Counted from the first letter of the stretch, positions 1-64,000 are shown. The stretch: DNA of 64,000 nucleotides from Ascidiella aspersa (GCA_963924565.1 OZ004607.1:9114001-9178000), one strand, 5' to 3'. The notes: a model not told the origin generated them from the sequence alone. Translations and numbers: made by a program.

Positions 1-381
1 TTTTCATTTTTAAGGTGATTGCATTTCTGCCATATTTCGTTTAAAAATAATACCGGAGGCGAAGAATTTTCTAAACATTACAGAAAAATTAAAACTTAAA
101 AACTCAAAGTGACCCATCTTCCTCATTTTTACCTGCTTTTTCAATTTGACCTATGTAATAAAATAAATGCCAAACTAAAATTAGCGTTTTTTTAAAGCGA
201 TCTAATTTCTTTTGTTTCATCAAAATTGAACAGTTTTTTCAGTTGACTAATTTTTGTATAGCTTGGTCTTAGTAATGACAATTTCCTCTGTGAATCGTAA
301 ACCGTAAAGTTTGCTCAACATATAAATATCGCTATTAGCGTGAAATACCGATTAAAAATGAGCTAAAAAATATTCATTTAG

Positions 382-3300
382 CGAGAACCCGGTAACAGAA
401 GAAGAACGACCACCTACAGAGAACGACAAAGTAGAAAACGACCAAACAGCAAGCGACGGGAAGCAAAGTGTACCTTCTGCCTTGGCTTGTTTCTTCTGCG
501 CGCACGTGGCAAGCTCCAACAACTCGCTTTACCTTCACATACGCAAGGAGCACCGGCAGCAATCCTACTCCTGTGATCTCTGTCGCTTCACCACCGGCAA
601 GATCTCGCAGTTCATCGTGCACAGGTGATCATCGATCGGTTAAATTTGTTTTACGTTTCGGTTGCTCTTGAATTACGCCACAAATCAGGATGAAATCATG
701 CACAAGTTATTTCTTTGTCAGTTGGTTAAATCATGTATAGGGCTTTCATGACTTTTGAACTTTGAGTCGTCCCTTGATTACAGTATACAACTATTTGTCA
801 GTTGGTTAAAGCATGTAGGACTTTCATTGGCTGTCGAACATGGAGTCGTCCCTTACAGTATCAAACTATTTGGTACAAGTATATGTTTCAATGTGTAAAC
901 TGAATTATCTAACTCACAAAGTAACGAACCTCATGACAATTCGAGGTTTATGACAATTAGAAAAATGTCGAAGTCGCAGAAAAAATTATTGGAATAGGGG
1001 TACCATTGTATGAACGGTTTAAAATCTGCGTCGATATTAGCAGTATTTCTATTAAATCATTGTTTTTGTCGTAATGTTGATAATAATATATAAAGATTTT
1101 ATTTGAAAGGCAGCACAGCATAACACTACAACCTCTAGTAATATTGGTAAATGTTTTAAAAGGTTTTATTTTATTTATGAAAACAGTCTGTTGGATTTAT
1201 GTTCTTATAAAACAACTTTGCCTTTCCATTGACAGCATATAGCTATCAGCCAGTATATATATATATATATATAACCTATTGACAAAATATTTTCTCCTTT
1301 AGTTCTTTTATTGTGCTGTTTTTTCGTAGGCAATCCCACAATGGAATCGTTCTTCCGTGTTGCCCGGAAAAGAACTGTAATTATATCGCTTGTACGGCTT
1401 ATCAGGTGAGAATATAGCTTCTGTACTCACTTAAGTTAAAGTGTGAGGCTTATGAATGACGTTAAAAGTATTTTTTTTTCAAGGAATGCATAAGTTAATC
1501 CTTGCTGGTTAAACGCGAAAATGCGCCTTTGTAACATCAAAACAGGCTTTAGGCCAGGGGTTCTTAACCTTTTTTCCCTTATTACCCATTTCTGTCCAGA
1601 TCAAAGTCCCATTACCCAAAATCTAATTTTATCCATTTTGCTATTTTACCATACTAAAAATATAAAACAGCGTTGTTCAACAAATTATAGGTCGCTCGTC
1701 TCAACACTAACTTTAAATGCACACTTATAGCTACTGTATACTACTCCAAACAACTCCACTAAGAATACCTTCAAAAATATACACTTACAGCAAACTGATT
1801 ATGAAAAAAATAGGTATGCTAGTCGTTAGCGGATACAAGAAAAATCTTACTATTACGTCACATAAAAATAAATGCGTAAATCCGGTCACAAAAATGATCA
1901 CTATGACGAAACAATTGTAAAAATGACAAAATTTCCTTGTGCTTTGTTTGGTTGTTTTAAAGGGACTCAGAGCATCAAAAAAGGTGAAAGTAATAAAGCA
2001 ACTTAATTACCACTTACAGCTGTGACATTGTTCGTTACAACCATCTCTAAATATTCTGGTTCATCTGATTACCCACCTGCTATCCATAGGTTAAGAACCA
2101 CTGCTTTAGACGGAAGTATGTGTTTTCACCCCTTTGTTGTTCACTGTTTAAAATTAAGAAGTGTTTTCCTTGTTATATTTGGCTCAACTTAATAAATAGC
2201 AGGGACACAAAATCGCTGATTTTTAATGACTTGTGTTGAAATAAGCTTTTTTTTGGAGAATTATGTTTTTTTTTTGTTTTTTTGGCACATAAAACAAATT
2301 AATCGTTAAATGTTAGGAATTGCTTATAATCAGACGAGTTTGCAAATTTTAAAAGATTAACGTTTTGTTTTTATGACAAGGACTTGACTTTAAGTGTTGA
2401 CTAGCTCCAATTATCATTTGACTGGGACTTGACTTGTTTTATTTAGAAAGACGTTCCTTGGAATTAAGCTATTTGACAAAATACTTGACTAGGACTTGAC
2501 TTTCTTATTTAAAAGAGTTACGAATGACTTACGTTAAATTCAAGTCATTTTAAAACGACTTGTTTACAACACTGTGTTCTAGTGACTTGAACTCCCTGTT
2601 TTTCTCCCCAGCTTCGCTTACACGCCCTTAAGCACGTGACCACTCACAAGTTCAAGTGCTCAAAGTGCCCCTTTGCCGCAAGGTGGCGCAACCAGCTGCG
2701 TCTCCACGTGATGAAAGCGCACGCGGTTCGGAAGATGCACCGATGTCCGCACTGCGACTATTCATGTTACAGGTCGGTTAAAGAAGTGATATTGGCAGAT
2801 CATTTGTCGTTTTAAAACAAAGGCAAGTGTTTTTACCTTCACAAAACTATATTTTGAAATATCGTTATAATTGTTGTATGCAATTAGAGTAAAAAATGGT
2901 CTATGGTTTTTGTGTTGTATCTATTTGATGTTTTTTTACTTTCAACCCTAACCTCATATAAAAAAAAATAAAATAAAAGCGGATGGACAACCAAGGCACC
3001 CGAGAATGGTGACGTCAAACGTTGGTGAAAACATTACTAAACGAAACAATAGTCACTTTCCTGAAAACAAATATCTCGCAAAAATCGACACCAAAGCGGC
3101 ATCGCTAATCGTTAAACATCATTCGCAATTAATACGCTTTAAAGTACTAATATTGGTCGCCTTTCAGGTCTGACGTTTTGAGGTCGCACCTCAGTCAACG
3201 TCACTCCGACGACCGGCCGCACAAGTGCGCCACGTGCGGATTCGCCGCTAAGGTCGAGCGCTCCCTGCGAATCCACATGGTGTCGCACCGGAGCGAGCGG

Positions 3301-5928
3301 CCGCACACGTGCGAGACTTGTGGAAAGAGGTAAGTTTTTTTGACTTGTCAAAAATATTCGAAATTCGTTAGGTTAAAAATTATTTAAGTCAAAATCGTTT
3401 ACAAAAACAACAAACATCAGAGGTAAGTTATAAGGCTTGCAGCCAATTCACGGTTTAAATCCTATAGGATTATAACGCACCGCATTCTCAAAGTTTTTGG
3501 TTTCAGTGTCTGTTAAAACAAGTGGCGGTACTTTGTTGATCAGTGTGCCTTCAAAATAGGAATGTATTGGTTTAAAGGATTATAGTTTGATTTTCTTGGG
3601 ACTAATTTTTTAGAGATGAAGTCATAAAACACGTAGATTTAGAGAGCCTACTGTTTTCGGTCCAACTATGTGAAAGAAGGCGCCAACCATTTTTATCAAT
3701 TTTACTGTTTAAAAAAAGTCATTCCATCTTTCATTTTATACACCATCAATTTTATTAGGATTTCGTGTACCCCCTAAAGCTATCCCAAGGGGTCCACATG
3801 TGATTTTTCCTCATCAAAAGCACTTTTTTTTACAAAACAGCAGGTAATAATTTCAAAACACAACACTGCAAAGTTTTATGATTTAGTATAGCAAAAATGT
3901 AAAGTTGCTATTTACCAATTTCAAATGCAGTTTATTTCTAATATAGACACAAGGTATGAAGTCTAACATTCCAATTTTTCTAGTTTTTACTTCTATTTTA
4001 CTTCCGCAGCTTCAAATCGCGCCAGGTTCTCGTCAACCACGAGCGTAGCCACGCGAGGGTGCCCTCGCACAGCTGTCCCTTCTGTAAGTTCAGGTGCGAT
4101 GAGACGACCAACTTCGAGAACCACCACCGGCGCCATCTCAGGGAGTTCGCAGCCCTGCCCTTCCGATGTCCCCTCTGCCCCTACGCGGCCAAGTCGGTCC
4201 GGACGCTGGGGGCGCACAAGAGGCGACGCCACCCCGGAATAAAGGTTGAATTTATAGGTTTTTCTTTCTTTTTTTTTTGGGGGGGGGGGGGGGTTAGGAT
4301 TATTTTTTTAAGGTTATTACTGTTTAAAGGAGTTGTTAGTTTGATAATTAATGTTTTCACACACTTTTGCTTGTACTTTAAACCTGCGATCTGTGCACAA
4401 GTTTTTTTTAGGATTTTTGGGATTGTTCAATTTCATTTTTTTGATGTTATGATTATTACGTTTTTAAAGAGTTGTTAATTTGTTTTTGTTTTCATTCACG
4501 TTTCCTCGTACGGTGAACCTGCAATTTGTGCACAAACTTATACGACTACTAAAACTTATGCAATTTAATAGGCAGCGTTTATTCGTAAGTTAATTTAGTA
4601 AAAAAAAACGGTGTTCAGGTTTTTACCTAGAAAAGCAGATGTTATCAAGAGTTTGAAGAAGACAATGTGCGTTTTTTTCCTAATTACGCTTATAGTGTGA
4701 GTTACTAGAACTAAAAGAGCGCAAATTTGCCTAGGTTTTACGAGTAGTATAAGTTTGTGCACAAATCGCAGGCCCAAAGTACAAGCAAAAGTGGGTGAAA
4801 ACAGAAAAAAAATCTTTAAAATATCTTTACGTTGAACTAAAAGGGCGCAAAATGTAAGACTTGTTTTTGTTTTACAGGTGCTACAATCTAACGAAACTGT
4901 ACAACAATCTAAGGTGCCCGTTGCACAAACAACTTCTTCTTATCCACTGTACGTTCACTATTATCTGTAATATTTTTTATTTTCGGCTTTTTATTGCACA
5001 AAGGCTCAAATTTGGTTTAGAGATTAACGCGAGTCTTGTTTAGTGTAACTTAAGAAATATCCTTATAGTGATTTTCTACGGCAAGAGTAAACCCAGCATA
5101 GAAATCAAAGCATAACAAACAAACAAACAAACAATATAAGGTTTCACTTATAGTCAAAACACACCATAATTACAAATCAATTTTGAAATACGGTTGAGAT
5201 TTTTTACTTTGTCGCAGTACTTTAGTTTTACCAGTTCTCGTCTAATTATTTACATACGGTATACCAACTTTTCCTAATTACTAAATAAAGTTTGAAATCG
5301 TCAATTTTTAAAAATATCAATTTTTTTACCAAAACCGACTAACTGGGGAAAAGATTTTCGGAAGTTTCTTTAAACTTTATTTTAATAACTAGAAAGAATT
5401 TCGTACATGTGGTTAATTCAAAAATCCCGCTGGCACGCTTCTATAGGCTACCGCATTTTGTATGAGACGATACATTGAAGTACTACGCGTGCTGAGAACT
5501 TACAACGCATAAGCAATTCCACCTTTTTTTCGAACGGAAGCAACAAACCAAAAAAATCTTTTATATCGTGGCCGCAACAAAAAAAATCGCCTTAACCGTC
5601 CTACTGTATTTTTAGACCAACTACGAACACAAGCGACCCACTTGTCGAAGCTTTTGAGGCCGCCAGTTATCTGCCATCACTACCCAGCGTGGAAGCACTT
5701 AGCCAGGCTCCTTTGTCGTCCCTCGTGGACAACCAACTAGACGCCACTGGCCAACAGCAATCGTTTTGCGCCATGCTACTGTCAGACAACAACGAATTCG
5801 ACATCACGATGCCACTTGCTGCAAGCCATGACCTCTTCATGGGCCCGGACGGCGTGACCGATTTTCCTGATGAGGTCTTTTCCGGCGTCTGCACACCGAA
5901 CGTATCGCCCTACGAGTACCGCCAATAA
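382..5928 (+). CDS. C2H2 zinc-finger transcription factor, 5'-partial (9 fingers plus acidic C-terminal tail)
   Basis: Phase-consistent GT-AG exons 382-624, 1330-1405, 2612-2772, 3168-3329, 4010-4244, 4878-4948, 5616-5928. They encode CFFC..HIRKEH, CDLC..HRQSH, CPEKNC..HALKH, CSKC..HVMKAH, CPHC..HLSQRH, CATC..HMVSH, CETC..HERSH, CPFC..HHRRH and CPLC..HKRRRH. The TAA stop overlaps an AATAAA. Confidence 0.88.
714..873. repeat. Imperfect tandem duplication, about 78-bp unit x2
   Basis: tttgtcagttggttaaa..catgta..gagtcgtccctt..acagtat..aactattt occurs twice in succession. Confidence 0.75.
1555..2103. mobile_element. Non-autonomous hAT (Charlie-like) element
   Basis: TIRs CAGGGGTTCTTAACCT / AGGTTAAGAACCACTG; 8-bp TSD ctttaggc / ctttagac. 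Confidence 0.85.
2210..2574. mobile_element. Partial copy of GACTTGACT-repeat hAT-type MITE family
   Basis: Ends in tgtttacaacactg and has gacttgact subterminal repeats; similar to 40675-41095 and 48948-49216. Confidence 0.7.
4350..4800. mobile_element. Inverted-repeat (MITE-like) element with a duplicated left arm
   Basis: ttttgcttgtac..cctgcgat.tgtgcacaa arms near 4353 and 4490 are inverted relative to tttgtgcacaaatcgcagg..gtacaagcaaaa at about 4750-4800. Confidence 0.6.
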
Positions 5929-7012
5929 AATTGTATTGCTTTTTTGTGTTTGTTGAAAGTAAAGGAAAATGTTTTAGGTTGTAGTGATACGAGCTCTTAG
6001 TTAGCCAATGTTGTAATGTATTGCTTGTATTTAATACAGTGAACAACAGAAGGTTGCATAGATTAAGGAAAATATTAGTGAAGTAACAGAGGGTGGGAAT
6101 TTATACAATACGCTTAAAAAATGGTTAAAAGTAAGTCTAAGAATAAAGAAAAACCTGAAGAATAAATTGCGATGTGTAATTCCAGTAAGGTTAGGGTTAG
6201 GTATCGCGGTGAAGTCATTGTGGTTAGATTATTTTTGGGGAAAGGAGAGGTTGGGTAGCTGACGAGCGAAAATTCATGATTTCAGGTATGAAACAATTAC
6301 AACGAGCTTTAAACGCACGCTGAAAAAAGTTAAAAATGAGAAATACTCGGGAGTCACAAGCCAACATTGCTTGGTTGGATGTTTTACAAAGGCCATGGAG
6401 CGTTGCCAGGTCGCCGCGGGAAAAACAACTCTAAGAAAGAGTTATAAAATGAAAGCTTTTAATATTTTAAAAGAAATACCGGTCTAATCAAAAAAATTAG
6501 AGCTGGCTTCGCTCGCCCGCCCAGATTTTTTAAGGTGTACAGGTGCGCCGTAAGGTAAAAATAATTAAAAACTCTGCTCTGTTACGGTTGCGCAGCTATT
6601 TTCTTTTCTGTGCGCATTGCGCAACAACAATCAAATTGGAAACATAAATTTAATAACAAAAAGTTGGCCAAATGTTAAGCTGTCCCATAGTCAAACCTCA
6701 AAGTAGATTTACATTTCAAAAATCACGTTTTATCTCAGGACATTTTAAGTTATAAAATAAAGGTAATACTGGTTAATGTAGGAAATAAAAATTCTACGTA
6801 GATCGTGTGTTGCCGTCGACGATACGAAAAAGGGGTTTCTCTGACGGGGCTGCCCAGGATTTACTCGCAGCATGACGAAATATGCTGCAAAGTGTTTACT
6901 TTATTAGTAGGCTATATTATACGTTGTTTTACTTTTTGTTTTTTGAGGTAGGACAGTTCAATCTCGTGTGATTCTTATAATAAAATTTTCCATCCCTATT
7001 ATTACTATATTT

Positions 7013-7791
7013 GGCGGTGGTCTAGACTCTTACAATCCTACCACAACGAACATTATTCGAGTTGAGCGCGGGTTAGAGGGGTAACACTAATTTACGGAAT
7101 GATGAATGGTCGGAATAGTCGGAACGCTCATTAATTTACGGAATGGTCGGAATTGTCGGAGTGGAATGAATAGGGCCGAAACTAATTTGATGAATGGTCG
7201 GAACGGAATGAACTGTCGGAATGGAATGAATGACGCTGTAGGAGCAGAATGAACTGTCGGAATGAAATGAACGAAGCTGCAGGAACAGAATGAACTGTCG
7301 GAATAGAATGAACTGTCGGAATGAGATGAACGAAGCTTTCCGACAGTTCATTCTGTTCATACAGCTTAGTTCATTTCATTCCGAAAGATCATTCCAAACC
7401 CTAACCTAACCCCAACCCTAGCCCTACCAGCTTCATTCATCTCATTCCGACAGTTCATTCTGTTCCTAAAGCTTCGTTCATTTCATTCCGACAGTTCATT
7501 CTGTTCCTACAGCTTCGTTCTTTTCATTCCGACAGTTAATTCCGTTCCGACCATTCATCAAATTAGTTTCGGCCCTATTCATTCCATTCCAACCAATCCG
7601 TAAATTAGTGAGTGTTCCGACCATTCAGCATTCCGTAAATTAGTTTTACCCGGTTAGAGTTTGGGTATAGGTCAAGCATTATCATTAAATAATAATACTT
7701 GACTCCCCTCTCCCCCCACACCCTAATCCAAATATTGTGCGTTGCTTTAAGAATTCTTCCAACGCTGTGGTATGATTCTAGACTAGCCACC
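7013..7791. mobile_element. GGCGCTGGTCTAGA-TIR MITE with CCCTAA-containing core, interrupted by a nested element
   Basis: TIRs ggcggtggtctaga / tctagactagccacc; same family at 17351-17554, 30024-30201 and 40211-40348, with partial copies near 7795-7841 and 34960-35108. Confidence 0.75.
7079..7651. mobile_element. Foldback-like MITE with modular internal repeats and telomere-like core (possibly Merlin-like)
   Basis: TIRs GGGTAACACTAATTTACGGAATG / CATTCCGTAAATTAGTTTTACCC; perfect 8-bp TSD GGTTAGAG (7071-7078, 7652-7659); arms made of GAATGAACTGTCG-type units; core ccctaacctaaccccaaccctagcccta. Confidence 0.88.
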
Positions 7792-8070
7792 AAACCCTAA
7801 CCCAAATAATGTTCGGTATGGTAGGATTCTTGTCCAGCACCCATTACCCCAGTCTGCATTCTGTGGCAGGTGCACATCTAAATAGGTATATTTCGCACTT
7901 ATACATAGAAAAAAGGTAGGATTTTCAACATAAGGTATGCAGAAATACATGATTGCACATCGTGCACCTGCAATTATTTTTACTATATTTTTTTAACAGA
8001 AAAACACCAAATAAGTTTGGCCTGGTGTGTCGATCAATAATAACATTCTTAGGAAAATATATTTATTGAA

Positions 8071-8409
8071 ATGGCAACCACGATGATAATCGTTGGCCTA
8101 GGAATTGCTGGTGCATCTATGGCAGCCAGAGCAGTTTTAAGGTCATCTGGACCCATGGCAAGACAAATGGAGGAATCTTTCAAACAGCTCAGCAAAATGG
8201 ACTACAAATACTACAGAGGAGGATTTGAACCCAAAATGACAAAGCGAGAAGCCGCCCTTATCCTCGGAGTCAATCCCGGTGCCAATCAGAAGAAGTTTCG
8301 GACTGCACATAGAAATATTATGTTGCTTAATCACCCCGATAAAGGGGGTTCGCCGTACATTGCGGCCAAGATAAACCAAGCGAAAGACATGCTCGAAAGT
8401 GGAAAGTAA
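8071..8409 (+). CDS. DNAJC19: Mitochondrial import J-protein TIM14/PAM18 (DNAJC19-like), single coding exon
   Basis: 112-aa ORF with N-terminal hydrophobic segment, YYRGGFEPKMTKREAALILG and J-domain NHPDKGGSPYIAAKINQAKD; AATAAA at about 8455. Confidence 0.93.
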   Translation: MATTMIIVGLGIAGASMAARAVLRSSGPMARQMEESFKQLSKMDYKYYRGGFEPKMTKREAALILGVNPGANQKKFRTAHRNIMLLNHPDKGGSPYIAAKINQAKDMLESGK

Positions 8410-8988
8410 CACACTTTTACCTTTGTTTTGTTTTTTGTTGTCTTTTATGTTTGTAATAAAATCGAACAGTTTTTGCGAATTTGTTTAGTCATCTCTGTCA
8501 TTCATGAAAAATGATTAATTTCTCAGGCAACATTATTTTAACTATGAACAGGAACAGTTATTACAATTTCTTAATTGGTTGGTCTTGTTCACACTAAATA
8601 CAGAAAACTTCTGCGGAGCATAGTAGGACAATAGGTAACAAATTTTGTACTGCATAAAACTTGTGGAAGTTTTAAGACTCCTTATTTTTTTTAATTGTTT
8701 TTATAACAGTTTCTGTTATATTCAATACTGTCTTAAAGTTATTTTGCTATATGAACCTCTTCGCACTCCTATGTAGTATATGTGAAGACCGAAATTTTTT
8801 TAAGTTTAATGCAATTAACAAACTATTTTAGATTCAACCGACTAGTTGTGCTGTTTAAATTCATTCTATTTATTTTTCTGGTTTCTTAGTTTGTTTGCTC
8901 CACGAAATAAAATATCCACAATTGTTTATTTTCGATAACACAACAGAATTTTGACACATAGTAGTGCGGTTTAAAACAGAACTGTCTG

Positions 8989-9068
8989 ATCATTGGTGTC
9001 TTATATTTTTAGCGAAAAAACAAAGTTTATCATTGGTGTCTTATATTTTTAGCGAAAAAACAAAGTTT
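8989..9068. repeat. Exact 40-bp tandem duplication in the probable SF1 3' UTR
   Basis: atcattggtgtcttatatttttagcgaaaaaacaaagttt x2. Confidence 0.9.
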
Positions 9069-9365
9069 TAGGTTGACCGTGAGTTGAAATAGTTTCTCCC
9101 AAATTAGTCAAGCAAGCATTTGCAGCATCAATCCGTTGTCCAAGATAAAATTTACAGAAATGTGCAGCTGAGGTCTTCCAAAGCATGCAGAAAGAAAATT
9201 AGATTACTCCAATTGGCAAAACAACCTCGATTTCAAAGTGAAACGACACAAGTGGCAGATGCATTCTCGACAATAGTAGATATACATAAAATCCTTAATC
9301 ATCTACCAGTTTTTGCTGTCACATATGACAATAGGCTACAAGCCAATCCCAAGTTTGCTTGTCAT

Positions 9366-12300
9366 CTATTGTGGGGGAGGTGGTGGGGGAGCAGGCGGTG
9401 CCATTCCATATCCGCCCATCATTCCCATTCCATAATCCATTCCGCTCCCGTCTTGTCCGCCAGGTGGGGGAGGGGGCACTGGTCCAGGGCCGGTCGGCAT
9501 GGGTGGCGGAACAGGTCCAGGGGGCATTCCCCACATCCCCATACCCCCGTAGCCAGGCATGCCATAGCCCATTCCAGGACCACCCATACCACTGTTATCC
9601 ATACCAGGCATCATTCCTGGACCTAGGGGTAAATACAGTACATTTTTAAGCTAAGTAACCAATTTTCAACTTAATAATTTTATGTAGACAACAAAAAGTG
9701 CTCGGGGTACAAAAACAGCCTTTTAAAAATACACTGATAATAAAAAAAATAAATAATTTGATTATTGCATTATTTTTTCACTTTTTGATGATATTATGTT
9801 AGTCTTACAATTTCTCATTATTTAGAAAAATCTAACCATTAAAACTGCATTACAAGGAAAAGACAGATGTGTCCATCTAAAAAACTGCTATAGGCATTTC
9901 AGCTACTTTATAAAAAAATAGGTTCGAGAATTTACAAAGAGATTGGATGGACCGCTGGCGTCCAATAAATACACAGGTTAGATAACCGATTTCATTTAGC
10001 ATTTCAAGTAATTGTTTGATTTGTGATTAATTTTACAAAAGTTTCGTGTAACTCTTAAAAATATACAAGAGGGTTTCTACTGAAAAAGACAAACCTTGAT
10101 TGTTTGACGCATTTTGATCTCCAGACTTTGCGGCTGGGTCGGGACCCCAGCTGGCTTGCCACGACCCCGAAGAAGGTGGGGGAGGGGGTTGAGCGGCGCT
10201 GCCTGGGGGTGGGGGGAGTGGTTGGTTGTAGAAGTTGCCCCCAGAGTTCTGATCCATGTAACCACCATTGCCGGAACCTCCACCACTACCCCCGCCATAC
10301 ATATTTCCACCCATGGGACCCCCACCCATCATGTTATTGCTATCGCCTGGGGGTCCACCCCAGTTTTGAGGCATGTTCCCTTCACCAGGGGGGTTATCAC
10401 CCCCATTACCACCTCCACTGTTGCTGCCCCCAGCACCCGGGGGTCCCGGCATGTTGTTGTTGTTAAAGCCCCCGGGGTTGTTGCCATAAGGTCCCTGTGG
10501 AGGGGGACCCCACTGGTTGGGGCCACCACCTTGTGGTCCAAAAGGCCCGGGCTGCATCCATGGGGGAGGCGGGCCGCCTTGGTTCATCATTGGAGGGCCA
10601 CCAGGCATATTTCTAAAAAAAACGCGCAATCATTAAACGTTACACTTATCCAGTAATTTATTAAAAAAGCTTGAGGCCCCCCAAACTAGATTTTTTGAAG
10701 AAAAAGAGGTATTGCTAAACTGGTGTATTATTTCCAATAAATAAAAAAGGCTTATTATTAGGAATTTTAAACAATAAAACAATGGTACTTACCCTCCACC
10801 CCTGGGTCCTCCAAATCTTGGACGTTGTCCAGGCGGTCCACCGAATCTGGGTGGACCCCTTGGCCCACCTCCCATCCAGGGGCGGTTGCCCCCTCCGCCG
10901 AATCGGCTTGGGTTTCCTTGAAAGCCACCCCTGCCCCCTCGGTTGGCACCGGGGCCCCCTCCCTGGTTGTGAGATGGGGGAGGCCCCTCACCCAGTTCAG
11001 CCATCAGAGACATGTACTGCAGAAAATAAAGAAAAAATAAGATGCTTTTCTGCTGATTTTTGTTGTGTTTAATGTGTTTAAAAAGTGTAATTGTTTAAAG
11101 GGCTTTTGATCCACTTTTTCCATGTCTCACACAAAGGAGTACTGCCAAGCTCAAAGTACACCAGTCAGATCATTCCGAATGAGAAAAACATTCACTAAAT
11201 AATTGAATTAAGGAATTAAGCAGCAAACTTAAACACTATTAATGAAAAAAAAAGCAAAAATATCTAAATGAAAACAACTACAATATTTAATACTTGTCTT
11301 GTGCTGTATTTAAAACAAAACAAAATATTTCTTTCAAAAAACATTTAAAAGACAAGTCACACAAAACTTGTCTAATACCCAACCACGGATGTTCAATATT
11401 TGCCATTAATTTTGATTAGTATTGCAATCTGATGCCAAATGATGTCATTACTATGTTTACAGGCAAAATAGATGAAATTGAAGCGTTTAGAGGTATTTTT
11501 AAGGCAATTACGTCACCACTTGCATTATTGTTGAGAAGTTTACTGTCTCCAATTTTATACAATTTTTCAAAAAATTATCTATCTAGGTAGAAATCGCTGC
11601 ATAGGAGCCTTATCATGGCTGGAATTGCTAAATAATTTGGTATCGGATAGACACTGGTACCACCAGCCAAATTCCGATAGTACCACTTGACATTGGCTAT
11701 CAGTTCCGATCAAATACTGTATTATCATGCATTCCTATACACAATAACAATGTTCAGAGACAATACCTCACTATCCATTTTTGCTCGGTCCACTCCTGGA
11801 CCCCCAGGACCTCCCATTCCTTGCTGGAGGTTTTCACTCGGATGCATTCCTCTGCAGTCCTGGGCGAGATGACCTCTACCCCCGCACTTGGTGCAAACTG
11901 TTGTGTTTGTGATCGTCTGGTTTTCCGGCTTCAGCCAGGCTCGTTCCCTAAAAGAGAAGACTTTAATTTCGAGGCACGTTCAAAATATATAGGCTGTCCT
12001 TTTATTTACTAAAATCAAATCAACACTTTGTTGTTTACAAACGTTTTGGCAATATCTCATGCCATGTAAAGTCTGTAAACAACAAAATGTAGATTCTATC
12101 AAATATTATGACTTTAGTATTTTTAATGTGCGTTTATTTTTTTAAATTCCATGAGATTTTAAATCGTTATCAATGGAAGCAGTTACCAACAAATAAGAGA
12201 ATCACATTGCTTGCCAGTTGTAAATAAATTCAATTTTCGTTTTTACAGGTCTTACATTTAGAGATGAAGTTTGTAGATTTACAAGGCAGAGTTGGTCTTA

Positions 12301-15300
12301 AATTTCAACACTATTAATATTGTCAATATGCTAATGTAGTATTAACAGGCAAATTTATAATAAACAAAACATACTTTGGCATTAGATCCTCTCTTAATGT
12401 TCCATTTAGCTTGGCCAGCTCCATGAGTTGCAGTTTTCTGAGGTCATTGTCTTCTTCTGGTTGTTCAATGCCCTAAAACAAAAACAGATTATGAAAATTA
12501 ATCAAAATATTGTAATCATTATGTAGCAATGCGTTTAAAATATAAATATTGTTAAACTGGCTGTATTTTTTCCATGTAGTTTGAGTAAATCCTTACCTGC
12601 TTTATAATAGCCTGAATTTCCAGGACAGCTCTCTGCACATTTTCAACTGAAGTTGAAGAAACCAGGGCATGGAGAGGTTCATCTTCACCAGGAAGAGGTT
12701 GGCCGTCTTTACGGCCGATCTTGCCTTCCTTAACTGATCCTTTGCCTCTGATCATGATCTTGCAGTTGCTCTATGACACAGGATTAGATTGCAGAAAGCA
12801 TACAAAACACACAGGATTGCAGAAGCATACAAAGCTTAGTATTAGGGATATGTTCGATACTTGATATTTCATTTTGATACCAATACCTGATATTTTGAGC
12901 ATAAAAATGTGACGGCATTACTATGGTCATTGGTCAAATAGGCAAAATTGCTTAAATTGCAAAGTTCAATTATAATGATCAAAGGCCCGTTTATACTACA
13001 GCTGCGCTAGGGTTGTAACTTGTAAAGGGGTGGGGAATTTTGAAGGACCCGGAAATAATGGGAATTTTCGAATTTGGCATTTATTATGTTTAAAACCTTT
13101 GTTAAATATTTCATGAACCAGAAAAAAATATTAAAAACCTATCTTGAGTATTTCTAGACGAGCAGGAGGAGATGCTGACCGGCAGCAACTAGTACAACAA
13201 CTTTGTAACTACAACAAATTTTAAAAGATTTAGCTATCGTAAGCTAGGGTAAAAAAACAGATTGGTAATGATTAAGGCGATTATTTTTTGACATGTCAAA
13301 ATTGACACGTTAGGTCAAAATTTGTCAAAGATGTTAAAAGTCAAAATCAATTAAAAATGCACATATATTGTTTAGTAAATTGAAAAAAACTCTTGTCAAC
13401 TGTTCAAATCTATCGAAAATTTAGTTTTGAGTTATATTTAACAACATTTTAACTGTATTGTGTCTTCATTAGAGCAATATAGGATATATGCGAGCTTGCA
13501 GAATAGTTTATCGCATTAGGCTCATCTAGACCTTTGTTTGCATTATAGTTGTTCATCTCTGATTTGGACGAATGAAACAGTATTTGCTGTATTTTTCGCT
13601 TGTGATTTGCAATTATCCATTTGCTAGTTCAATAACTAGATCTTTGTTAATTTTTTGAAATTATTTTCTACGTTGTGGGCCTTTTTCAACTGTTTACACA
13701 ACTTTTGTCTATAATAACCAGTGTATTGTTTGTTTGTCTTGTTAAAATGACAAAATAACAATAATCATTTTCATGAGTTTTGCATAAACTCAAAAAAATA
13801 TTTGATTGGTGTTTGACCGGTATAATCACTAAAACATCTAAAACTTGTGGTTGACGAGTGACGACGTCAAGACACTAATGCAGTCCAAGCAAAAAGATGT
13901 TGTTTAAATCAATATATTTCTAATAGGTCAAAATTTATCATTTTTAGGTCAAAAAATAATCTCTCTAGTGATGATTCATTTTTGCAGTTAATAAACTAAA
14001 CCATGTGTTTGGGTGTTCTTAAGTATTTTAGTTATACATAATACTTTTAATCTGAACAGTATAAAGCCGTTATTTTCTGTTTCAATTTCAAACTAAGATT
14101 GTTTTAAAAGTTTCCATAAATTTCGCAAAATTCTTGTTAATTACCCTAATTTTCATGGAAAGTTTCGGCTCTGAAAATTCCTGGGAATTTTGCAACCCTA
14201 AGCTGCGTTGAGCGTAAAATTGTGATTGGACTATGGCTGCAGAACCGTTTAAGTAAACTCACTTTCACGCTTCAATAGCAATTAAGCAAAGCATAAAAAT
14301 AGCTCTAAAGCTTAGGATTTTTTTTAGCTGCAAGGAGTTTAGGTTTAATAAATTGTGAAACGCTAGGCACAATAGAAATTAAATGTACATAACACTTTGG
14401 TCACCTCAACTGTAGTGTAAATAGGCCTTTAATGATATTAGACCGAATTAGCTTTTGCGCTAAGACTTTTAATCTTCAAATTTATCTGTAAGATTTTCTT
14501 GGAAATTTGTCTTATGTAGAAAACCCTAGCTTGGATCGCAGAACCTTACGTTATTCACAAATAAGTTTAGCATCAGATAGGCTGTGATACCACTCAGAAG
14601 CAACATATATTATATACCTCTTTTTCAATTTTCTTGAGGGTATTTCCTCTTGGGCCGATAAGCAATCCGACAAAGTTTATGTTGGGGTTAATTTCTGTGG
14701 GAATCATCACTCGCTCACTGATTCTCTGCAACATCGGCCTGAAGAAAGAATAAATAAGGTTTGTGCACTGGTCTTCAGTTAAATGTTTTAGACACAACAG
14801 TTCAGCAAAGATATGTCCCATAACAGCAGCAAAGATATGTCCCATAATATTGGATCAGAGGCATTACCTGTTATCAAGTGATATTATATCGGTAAACAAC
14901 TGAAACTAGATAGTGTTCTTGTTCAACATCAAATTTATTATTGGCGAATTCAAGTTATTGCAATATTTCTTCCTCAAAAAGAAAATGTTTAAGAAAATCA
15001 GAAATTAACAGTCGTAAAACACCTCGGCTTTGAAACACAAAAGCAAAGATTTCAATCATGACTTGATTTAGTATAATAGGATCGGACCGCTGTTTTAAAG
15101 TCAAAAATATAGTTCAAGAAAAAAACAAATATTAGGCATCAGACACCCCTACATACTTGTAGTCAACTGGTGGTTTGTAATCGGAATTGATTTCCTGCAT
15201 GTGTTGTATATGTTTGTGGCGCTCTTCTTCCAATCTCTTCCTCGTACGATACTCTCGCGTGTTCATCCTTTTGCCCTCACCATTGTAAATCGGCTCTGGT

Positions 15301-17814
15301 GATGGAGATCTGAAATAGAAAGAATTGAGAGGTTAATAACAATCTAACAACTAAACAAGACTTTGAGATTGAAAAGCAGTGGCATTTACTTTGAACACAG
15401 TGAAAACGCAAACATTTTGGATAAGTGCAACAGTTGTCAGAACCAATAAACTCTCTTTCTAATATTTTTTTAGACAAATATGATATTAGACATCATATTG
15501 TGAACACAATGGTTGGGATAAACATAGGTGAGGGAGGGTATCATATACACACTGCAGTGTTTACTAAAAGGAGGGTTTTTGGTTGGGCATAAATAAAGTC
15601 TTGAGCATGATTTTGGGAGAACAAGCATGATAAGATACATTTCATATATCACACAAACATTTCGCATTTTAACTAACAAATACTTTAAAAGCAAAAAGTT
15701 AGGTAAATGGTTAAAAGAGCCTGCAACAGAATTAAGTCAAGCCTGAAACTTGATTAAATTTGTTTGTTAGTTTTTGCCTGTTGCTGCAAAGAGGACAAAA
15801 TTTGATTAGGGTTAGAGATTAAAAGGTGTTTTGAAAGACAGTTCTCAGATAAATAATCTAATCGTCTTGGAATTTGCTTCAGGGATTACCATTGGATTAT
15901 TATATTTGGGCTTTATTAACTTCTTGAAATAAGTATGTACTTTAATAACAGCTCTATACCATAGACTATTTGAACGTAATACCATTTAATATAGTATTTA
16001 ATAACTGCACTTTGTGTGTTTTTCAAATTGGTTCTTAAAATATATGCACTAACATAGCTGTTTACAGTTATATAAAAACTATTAATGAATAATAAAACCC
16101 ATCAAGTATAGATATTATTTAATGCTATTAGATTGACATTTAGATGCTTACATGAAATGTTTTAACTATTTGCAGAGGTTTTAAACTTTTAAAATATGAT
16201 ATAGAAACACCAATAATAAATTAGAATGTAACCCATTTGACCGTATGTTTAACTTTTTTTTGAATTAATTTAAAATTACAAGTACTATTAGTTTCTATAA
16301 TAACTTACAAGTATTAGGGTGACCACAGAAATTTTTGAACCTTTGAACCAAAAAAAAATAGTTCTGACGACAAGTCAATAATTTGTTTAAAGAGAAGCAA
16401 GTTATTTCTATGACCACCCTTTTTGTATAAAAATGAACAATTAAAAATGATTGGACAAAACCAAACGCCTCCATTCTTTAAAGGCAGGGTGGTGATTGTT
16501 TGCCTCAAAATACTGCACTTCAAACCTGTCCTCTGGATTCGGTGGAATTCCTAGATCTCCAGACTTGAGTTTTCGTGTTATGTCTTCTATCTGTAGCTGG
16601 ACTGTTTATTTTGGGGTTAAAAGGAAAAAGGAGGAAAACAGGTGTCAATAAACGAGCACACAAAATTTACACATCATAGAATTTTAAATGTTGTAAGCGA
16701 TATCAGCCTTAAAGCAAAATGTTAAGAAAGAAAAACTTGATAAAACTAAGAACATATTATACTTAGGTTCAAGTGATTTAAATGGGCTGACTAATTTGTA
16801 CTCTACTGCTTAACAACTTAGGGAAAATACAAAATATCTTTTAAGAGGTCTTTGTAAGTCAAGTCACTCTTGTCGACCAAATTTGGCCACAATTTAAACG
16901 CTGCCCAGTGTGAAGTCCTGGAGGCCATTCCCAGTGACGCTAAAGACAGACTTACCTTATTAAGAGCATCCTATTGCTGCCCTAAAACACAATAACAACA
17001 CAAACAGCTGTATATCTCAGTTTCCTCACCTATATAAGCTTTCTGCTGCTGTGGCGTCAAATTTGCCGAAACGGCAGCCGGCATTCCAGGAATCTCCGTC
17101 TTCTCGTTTCCCCAACGGCTTCGTCTCTTTTTCGTTCTTCCGCGATCTTCTGAGCGAGCCTGTTGCTGCTGCGGGGGAGCAGGGGGCTTTTGTTGTTGGG
17201 GGGGTGCTTGTTGCTGTGGGGGAGGGGGTGGCACTTCGTTCCAACCACCTGCACTTCCATTGTCACCTCCTGAAGCTATTAGAATTAGAAACTGAAATCA
17301 GCTCGGGGCATACATAAATCAGAGTAAAAATTTTGTTTGAAAAGAATGTTGGCGCTGGTCTATAATCTTACCACTTGTGTCTTTACACTAATACAACAAG
17401 ATGTCAAAATTGAAATTGCAAGGAAGAAATAAATCTGGGAGAAACAAATAATAATTATATTTAATATATCCAAACTCTGAACTCACACCCTAACCCAAAT
17501 AATGTTAGTAATATACGCCTGGACAAATATGTGGTAGGATTCTACACCAGCGACAGAACGTTAGCTTAAATAAGTTTACCTTTTTTAAGCTGAGCTAATT
17601 TAGCTAAATTAGCTGCAGCAGCCTGTGCAGCCTTTAGAGCGATAGTTGCGCTGTTGCCACTCGCTTCTGGAGCAGACGGCTTTTTGTGGCTTGGTTCATC
17701 GTTATAACTTCTCGGTGGAGATGATGAAAACTGGCGTTTGGATCCGATGGCCTTGTTGCGCGTCCCAAGTGGAATGGCATTGGCGCCCGTGAATCCAGAT
17801 GACTGGCGTGGCAT
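9366..17814 (-). CDS. SF1: Splicing factor 1 (branch-point binding protein)
   Basis: Exons 17814-17580, 17269-17030, 16601-16526, 15309-15157, 14738-14618, 12770-12597, 12472-12375, 11947-11767, 11016-10793, 10612-10095, 9622-9366. Motifs: TGANAIPL, ULM KKRRSRW, RSPSPEPIY, KH NFVGLLIGPRGNTLK / IMIRGKGSVKEGK, QUA2 LRKLQLMELAKLNG, zinc knuckle CTKCGGRGHLAQDC, and a Pro/Gly-rich tail. Confidence 0.95.
12982..14429. mobile_element. MITE (PIF/Harbinger-like termini) hosting a nested hAT-type element
   Basis: TIRs aaggcccgtttatactacag / ctgtagtgtaaataggcctt; split by the 13008-14200 insertion. Confidence 0.65.
13008..14200. mobile_element. Non-autonomous hAT-type element
   Basis: TIRs TAGGGTTG / CAACCCTA with gggaattt subterminal motifs; TSD agctgcgc / agctgcgt. 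Confidence 0.82.
17351..17554. mobile_element. GGCGCTGG-TIR MITE with ccctaaccc core
   Basis: TIRs ggcgctggtctataatcttaccac / gtggtaggattctacaccagcgac; TSD agaatgtt / agaacgtt. Confidence 0.8.
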
Positions 17815-18325
17815 TGGAAAGTTTGCAAATTTTACACACTGAGCAAAGCACGAGACACAAAAAGAAAAAAATTGTAAGTAAAGTTTCACAAAGATGAATT
17901 CAAAGTAATTGATGCCTTTGGCTCACAGAATTGAAACATTAAATTATCCTATAGCTTTATATTCTTTTGTATAAGTTACCCACCCTGATCAACTTTTTAA
18001 CCACGTTTAGAATGTTTTTATGTTGGAGTAAAAACAAATTGCAAATTACATTTTTAATTGTGATTAATTATAACATGGGAATGCTATGATTAATTCTAAA
18101 TATACTGATCCCAGATCACTAAGTATTAGCAATGCCGCTGCTGTAGTACCCGCGTCGTGTAATGTTCATGTTGGTTGTTGGGATGTTACTAAGCTTAAAT
18201 AAACGCAACAACAGTGGGTATTTTACATTCGAACCTAATAATGCAATATAACATAAGTTAAAACACTTTTAACGTTGGAGTTGTTGATCTCCTTGGAAGT
18301 AAAAACGTCACACGCGCAACGGAAA

Positions 18326-18343
18326 AGCCCACAATGCATTTCG
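18326..18343 (+). promoter_or_regulatory. Possible ZNF143/Staf-type site upstream of SF1
   Basis: CCCACAATGCA matches the core of the Staf-binding consensus and lies in a CpG-containing patch about 500 bp upstream of the SF1 ATG. Confidence 0.3.
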
Positions 18344-19411
18344 CGGCAATGGCGCATTGCACTATAGAATACTTATCACTGTCGAGAAAACAGCATATAA
18401 GTAAATTATTCGACATAGCCTAATACGGCAAATAACCTGGAGAAAAACTATTTCGCTATAACTTTTTGAACAAAGTGTTCCTATTGTAAGCGCACCTTGT
18501 TAGGAGTCGAACCGTTTGACTTGTCCGGTTCGCGGTACGGTTCGGGAGGTTATAATCTCTTTGGGTTCGGGTTGAAGGTTTTTAGATTCGGTTTGTTTGT
18601 TTGCGGTTTTGGCGAAAATAAATTTAAAGGCGCCGGTTCAGCTTCGGTTCGACGATGGCCCTGCGAAGCATTTTTAATGTGTTGACGTATGTCATTGTAG
18701 CTTCCTGTGACATAAGACGCGTCAAATGCAAAAAGCCGCTCTTCCGCCATAAGACTCAAATGCTTTGCAATATTTTGCTGACATTGTTTATTCAAAAAAG
18801 CTTATAACTTGTCTTAATAAGAGTCGAATCTATTTCTGTGAATCACAATCACTAGCTAATTAAAGAACATTCAGCCTACCATACCGCACAAATAGCTTTC
18901 TAGTATAACTCTTTTAATATTATCTCTTTTCTGACTTCCTATTTATGATATAACTAACTAGCTTAGAATAAATAGGTTAACGTTGTTTATACTAAACAAA
19001 TTTTCCATGTTTTAAACTTTTAATGTGAACCTATGAGGCTATAATTTGACATTAAAATATCAATTATGACGTGCTTGGGTAGGTGAACCGCTTATTTGAA
19101 AGATTCGGGTTCAGTCAAAGAGATTATAAGGTTATAATCTCTTTGGGTTCGGTTAAGGATCAGAATCTTTTAAAATATTCGGTTTAATTCCGGCTTGTTC
19201 CTTGAAATCTTGCTAAAAACGGTGCAGAAGAGTTAATTTCGCGTAAAATAAGAACAAAACCGTTTTATAAAGATCTGTTTTTTGTTCGATTGGCACTTTC
19301 TGATTTCAAGTAAGTTAATACCGCTTAATCTGCAAGTAAACGTTGAGTTCTCTCTTAAATGATTAGAAATTATGTTTATGCGAAGCATAGTGAATCCAAG
19401 GATCATAGGGG

Positions 19412-20326
19412 CATGGGCGCCCGCACGGGGGCGGCAAGGGGGGGGGGGCACTTGTCCCCTCCCCCCCTGGAATTTTAAAATGCGATTATTAGTTTATTTA
19501 TAAGTGTAATATGTATTACTTATGAAGGTTAAAAATATTATACATTATCCATTGCCCCCAGTGGCGCATCCAGGGGACGGGATCGAGTTCTTACCCTCTG
19601 TTTGTAAGTGATATTATTTCTCGCTGAAAAACGTCACATTTGTTAAAAAAGTGCGCACATTTTCGAAGGCAGTTTAAAATGTGCGCACATTGTTAAAGAA
19701 AAGTGCGCACTTTTTTTAAGCTATTTTAAAATGTGCGCACATTTTTTGCACATTTTGGCGTGCACATTTTTGCGCACATTGTGCAAAAAATGTTGACATC
19801 CCCGTCTTCCCTGTTGGCGCAGATGTTGCGCTAATCGTGGCATAATAACACCCGGTAAAAAACATCTTCGATTAGTAGGTGGTGAAAGTTGCAGGTAGTG
19901 AAAGACGTGCTTGTAATTTATCGCTCGTTCCGTTCATGGAACTTGAAAACTGCGCTGCTGATAGTCGAATTATGTGTGATTCTACCACAATTAATCGCAC
20001 ATATTTCACGGTCTTGATTTGTTTTTTCGCCTGAAGTAAACGATTGCACACCGTGATTTCGCAGCTGGCGCCTGACAGGATTGCCGACGACGCACGTGGT
20101 CGCTTTTGCTGGACGTATTTGGCTGTTTCTGATTAGTTTTTTTATCACGTCTTGCAATCACCATTCTATGACGTCATACTGTCACTGTTTTATGACGTCA
20201 CTATTCATTAACGTCAGACGAAAATAGGGGAATTCCCTAAATTGAAAATCCAGGATACCCCCTTTTTGATTTTTTGGTTACGCCCCTTGTTGCCCCCCCC
20301 TGGAAAATTTTCTGCGGGTGCCCCTG
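19412..20326. mobile_element. Composite hAT-type MITE (copy 1)
   Basis: TIRs CATGGGCGCCCGCA / TGCGGGTGCCCCTG; perfect TSD catagggg; homologous to 37078-38088. Confidence 0.9.
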
Positions 20327-22119
20327 CATAGGGGAAAGAACCACAATTTTACTATAGCCTGAAAAACTGCCGTTTTATTAGGTAAATTAATTTTTCGTTC
20401 TAAGAGGGAAGTCCGGTTCTTGATATATATTATCCTCATACGTATTTCAATAAAAATACAAAAGCTTTATATTCGATGAAAGCGACATTTTCGCTAGTAT
20501 TTTTATTGAAATTACTAAAAAACGTGAACAGTATTTTGTTTTTTTGTTGTTCAAAAATATCCTCGTATAGATATAAAAACTTACGGTCTATTAAAGCCAA
20601 ATCTAAATTTAACGTTAGAAAGCTTAAAGATATACGATCGAATCTATATAAATTTGTTGTTAATTGATTATAAATTTACCGTCTAATCAGTTTTATTTGT
20701 TTAATTTACTAATTTTTATAATAATTAGGTCAAATAAAGTCCACGCAAAGTTTTGTATCTGGTCCAAAATCCCTAGGCATATACCGTACAGTAATTTTGC
20801 CCTTTACGAAAAAAATTTAAGACCTCTGACGTAGATAAACGATAAAATTATCAACGTACAACTTTTTAACTTTAAAAAAAGATAAATGCACTGCATACAT
20901 GATCTTTCTATTACTTCAATATGACGCCACGTTTAGACGTAATGGTGCGGCGTCACAGTTTTTTCTCACTTTGACGTAAGTTGTTTGTCACGCCATATTA
21001 GAAAAAATGCAAAAAATTAACTGCCCCATTCCAAATATGTCGGTACGTCGCCCACCAAACGGTAGGTATTTTGCTCGATTCATTGTCGAAGTACAGTACG
21101 GCCTTACATCCTACTTAGCTAAATATGACCCATACAAATAAAGGTTTCCGTAAAGTGGAACACTGCAATGGGTATTTAACTTTCTTGCATCTGCAGTCTG
21201 CAGACACGTTCTGCAGTAGACTATAAAAGTACATAGGCTATAATACCAGCCTACCTACCACGTTGGGTAAACTTTGTTCACTAAAAGAGACTGGACTTCA
21301 GAAAACTATTAACACGAGTCAGCGAAGAAACAGAAAGCTACAATTTGCCCCCACAAACATGCAGCCTACTAACCAAAGAGTACTCTTTGCTAATACTATC
21401 TGTACTTTGTATACCGTGCTTCGCATGATGTATTTCATAGGATTACCGGCGCACGTGCGGTAAAATTTGTCACGTGAGTAAACAAACGCTATTCCTGAAA
21501 GTAAAAAGTTTATGGTTTAGACTCCAAGGTTTAAATCGTAATTTATTTGTTTACTTAGATATATCTTATTCCGACGGGTCATTAGTGCTTCAATATTATT
21601 TACGTCTGTAACTCAAAGGGAAGATAACCTTTGGACTTTAAATTTCCGAAGTTTGCGTTACTTAGGTTACTTGTTTACTGATTGGTTCAAGTGTTTATCC
21701 ATTTATAAGCTCTTTGCAAGCAGTTAAGCGCATTACGCAGTCAAAGAAAAACATTGACACAAATGACTGGGCAACAGAACGTTACCAAGTTAGCTTAACT
21801 TGGATAATTAAAAAGGAAAAATATATTTAAGTGTTTGCTATCATAGTTATACAGTGCATATTATTGTTTACGAAACAAATATACAAATTAAATCACATAT
21901 TATAAATATTTTAAAAACATGTAAATAGTAGTTTTAAACATTTTCTTTGGATTAATGAATCATTGCAGCCCCTAGCTTCAACGAAAAAGTTTTTTAGAGG
22001 CCTGACTTTTTTCAGTAATCCAGTCAGGATAATAGTAACTTTGTATGTTACACAGAAACAAATAGATTTCCACATCTTATGAATGCCGTCTAACACTTGT
22101 TCATGTTTTAAGAGCAATC

Positions 22120-25100
22120 ATGGGATCACCCAGCCTAGACCCTCTGTTCTTCAGGCGACTGTTCAGGCTTTTTAAAATACTATTTAGAAACTTCAAGTCA
22201 AGGGCATCTGTAATCTTTTATGTGCTGACCGCACTGGCTCTTTTGTGTAAGTTTTTATTCTGAATTAGTTTGTCAATATGTATAATTTAAGTGCATTTTA
22301 TTCAACTTGAGCACACAGGAAAAATTAAACATATTTACATATATCAAGCTTACCAATGCGAGTGTAATTTGTTTCACCCGACCTACTATATTTTAACAGT
22401 CCTATGCATTCAAAAAGGAGTCTTACACATTCAATAGTCTCCAGTAAACAATTATACATACACCAACTAAGCCAACACACCAAAATGAAAAGGCAATTAA
22501 ATCATTAAAGAAAATAATTTAGTAGGCTAGACATGGGCAGACGGCATATTTTTAGAGTATAATTTTGTCGGGGCAAGTGCTAATTGATAGACACTAACCC
22601 TGCTGTTTTTAATTTGAAAGCCCTGAATATTAACAGATTTAAATTTACATCTTACAAATTCACTTGCATTTAACAATTAAACAAAACAATTTGTTATTCA
22701 TTCAAATTTATTTGTTTGCAGTGCAATTTGTGATATATGCTTCGGGTCTTGTTCCCTCACGCTACTTTGAAGTTCTCGGCAGTAAAGATTTTGATGGCTT
22801 TAAAGATCTGGCAATATATTCCATTCTTATTATTGTGTTAAACGCTGTTGTAAGTTAAAAAAACTTTATGTATTAATTTTTAACTTGCTCTGCCTTTTAT
22901 TTGATGAAACTAATATTGATCTTTCACCTAAATTAGTGGGTATAAAGTGTTTCTCCTAACGAAATCGACACAATATATTTTTAGATTACTTTATAAAGGT
23001 TTCCTATCCTAACTGCTTTCAATCCATAATGCAATCTTTTAAATTTTTTCTTTTGCAGATGAGAAGCACACAAAGATATGTTTCCAGGATGTTGTATCTA
23101 ACTTGGAGACAATCACTGTGCTCGAAGATTCACCGAAACTATTTTTCTGGCATGAATTTCTATAAAGTTAACGTCTTGGACAAAACTTTAGACAACATGT
23201 TAGTTTTCCTTAAATCAAAGTTATAAATTCTCATAAAAACATGTATTGCAATATTTTTTTATAAAATTTATTAAACTGGTTAAAATCTAGACATCCAAAG
23301 GTACAAAGTATAGAGCAGTGGTTCTTAACCTCAGGTCCGCAAAAACTTTTAAATATACGTTTACTTAAATAACAAATGCTGGGATACATGCTTAATCACA
23401 ATCTTGGTAAGTGTTAAAATCACACTGTAACATGTTGTAAATCATATAGAATATGACGTAACACTTCCATTGTGATGTAACATAAATAGATTGTAAAATG
23501 AAATGCAACATTACAAGTTACAACAGTTCACATGTACTGGATTTTGGTTTAACTTTATGCTATCGTTCGCAAAGATGACATGAGTCTAGCATTGTCAAAA
23601 CACAACCACGCATTTCAAGACTTGCTTCGTAGATGTAGCAGCAGAAATCACAATAAATTAAACGTGTCATAAAGTGATTTGGTGTTTCTGGTAATTTACT
23701 CAACATACGGTGCACTACACAGATATATTAAAAAGAACTAAACGCACATATAAGACCAGAAAATGTAAGGGGTCCGCGACTATTTGAAGACATCAAAAAA
23801 GGACCACGGGTACAAAATGGTTGAGAACCACTGGTATAGAGCAATGATTTACTTGTTTCCTTCCCTAAAGTAAATATTTAAAATTGTGGTAATAAAAAAC
23901 GTAAAAATCTACACTTACTATTTTTTATTGTTTAATATTATATCTTATATTGCTCTGCAGTGACCAGAGGATAACTCAGGACGTTGACAAGTTCACTCAG
24001 GAATGGAGCATTCTTATCAGCCGTTTAGTTGTGATACCGTTCACCATAGTTTACTACTCGTACCAGTGTTTCATCAGCACTACTTGGATAGGCCCCGTCA
24101 CCATCTATGTCTACTTTGTAATCGGCACAATCATAAATCGCCTCATAATGGCACCCATTGTAAGGCTGCATGTAGCACAGGAGGTGTGTGAAGGCAATTT
24201 CAGGTAAATCATCAAAATATAGGTAACTTACACTTATAAAAATGAGATATAATGTTAGTAGGGTTCTTATAACCTATTTTTTGCTTTCCTTTATTTATTA
24301 ACAGTTGTTTTTCTTAGATAAAAAAACTTACTTGTTTTTTTGGTTCATTTATTTTTATTCACTTTTTTAAACATTATTTTTTTCAGCTCATTTTTACTTT
24401 CAAATTTAAATACGTTTTTGGTTTTAAGGTACCAACATCTAAATGTACGCACTCATGCAGAGGCAATGGCATTTTACCAAGCGGGTGCTACCGAGTACCA
24501 TAAAAGTGAAAACCGATTGGGCAAAGTTCTCAAGCAGCAAATGTCCCTGTTCAACTGGTCATTCTGGCTCAATTCCTCTGTAAACATTTTTGATTACATT
24601 GGAGGAATACTGAGCTATCTTGTGATCGCCATTCCAATATTTGCCGGAACTTACGACCATCTTGCACCCGAAGAACTGAGTGCTTTAATCAGCAGGGTGA
24701 GAATTAGATTTATTTACAATTGGATCAAAAGCATTGGAATATTTTTTTCTTCAAAAGCCTACAAACTTTAATTTTGCCATTATATTTCAGGCTAGTTTGT
24801 ATTTTATAAATATTAATAATTATAAAAAACATATATTTTAAAAGCTTTCTTCATTTAAAACCTAACCAATTTGACATCTTACATTAGTGTTATCTTGAAT
24901 ACAGTAGGTTGTTTATTAATAACTATGTTTCTCAGAATGCCTTTGTGTGCATATATCTTATTCATTCTTTTTCTCAACTGATCGATATGTCTGGTACCAT
25001 TGGTGACATTGCTGCACATACACATCGGTAAGTATCATGGATAAGTTTTTTACCCTGTTTTTATGATTTAAGCTAGCATTTAGTTTTAAAACGCATGTTT

Positions 25101-28083
25101 AGACTATGATACTGTCATATTTTCTATTTTATAGCTTTTAAGTACCTTTAAACATTTTTAACAACACAGTTATGTCAGTTATACGCAAACTTAACTAATT
25201 CCAAGTATTATTTAATGCTTAAGACTTGGTCAGCTCCTTGAGTTGATTGATGAAAATGATGCGGCAGAAGAGTCCAACTCATGCGCATTTGAAAACTTTT
25301 CGTTTGAAGAAAACGCAGAGGATAGCAGCCTCATAACAAACAGACTGAAAGGCGACAAAATAGAACTAGAAAGCATCCCAGAAGAACCAAAGACCTATTT
25401 TGACATTAGTAGTGTAAGTTAAAGATATTAATATATATGATGCTAAATCTTTATATACAGGTGTGTACAACTTTAGTCTAGCCAAGTACTCCAGTGGCAC
25501 TTTTAATAATGAGACAATCCCTTTTCTATTGTTTGCCTTGCATATATAGTCTATTACTGATTTACAAATATTGTAGTTGTGCCGCCAAATTGTTTTGCTC
25601 TGTTAGTGTGCACAAGTGAAAAAAAGGTTGCAGGGAACTGGTTAAGCCCATTATCTGTAGTTTTAAAAGTGGGATTTAACATGCCTAAAGTGATACAAAT
25701 GCTTTCATTAAACTGCTGATGCCACTTGAAATGTCTTGTATCTTTAGTTGTTTCCTGTTTTATATTTTACAATGTTGTTCAGCTGACATATACCACACCG
25801 GACGGTCGTTTCACATTGGCAAACAACCTGAGCTTTTCATTGAGTTCTGGTCAAAATGTTCTGCTGACTGGTGCTACTGGTTGTGGGAAAACTTCACTTT
25901 TACGCGTTCTCGCCCAAATTTGGACAGCAGAAAAAGGCACTGTTGAACAGTTTGTGCAATATGGTGCAAGGGGTGTTATGTTCCTTCCACAGACACCTCT
26001 CATGACAGATGGGACCTTATTTGATCAGGTAAGAAAGTCATAAAACTTAAAGATTGTAAATTAATCTTCATTAAGAAAGTATTTAAATTTTAAATTACGG
26101 GCAGGGCAACAAATTGAGCTCATATGAACTGTTGAAGTAGCTTGGTTAAAATTGTGATTTGTAAGGTTAAGGTTAAAAAGTACCTCAAACTTATGTTAGG
26201 GAAACAGGTTTGCATGGCTAAAAATAAATCTTTGTATTTTTAAGTAGTTGATAATTTCTATACTTCAGTTTTGAAAACCACTATTGTGGTCTGTTTAGCT
26301 AAAATGGTGCTCTCTTTCAGATTGTGTATCCTCGCATCACAAGCTATCCAGAGTTTGAAGGCGACAAAAATGACAAAAGAGTCCAAAGCATAATTGAAGA
26401 AGTCGGCCTGAAAGACCTCGTGGAAAACAATGGAGGGCTGCATGGAAAGTTGGTATTTTGTAAAGAAAATAACTTCAGTGAACCACGTGCAAACTCCTTT
26501 CTGAGCCTGAACAAATTGTTTATGTTATTATAACAAATGTTTCAGAATACTGATACTAATTGGAACTTATCAAAATAAATAATTAGGATCCTAAATTAAT
26601 ATCAACATATGAGTTGCATGGCTGTAAACATTTTATGATAGGTTTATATCATAACATTAAGACCAAAAAATACACAAAACTATTAAACAACAACAAGTTT
26701 TTCACCAACATATTGTACAATAAAATCTAGCAATGCATGGCCCTTTTATTTTGGGGCACTTTTTGCAATTCTGGCTCTGGTTTTATTAGTACTTCACAAA
26801 ATCTAAATCCTACTCACAAAATATTTTTTTAAACCAGCACAGAGTTAGATTGGAGCAATAAACTCTCGGTCGGAGAAATGCAACGCCTTTCTTTTGCCCG
26901 ACTCTTTTACCATCATCCTGATATTGCAGGTATGTAATGAGTTCCACTTTGCAAAAACTAGAAGTGTAAACTCTGTTGAGCAAGCAATGTAAGAATCTTT
27001 GTCAAGTACTTATTGCTTAGCGCCCAATTCTAAATTAAAAGCTTTGATGAATAAACCAAATAAACACATTTTTTGCGCTTTGTACGAACTTCATATTCAG
27101 TAATACACCTGATGGTTCTTGCTAAATTACATAACTTGGTGACGTCATCCCTGAAAAATGACACAATTACAAATTAAAGTTGGCGGCCTTATCAGTTTCA
27201 AGAATTGGTACTGCGCACATCGGACTCGGGACTCTGGTACTTTTATGTGGTCTTACTCAAGTCCGACTCTAGCAATACAAAATGACTCCGCGGAGTCCTG
27301 AGTGCCCAGCCCTGGTTTGCATCACTGTACCTAACAGCATATTTTTTATGATTGAATGCTTGTTAAACTAAATATAAATTTCTATTTCACCTAAAAATCT
27401 TATTTTTACCTTTTAACATGTTTTTGTAGTGCTATTAATATCTTTTTTTTTACATAATTTATTCTTTAATTTTGTTTTTCTGGTTTTTATGCTTCACAGC
27501 AGTAGGATTTAGCTATGTATGTTTATGTTAATTACTGCCATCTAAAATAGACAGAGGTTTAAAACGGCATTGGGTAATAGGGCACTCTGAATATAAACTT
27601 ATGAAGCTAATATTCATATATTTTCAAGTTAAAATTTACAAACTGTATTTTATTTATAAAACATAATTTATTTATAGGTCAAAAAATGTAATATGTCTAA
27701 TTAGTTGTTTAATTTGATTTTCCCTTCATACAACTTTTGCAAATATCTAATAGTTATGGACGAACCAACAAGTGGCCTTAGCAAAACCACCGAAGACCAA
27801 ATGTTTTTGTCTTGTATGAGCAGAAAAATTACATGCTTAACAGTTGCACACGGAATCAACCTACGCAAGGTAAGCATTTATTCTTTTTTACACACATTTG
27901 TAAATGAAGCAATCTTTAGAACAACTTTCCTTTAAAAATATGTTTTGTCATTTTAAATGTTTCTTGACATATATTCCAAATACCTTTGCATGTTGTAATT
28001 TTTTTGTGTGTTTCTCATAGCACCACGACAGAGAACTTCGCTTACTGGGGAATGGAGAATGGACATTTTCCACATTGTTGTAA
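22120..28083 (+). CDS. ABCD4: ABC transporter D4 (lysosomal cobalamin exporter)
   Basis: Exons 22120-22246, 22722-22849, 23059-23198, 23961-24203, 24429-24696, 24936-25027, 25224-25413, 25783-26028, 26321-26448, 26838-26929, 27754-27869, 28021-28083. Motifs: DQRITQDV, EAMAFY, FDYIGGILSYLVIAIPIF, Walker A GATGCGKTS, signature LSVGEMQRLSFARLFY, Walker B VMDEPTS. Confidence 0.95.
23316..23833. mobile_element. Charlie/Buster-like hAT deletion derivative
   Basis: TIRs CAGTGGTTCTTAACC / GGTTGAGAACCACTG; perfect TSD gtatagag; internal degenerate segment near 23570-23655 resembles a Charlie-type transposase C-terminus. Confidence 0.88.
27160..27314. mobile_element. Fragment of GGACTCGG-repeat MITE family
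   Basis: ggactcgggactc motifs ending in cagccctg; related to 45179-45586. Confidence 0.55.
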
Positions 28084-28592
28084 TGCTATTTATACCTTGC
28101 CTCATTTAATCGTGCCAAACTTCTTGTTTGAGATTTATTGCAATAAGTTTTTACAATTATTATGTATCATTATGCGACATAATAAGCTTTTTGAGTATGA
28201 CAAGTTGTCAGGTTTTCATGACAGTTTCACAGCAGAGGTAATCTTTAGTATTCACCTAAAATCAAGTTTCGTTTGACAATAATCTTAAGAATAAAAGAGA
28301 TATTCAGGTTAAACATACAAATGGCATTGTTCACATTTAGGCTAAATTGAATAAGCAATCGCCATATGGCCAAAGTGAAATGTGTGAAGGTTTATGTTAA
28401 ACTGCAATACAGTGAGTGGGTTTGTATCCAGTTGGAATAATATGTATTCAGGAGAGAAACATGTTAATCAAGATGCTATCGCCACATTACAACACTTTTC
28501 TCTTTGTTTAATTTCTGCAAAATAGCAGAAGAAAGCAAACAATTTCACTATGGTTTATTAAGGGTAATAAAATGGGAGTTATATGCATACTC

Positions 28593-30386
28593 TCAGTCTA
28601 TTTCTGCTAACATCTTTTTTGCAACAGAAGATCTAAAAAAACGTACAACTTTTTCGCTTGCCGTTTTGGCAGCGCTTAAGCATTGGCTGTATTGCTCGCT
28701 GTCCATTGGGCCCTTGGCATAAGTGGAAATCAGGTTTGACTTGACACTGTCAAACACAAATGTTAAGTTGGCAACAGCAGTTGCTTCTTCTTCCTGTGAA
28801 GGGTTGAATACTATTTTCAAGTTGTCAGCTGGTGATTCAGTTTCCATTTCGTCATGTTCATTGAGTGGTGTTATAAGCGCAATAGAAATGGCGACTGGCA
28901 TAAAACTCATGCTTATTCCAGCGTCCTGTAACACAAATGACAATAAAGCTTGGCAGGTAGGTATTTTAGAATTATTTTTCATGAAATTTTTTTACCATAC
29001 CTGTAATGCCATGCTGACTCCATTTAATGCACATGACAAAAGCTATACAAACACATGTTAAGAAAGTTGTCACTGTTAAACAGTTATCCAGTAAAAATGT
29101 TGGACTGTAAAATGAATACTTTACCACTTACATTTTGCTGTATACAATGAAATTTATCAATATAATATAAAAAAACAATATTTTTTTAAATGAAAATGCA
29201 AGGCTTGATTTTGGTTGACTTTATTAATCAAAGTAATATCTCTCTTGGGTTCTTGGCAAAAAATGTGTACTTAGTATATATATCTGAGGTTAGGCTCAAC
29301 TGAAATATTTCACATCAGAAGAAGTTAAAATCAACCTGCAAAAGGATACAGATCCCCGGTCTTGCATTACTTGCACAATGACCGAGAACAAAGTTCTAGG
29401 ATGTAAACTTCTCTGTATGCAAGCTTCACAAATTCCCTTAACAAACTGTTCATTGTATTTTTCGGCTACTCCTGGAATCCCAATTTTCGGCCGAAAGTTG
29501 ACATCAACAATAGCTTGCTTTATGTCTTGTTTTGCCTCTTTGCAATCTGCTGGCCCGTATACTCCTGCCAGGACAATTGTTTCACCTTGAAAAATTATGG
29601 ATGTATATTAAAACCAAAACATATGAACAACATCAAGTCAGGGTAAAATTTTATGGTAAAAAATGTACCCCATGCAGGAAAGTAAATGTGACAATGACTC
29701 GCATTTCACACACAAACAAGCAACCAGGGTAAAGTAATCATTTCTGTTTAAAAATTGGTTTAGCCGAAATACAGTACCAAAGCCAGAAAAAAAATGAAAA
29801 AAAAAAAAAAAAATGAATATTTGTCTTAGCTTATTCAATTTTTAGGAGAGAACTGGTTAAAAAGATTTCATCATAAAACAAAAGATAGTTTTGGAGGTGA
29901 AAGGTTTATTACCAGCTTTAAAATGAGTTTTATTATTAAATTGCCTATCAATCTCCTAATTTTGCAATAACAATTTGCAAAACACATGCCAAGTGACAAA
30001 AACCAAACCGTTTTAAAAAAAGTGGTGCCAGTCTACAGTACTACCACAGTGCATATTATTTGGGTTAATGTTTGGGTGGCTTAAGCAATATTATTAAATA
30101 GTAAATATAATAATACTTGACTCAATCCAAACGCTAACTCAAATAATATGTGTTGATTTATCAACTATTTTAACGCTATGGTAGGATTCTTGTCTTGCGT
30201 CAAAAAAATTATATATTTTAATCTGGAAACAACTGTTTGTTAAACTCATGCACATGTATTTAGTACTTCTTAACTTATAAAGATTGTAAAGTACAGCCTA
30301 CAATTACCTTCAGAATACATTGCAGAACCATCAGTATTTTTTAAAACATTTTGTTCACATTTCATTTCTTTAATTGTTGACTCCAT
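28593..30386 (-). CDS. EXOSC5: Exosome complex component RRP46
   Basis: Exons 30386-30308, 29585-29350, 29042-29001, 28925-28593. RNase PH-like motifs DGSA, LAGVYGPAD, FRPKIG, LHPRT, QVMQDRGSLLSCALNG..ALQDAGISM. Confidence 0.92.
29043..29349 (-). other. U12-type (minor spliceosome) GT-AG intron in EXOSC5
   Basis: 5' splice site GTATCCTTTT; branch sequence TTTCTTAAC at 29065-29057 close to the AG; splicing here restores DRGS|LLSCALN. Confidence 0.88.
30024..30201. mobile_element. Degenerate GGCGCTGG-TIR MITE
   Basis: Degenerate TIRs, tttgggttaa core, TSD aaaaaagt / aaaaaaat. Confidence 0.6.
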
Positions 30387-30918
30387 TTTCTTTCCAATGT
30401 ATTTCTAATAAATTAAAGTTTGCTAATTGTATTACGCTTCTGGCATCTAAAGGTTATATGCTTTATACAAAAGTTCTTTCCTAAAACTTTTTAATTAAGT
30501 GTTTTATCATAGAATATGGTTTTATAATCTTACACGTTCTGCAGTACTCTTCTCTTAGGGACTTTCCCAATAAAGAAACTTAGCTGTATATCTTTTTCAT
30601 TAAAAACTCGTTTATGAATTAAAAAAGAGTGGTTATAACTTGTAACAAGCTGACTCGATATTATTGAATGCAACCATTGCACTGATAGCATAACCAACTT
30701 ATCTATATGGTGAAAATTCACCAACAACTTGTTAGCAAAACTAATCACGTGATCAACAATTATTATTTTTTGATGTTTTGATTTTGAACACATTTGTAAA
30801 CGTACCTCTGCTCTAATATTATAGGATGTTTTTTTGCTTTAATACAGTTTAGTTAATACGTAAAAGCAGGTTAATTCCTTAACGTTGAAACCAAACAACC
30901 CAGTCGCATTGCGGAAAC
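30387..30918. promoter_or_regulatory. Probable bidirectional promoter region EXOSC5/SCLY
   Basis: Head-to-head ATGs only about 530 bp apart. Confidence 0.55.
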
Positions 30919-33106
30919 ATGGATCAGGATAAAAACGGCATGTAAGTTGTCTACTCCAATCGATTTTCTTATGCAACACTAACATTTTAATGTATTTTTG
31001 TCACTACGATTTGATAAAAATGAAATTTCATCCACTAAAGTTCAGTTTTGGTATTTATGTTAAACCTACCACTATTTTTTTATTTTACGTCTAACTTGTT
31101 CTAATTTGAAGAGTCTACCTTGATTCCAATGCAACAACCCCTCTTGCACCGGAAGTAATCTCAAGTGTAACAAAAGCTTTGTCTGAAGCATGGGGAAATC
31201 CAAGTAGCACATACCCTTCTGGTAAATTACTGAACAGCATCACCTGCTAGTGGATACCTATTGTTTCATATTAATTATGTATGTGTAAAAGCACCATCAC
31301 AACTGTATTTGTACTATGTTACTACTGAACATTCCTATTTGTTTGCTTGTGCTAAAACGTATTTTTGCAACATGTGTTTTGTTTTTGTTTTAAATCCCTT
31401 TTCTACAATTCAAACATGTATTTGTGCACTACTATTTCATGTATTTTCTGCACTACTATTTCAATGAATTCAAAGTGTTTTATATATTAGTACAATAAAT
31501 ACAATTTAAACAAAATAGGTTCCAAAGCTAAACATCTTATTCAACAAGCAAGAAGAGACTTGTCAAAGTGCATAAATGCACCAACCGAGTCGGACACGAT
31601 TTTTACATCTGGTGGTACGGAAGCAAACAACTGGGTAATTCATTCGGCAATCAACTACCATACTTGTAAGCTGGCTGGTGGCGATAGCACTCCAAGTCCA
31701 AAACCACATGTTGTTACAACCACTGTTGAACACCCCTCAGTGTTGATGCCTTTGATACAATTAGAAAAATCAGGAAAAATAGGTGGGTGAACTAGAACAG
31801 CCCTTTTAACTGTTGAACTGTACTCTTCACATCATGTAGATTTTGTTGATATATATAACCCTTCTTTTTATTTATGTTAGACAGAGCACTATTATCGTAA
31901 TCATGCAAAAATGTTTACAATCAACGACAACCTAACACTTTCATACCCAATCTGTAGATGTGACAAGAGTAGGTATTGACAAAGAATCTGGAAACATTTT
32001 GCCATCTGCAATCGTCGAGGCAATTAATTCTCACACAATCCTCGTAACAGTGATGATGGCCAACAACGAAACAGGAACCATTTTGGTAAAAGTTTAATGT
32101 AAGTTAAAATATTTATAAATCTATGTTTAATGTAATGCTTTTCTTTTTGTGACACAGCCAATTAAGGAAATTGGAAAGCAAGTCAGATTAAAAGAGAAAG
32201 AGATTAGACACCGTATATTTTTCCACACTGATGCAGCCCAAGCAATTGGTAAAGTTGCAGTTGATTGTATTGATCTGGATGTTGATTTTGTTACAATAGT
32301 CGGCCATAAGGTTGGTTTTTAATCATGCAAACTTTATAATTAAACCATCAAATTGTACTGGTATATATTTGCTACCTAGGCATTTGTTTTTCAGTTCTAT
32401 GGACCAAGGATAGGGGCACTGTACATTAAAGATTTGGAGAAGCAAAGAGATCTATACACCCCTTTTATATGGGGTGGGGGTCAAGAAACAGGTTGGAGAT
32501 CTGGAACTGAAAACACCCCCATGATTGTGGGCCTAGGTACAGCGGCAAAGCTAGCACATGAAAATCTGAAAGAATATTGTAAAACAATGCAAGAAACTAG
32601 GGACCACCTTAAAATTAGACTTCTGGTAGGTAGTAATATTTTTGTGGAACTATCAAATTGTATGCCTACTGTTGTTTGTATTGCAAATGCAGGAAAGTTT
32701 TGGAAAGGACAATCTACAATTTAATTGCAAATCAACCAATCAACTGCCCAATACATGCAATTTTTCTTTTTTAGGGCAAGGATTGGAAGGTAATAAAATT
32801 AAACTTTAATAAGAAAATGTTTTCCAATTGTTTCATGAACCACAGACCCCTTAAAAATGTTTTTCAGGTTATAAAATAGTGAGTGCCTCGAAAGGATTTT
32901 GCTGCAGCACTGGGTCTGCTTGTCACGCTGACAAATGCCAGCCTTCTCAAGTCTTACTAAATTTTCACATCCAAGATGATGTTGCAGCTAATGCATTAAG
33001 AATATCTACAGGACGTTCGACAACCAAACATGATATTGAACAGGTTGTTAAAGAACTTGAGCAAATAGTGGCACAACTAAAAGCTACCAAAGGCAACCAA
33101 ATATAA
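30919..33106 (+). CDS. SCLY: Selenocysteine lyase (PLP-dependent, NifS-like class V aminotransferase)
   Basis: Exons 30919-30941, 31112-31221, 31519-31782, 31958-32085, 32158-32310, 32395-32625, 32693-32789, 32868-33106. Motifs: [70 protein letters not shown]. No mitochondrial presequence, unlike NFS1. Confidence 0.9.
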
Positions 33107-33365
33107 TACTTTGAAATGACAGTGGTGATCAACATACCTTATAGTAAATTGTTTTTTATCTTACCATAATTAAGTGCAATAAAACCAAACAAATGAACAA
33201 ATCTTTTGACTTTATTAGCATAGAAAGCTAAAAAGTAGTTGGTCTTACATAGCCAAACTGTGTGTCACGATAAGAAAGCCTGAAAAGGTATAAAAAAGTC
33301 CTGGCAGACTGCCACAATGCAGTTGAACAGTTGTTTCTTGTCTTCTCCCACCAACACTTGTTTGC

Positions 33366-35374
33366 TCAGTTCTTTCCCCAGCCACCTCTGTCGTATCCTC
33401 CTCGGAAACTTGAAGGTCCTCCTCTCATTGGACCTCGACCACGCCCTCTTACCTGTAGTTTTAATTATCAGTAGTAATATCCTATTGTGCATCAGGTGGA
33501 TGTAACTTAAGAGGGACATGTATTGGAATAAAAATATGTTATTCAGCGTCTAAGACAGTGGTTCTCAAACTTTTTTGAGAGCGACCCAAATCTGAGTTCT
33601 ATGAGCATCTCACGACCCAAGCCTCAAACATCAAAATATGTACTTTTTCTCATATGCATGAAATAGAAAGCCACGTGAAAAGCTTATGATGCAATAATTC
33701 AATTATGATTGAATTGAAAATATTTTAAAAATTAAATGAAAAAAGTTCGTTTGTGCAGAATTGAATCACCTTAAGGCGGCCCATATTTTAACCCTGTGCG
33801 ACCCATGTTTGGGTCGCAACCCATACTTTGAGAACCACTGGTCTAAGATATATAAGCTTCCATTGTTAACGTTAATAGTGTTTTGGGGAACTACACGGTT
33901 TCTTAAATTTCAAAAACACGGCCTACTTCTTGGAACTATAGCAGACATACTAGTAGGATCCTAAATCAAATTGTTGTTGTCATTTAACATTTTTTAGTAG
34001 TTACCAAAGCCAAATTTTAGAAATAATTCTGGTCAGTGTGGTCATGAATACAGGTCTAAACAACAAACATTTTTTGTACAGTTGTTTAAAGAGCTGTAAA
34101 GTTTATGTTGTCAGTTTATATAACAGTTTGACTTTTCAAAAATATATTTGAAATATTAGAAAGCATCTATGAAGAGAAAAGTAAGTATCGTGCGTTTAGA
34201 ATATTACACTCATTGATTGATAAAATTACACATTTAAACATTAATATGTAAACAGTTTTCTGACCTGTGCTTTCAAAATGGCTGCTTTTCCCCTGCCGGC
34301 AATTCCTCCCTTCATTTGTCGCAACATCGGAGCATTCTTTAACATGTCGGGAAGGATCATGAAGCGGACCTGACTTCCGCGTATGTAGATGTTTTGAAGT
34401 TGGGCAGTTCTTCCATCACGATATGTCACTGTCACATCTTGCATCTTTGAAATTAGATATTAGGTAAAACATACTTCCATTAAATTGCAAGTGCACCTTG
34501 GGTGTCCTTTTAAAATTCCCGGTGCACTTTATGATTTTCCGATGCGTTCTGTATTGCAAACATTTCACAGAAACAAATGCCGTATAAGCGTTTTACATAT
34601 TTGGGGTGCAGTTTTAAAAGTCTGAAAAACACTTGTGGCTACAGTTGCCATACTTTCCACAATGGCCTATGGCATTGTAGTCCCGTCCCACTAAAGAGGC
34701 TGCCAGTATATGTTTTAATTTTGAGTTGTGTTGCACCAGTGATGTCATTTGACCTTCAATATACCTGGTATTGACAGAATTTTGGGGTGAACCTTTGGTG
34801 CCCCCAAATCAAACAATGCAGTTGGGACACATGGTGTTTGACTTGCTGTAAAACCCTAGTGACAATAAAAAAACAGCATTTCTGGTGAAAGTAGCATTTA
34901 CGAAACGAGTTGTCAAAGTTGAAATTGCATGAAAAGCTCAAATATGTATAAATATAATAATAATACTTGACCCACCTAAACCCCTGGACGAAAATGTGCT
35001 ATTATTATTATATTTATTTATACATAACTATGCCCTACATGCAATTTTAACTTTGCCAACCCGTTTTGTTGGTGTTAAATAAATGTGGTAAGATTCTAGA
35101 CCAGCGCGGCACCCCCTTATTTCTTTCTTACAAATCAAAAGGTATAGGATTTAAACCAGCACCAAAAAAGGCAGTCGAGAATTACATCAGCGCAAGCTCC
35201 GAATTTAACAGTATGAAGCGCCAGTTTAATTTTACGAGACTTTTATACCTGACTGTTCATGTTATCTTCAGCTTCGATTAACTTTCCGCGATAAACTTCG
35301 CCGGTTGCTGTTTCGCAGGTGACCACATGGCCTTCGGCTTCGTGCAGCACTTTAATTGGAACACCAATTGACAT
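33366..35374 (-). CDS. SNRPD3: Small nuclear ribonucleoprotein Sm D3
   Basis: Exons 35374-35249, 34444-34265, 33452-33366: [70 protein letters not shown]. Confidence 0.96.
33556..33840. mobile_element. Charlie-like hAT MITE
   Basis: TIRs CAGTGGTTCTCAAA / TTTGAGAACCACTG; perfect TSD gtctaaga. Confidence 0.9.
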
Positions 35375-36189
35375 GGTGGAGAATAGGGGCCAAAAACAAC
35401 TTGGCGATTGTAAAAATAACGTTAACTAAACGTTTGCAGCTTGAAGAGAAAATAAATCAGCGGATCGATTTGTTTTTGGCGTGGACCTAGTACGTCAAGA
35501 TTTCTGAAAAAAAAATACATTTTACGCACTTTTAAGATTTAATTGTTCGTAGATAAATAAACAATGAACAAAGTTTCAATAAATTGTAACGAACATTTTA
35601 ACTGCACACATCAACAAAGTTTACACTTTTTAAATTAAACAGATGTAAAACACAAAGCAAATTAACTTCTTACCAACTTGACGTAAGTTTATTTGCTATT
35701 TTTGCGCGTGTAGTTTCTGGTATCCTGTCGACTTATTTACTTTTTGTATGTAAATGTAGCCTTTGTTAAAATAAAATCTTTTTAAAGGATAGTTTTTTAG
35801 GTTATTCCGTTAAATATTGCTTTAGCGTTAAAAAGTTTAATTACCTTCATATGTTATCCTAATATATATTTTTAATTTTATATATTTTCTAGTTTGGCGC
35901 ATTTAAAATGCGTAATATTAACATTTTTATAAGGCAAATTTGCAATGACCTATCACTTGAGGCTGCGTCGTTTAGAGAGCGTAACTAGTATTTCTATCTA
36001 TGGTTAAACATTATTACTCTGTATTGCCTAATTTGACGTCACTATGCATGTGACCGTTGTCCACTGACGCGTGAGCTAGCACCGAATTGCTTGCTGTCGG
36101 CCTTTCCCTTTTGATTCTACTTAATGCTATTCTACTTAATATGTCTTATAGACTAGCGGCTTACTTCCCCGTGTTACCGTACTTTTTTG

Positions 36190-36569
36190 TAGGGCTACCA
36201 TATTTTCTGCACTTAAAAAGAGGACTTTTTTGCCGGCAAGTTGAACGGAAGTAGAATTGTTACGCTTGAGTTTGATGATGTTTTTTTCCTTGGTAGTTGC
36301 AGACAAAAAAATCAAATTTATTTTTCAGATTCAGCCCATGAATACTGCCGTTTCCTTAACTTTTGCCATCATTTTGAACTGAAATTATATACAACCGCCA
36401 AGACAGTATTTTATTTTTTGAAATAAATGCAACTTCTCGCCTAAAAGTCTTGTTGGAAGTATAAGCAACTAACTTGAAATGCGAAATTTTTGAGCGTCCT
36501 CGGAGGACCATTCACTTTTCTTGAGAAAAGAGGACAAATCTTCCTAAAAGAGGACATATGGTAGGCCTA
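36190..36569. mobile_element. hAT (Blackjack-like) MITE
   Basis: TIRs TAGGGCTACCATA / TATGGTAGGCCTA with aaaagaggac subterminal repeats; TSD is degenerate. Confidence 0.7.
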
Positions 36570-36632
36570 GATTATTGAATATATACTCAACGAGCAATAT
36601 ATAACTGAGTGAAGTGACTCTGTCTATCTAAG

Positions 36633-37009
36633 CCTGATTGCATTCCACTGCCTTCCCGCCGGAGATCTTGGGCTTGGAATGCTTGCGAAAATCACGCCAG
36701 TGACGTCATTTAGCGTGGAATAGAGCCTTTTTCGTGCTACGCCCTCGGCAGTCTGACCGGGGCGCCTTCGTGAGCAGTCGCCTTTGCTAATGCTAATACA
36801 TCGGACTGATAAACTAGTAGTCTTTGGGTAGATGTTAACCTTCTGATAGGAATCGGATATAAGGAGTCATAGGGAACTAAACATAGTCCCAATAAACATC
36901 TCATACATCCCCAAACCGCTACATATTGTTCTATTTTGGCGTAGGATTTCAACCGAAAAAAATTTTGGCGTAAATCTTTGGCGGCCACGAATTATGGAAT
37001 GCAGTCAGG
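36633..37009. mobile_element. Unclassified TIR element with 8-bp TSD
   Basis: TIRs CCTGATTGCATTCCA / TGGAATGCAGTCAGG; perfect TSD tatctaag. Confidence 0.85.
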
Positions 37010-37077
37010 TATCTAAGAGTTCATCAAGTTAGGGACAGGTAGCCTATTTCATCGATGAGGACTGTATTGGTGACAAG

Positions 37078-38088
37078 CATGGGCGCCCGCACGGGGGGCA
37101 AGGGGGGCACTTGCACCCCCCCCTTGGAATTTCAAAATGCGATTATTAGTATTATTTATAATATGTGTAATATGTATAAGAAGGTTAAAAATATTATACT
37201 TTATCCATTGCCCCCAGTGGCGTATCCAGGGGGCGGGAGTTCTTACCCTCTTTTGTAAGTGATATTATCGTTTTTTGTTCGTTTTTGTCATGGTTTAACA
37301 AACTGTTCGAAGCGGCGTGCTTTTAAAGTAATTGGGTCACGCGTCTTAATCTAATGCGAAACCAAAATCGAGGGCAAAACGCCGTTTTTCGTCTTTTGTT
37401 TGGTTGACCGTAAACGCTGGAAGTTTTTCTCTTTAGTTATTTTTTTAGGTTGACTGATTAGCAAGTGTGTATTCTACAATTGACAACGCTAAGTCAAACT
37501 TTCTTTCTTTTTTTCTCGCTAAAAAACGTCAAGTAATACGCAGTATGTTCCTCGCTGTTCAGTCTCTGCGCTAATATCCGATGTTGGTGTAACACTGACA
37601 TTTGTTTAACTGAAGCACATTCTTAAAAGGAGGTATAATGGTGACTGTCGTGCGCGTTTCAAAGTCACGATTTTCGTTTAGTATCGCAGGAAGTGAAAGA
37701 CGTGCTTGTAATTTAGCGCTCGTTCCGTTCATGGAACTTGAAAACTGCGCTGCTGATAGTCGAATTATGTGTGATTCTACCACACATATTTCACGGTCTT
37801 GGTTTCTTTTTTTGCCTGAAGTTACCGTGTTTCGCAGCTGGCGCCTGACAGGATTGTTGACGAAGCACGTGGTCGCTCTTGCTGGACGTATTTGACTGTT
37901 TCTGATTAGTTTTTTTATCACGTCTTGCAATCACCATTTTATGACGTCATACTGTCACTGTTTTATGACGTCATTATTCATTAAGTCAGACGAAAATAGG
38001 GGGATTCCCTAAGTTGAAAATTCAGGACCCCCCTTTTTGATTTTCCCCTGATTATCCCCCCCTGGAAAATTTTCTGCGGGCGCCCTTG
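37078..38088. mobile_element. Composite hAT-type MITE (copy 2)
   Basis: TIRs CATGGGCGCCCGCA / TGCGGGCGCCCTTG; TSD gtgacaag / gtgacagg; shares both ends with 19412-20326. Confidence 0.9.
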
Positions 38089-38836
38089 GTGACAGGTAAG
38101 AATACGCTGGCTCTTAAGACAAGAGCCGACGGCTTCCTAATTGTCTTACACGTTCCTTGTACATACTCGACTCCAAATAACAAGCCGCTAAAATACCTGT
38201 CCTTAACTCCTTGCATTGTAGACAGTCTTTTTACTCAGTTAATATTGACTTGAATTAAGTCTTTTATTAATTGAAATAGTAGTGTCTTCATTAAGCACTT
38301 TTTTACACCAAATTGGGTTGTTTTCCTATTTTTTGTGCATTTTGCAATTTGCTTGCTATATGTTGAGTGTATGTTATTTTTATGTGATTTATTGCTTATA
38401 ATAGGATGAGATTACAAGTTTTGTTAGTATAGCGGTTCCTAAACAAAAGAGGAATGCACATACTGGCCGCCATTAACTTGTATTCCTATAAACAACGCCA
38501 CAAACAAGAGCTCAAAGTTTTAAATATTAGCATACATTTTTTGCTTTTATCAATTTTGAAAATGTTCCACACTATTCATGGTGCAAACCCAGAAGTCAAT
38601 ATATCTGTAACCAGTGATGCATTTCTATTTTAACGTATTTAAAAATGTACAATAAAAGCTCCAATTTTAACATTTTATCTACATAGGAATTTAGGCCCAA
38701 CATATGTGGGTCCAAATTATGTCAATCGTTGACCATACTTTGTCCTAGTAGACATTAACCCTACACAGTGAAAATACAAATACAAGAAGGGTGCGTGCTT
38801 AACATAGGAACTACTGTCTATGAAAGTGAAGTAGAG

Positions 38837-41800
38837 TTATTTTTTGGATTCGGGTCTAATCAGGTGCACAGGTGTCGGGAATCCGATTTTTCGTCGGTAG
38901 AAAGCACGGATTTCTAGGTTCATCCAAATTTCGTTGAAGAAAGTGTAGAGAGAGGCGAACAGAGCAGCAGCAACAAAACATGTCTGAAATGAAAATATTT
39001 TTTCGTTTTACTTTAAACTTTAATCGGTATTTAACCAGAAAGGTTACGATAGCTTATTCATAAGGTATCAAGGCTATTTTCTTCAGTTTACGCACCAGAA
39101 GAGCCTGTAGGCTACCGATTTGAAATATCGCGTTTTAGGCTTGTAGATCGGTAAACTCATTACGAATTACAGTCTTTGCGCCTAAACCTAAAGCGTAGCT
39201 GTGTTTCAACCGAATATAAAACCGTTAAAAATCCTTGATTCGGTTGCACCCTAAAAGCACCATTTATTCGGTTATATTTCACTCTTATTTTCGCACTTTT
39301 TTGTGACGCCTGCTGTTATACAAACCTGATATATGACGTCAGGGGCCGTTGTGGTGTAGACCAGAATCGGCAAGGACATGGCGACTGAAATAATATCGAA
39401 AACCGCTCCAAAACCTCCAAGCCAGAGCTGACGCTCGATTCTAAACATAAATATTTAAATTTATGAATATGCAGCTGCTCTTTCATATGTTATCAACACT
39501 ATATGTAGAAGTTGTGACCGGGCAGACCAACTATTAGTGGACAACCATTTACGTAGATTGTTTTCCATGCCAACAGCAATTTAAGTATAAAAAGCAACAA
39601 GACACTTCGATGAGCACCTAGACCAGGGATGGCAATCCTTTTCATTGCGTGGGTTACAAATAAGACATTATTAATGAAAAATACACACGTGGGCCATACA
39701 TTAAATTACATTTTTATGACAATGTGAAACTTGCTGCTTCGTCTACTCTATAAACAACAGTAAGCCTGTTTATATGCACCTTTCTCAGGCAGATTAGATT
39801 AAGGTTCAAGCCGGCTTGAAAAGTAATCCGTTCCAGCGTCTTAATTACATGGCGCGAAATTCAAGCCAGCTTGAGTGTACAAACTGCACTGCTATGCATT
39901 ATTACGTAATATTCCAGTAAACCTCTAACGCACAACCAATTTTTCGGCTTAGGCTACTCCTTGCGGTAGCAATTTATTGCTGCTTGTTCGTTTTTATTAA
40001 CCTAACATTGAAAAAAAAACAAGAATTACTTGAGTTAGGTTTGCCGATTAAGAACGTTTTTGACTGTCTGTATTGTGCTTCAGTTTACCTGGCACACAGA
40101 ATGTAAGTGCAGGAAAGTTAAGCTTGTTTGTGCTGGCCAACGCTATATACAAGGCAAAGTGGACAAAAGAAGGTGATAAGATGTACCAAACATTAATGAA
40201 AACTGTATTTGGCGCTGGCCTAGAATCCTACCACAGCGTTGAGACAATTATTAAAGCAAAGGGTGGACCAACTATTACTATTTAAACCTACCCAAACCCG
40301 CATCCTAACCCAAATAATGTTATATGTTGTGGATTCTAGACCAGCGCCTATGTCACAAATTAGTATCTGATTCTAACTAGTGTATGTAATGTTCTTTCCT
40401 TATGCGCTAAACTTGTTTTGTTTACGACTAGCCGTTCGTGTTACGTCATAATGCCCCAAAAGTGGCGTGATGTTTACTGCGTTAAAGCAGGTCATTCAAC
40501 ATCAAACAATTCCGGCCGTCAGCGAAACGAACAGATTAAGCGGAGAACGGATTGAAAACCACTCCTTTTGTCAGATTAGGAAACGAGAGAAAATTCATTC
40601 CAGCGTCAAAACGAGAGAGAATGAATTAACGAATCAGATTCGAATCCGGCTTAAACGTGCATATAAACGGGCTTAGTGTTGTAATGTTTTCAAATGACTT
40701 GACTTGAGTCATTTGGGCAAAACGACTTGACTTGACTTTAAGTCTTTTGGTCAAATGACTTGTTGAAATGAAGTGTTTTTCTGTATTTTTTTTTCAATAA
40801 AATTGAGCTATTCATCCAAATTTTTGCACATAAAACAATTTGCTTGCTATATGTAGCGTTTTTCTTATTTTTTAGTTCAGGTATTGCTCATAATCGTACG
40901 AGTTTTATAATTCCAATAGTTTGACGTTTTGTGTTTTACGACGAAGACGTGACTTGAAGTTGACTTGCTCTAATTATGACTTGTCTGGGGCTTGACTTGT
41001 TGTTTATTAAAAAAGGCTTGACTTGGACTTAAGTTATTTTACAAATGACTTGACTGGGACTTAAGTCATTTCAAAATGACTTGTTTACAACACTGACAAA
41101 CAATATTATCCTTGGCTGGTACCTGATCCATACGTTTATTGAAACGATTCATTTCAGTAACCGAAATCAGCATTCGCACAAATATTAAAGACCAATAATG
41201 AAATGCATGCTAACCATTAGTGCCTTATTACAAATATTTAGTAATAACATAATTCTTTCCGAAATATTCAGTTATATTTTATTAGGCTATTTTGAAAAGA
41301 CAAGTGGGTCACTGAAAATCTCTAATGGGTCACTCTGTGACCCGCGGGCCATTGGTCCGCAATATTTTACATGGACCTTTATGGTCCCATGAGAAGCTCT
41401 GGATTATACGATAGGAAAGTGGAACTAATAATATAAGTAATATTCCTTATAAAACACGTGCCCTACAATAAACAAACCGTATTGCGTCCTTTGGCTTTAT
41501 CAGCCAGTCGTTTCTGTAAAAACCGCGGCAGTCGCAGGCCAGCAGCATCAGGCTTATGATTGCAACGCACAAGTAGCAAGTCATGGCCACAGCGATCACT
41601 CCAGGTGAGAATAGGTCGGCGCAAACCAGTTGGAACCGGTCGTGGGCGCCGTGCTGACTGTCGTAGAGAAGATAGATGGCGGCAACGTTTGCCGGAGCTA
41701 GAAGCGAATGTCCCCAGCTCATGAGGCTGAAATTCGGTCGTTTTCTGCAACGAAATGGAAATACGTAGAATAAATATCAAAGGTTGCTATTTGACCTTCC

Positions 41801-44800
41801 TTACGACAGTTAGTATTATGCGAGACGGCCGTTCGTTATCTAAAATGTGGGTTGATGCTACGAAAAGCCGTGTTATCGTAAAACCCTATGCAATATATAC
41901 AGCTAAAATATTTTATATGTTAAAACAAGCTTCTGATTGAGCGAAATTTTGCAAACGAATTTGTAACAAAATTCTGCAGATTATAGTTGTAATAGAACAT
42001 ATCTATAGAAACGCACTTAAAAAGTAATATTGTCATCGCTAAAACTTACTTATTGTCTTCCGGGGTGTTGATTTTTACGTAAACGTCAAGAAGGCGAAGA
42101 CATCCACATGTGCAGCCAACCGTGCAAAAGTATACGTACAGAGCCAGGGTAGCCAGGCAGATTATGTCGCTCGATTCCATCAGGAATGAGACCGCAAGGA
42201 CAACGTACCTAAACAGGACTACAAAAAAACTTAGTTAACAAACAACACTTTTCGTTAAATATTAACTTTTTTACTTTTCTATTTCGATCAATAAATGGTA
42301 TAGGCACGAGAGTTTACGTAGTTTGTCTTTGTCATGTTTATAAATTTAAGATCTGATGGATTATAGTGTAGGCCCAACTGTTGACGCTAACAGTGATGCT
42401 TCAACGTTATTGGCCTTTTTTTGTTCGTGTTTTTTGGGGCTGGGTGGTGTTAGAATTATTTTCTTTAAAACTCGATGCTTATTCGCTACGTGGTGGTGGC
42501 GCTATTCCTAGGCCCTATGTTCCTTTTTTTAGTCAAACCTTATTATTGTTCTCTCACTCGCACTGCATGGCACAAAATTTAGCATAATAAAAATTAATAA
42601 AAAAATATTTAACATAATAAAATGAGGATGAAAACACTCTTCAAACGTATACATCGCTCTGTACCTGCGAACAAGGTGTTGAGTGTGATAAAGGTTCGTT
42701 GAATTGGAATCGTGGTCGGATAAAACACGAGAAACGTGGAAAGACCGTAGATGGCAAGGCACGCGTAGCAGGTGTACGTCATCAGAGTTCTATGTAAAAA
42801 GTACGAAATGTCATCGAATTAAACAAAACTTTGGGGAATCTTAAAACAACGATAGAGAATTTTTTATCTTAAGCACCAATTTTTTTAAGATACGAAAAAA
42901 TGAGAAAAATTACCTCCATTATAGAAAGTTTGTAGCCAAATTATTTATTTTACTTCTCCTAATTTCGCATTGTATTTTTAACATTTTACTAAGTGAAAGA
43001 AAAACGAGTAAATTTCACATGCCCAAATCCACATTATCTTACATTAAACTTTATTGAGTTTGCCAACTACAAAAAAATACAAAGCGAAAACCTGAAATCT
43101 GCTGTGATCTGTCGGCGCAAATACTCGTCGTTCTCGTAATCATGACTCAGCAGAGCGAAGGTGGTGAGATGGTTGCAGCGGCAGATCGTCCTCTCCGCAC
43201 GAAGACGCCAAAGAGAACAGCCGTCGTCGTTGAAGAGACCCGAGGTCGACTTGAGGTCAACAAATACGCACTTCGGGTTCTTCGGTTTGCTGAAATAAAC
43301 GGAAATTTGTTTTAATAAAGGTATAGATGTTAGCTTTATAGGGCGATCGCAAAAGCAAGAATCTTGTTCAGAACCAATTTTAACAAATCTAACAATACGA
43401 AACTAATGCAGTCGGCTACCCAACTAAATAAGACGGAGACCAATTTTTAGGTCGTTGTCGTTGGGTTGAGAAACATTTTTGTAAGTATAATCTTTGATAA
43501 AATCGACATAATTTTCAGCACCCTTCCGCAATGACTCATGTCATCTAATTCTAATATATAAAATTGAGTAATTTTATTGGTAGTTCTCGATTTTGTTGAA
43601 CGTTCTTGCTTTTATATATTTATTGATATTGCTGAAAAACCCTGTATGTTGTGTTCCTTACTATAAATTTATTCTGTCGATTGTTGTGGCAAATAATTCT
43701 AGCGCTCAAGCGTGTTTTAGTAAAACATGAAGTCGAATTCAACCGATAAATTGATAAGGCAGCGAACTGGAAACCGTAAAGATGGAATAGCATGTAGTAA
43801 AATATTTACTAACCATGTATAATTGGTGGATAAGTTGTATGACACCCCCTATAAGTGTATTGTTGAATAACCATCTTATTTTAGTTGCGCAAATTGGTGA
43901 CATAAAGGCTGTAGAGTCGAGGCGGACTCGGATTGTTTTTAAGCGACTTCGAGCACTGATCAGCAAAACGTTTTAGGCAAACCCAACAACTCACCTAGCA
44001 GTTAATAGATTTAATGAGAACCAGACGGCACGACAGACCTGCGACAGACGAAATAATATGCCTGGTGTCAACCCGAGTGCAAGTTATGCCACAGTTGTAA
44101 GAAACAACTGGGGATGTCCAGTAATATTGGATCGGTATTAGCCACCATACACCAGGGTGCTATCGGTGCCGATCCAATACTAATTCGATTTAGGCTTTTC
44201 AGCAATGATTTGCGATCTAAACGCAGCCATTTTAACCTTGAAAGGTAAAAGGTTATAGATAACAACTAGATGTTATCAAACTTCGTAACGCACATGCACA
44301 TTTTGGCCAAATAACCTGAAATAACGTTTTATTTTAGGTTTTTTGCTTGTTTAAGAATAGTAGTGTTTTGGAATCGGATGGGATACTTTGTGTCAAAAAA
44401 ATTGGATATAAGATGTTGTGGTATCCGACATCCCTGGAAACATCACAAATAAGATATTACAATATTGTATATAAGCACTCACCGCTTGTGATAAAACGTG
44501 ATGTAGACATGCCCGTTGATCCGATGGGCGGCCTTGCGTCCGTTGCCATGCAACAGCTGGGCGCCTAGCAACGCGCTGTTAAGCTTCCGGCCTTCAAAGC
44601 TCTCTTCCCGAGAGTCCGAGGGGAAGAGCGTGATCGGTAGGGAAGAAAGGATTTCCTCCGGATCGTCGTACTTCACAAAGCTGACGTAGGACTCCTCCTG
44701 GAGGAGGGAAGAGTAGTGGGAGGAAGAGGAGGAGCTAAAGTTGGTACTGGCGTCCTTATCTTCTATGATGTTGTTGTTGTTGTTGATTTCGGAAAAAGCC

Positions 44801-47800
44801 TCAGCAGGGATTTCGATAAAGCTTCCGTCGCGGCTGAAAACATTCAAGGATTGGGTGAATTTTGCAATAAAAATGAGCTTGGATTGAACATAGTATTAAA
44901 AAAACGTTTATAACAAGAGTTCATATAATTTAATCAATATCAAAAAATCAATGCAAATACAGAAGCATTTCTGATCTAAAGTCGTTCTCGATTAGATAAG
45001 CCTACTATTAAATCTCAATTTTCTCTCAGTTAAGTTTTGCCCCAAATCAAAATGTTACCCAATGTTGAAATAGATGTGTGTGTTCTCACTTCAGTTCAAG
45101 TCACTTCAGCTCAGTAGACAACGTACATTTAAATTAACGCCTTGTAACTGATCACAGGAACAACTGTATGCGCTACTCTTAAAACTTTAAACTCCCCATA
45201 CAGTATACAAGCAGACTCGACGGAGTCGGTTTATTTTGCTGGAGCCGGACTCGGGACTCGGGAATCGCGTAAGACCACGTAAGACTACCCGAGTGCTGAA
45301 TACAACGTGCGCATGCGCAGTACGAAATTTCAAAACCGATGGTGCCGCAATCTGTAAGTTGTAAAGGTGGAATAGAATATATAGTTGGATATTTTTCAAT
45401 CATGTGTTGTGGGTGATGAATTATTATATGACATCCCTACGAGTGTATTGCCTGTATATCAACCTTCAAGTTACGTAAATAGGTAAAATACAGGCTGTAC
45501 AGCCAGACTCCAAAAAATCGAACAGTTGGCCGGAGTCGGACTCGGGACTCGGACTCGGGTTATTTTTAACGGACTCCGCAGCCCTGGTTTAATGTACCTC
45601 AAATGTGGGCTGTCGGTGCCCGGGTACCTCACGGCGGATTGCTGGTCGCTGAATGCTTTTAGTGCGAGATGCATCTCTGAACTGAAGCTGGTTTGGTAGG
45701 AATCGAATGAAGCAGGGTCCAAGAGACCGAGGGCACCTCTTGTAGCGTTATCAACGTTGGAGAACATCGTCTGTAGTAAATGAAATCAGATCAGTATTGG
45801 ATTATGGCGGTAAAATAATCATAGTTACTTTACAATACTAAATTGGAAATTCAGGTTGCACTTTTGAACAAAAAAATAGGCTTTGGTACAGCCGTGCGTT
45901 ATAAGGCCAAAACTTAACCGGTGCATAGGAATTAGAAAAATACAGCCAAGTTATATTGCACCACACTAGGTCCTGTTCCTGCTTGTAAAGTCAAGTTACT
46001 ATTCTTGCGGTGAAATATAAGATAATTCATTTAACAAATCAATCTTTTTTCCCCTTCTATCTCTGATCCACATCCACATTGCATTAAATTTGTTTCTGTC
46101 ATTCCAATTACTACCAGCAGATTGAAGTTTAAAACCTGTGACCCTACAGATCTTGTAGCCAGTATCTAAAATATATCGTAAACTTACTCACACAATATAA
46201 TAAATCATAAGACCCGAACTGTATTAGCTTAAGATCTAGTAAAACAAAATACAAACGTTTACCGTCATCATATTAAGCAAAGACGGCACGTCGAAGTCGT
46301 CCCACAAGGGGGCGTACTTAAGCCGCAAGGTGTGCTGTACAAGTGACGTCATCCGATCGAGGTACGTGAACTTTGTGTTGCGCAGGGCGCCTTGGAACGT
46401 AAATGGGTGCCAGGAGAGAAGTTTGGAGAGTATGCCTGAGATACAAGGTTATTGATGGCTATTCTTGTAGTGATTAATTCTGGCAGGCAAATGAGGCTCA
46501 CTGAAATGTTACTTTAATGAATGAGTATATTTTGGTAAATTACTTTTTTCCTGAAATTGAATACAACCAAGTTTCGAGTAGTTGGTTTGCTTGAACGGTG
46601 TCATTCATTACCTATTTTAAACTGCTATGAATATACCAATTACAAATTAATGAAACCCATCAATTTGTTTACAATATATAATATTCTAGGATTAGTTTAT
46701 AGAATTATAATTTTAGCTGTAATAATGTCACCTATTTCAAAGTAAAATTCGATGATAAAACTTCAAACTAAAGAAATCAGAACTTCAGTTAGTTTAAAAT
46801 ATATAACGTACTATAACTATTTATTTTAGACAAAAAAGCATTATTTTTAGTACGTATAACCAAGCGAGTTTGTCAAATTTAGCGTTATTTGTGGACTATA
46901 TGCTTTTGCAATTCGCACGAAACGAGATTATTTTTTAATTTAAAAAAAAACATTTTCAGTAAATTCTACCAAGCATCAATAGTTTTCACGATGCGCATGA
47001 AGGCAGATCGATTGGTTATTTTACAAGCAACAATTACAAACTGTAGGCTACTAAATAGTACAGACCTTGGAGAGCAACTAAATCCCCGGCAGAGTTTAGC
47101 TCTTCTCCCTCGTGATCCGCTGCCAAGAGAAGAAGAAGACGATCAGTTGCTTCCACGAAAGCATTAGGAGAGGCAGAGCTTGCATCCACGAAGTCCGCGA
47201 TCGCCTAGCAACCACAATAAAGCCAAAGTACGACTAGTTTTCCCTGGTGATTTTTAACATTGGTTGTAAGGATGTTTGGTACAATTTAAATTAAACGTTT
47301 GCAAGAGTTATTGAATTGCCGCGTGAAGTCTATTTGCTTTATATAGTTAAGGGGCATGAGTGCTTTAAGGTCTAGTTGAAATAACACTCCAAAAATCAGT
47401 TGTAACTTTCAGTTCAATACAAAGTGAATTATATTAACGAAACATTAAGAATAAGAATAAAATAAAAGAAAGGCTATAGTGCCGTTTTTAACTTGAATTA
47501 CAATTTAACCAATATAACATATTAAACGAAACAAATATAGAACGAATGATTTGCAGAAACCTGAAGAGTTAAATTAAATTTAAAGTAAGAAATAAGATAA
47601 ATTAAATTATAATTTGCAACTATAAAAAAATCATAATGAATGTTAGTTTTGAGGTAGTAAAAATATCAAAGCCCATTCTATAGTAGGCAGCATTTTGAAC
47701 GTTCGTCAACATCGAAAATAAATAAATATATATATACTGGAAACGTTCAAAATAATACCTACTTTAGTATGGTCTTTGGTATTCTTACTAAGCTACAACC

Positions 47801-50800
47801 ACCAACTATTATAGTTCAATGTTAGATCGGTTTAAGCGCTTACCCGAATAGGAGCAACCACGCAATCGCTAAGGTCCTCTTTCATCCACTGCTGATTCTG
47901 AGAGCACTTCCTCCAGACGATCCCTGAGCTTCCGGGAGGACAGCTCTGATTCTGCGTCCTTCCGGAGTGCTCCAGCGTCCACCATATCTTAGTCCTTGCG
48001 CTCCTCTCTCCAGAACAATGAGGAGCGGACCACTCCGAAGACCGGTATCTGGAGCAACAATAAGAGTACAACTTTCGTGGTTTTTGTCGTATGTTTGCAT
48101 TGTTAAACTTGTTCTATAGATCAAAGTGATAACTGTTAGTGCATGTGAAAAGCATGTTAAGTTATAAAGAGCAAAACTAATGGCGATTTGAAGCAACAAG
48201 CAACACGATATGATTGGAAGCTCGATTAATTTGGAAAAGTTGGAAGTACCGAAACCATGGGAGACCTCAAGCACCAGTATACCTACCTGCTTTTACTTTA
48301 CAACATTTTTGGTATATATGACTAACAAGGATTCACTTCAAAGTACGTTCACCACAATGTATTATTGAATAATACATTATTAACCTAATTTATTTAGTTT
48401 TTTTTTATTGAGGTGGGAAATTGTGCAACTAAAAACGTGCATTGGAAGGCATAATTTAAGCATTAAATGCCCAAAAAAATGTTTACAATATTTCCAATCT
48501 TTATGACAAGTTTAAAAAGCACACTTATCAATCGTCGAATTCAAGCCTCAAACTCTGTTTAGCATAAGTACAGACAATATGAATTGTATTTCCGTTTAAA
48601 TTTTCCAAAGTTTGTTAACAACAAATATTTTTGTGCACAAGAAGCAAGTTTATTAAGGGATATATAATATACTATAGGCCTATTTGTTTCGCTAGAGGGT
48701 TAGCCATCCCTACACTAGACAATTAGCTTCTCACCGATCAAGCGGACACTCGTGCAGATCGCAGATCTCTTCTTGAAACGAAGATTCTCTCTCATCTTCT
48801 TCTTCACAAGTCTTCCCGTTTCCCCATGGAGCCGGATCGTCGCAGATCCGGATGCGGAAGCGGACCCCTCGGCCGCAGCTCTGTGAGCAAGGGGACCAAG
48901 GATGCCACGAGCCCCATTTCCCTGGAGGAAAATTAAGAACATACAGTCAGTGTTATAATGCCTTAAGTCATTGACTTGACTTTAATGCACTTAAGTCACT
49001 TTTTCAAATGACTTGACTTGACTTGACTTAAGTCTTTTGGAAAAATGACTTGGGATTAAATTAGGAGTTTTTCGTTTTCACAAGTTTCGCACATTAAACA
49101 GTTTTGTTGCTTTATATTGCGTTTGAGTTAATTTTTAGTTGAATTGTTGCTCATAATCGGAGGAATTTTAATAGTTTAACAGTTTACCATGTCAAAATGA
49201 CTTGTTTAGAACACGGCATACAGTGTCCAGCGTTAATAGCTAGTACTTGGTGTGTGGTGTTGGTCAAATGGCAGTGTTTCCTAAACTTTCAATAAATCTT
49301 CGTTGGAGACCCCTTTGCAGTTTTAAATCATTCGCCGTCTGTTCAAATTTTGTAAGACTAGTGTTATCTGATTCATCTAAAAGCCAACAGCTCTGTAACA
49401 TGTTTTAAGGGTTTAATCGTACTTTCGATTTTCACTTGGGGCATACAGAATACTAGGGATGCAACAGGCAAATTATCTGATTCACTTGTGAATAAAAAAT
49501 TCCCTTGTAAATATTCGTCTAATGGTTGTTCGATTTTACAATTTGTTGGTTGTCGGTTCTCTGTGAATCCTTTGGTGTTTAATGTTGGCTTCTGGTGTTC
49601 GATTTTTATTCTTGTATTTCTTGTTTTATTTCTGGCGTTGCTGCTTACATTAATAACTTTGTATCATGTTACTATACAGAGAAAAAAGTTCACCGTGAAT
49701 CGGACATTCCCGGTTCGGGCACTGAACCGTCTGTTCCTCGCTCTCGGTACAGGGGACTTTCCCGGCAAACTCGTGGTCGACCCAGTGACACCGGCGCACC
49801 CGGGTCCTCACACCCGGGGAATCCCCACATGTGGCCGAGCACTGGGTGAAGAGGGTCCACTTGCCCCAGACCCAATCGCTGGAGCAGGGCTGAAGACCAA
49901 GAAGCCGCTTTTCCTCCGTTTCCTGCGAATTTTGATAAAATCAGGAAAAAAAAAACGGTTGATTTGTTGCTCAAATGCGAACACAATGGCGAGGTAGGAA
50001 TGTCCAATAACATCGGATCGTAGCCGATACCCGATGCCAAGTGACGGTACTCGTGCGATACAGGGGTGAAAACGGTGCCAATTTGATACCAGATTAAAAT
50101 ATAATTTTGAGGCATGATTGTTGAGTCTAACGCATCGATTCTATACTTTAAAAGATAAATTTATCAATAAATATTAGGTTAACTGCTGGGTGTAACTAGA
50201 CTTTTCAAATCTATAAAGCAAAGACCTGGAAAAACTATATTTTAATTTTATCATTATAATGACCTAAGTTGGTATCGGACAAGATCGCGATATTATGTCC
50301 AAAATATTGGGTATCGGTATCGGAATAAAAAGTAAAGTATAGGACATCTCAATAGCAAAGGAAAAAGTCGGTTGTCTCATGATCATTCAAACACTGTCTC
50401 TAACACTTTGGCACATTTTAGTTTATTTAAGTTTAAGGTAACCTCCCTGCTGAAAAACAAAAGTCAGTTTGGCTGAACTCGTTATGTTTAAGCATATATT
50501 ATAATAAGACTTAAATCCATTAAAAATACAGGAATTCCTCACAAAAAAAATCTTGCCTAAGACGAGGTTTAAACTCACGACCTCGGCCATACGGGGACGG
50601 TGAGCTAATCAGACGTTTCGCATCCTGATCGGACATACAACTGGATCACAGTAGGATAATATGTCTTTCATTACACATTCAATTGTCTACTATTGTTTTG
50701 TCAGGCGTGTGCTGCTACACTTAACAGTATGCCCCAAACATGGATCTGATAGGCTAACTGTTTTTTTGTTATACGCCATTAAACAGTCAAAATGCACGAA

Positions 50801-53800
50801 TAAACATAGTAAGGAGGTTTTGTCAACCAAGTTAACTACAGTCACGTAACTTCCCTGTTCAAGTGGTAAACTGTGGCGAAATCTACCAAAACAATCCTTT
50901 CGTTGCCTAAAGTAAATCAAGTAAGATAAATATACCTTTTCCTGCAAGTTGGTTCCACACAGCTTGCCTCCGTCGCTGGGTGGCGGACTTGAGCAGGTCC
51001 TGACCCTTGTCGAGTTCCTGGCTCCGCACGGGATCACTGCTGGTATCCATGGCGACCACTTTGACCACTGGCCGTCCACTGGACACTGAAAATAATTGAT
51101 GTATGCAATATCGGATTAGGAAGATACCTAAAACGAAGTGATGGTATCTATACTAGGGTAGTAGCGGTGCCAATAAAAGTAGAAACATTCTCGAAGACAA
51201 ATATTGTTTTTATCTATTCTCACTTTTCGGCGCCTGATGATAAAATTAAGATCAAGCAAACATATTAAAAATTTTATTAGTTGGAAACTTACAATCGAAA
51301 ATGCTTTCTTCAATCTACAAGATTGTCGTTTGTGAAGCTTGACCTTACGATTAAGTATACTTATTGCAAAGCTTTAAATTAGGCCCAAAGCAATACAAAG
51401 TTCACCAGAACAAAAAAACAACAATTTGTTAAGATATGTTCTCAAGTTTGGAATGACTAAAAGGAAGTACTACCCAAACTAATTGTTTAGGTTACTGAAT
51501 CCCACTTGGAAATAACACGGTAAATCTTCAAATGAACAAAACAGTAAACTTTCAAACCCGCGAATAAATAAAAACAATTAAAAATCCAAACGGAACGAAT
51601 TAAAATTTTACTAAGCCGCACACAATTACCTTTTGCTCAAAGCAGTTGACGAACTTCTCATTTTCCCCGGGACAAAATGGCGGACTTCCGGTCGTCGGTT
51701 CGGTGCCTTTATTTTCACACGACCTGGTGCGCAGCAGGGTGCCGTTTCCGCACGAGGCGCTGCAAGCGTAGCGGGATGACCAGGTGGACCAGACGCCCAG
51801 GACAGGGCAGTCGGTGTTGGGGCAGGTTTGCACATCAACCTGGGACGAGTTGGGTTCGTTTTAGAACTAGCGGCGTTTTGTGAGGGACAGTATAAACAAT
51901 GGTTGGAAAAAGGATTTAACAAACAATGGTTGGAAAAAGAATAAACACTCATCTAAAAAGTTGTTAATATTTCTAAAATTTAATGCATGGAATAATTTTA
52001 GATCGCACAAAGATTTACTATTTTTCAAATAAAACATACATTTCCGGTAAAACTGTCCAATATTTGTTGTTCGAAGCGTTAGAACAATGTTGCCTACTCT
52101 AAACAGCCCTCGATATTTATTGTGCGCTTGATAAACGCCCATCAGCAACAATTGTAAATCACTTACCCCATAGGTTTTGTTAACTGCGCAAGGAGTACCG
52201 CCGTGTAGAGGTTCGGGATTGGTGCAACTTCTATTTCGCGTAGTCGAGCCGGTAAAGCCGCAAGTCTCCGTACACTAAAAAATACAAACATATTTTATTG
52301 GCGTGCAAGAAAAAAAGTTAGAAAATGCAACAATCAAATACAACTTGAGCCAATCAGCTGTTATGCCGTCAAGCATAAACAATCATCAACTCTAGCCATT
52401 TACCAAACAACACTTCAACCATGTTCACGAAACAACATTATAACCAACTTAGTCAAAAAACATTTCAAGCAAGTTTACTAAACAAACTCCAAACCAACTT
52501 TACCAAAAAACATTTCAACCAACTTATTCGAATAACATTGCAAACAACTTAATCAAACAAGATTCCATCCAACTTTACCAAACAATATTTAAACCAACTT
52601 TTCCAAATATCATTCCTAACAACTTAATCATTCAACATTCCATCCAACTTATCCAAACGACATTTAAATCAACTTATCTAAACGACATTCCAAGCAACTT
52701 AATCAACAAACATTCCAATTAATTTACCAAACAACATTCCAACCAGCGTAATCAAATAACATTTCATCCAACTTTACCAAACAGATTCCAACCAATCTAA
52801 GCAAATCTAACAATCATAAAGTATTTAACGCACGACCCATGAGCTCAAGCTATAAATTAATTGTAGGTGATCCCGGTTATTAAAGTAAGCCTCAATCACC
52901 CTGTTAAAGACTTAAATATTACTAACCGGTGTGTTTTCGCTCCACGGAGTCCAACCCCCGTGCACAGGACACATGGGAAGTTCAGAACAAGGCACAGTTT
53001 CTTCAGTGAAGGATGTTCCGTTGCAATCCTTTCCTGGAGACGGAAGACCAGAGGGATCTTCGCAAATTCTCCTTCTCTTCATCGTAGCGTTACCGCACGA
53101 GGCAGAGCACTAGAAGCAAAAATCCCGCAAAATTACAACATTGGCATTAAAATCTCCATTTCTATTAGTGGTATAAATAAATGTTGGAAGGTTGTATTTT
53201 AGTAAAATTAAAAGATGGTTGAGTAAGCATTATATTATATTGCGTGGTGTACAAACTTGAAACTTTTTTCGTCTTGTAGTTCAATTTCTATATATTTCGT
53301 CGATTTACTATGTACAGTGGAAAGATTATCCAGTCCTACTGTATCGAGTAATGAGTACTAGACAATTACTTGTTGAGTACCTGTATATTGATGTAATACT
53401 GGATTAATAATGCCGATTATGGCAATTTGCAATGGATATTCTTTTGAATATTATTGGCAAACAATTTATTAACCATTTCAAGTTTAAATGGCAATATTCT
53501 TTAAGGTTTTTAACGTATTTAATTCTATAATTTGTTAGTAAATAATAACTAAATGTTAATGTTGTCCAATATAAATTTTTATATAACGCCACACCGAAGC
53601 CCCACCTTTTCAAAAACGCCCCACGATGACAGAGCGAAGGCGCTGTTCATTCCGTTTCGGTAGGTCCAGGATGTAACCGACAACGAAGGCCCCTCTTCCG
53701 AAGCCCGCAAGCTGGAAACCGTAATGTTGTAAAGTGTGGCTGGAGTCAGCTCGGTAAAGACGAAAGGCGAACTAGTGCAGAAGTGACTTGCCATAGGTTT

Positions 53801-56800
53801 GTCGCTATGCTGCGCTCTTGAAATTGAAACCTGCACCGTTGGGTAAGATTGGTTTGTTTGATCGTTTTCTTATACAATGGTTAAAATTGCTGCTGATTTT
53901 TTCAATTTTATAATTGCATTCCTTTGACAGTGTAGAGAAACATGCTAACCTACTTCCCCATTAGCTTTATTTTTCTACACCTGACAGCATTCAAATCCAA
54001 TTACAAAATATACACAACGTTGCCGACTTTAGAGTGATAATTTCCATTTGCTCTATGTTTTCCAAATACTGCTTTTAACTGAAGTTTTGCGTTTTGGAAA
54101 TCTTAAAAAGCTGTGTAATTAGGGTTTATTGGGAATCTGCTAAATTACAGGAAACAGTTAAATGCAATTTTTGTGCAGGATAGACTTCAAAATGTTCACT
54201 CAAATCACATTCCAAAATTAAAAAATACTGTCACCATTTATATATTACGTCGCAATAGTAGTATAAACTGCTAAACATGACTGGCATCTGAAGGCTTTAA
54301 TTGAATAGGAAAGTAACATAACGCTGTAAAGTGTTGTTCAACCATTTTTACGCGGCGACCCAAATGAGAAATTATGGGCCATGTGTTCATATTGCACCTC
54401 AATTATCTCCGATATTGGAGCAATCTTTCCCAGAACCAATCACAATAATGTAACAATGCGAACTACTGTAGTCGGCGACCCAACCCATTTAAACAGCCAC
54501 ACGGCTTTGGGTCGTGACCCATGGGTTGCGAAACGCTGCTGTACAACTTATGCTGCCTTCCAACTAACCACTTAGCGTTTAAATATCGAGACCGCAGCTT
54601 ATAAATACCTTGAATCGATCGGCTTTTTCGGCCGGATCCGGATCCGACCAAGAAACTTGCAATTCTGACTCGCCCTGGGACTCGACTCGCAACTCGTCGA
54701 CAACGAGTAGCGGTGCGGGGACGTCGTACTTGTGGACAGTCTCCGATGCAACGAAATCGGGGTGACCGAGTTTGTACAGTTGAACAGTTGTATGATATAA
54801 GCATCCTATATAGTGGGAAAGAACGCAAATCAAGCAATTTTGAAGACAACTCCCGGATTACAAACTTATATAAAAAATATGATATTGAGCGAGGTGACAG
54901 AAATTTGTCGTTGCTTAAGAAAGAACGATTTTAAAAGGATACGGATTTTTGAAAAGGGCACCCACAATAAAGCTGAACATTGCTTTCAGTTGATTCTACG
55001 CAATTGCAATTCACACAACGAGTCAAATAACAGAATGTGGAGGCGAATTAAAGCACAATAAACAAATCCAGGCGTGAAAGCAGAAAATAGTAAAGTCTCT
55101 GAGAACGGAAGAGATGTAGACTTATCTAACAAATTGCTATCTAAAAATTAAAACAGGTCAAAATGAACAAACAAAAGTGGAAAATGTTGGGGAAATGAAA
55201 AGCAATAATTTTTTTTCTTCAAAAAGTAAATGTTAAATCATTGGATATGGTTTTTTGAAACATGCTTATCATCTAAAAAACATTCCATAAACCAAACAAC
55301 GACTGCACCTTTTACTGCCACCGACATATTGGCGGCCATCTCCTTAACAAAGAGCCTGGTGTGTACGTCACAAAGCCTCGTCACGGTCTGCGCTTCTCGC
55401 GTCGACGCAGCGCTGCAGGCGGCAGTGGAGCGTGACCCCTGGATACTTGCGGTCACTTGGTTGCTGACCACGAACTGGTGGCAGTCGCTGTCCACCTCCC
55501 AGGTGATCTCAACTGATTCGGGGGCGATTCTGTGGGTGAAAATAATTCGGGGTTGTTGGGTTAGATTTGTTTATTAAAGAATTAGATTTTAACGTTACGT
55601 GTTTATAGGTTTTGCAGTCTTTCGAGTCGAGTTAGTTATCGTTGGTAAGCGACTTTAGAAGGGCTAGATTGCAGTTGTTAAATACCAATGTTTGTCTATC
55701 TTTCTCTGAATAATATGGTACTGTATATCCACTACAATGTGAAGTTGGCTGTATACTACCGGAATGTAGCACGCATTGGCGCAATGGCTGTTTCTCGACT
55801 GTACTTGAATAATCATGCTTTGCTTTATTGTTTGCATACTTGAAGTGTGAGCTTACACCAAATGCCATCTAAATAGCTTACGAAATCAGTCGGCCTGATC
55901 AGGATTCACATGCAAGGGAAGCAATGCTAAAAAACAACTAGCATGCGGTGAGTTTGAACTCACGACCCCGGCCTAATAGGGACAGTCGCTCTACCAACTG
56001 AGCTACGCAGGCTTAAGGGACTGATGGTCAAGAAACGACCATGTCACCGCTGCCTACTTCATCATGTTTGTACAATCAATCCCATTTTAAGGAGTTTAAA
56101 CGCCCATATGTTGCAACTTAAGCATTTATATACAACATGTGTATATTTTAGAATTAAACCCCTTTGAAGCCGTTAACCGACGATACCTTCGGAATGGCTT
56201 CCTGGAATCAGTATAGGCAAGGAATTAGCTTATAAATGTCATTTAAAATTAAAGAATTTTATATTAAAAAAGGCAAGGAATAAGCTCATGGATGTAATTT
56301 TCTTATATTAAAAAATACCTTTTAACGGCCAGAGTAAGGCTTCCAGAAAATCCAGTCAAGGTCCGTTGGTATCCACCCGACGAATTCTTTTCTCCAGCCA
56401 CACTGACCAACTCCAGCACGTATTCGGTCAGAGGCTCAAGATCAAGCAGATGGTGATTGGTCACGTGAGCGTCCATTCTGTGCTGTGACGTCACTAACGA
56501 CGATGACTCTGCAAAAATAAGCGTTTTGCAAGCTTGAGCATCGAAGGTCTCTGGCCCTGATATGAATCGGTGAAGATAGGTTGTGAAGATAGGTTGTCGA
56601 ACTTGAGTTTCTCAATTTTCAAGGTGTTTCTAGTTAAAAATACTTGAAAACGGTGTACACAGTATGTTGTTTAAAAGGTTGTTGTTAATTGTTAATTATG
56701 GGCATTTCACACAAGTCGTGAACTGGAAATTTACGGAAAGGAAAACCTTTAATCCTTATGTGGACTTTGTATAAAAAAGGTGTTCCAATTATTACAGTCG

Positions 56801-59800
56801 TAATAAGAATATCAAAGCCCATACAGAAGTAGGTATCATTTTGGACGTTTCGAATAACTCTTTATTCATTGAGAGAAGTCACTGATGGAAGTAAAGAGTT
56901 ATTCGAAACGTCCAAAATGATACCTACTTCTGTATGGGCTTTGATATTCTTATTACGTCTTACTACAACCTCCAACCATTATGCTCCAAAATTATTACAG
57001 TGTTTTCTATTTTCTATTGCAGTCACGAATATAATTATTATCAACAGAAATAGATAGTAATCTTAAACAAGATGTTCACCTTAATATTTGATAAGTTAAT
57101 TTGATAAGGTAACAGCGGTATATTAAAATAGGAGAAGCGTCATTTTTTTACCATTTTGTTAAGTGTACCGTTGTGTGAACCTGGTTTTAACAGCTTTATA
57201 AATTCGTTTGAAACTATCTTTTTAATAAAAAAACCCATAAACTTCGTGGAGAATCATACCCAAACCCAGGTGACGATTTTGATCAAATGTCCAAAGCGAC
57301 CCTCTTACCGCGAATATTAAGAAAAATGGCGTCCAGGTACTTGTAGTTTTCGATGGCCCACTGAACAGATAAGCCGGTGGTGACTTTGGATTGAGTGGTC
57401 AGGTTCCTCAGGGCTACTATAAAAGGAGCTTCTGGCATCACTTGGGAGTGCAGCCGAGCTACTGGACCGTCCAGTCCACGGAACACTGACCGCACTTCGG
57501 CCATATACGGTCGGCCTGGCTCGATTTGGCTGGAAGCATTGCCAAGGCCTGAAAACGGTTATTAAATGTCATTTAATTACTTGGGTACACTATGCACAGA
57601 TCTGCAAAGTAGCTTGTATTGCAAAGTCAAAAAGGTCGAGTAGACGACATCATCTTGTACTACTTGACTTTTTTGGCTTTGGAATTAATTGTCAAGTCAT
57701 GAAATCAATTATTCAATATGTTTGTTTTTTGAACTCAACGAAAATGTATAAGCTGAAAAGGTATTCTATCGGTAAAGTTTGGAAAAAGGGATCAGCCATA
57801 TACAATGTGAGGTTATTACTAAGGACTGAGTCTATAAAGTAAAAAGAAGAGTACCGGTATAGTTACACACTATTGTAAAAAGTATATTACATTTGAAGCA
57901 AAACTTGATTTGCTTGTACCAGTAAAATTAAATAAAGTGAAAACTCACAAAACAAGTTACATGGGAACACTGTACGTTATCTTCAAGAATAAATAACTTT
58001 CAATCGCTTGATTTTGCCTTCCAATTGTTTAAATGTAATTAGACTCTCGATATATTTTTCAATGTTACATCACATCTTATAATTCGTTTATGAAGGTGAG
58101 GTAATGTAGAACCTGCTTGTTCTTTTGAAAAAAACATTCGTGAGTTATTTAGGAAACACTGTTTAAAACAATAAAAAATACGCATTCATATAACTATAAA
58201 AATTTTTTTTTTTTAAATTCCCGGGTCTGGACTTCTAGAGTACCCAAGTTATCCCTGTAAGTACCCCAAAGCTTACCGACTAAATACTCGACGATTGGCG
58301 AACCGCCTTCCACAATGGCTCGGTAGAGCAACGATGGCTGGCTTTCGTTGTTAAAGGTGAACACATCGAGCTTGTATTCGTAAGCGTCTCCCTCCACCGG
58401 TTTGCTCCACTCTAACAAGTCCGTCCCCGGAAGCAATTCGCCTGCCTCTGGTGGAACTGCTGATCTGAAATCGCAATCAACCTCTTTTTGGTTTGGTAGC
58501 AAATACAACTTACATGGCTGGAGCATAATGGGTGGAGGTTGCAGTTCGACATAGATCGAATATCAAAGCTCATGTAGAAGTAAATGGTAGCGTTTCGAGA
58601 ATGTTTTCGAACAAAAAATGTTTAGTCATTTTAAACACCATGAAAAATCAACATAAGTGTAAAAAAATAATACAACGTTCACCAAACGCCACTTCTTTAT
58701 TTATGGACTGTGATATTTTTGTGCTACAAAACTTTAAACACTTTCGGAGAAAAACGACATATTCTTGCAAAGAAACTTTGATTTTTAGGGAAAAAATAAA
58801 GAAAACTTAATTTTTTTTAAAACTTGATTCTGGTTGAATGCGTTTCACGCCTTTTTTACGCTCATTACAGTATAGGTACTGAGAACATTTTTTAAATCAC
58901 ATAAAACAACGAATTCGAACAAAAAAATAATTTGGATAGGGCCTCCAAAACAAGTGTTTTGCAAATCACCAAATATGTTTTGATGGTCTCTGAAATTAAA
59001 TCCAGCAAAACCTAAAAATAATTTAGAAAGCCTAACCTCATCTAAACTAAAATTGACATTTAAAAACGTTATAACCGATGAAACTTACCGCAATAATAAA
59101 ACGGCACTTGATTTATCAGCTGGAGCAGATATAACACAAAAAACGTTATCGAAAAATTTAAAAAAAGAGAAAAATCAATCACTTCAAACATCCATTATCG
59201 ATATGGGCCTTTGGCTTGTGGCGTTTCCTAACACTTACTGAATCGACGCCGGTACACCAGGAGCCGTAACCACAACCCTGGTCACCGTCGTGGCAGGCAG
59301 GTCGGGCAGTAGGATACTTTGGATGGACGCTGTAACGTTGAATGTGTACACCTTGCCGTCCTTTACGCCGAACAACTTCATTACGATCGGATCGTTTTCC
59401 GAACTCGTAAGGTCGATAGTTTGCTGACCGACATCATAAACGCTCGACCTGTTCAAATTAAAGAACAAGATTCAGTGAGTTAAAAGACAGACTTTGTCGC
59501 TTTTAAATTGGGGAAAACTTTTAAACCAGCGCCACTAGTCTTCTACCGGATGTTGTTATTAAACAGGTAATTACTATGCAGTCTTCTACAGCAGTGCTTC
59601 TTAAACTCTTTCAGTTTTGTTCACCCCTAGCATCTATCTTAAGATTTCATTCAACCTTGTCTCATGATATGATAAAACTATCTCGTCTATATATAACAGC
59701 ACAAAATGACTTGGGTTTTTTTTTGTTAAGATCAACTCTAGCTAAGATTTACTAAATTGCCAATCTACAATTTCTCGAGTCAAGAGATATAAAGCTACAA

Positions 59801-62800
59801 AAGCACAAAACACAGTCACCAAATGTTTGTACTTATACACTCAGTGCAAACCAATTCTCTATCACAATCAGCCAAAAAAACACCAAAAAACAACAGTTCA
59901 GTAGTTGATTTACTGCGAGTTGTCATCGATTTCTGATGGTTAACCCTTATTTACCCCTTTTGGTTGGTTTACCCCTGGAAAAATATTATTCACCCTGGGG
60001 TGAACCATTCACCTGTTCAAGAAACACTGTTCTACAGGGTGTTGTTATTAAAGGTAATTCTAAAAGTTCCAACGTCCTAAATTTAAACTTCATTAAAGGA
60101 AAAACTTGTAATGGTTATAGTAACGCATCGGGTTATTTCTACAAATGACATGGCTGGAAAAAAATACCACCCTTAGCGATGTTGGATCCGATACCTGAAC
60201 TTTCATATCGATACCGATTCGATATTTTGACAAACACAGAATTTTTTTATCAAAGACACTTTCGGACACTTTTGAACTGAGTTAAAAATTAACAACTAGC
60301 GTTATCTAGTCGGTCGTTTCTGAGAAATTCCAGAAGATAGGAGAACTACAAACTTGGAAAGGTGGTGTCTTACTGGGCAATTGTCAAAAAAAAAAAAAGA
60401 TTGGACGGGACTTTTGAATAATGGCAAATGACTCATGCTTGGATTAAACTGATTTAAAAAGTCGTTTGCTTTCATTTAGGGAAGTACAATAACTAAAAAA
60501 ATATATATGAAATTAAACTGTTTATAAGCCAAATTTGCGTTGGCAATAAAAAGTTGCATTACCTCAGGTTGTTATATTTTGTTTGATAAATTTAGCGTTC
60601 CAGGTAAACTCATTATGTTGCATCGCAAATCGTGGCTGAACTACCTAGCCTATATCAATTTGGTATGGAATCGGCACAGATACCACCCTGGTACCAGACG
60701 AGTACAAATACTACCACTTGGCATCCGATATTGGCTCCGAACCGATATTATCTTACACTCATTTTGACAATCCTGATACCATTCCTTAATTAACATCATT
60801 GAAAAGAGTTTAATAAGCAGAGAATTTTCTTAACAAATAACGCAACGTTTTAAATCTACTTAAATTGAAACTTACGATCCAGATCTTTGATAGACTGACT
60901 TATACAATATTGTCTCTGCCACCGTCGACAGCTTTGTTGCGTCATAATTGAGGACTGACGTAAGAATAAAATCTTCGTCACTCTTTTCTATTGTTAGAAC
61001 AATCGCAACGGAATATCTGTAAAAGCAAGCATAGGTTTCGCGAATGTGATTATCATACTGTTTATGCAGACTTTGGTCAAAATAATGTTTTTTCTTTAGT
61101 TTAACGTTTTCTTTTTTAAATGCGTTTCTCATTTTTTTAAGTAAAAGCCGTAAAAAATTGTAAAATTCGTATCCACGTACCAAACTTTAAAAGCGGTGCT
61201 AATTTAGTTGTATGATACAAAGTCTGTTCTTAGGTTATCAAAACACCCTGGTTTTTAGTATTGTTTTTAGAATTTATGTCAATCGAATATCCTGCAAAAT
61301 ACGTTTAGATGGATGGCCTAATTACTAACTGGTTGACAGAACTCTGGCACGGTTGTACGTTGTAGAGTTTTTTGAGTTCTCCAACTCCGTTGAAAGATGA
61401 TGCTTCGGAAAGAAGGTTGACGAATGATGGCGACTCTTCCTCATTTAATAAGCAACTGAACTTGGAAGCAATAACCTAAAACATGCACAAAACTACGTTA
61501 TTGGGCCTGTTTAAGTAGTTAGTGTGTCGTGTGGCATCACTTTCCTTTATTTATCACAGTTTTTAAAAGGATTAAATCCTTTATTTTCTCAGTAGCCTCA
61601 AGTATTTAGAACATACTTAAAGCAAACACGTAACAGCCTAAAGTACTAATGTAAAATATTAAAATTTCAGTTTGGTTGTATGCAAAGTCAATATGGTTTG
61701 CTGCTTACTAGAAAATAATCTAGATTATAAAACAAATATCACAAACAAACTTCCGTAGCAATTGGAGTATTACCATAAACATGGCTGTTGGAACTTTATT
61801 GTAATGTAAACATTGCGCTTCTGTAATGGCGCCTATTGATAATTAGGAAATTCAATATTAAGTATATTAAAGAAGGTTAAACATTTATCACTCCTCCGTC
61901 AATTGCTTTTTTAAAGCGTTTGAAATGTTCCGTTTTCAAAACGCCTTGTTTTGCGATTTAAAGCAAAACTTTCCACGATAAAGCAAATAACGGTAGAATA
62001 CCCTGAAAATAAATACTTTTTCACTTCCTAGTTTAAAATTAACTTTGCTGATTTAGCCATGGTGTTGACGGTATTTGGTTTTAGATCGGATCTCGAATAA
62101 TTTTACTCAGAGTACATCGTGTATCAGTTTGGGAATCAAACAAGACCAACAATCGGACACCCCGAGCTAAAACCAACGTCGTTACCAGCCACAAACCAAA
62201 ACAACAAGCGTTACCTGCTGCTGCGACAGCGGTTCAGCGGCGCCGGTGATCGGACCAAGAAGGCCGACGTACTGAAGGTCGAAGGCTGCCGACGTGTTAC
62301 CGCTTCTCCCTTCTTGATCATGTTCTGCCCAGAAAGTCGAACCGTTTCTATGTCTCAGTGTTGGCGCAAAGGCGCGGCCGGACCCGACCGCTACGTGACC
62401 TTTGAACCCGGCCAACGTGCAGGGGGAATTGCCGGACGTTCGGGCCACGGCGGTGCCGTCGACGTAGAGAAGGCACCTGGTGGCGGGACAGAGCGGTGTA
62501 AAAGTGTTCGACTATATTGTCTCGTGAGAAAAAAAAAAAAAAAAAAAATTTAATTGAGAACTAGGTTTGTGAACAGAAAGAAAAAAATTGGTCGAAGGTT
62601 GGTACACTCGTGAATTACAACAATTATTCGACTACTCGAATTGATGCTTTTTAGTTGACTCTTTATTGTTAAAAAATTTGTCATATTGTGTCTCTCATCG
62701 TTAAATTACACATGCGGAAAATGCATTCAAAGTTCTTTTTTGATTTATATTTGAAAAGAATTTTAGAAAAATAAATTGCTTGTGTTTAAAAAATCTAACA

Positions 62801-63490
62801 AGCCCTAATCTGTAAAAAATACCAAACGCACTACTTTTACATGGACTAAAAACATTTGAACTTATACAAACCCTATTATAAAAAAATAAATTTATTATTT
62901 TTTTAAGTAAGCATTTTTTTTCTGTAACAAATTTATTGTGCGTTTCAAATTTCCGAATTATGTGTCAAGGTTTAGAAAATAGTGGAAAGATCAGCTAAAC
63001 CAAGTTTCGATAAAAAAGCGACAGAAGTTAAAAAAAAAACTTTTCTTACCTGGAGTGTTGATCTTGTTCGTCCTGCCACCCCGTTACGGCGCAAACGTGG
63101 CGCCACTGGCCGCCAGTCAACAAGCCTGCATCAAAGGGGGTCGCGGCGCCGTCGGGCGTCAGGAACACCACCGCCTCGCTCCCGGCGCCGCTCTCGGCCA
63201 CGGCCAGCAGGGGGCGCATTCCGTCCTCGGCAAAGTACATCAAGGTTCCGACCTTTTCCGCCGAAATCCACAAACAAAGGGCGGAGATCGCAGTTCGCGT
63301 CAGAGTGACGTAGGAAAGAGTATCGGTCAGGGGGAATTCAAGGGCGCCGGTGTCCATGATTTGCGAGTAGCCGGCCTGGTGTCTGCCAACTGTGTGGGAG
63401 GCCAGGCACACCGCCGTTCCAGCTTCGGTTTCGCTCGTAGATTCGACCATGCAGCTCTGGGAGCCGCGGATCAGAGAGCCGAAGTCGGAC
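38837..63490 (-). CDS. Adhesion GPCR, 5'-partial (pentraxin-like, FN3-like repeats, 6x TSP1, HormR, GAIN/GPS, 7TM)
   Basis: Phase-consistent exons 63490-63050, 62476-62215, 61475-61330, 61016-60876, 59448-59239, 58464-58277, 57548-57309, 56508-56319, 55529-55309, 54805-54609, 53830-53606, 53109-52927, 52274-52167, 51839-51630, 51085-50936, 49922-49694, 48921-48735, 48048-47844, 47204-47066, 46435-46263, 45770-45598, 44833-44483, 43289-43092, 42789-42665, 42218-42050, 41744-41478, 39440-39326, 38983-38837. Motifs: WRHVC; LEPLTEY and LTPATLY; WxxWxxW..CSxSCG..RxRxC; [19 protein letters not shown]; [12 protein letters not shown]; seven hydrophobic segments then [16 protein letters not shown]-stop. 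Confidence 0.88.
40211..40348. mobile_element. GGCGCTGG-TIR MITE with cctaaccc core
   Basis: TIRs ggcgctggcctagaatcc / ggattctagaccagcgcc. Confidence 0.75.
40675..41095. mobile_element. GACTTGACT-repeat hAT-type MITE
   Basis: TIRs tagtgttgtaa / ttacaacactg; many gacttgactt units. Confidence 0.8.
44108..44435. mobile_element. CCGATAC/GTATCGG-repeat hAT-type MITE family
   Basis: Termini gggatgtcc / gacatccc; related copies at about 11640-11715, 49995-50351 and 60174-60788. Confidence 0.6.
45179..45586. mobile_element. GGACTCGG/GGAGTCGG-repeat MITE
   Basis: Repeated ggactcgggactc and ggagtcgg motifs; ends in ccgcagccctg. Confidence 0.6.
48948..49216. mobile_element. GACTTGACT-repeat hAT-type MITE
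   Basis: Termini cagtgttataa / ttagaacacgg; perfect TSD catacagt. Confidence 0.85.
50545..50615 (-). mobile_element. Degenerate tRNA-derived element
   Basis: Minus strand GGCCGAGGTCGTGAGTTTAAACCTC..TTTTTTTT; similar to 55940-56012. Confidence 0.55.
52400..52800. repeat. 25-bp minisatellite, about 16 diverged copies
   Basis: caactt recurs every 25 bp; consensus approximately caactttaccaaacaacattccaac. Confidence 0.85.
54330..54538. mobile_element. Degenerate Charlie-like MITE
   Basis: gtgttgttcaacc..gcgaccca..ggttgcgaaacgctg, resembling the element at 33556. Confidence 0.55.
55940..56012 (-). pseudogene. tRNA-like sequence (pseudo-tRNA or SINE head)
   Basis: GCCTGCG TA GCTC AGTTGGTA GAGC..GTGAG TTCAAA CTCAC CGCATGC: A and B boxes, acceptor, D and T stems present; anticodon arm does not pair; T6 run just downstream. 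Confidence 0.75.
56799..56957. repeat. Perfect 66-bp inverted repeat with 27-nt spacer
   Basis: 56799-56864 is the exact reverse complement of 56892-56957. Confidence 0.93.
59592..60029. mobile_element. Charlie-like hAT MITE
   Basis: TIRs CAGTGCTTCTTAAAC / GTTCAAGAAACACTG; perfect TSD ttctacag. Confidence 0.85.
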
Positions 63491-63687
63491 CTGTGAGATA
63501 AACAAGCGATGACCATTAGGCCGGTGATTCTTGAATGCTTTATTAGCTTGCGGTACACTTAGGTAGCGGCCAAACAAAATTTCAGCTTTCGGTAACCAAT
63601 CTAAAAAACACAGCAATGAGACCTAACTATAGTAAGACAGACGGCTAAACGATTAATTCATTTTATCGCAACATATTGGCTGTACAC

Positions 63688-63983
63688 CAGGGGTTCAATT
63701 TTTTTACCGCGTAACACTAAAATTTGTTTTACTTCGCTTGGGCCTAGAGGGCAAGGCATTTTAGAGATGACGTCACAATACAAATAGATTTTAGAAATCT
63801 GATATTCAGTCCAAAAAATGTAAAAGTGAAATGAAGCCTAAATGTTCATTAAGTGCAAAAACGTTTCATTTATAAATAAACCCTTTTCTTAAAAAAAATG
63901 ATTACTTTTCAAATATACACTGATATTTAAATTAGGCCTTCACTGACCCCAAGGGGCCTTGGACCCCAGTTTAAGAACCCCTG
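63688..63983. mobile_element. Charlie-like hAT MITE
   Basis: TIRs CAGGGGTTC / GAACCCCTG; perfect TSD ctgtacac. Confidence 0.88.
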
Positions 63984-64000
63984 CTGTACACGATATTATA

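Follow-up and report, generated by a model that had tools for sequence, protein, structure and literature searches.

The question raised by this locus is whether a long series of small exons on the minus strand of an Ascidiella aspersa sequence encodes one adhesion GPCR (aGPCR) with a mosaic ectodomain, and whether the membrane part of such a protein is that of a working receptor. The window, that is, the whole stretch of 64,000 nucleotides that was analysed, had been described in an earlier note as holding 28 phase-consistent exons that run from a pentraxin/LamG-like module through FN3-like repeats, six TSP1 repeats, HormR and GAIN/GPS to seven transmembrane segments. We rebuilt 26 in-window exons (~1,765 codons, table 1) that extend from 63490 down to 38837 on the minus strand and probably belong to one large gene for a GAIN-domain, seven-pass receptor of the adhesion-GPCR type with a mosaic ectodomain.

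All 26 exons have AG/GT borders, contain no internal stop and are consistent in phase, and the split codons never form a stop. Exon GC content is 0.48–0.64 versus ~0.37 in the region, and neighbouring exons share split domains in register. The reading frame is real and beyond chance. The single open, phase-consistent frame described in the note therefore stands, but its 28 exons were not reproduced within the window. Beyond the window, two further exons (U1 and U2) bring the chain to 28 exons and ~1,900 codons, with borders, phases and frame all intact. Together with lectin exons found further upstream, they agree with the note that the N-terminus lies outside the window. Between E17 and E18b, only E18a gives a connection that fits in phase and retains the coding-like start of E18b. 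The stop codon of the chain is located at 38839-38837 (minus strand). A candidate exon in the ORF 39705-39502 was dropped, as its composition is noncoding and the phase fits without it.

Table 1. In-window exons of the receptor gene, listed in order of transcription
Exon	Position	Strand	Content	Basis
PTX1	63050..63490	-	short Cys-containing lead-in and first two thirds of ConA-like/pentraxin-like domain (ALCLWIS...)	AG/GT, phase
PTX2	62186..62476	-	remainder of ConA-like domain (CLLYVDG...AEHDQEG...FDLQYVG)	aligns to P0001 and L028
E3	59239..59448	-	beta-rich (KVYTFNVTA), FN3-like second half and linker	phase; 40% identity to L028 7904-8053
E4	58277..58464	-	FN3-like domain, first part	phase; kept in L028 8466-8561
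E5	57309..57548	-	end of one FN3 and start of the next (PEAPFIV...LSVQW)	35% identity to L028 9188-9424
E6	56319..56508	-	FN3 second half; alternative acceptor 56556	Pfam fn3 E 0.15, profile positions 41-72
E7	55309..55529	-	FN3-like module (SVEITWEV...)	coding score 0.68, GC3 0.73, phase; no Pfam family
E8	54609..54805	-	linker and first half of last FN3 (ELQVSWSDP)	Pfam fn3 E 0.048, profile positions 5-34
E9	53606..53830	-	second half of last FN3 and first TSP1-1 strand (SSWGVFEK)	Pfam fn3 E 0.033, profile positions 44-79
E10	52927..53109	-	TSP1-1 body and TSP1-2 start	Pfam TSP_1 E 3.4e-4
E11	52167..52274	-	TSP1-2 body	Pfam TSP_1 E 2.9e-4
E12	51630..51839	-	TSP1-2 end and TSP1-3	Pfam TSP_1 E 2.5e-6, 28 bits, above cut-off
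E13	50936..51085	-	TSP1-4	Pfam TSP_1 E 7.1e-4
E14	49694..49889	-	TSP1-5; alternative acceptor 49922	Pfam TSP_1 E 1.6e-6, 28.6 bits
E15	48735..48921	-	TSP1-6	Pfam TSP_1 E 9.2e-12, 45.4 bits
E16	47844..48048	-	HormR/HRM domain	Pfam HRM E 2.8e-4, 21.6 bits vs cut-off 26.2
E17	47066..47204	-	predicted GAIN start, helical part	phase, coding score; no family match
E18a	46263..46435	-	predicted GAIN helical part; alternative acceptor 46390	GC3 0.67
E18b	45598..45770	-	predicted GAIN	phase; coding score 0.34
E19	44483..44833	-	GAIN beta part, low-complexity insert (NNNNN...SSSSSS)	phase, GC3 0.72; no PDB match
E20	43092..43289	-	GPS motif CRCNHL-TTFALLS (site HL-T), putative tethered agonist, linker to TM1	Pfam GPS E 2.6e-11, 44.3 bits
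E21	42665..42789	-	hydrophobic segment 1 and start of segment 2	hydropathy, GC3 0.63, phase
E22	42050..42218	-	rest of segment 2 and segment 3, Cys at outer end	hydropathy, coding score 0.36; no PDB/HMM match
E23	41478..41744	-	segment 4 (SWGHSLL), Cys-bearing loop, segment 5	hydropathy, coding score 0.38; no PDB match
E25	39326..39440	-	segment 6	phase fits E23 and E26; local coding score 14.1, whole-ORF composition weak
E26	38837..38983	-	segment 7, tail of ~30 residues, stop codon	local coding score 11.2

A syntenic relative was found in a related metagenome contig (L028), in which one of the two exons beyond the window is also conserved. Counterparts of U1, PTX, E3, E4 and E5 occur there in the same order with 24–40% amino acid identity, and a counterpart of E6 was recognized by eye in the ORF list. 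In total, six exon blocks are conserved in order between the gene and this contig, whereas the introns are not conserved.

In the middle of the chain, TSP_1 was detected in six successive exon ORFs (E 9.2e-12 to 7.1e-4). Half of the six matches are above the Pfam cut-off, and the other three fall just below it because introns split these repeats. The best PDB match of the HormR exon is the HormR domain of CELSR1 (E 0.012). The GPS exon matches more than 15 solved aGPCR GAIN domains in PDB, including ADGRG6 (3.4e-7), ADGRD1 (5.8e-7), ADGRB2 (3e-3) and BAI3 (0.012), the last two of which score behind ADGRG6, D1, G3, L3, G2 and F1. Its CRCNHL-TTFALLS aligns with CNHLTHFGILM of ADGRG6 and CTHLTNFAILM of ADGRD1. 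Cleavage at HL-T is predicted here, ~20 residues before the first hydrophobic segment, and two positions that are Trp in ADGRG6 are occupied by V and F. Exon-by-exon Pfam analysis thus bears out the six TSP1 repeats, the HormR domain and the GPS proposed previously.

The FN3-like block is more divergent. Three exons in the window have partial fn3 matches (E 0.033–0.15) which cover complementary halves of the model. The exon of L028 matching E5 also has an fn3 match (E 0.0044), and the E6 counterpart matches FN3_DSCAM (E 0.0014). In addition, fibronectin FN3 fragments make up the six best PDB matches of profile A2 (E 0.07–0.44). No FN3 domain reaches 25 bits, since every one of them is split by an intron. 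These weak but convergent partial matches suggest about four FN3-like domains. The several FN3-like repeats of the note are consistent with this convergence, although none of them is above the Pfam cut-off.

The module preceding this block contains an LYVDG motif and had been called pentraxin/LamG-like. A profile of the domain (A1) has only two PDB matches, the neuronal pentraxins NPTX1 (6ype, E 4e-5) and NPTX2 (E 2.7e-3). The alignment with NPTX1 spans the C..W...W.H.C core and both disulfide cysteines line up; the domain differs from the neuronal pentraxins and Laminin_G_3 by an insertion before the AEHDQEG stretch. The pentraxin signature is HxCx[ST]Wx[ST], but the domain reads HVCAVTGW at this place and does not match it. 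A genome-wide search with the Pentaxin model (PF00354) returned 21 loci elsewhere, 16 with scores above the cut-off, but not this one; the PTX1 exon has no match in Pfam. PTX1 is clearly similar to a homolog, P0001 (E 7e-15), whose one family match is to Laminin_G_3 (E 1.5e-5, 25.6 bits versus a cut-off of 27.6). The nearest Atlas clusters of the domain are likewise all Laminin_G_3. In both P0001 and L028, the two halves encoded by PTX1 and PTX2 lie in one uninterrupted ORF, and the junction codon agrees with the homolog. The AlphaFold model of this domain was too poor for use. Taken together, sequence comparison indicates a divergent ConA-like domain of the Laminin_G_3/pentraxin clan, whose nearest solved relatives appear to be the neuronal pentraxins. 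Its membership in the ConA-like superfamily agrees with one part of the previous assignment, while a pentraxin in the sense of the Pfam model or the signature is not supported.

Further upstream on the same strand, Lectin_C matches above the cut-off were found at L003 4269-4745 and 9270-9545 and at L004 501-725, and a match with E 3.4e-4 at L004 2013-2204. A stop-free phase chain joins ten lectin exons to U2, U1 and PTX1. This upstream connection is drawn solely from exon phases, with which several alternative splice choices are compatible; five in-frame C-type lectin domains probably belong to the gene. A Cys-rich module, for which no family was found, appears to lie between the lectin domains and the ConA-like domain. 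No opposite-strand gene was detected before ~83.7 kb in the extended coordinates.

In the membrane region, seven Kyte-Doolittle hydrophobic segments follow the GPS on E21-E26. Their loop lengths are class-B-like, with one Cys atop segment 3 and another in the second outer loop. Exons E21-E23 are coding-like, whereas the last two exons (E25 and E26) have near-background composition. The seven predicted segments of the note are therefore present as hydrophobic segments, but without detectable 7tm_2 homology and without the family signatures. Exon-by-exon Pfam analysis gave no 7tm_2 match, although exons of 40–90 residues leave such a search with little sensitivity to a divergent 7TM. The 150 listed among the genome's 164 7tm_2 matches do not include the locus, a PDB search with E22 and E23 yielded no match, and neither an HMM trained on the 7tm_2 genes of the same genome nor hhalign matched the membrane exons. 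The signatures of aGPCRs are LHxxxLxxFxW in TM3, GxGxP in TM4 and FxxxxxxQG in TM7 (PMC8584163), and all three are absent from segments 3, 4 and 7. Segment 3 has no Trp, segment 4 reads SWGHS and segment 7 reads LFASLYTFF with Y/T replacing Q/G; W3.50, P4.50 and G7.50 are all missing.

Such losses would be expected if the gene were intact but its product no longer a GPCR, the seven-pass region being a membrane anchor or a non-canonical module for a recognition or adhesion ectodomain. The failure of all these searches, the very short tail and the fact that E23 is single copy and has no paralog in the genome are in line with this view. On the other hand, the loop lengths, the Cys pair, SWG in segment 4 and HL-T with its Stachel-like peptide look constrained, exon-by-exon searches are weak for a divergent 7TM, and Ciona aGPCRs are also hard to place, 24 of them being unclassified (PMC2396169). 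We consider this explanation unlikely. Even for the aGPCR-type receptor that we favour, classical G-protein signalling is the weakest step because W3.50, P4.50 and G7.50 are absent, and GPCR signalling by this protein is doubtful. A bolder version, which we regard as rather improbable, is that GAIN wires innate-recognition modules of three classes (C-type lectins, pentraxin-like and TSP1) to a seven-pass domain which has lost every class-B2 signature residue and represents a new, deeply divergent branch of the adhesion/secretin 7TM fold with its own mode of activation or coupling.

The near-background composition of the last two exons, the loss of 7TM residues that are >95% conserved and zero depth on PTX1, PTX2 and U1 in RNA run X3 (~6% of which was read) might also suggest that the gene is silent or decaying, as a young pseudogene or through degeneration of its 3' part, and that its frame is a remnant. 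This is very unlikely: 28 exons and ~1,900 codons without a stop or frame break, all with intact splice sites, are not easily reconciled with decay, the exons are conserved in L028 against diverged introns, and one run read at 6% cannot demonstrate silence.

With zero reads in this run, the single-gene reading rests on shared exons, phases and the syntenic relative. The linking exon is E9, which encodes the second half of the last FN3 as well as the opening strand of TSP1-1 and runs in phase 0 into CSASCG of E10; this content and this join connect the FN3 and TSP1 blocks and argue, in agreement with the note, that PTX and FN3 are not a separate gene. It is very improbable that a lectin/PTX/FN3 protein encoded upstream and a BAI-like receptor from a second gene have been merged here: no transcript evidence joins the two parts, TSP1-HormR-GAIN-7TM alone is the known complete architecture of ADGRB, and the PTX2-E3 intron is 2.7 kb, but all phases fit, the FN3 block has no terminal exon and no stop, the 496-bp gap between E9 and E10 contains no ORF with a start codon and signal peptide, and the order from PTX to FN3 is kept in L028.

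As a single gene, the predicted receptor resembles ADGRB1-3 (BAI1-3) in its TSP1 run followed by HormR, GAIN/GPS and seven membrane passes. BAI proteins have four or five TSP1 repeats, whereas six are present here, together with additional FN3-like, pentraxin-like, Cys-rich and probable C-type lectin modules. Unlike ADGRB1-3, it has no long cytoplasmic tail, its GPS exon is nearer to ADGRG6/ADGRD1 and the 7TM signatures are absent. ADGRG6 (GPR126) and ADGRD1/2, the group to which the GPS exon has its best PDB matches, join a pentraxin-type domain to GAIN, and ADGRG6 also has HormR; however, they lack TSP1 and FN3 arrays, and neither CUB nor SEA was found in this gene. Similar to aGPCRs of invertebrate chordates and sponges, the gene carries a lineage-specific ectodomain of phase-1-1 modules on a GAIN-7TM body, but it differs in being single copy, as judged by the PTX-like exon and E23, rather than a member of an array, and its 7TM is far more divergent than those of the aGPCR arrays in this genome. 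C-type lectin domains are known in amphioxus aGPCRs (PMC2246102). FN3 domains are not without precedent in this receptor class, as some sponge members carry fn3, and HRM is also known there (PMC4302439). The combination of lectin, pentraxin-like, FN3, six TSP1 and HormR was not found in the reports cited here. The genome contains the PTX-like exon once, and 1.84 billion representative proteins include one real relative of it; consistent with the note, the gene appears to encode a lineage-restricted, domain-shuffled receptor of the aGPCR type.

From outside to inside, the protein would comprise five C-type lectin domains (probably), the Cys-rich module, the ConA-like domain, about four FN3-like domains, six TSP1 repeats, HormR, GAIN with the HL-T GPS, seven hydrophobic helices and a tail of ~30 residues. 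The ectodomain may bind glycan or matrix ligands, GAIN would cleave itself at HL-T, and the exposed TTFALLS may then act on the membrane domain as its tethered agonist, by analogy with other aGPCRs. An immune, engulfment or mechanosensory role, as proposed before, is pure speculation.

That invertebrate aGPCRs undergo domain shuffling has been well documented before. If expressed, this ectodomain would be among the most module-rich described in aGPCRs, with ~17 recognisable domains of five kinds, and would add a clear case of phase-1-1 exon shuffling to a genome for which the GAIN-7TM body seems to be a general-purpose chassis. An intact GPS and a Stachel-like peptide in front of helices that lack W3.50, P4.50 and G7.50 would allow a naturally occurring test of the residues that a tethered agonist requires. 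As to the downstream flank, the next coding signal on the minus strand after E26 is Sm-like and located at 35350.

We found that a single, lineage-restricted, domain-shuffled gene of the adhesion GPCR (aGPCR) type with its N-terminus outside the window, as proposed in the earlier note, holds in outline. The window, positions 9114001–9178000 of contig C1, belongs to an assembly of 308.6 Mb in 75 contigs, and the gene lies on the minus strand, where the motifs previously quoted are visible in stop-to-stop ORFs. The chain recovered here has 26 in-window exons running from 63490 to 38837 and totalling 5,299 nt (~1,765 codons, computed by script on each exon separately plus the split-codon bases). 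AG/GT is present at every exon border, all phases fit, neither the exons nor the split codons contain a stop, and the terminal stop is at 38839–38837. Exon borders were chosen from lists of candidate acceptors and donors, homology being decisive where options existed, and all domain searches were performed exon by exon. Thus, the phase-consistent open frame described earlier was recovered, but its count of 28 exons was not. A candidate exon in ORF 39705–39502 was dropped on its GC3 of 0.38, its coding score of −0.49 (background) and a phase that works without this ORF; ORFs 40227–40051 and 40372–40223 were dropped on like grounds. No further conserved exon was found in the 2.7-kb intron between PTX2 and E3.

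Pfam searches detected TSP_1 in six consecutive exon ORFs (E-values 3.4e-4, 2.9e-4, 2.5e-6, 7.1e-4, 1.6e-6, and 9.2e-12), and the three matches below the cut-off are those interrupted by introns. The HormR exon (E16) matched HRM (2.8e-4) and, as its best solved match in PDB, the HormR of CELSR1 (0.012). The GPS exon (E20) matched GPS in Pfam (2.6e-11) and more than 15 solved aGPCRs in PDB, first ADGRG6 (3.4e-7), then ADGRD1 (5.8e-7) and ADGRG3, with the BAI group lower in the list (ADGRB2, 3e-3; BAI3, 0.012). The gene shares the TSP1–HormR–GAIN order with the ADGRB/BAI receptors named in the earlier note, but the GPS itself is nearer to ADGRG6/ADGRD1. The predicted cleavage-site sequence is CRCNHL|TTFALLS; ADGRG6 has Trp at two GPS positions, whereas V and F occur there in this gene. 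The GAIN region spans ~320 residues with exon E18a counted in, and its exons upstream of the GPS gave no family match. The GAIN fold is poorly conserved, and absence of a family match is usual.

Seven hydrophobic segments follow the GPS on E21, E22, E23, E25 and E26. The loops between them are class-B-like in length and the second outer one contains a Cys; another Cys lies at the outer tip of segment 3, and segment 4 carries SWG. The composition of E21–E23 is coding-like (GC3 0.58–0.65); the coding signal of E25 and E26 is weaker and positive only locally. Exon-wise searching, which has low power for a divergent 7TM domain, matched the Pfam family 7tm_2 in no single membrane exon; hhalign also gave no match, nor did PDB searches, for which E22 and E23 were used. 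Between 34 and 44 kb, no ORF of at least 15 aa on either strand was matched by an HMM made from 19 7tm_2 ORFs of the same genome. The locus is absent among the 150 listed of the 164 7tm_2 matches in the genome, and no paralog of E23 was found there. Members of the aGPCR class carry signature motifs in TM3 (LHxxxLxxFxW), TM4 (GxGxP) and TM7 (FxxxxxxQG), and among their residues W3.50, P4.50 and G7.50 are conserved to more than 95% (PMC8584163). All three motifs are missing from this gene. As predicted from sequence, the membrane domain has the topology of an aGPCR but lacks the sequence hallmarks. Elsewhere in the genome, which has at least 164 7tm_2 matches, dense tandem runs at C6:6.69–7.03, C8:22.69–22.82 and C5:2.13–2.21 Mb indicate large arrays of class-B/adhesion GPCRs.

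Because an intron interrupts each of the FN3-like units, none of the exons passes the Pfam fn3 cut-off. Three window exons matched complementary halves of fn3 (E-values 0.15, 0.048, and 0.033), and two orthologous exons on L028, a related metagenome contig, matched fn3 (0.0044) and FN3_DSCAM (0.0014). In addition, the six best PDB matches of a profile of exon E5 and its orthologs were fibronectin FN3 fragments, in alignments that span a domain boundary (0.07–0.44). The combined evidence supports about four predicted FN3-like units and a shorter beta-rich piece (E3).

The domain that had been called a pentraxin is encoded by PTX1 and PTX2. Exon PTX1 had no Pfam match and, searched alone, nothing significant in PDB; its first 40 residues match ROBO2 (Ig-like) only faintly, and an Ig domain is not claimed. 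Among 1.84 billion representative proteins, its sole true relative was P0001 (E-value 7e-15, 29% identity), an ORF of 344 aa predicted on metagenome contigs; P0002–P0008 were low-complexity noise from bacterial collagen-flanked repeat proteins. P0001 matches Laminin_G_3 slightly under the cut-off (1.5e-5), and all of its neighbours in the Atlas belong to Laminin_G_3. When P0001 and its cluster mates were combined in a profile with the two window exons, entered as separate rows, exactly two proteins were found in PDB, neuronal pentraxin-1 (4e-5) and neuronal pentraxin-2 (2.7e-3); the alignment covers the C..W...W.H.C core, in which both cysteines line up. The domain reads HVCAVTGW in place of the classical pentraxin signature, and a whole-genome search with the Pentaxin model matched 21 places (16 above the cut-off), none of which is the studied locus. 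AlphaFold modelling of P0001 from a 6-row alignment gave a pLDDT of 34, too low for use, and no paralogs of PTX1 were found in the genome. What had been called a pentraxin is thus pentraxin-like; it appears to be a divergent domain of the ConA-like type, with pentraxins as its closest relatives of solved structure, and not a member of the pentraxin family. Clusters of canonical pentraxin-domain exons at C2:7.85–7.87, C2:32.19–32.20, C5:25.84–25.97 and C5:29.10–29.11 Mb show that the genome has ordinary pentraxins besides this domain.

With regard to whether one gene or two is present, exon E9 (53830–53606) combines the F–G part of the final FN3 with the opening strand of the first TSP1 repeat (SSWGVFEK), and it joins CSASCG of E10 in phase 0. 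Neighbouring exons likewise share successive TSP1 repeats, and the 496-bp E9–E10 intron has no ORF with a start and signal peptide. The PTX1/PTX2 junction agrees with the relative, whose ORF runs through this point without interruption (DFARCVLYVDG). Contig L028, which is 97% identical to a second contig, L027, across the matched protein, carries collinear counterparts of upstream exon U1, the PTX domain, E3, E4 and E5, all on one strand (24–40% identity); among its listed ORFs a counterpart of E6 was spotted by eye. The introns of the gene and of L028 show no sequence conservation. Upstream of the U1-like exon, L028 has a tandem peptide-like repeat (660–1150; KMMGNTTQPP / KNDGQYNATT) open in all three forward frames.

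The acceptor of PTX1 requires an upstream exon, and the flanking DNA past the window end contains the features tabulated here.

Features found past the window end on the upstream side of the gene
Feature	Location	Strand	Observation
Exon U1	L003 1404–1257	minus	conserved in L028, 37% identity
Exon U2	L003 2604–2361	minus	strong sites, phases fitting U1
Ten exons of five C-type lectin domains	farther upstream	same as gene	Lectin_C over cut-off in three
139-aa ORF	L004 3090–3506, ~13 kb past window end	minus	coding score 55 (very strong)
Long many-exon coiled-coil gene, E/K/Q/L heptad-rich	L032/L033, from ~19.7 kb past window end	plus	

U1 and U2 lie 0.26–1.6 kb past the window end, and the ~130-residue Cys-rich stretch that they encode has no family or relative in Pfam or PDB. 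A direct U2–PTX1 splice via a weak donor, our first guess, was abandoned because the conserved exon U1 was found. The lectin exons are mostly phase 1-1, and stop-free, phase-consistent chains connect all ten to U2, U1 and PTX1, several splice options passing; their placement in the same gene as PTX1 is compatible with the sequence. The 139-aa ORF, beta-rich in look (…GDVPVGETYIGDVSVLELRG…) and with no family in Pfam or PDB, may be a further N-terminal module. The coiled-coil gene bounds the locus on this side, so the 5' end of the receptor gene should lie ~12–20 kb past the window end. The extended gene model reaches at least ~2,500 residues. Downstream, the next gene on the same strand has an ORF at 35255–35350 that by eye resembles an Sm-core exon of the SmD3 type.

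Lineage-specific heads are already well documented in invertebrate aGPCRs: amphioxus heads include Lectin C-type, Kringle and SRCR among others (PMC2246102), those of one sponge include fn3, HRM, Ig and SRCR (PMC4302439), 24 of the 30 Ciona aGPCRs are unclassifiable (PMC2396169), and novel invertebrate subfamilies have been reported (PMC6900090). FN3 thus has a precedent in aGPCRs, given the sponge receptors. In the literature consulted we found no description of the particular domain combination of this gene. It is this combination that is new; the kind of receptor with shuffled heads is already known.

We also examined one RNA-seq run of the species, ~6% of which was read, over 6 kb covering the E3 acceptor with part of E3, PTX2, PTX1, U1 and the U2 donor. 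No read fell on any of these exons and no junction was confirmed within the 6 kb, a result that does not show the gene to be silent. Reads were limited to two repeats, both with very high DNA word depth. One of these is an interspersed repeat in the U1–PTX1 intron (63680–63985), also present at ~59600–60200, with at least 40 copies in the genome at 72–84% identity.
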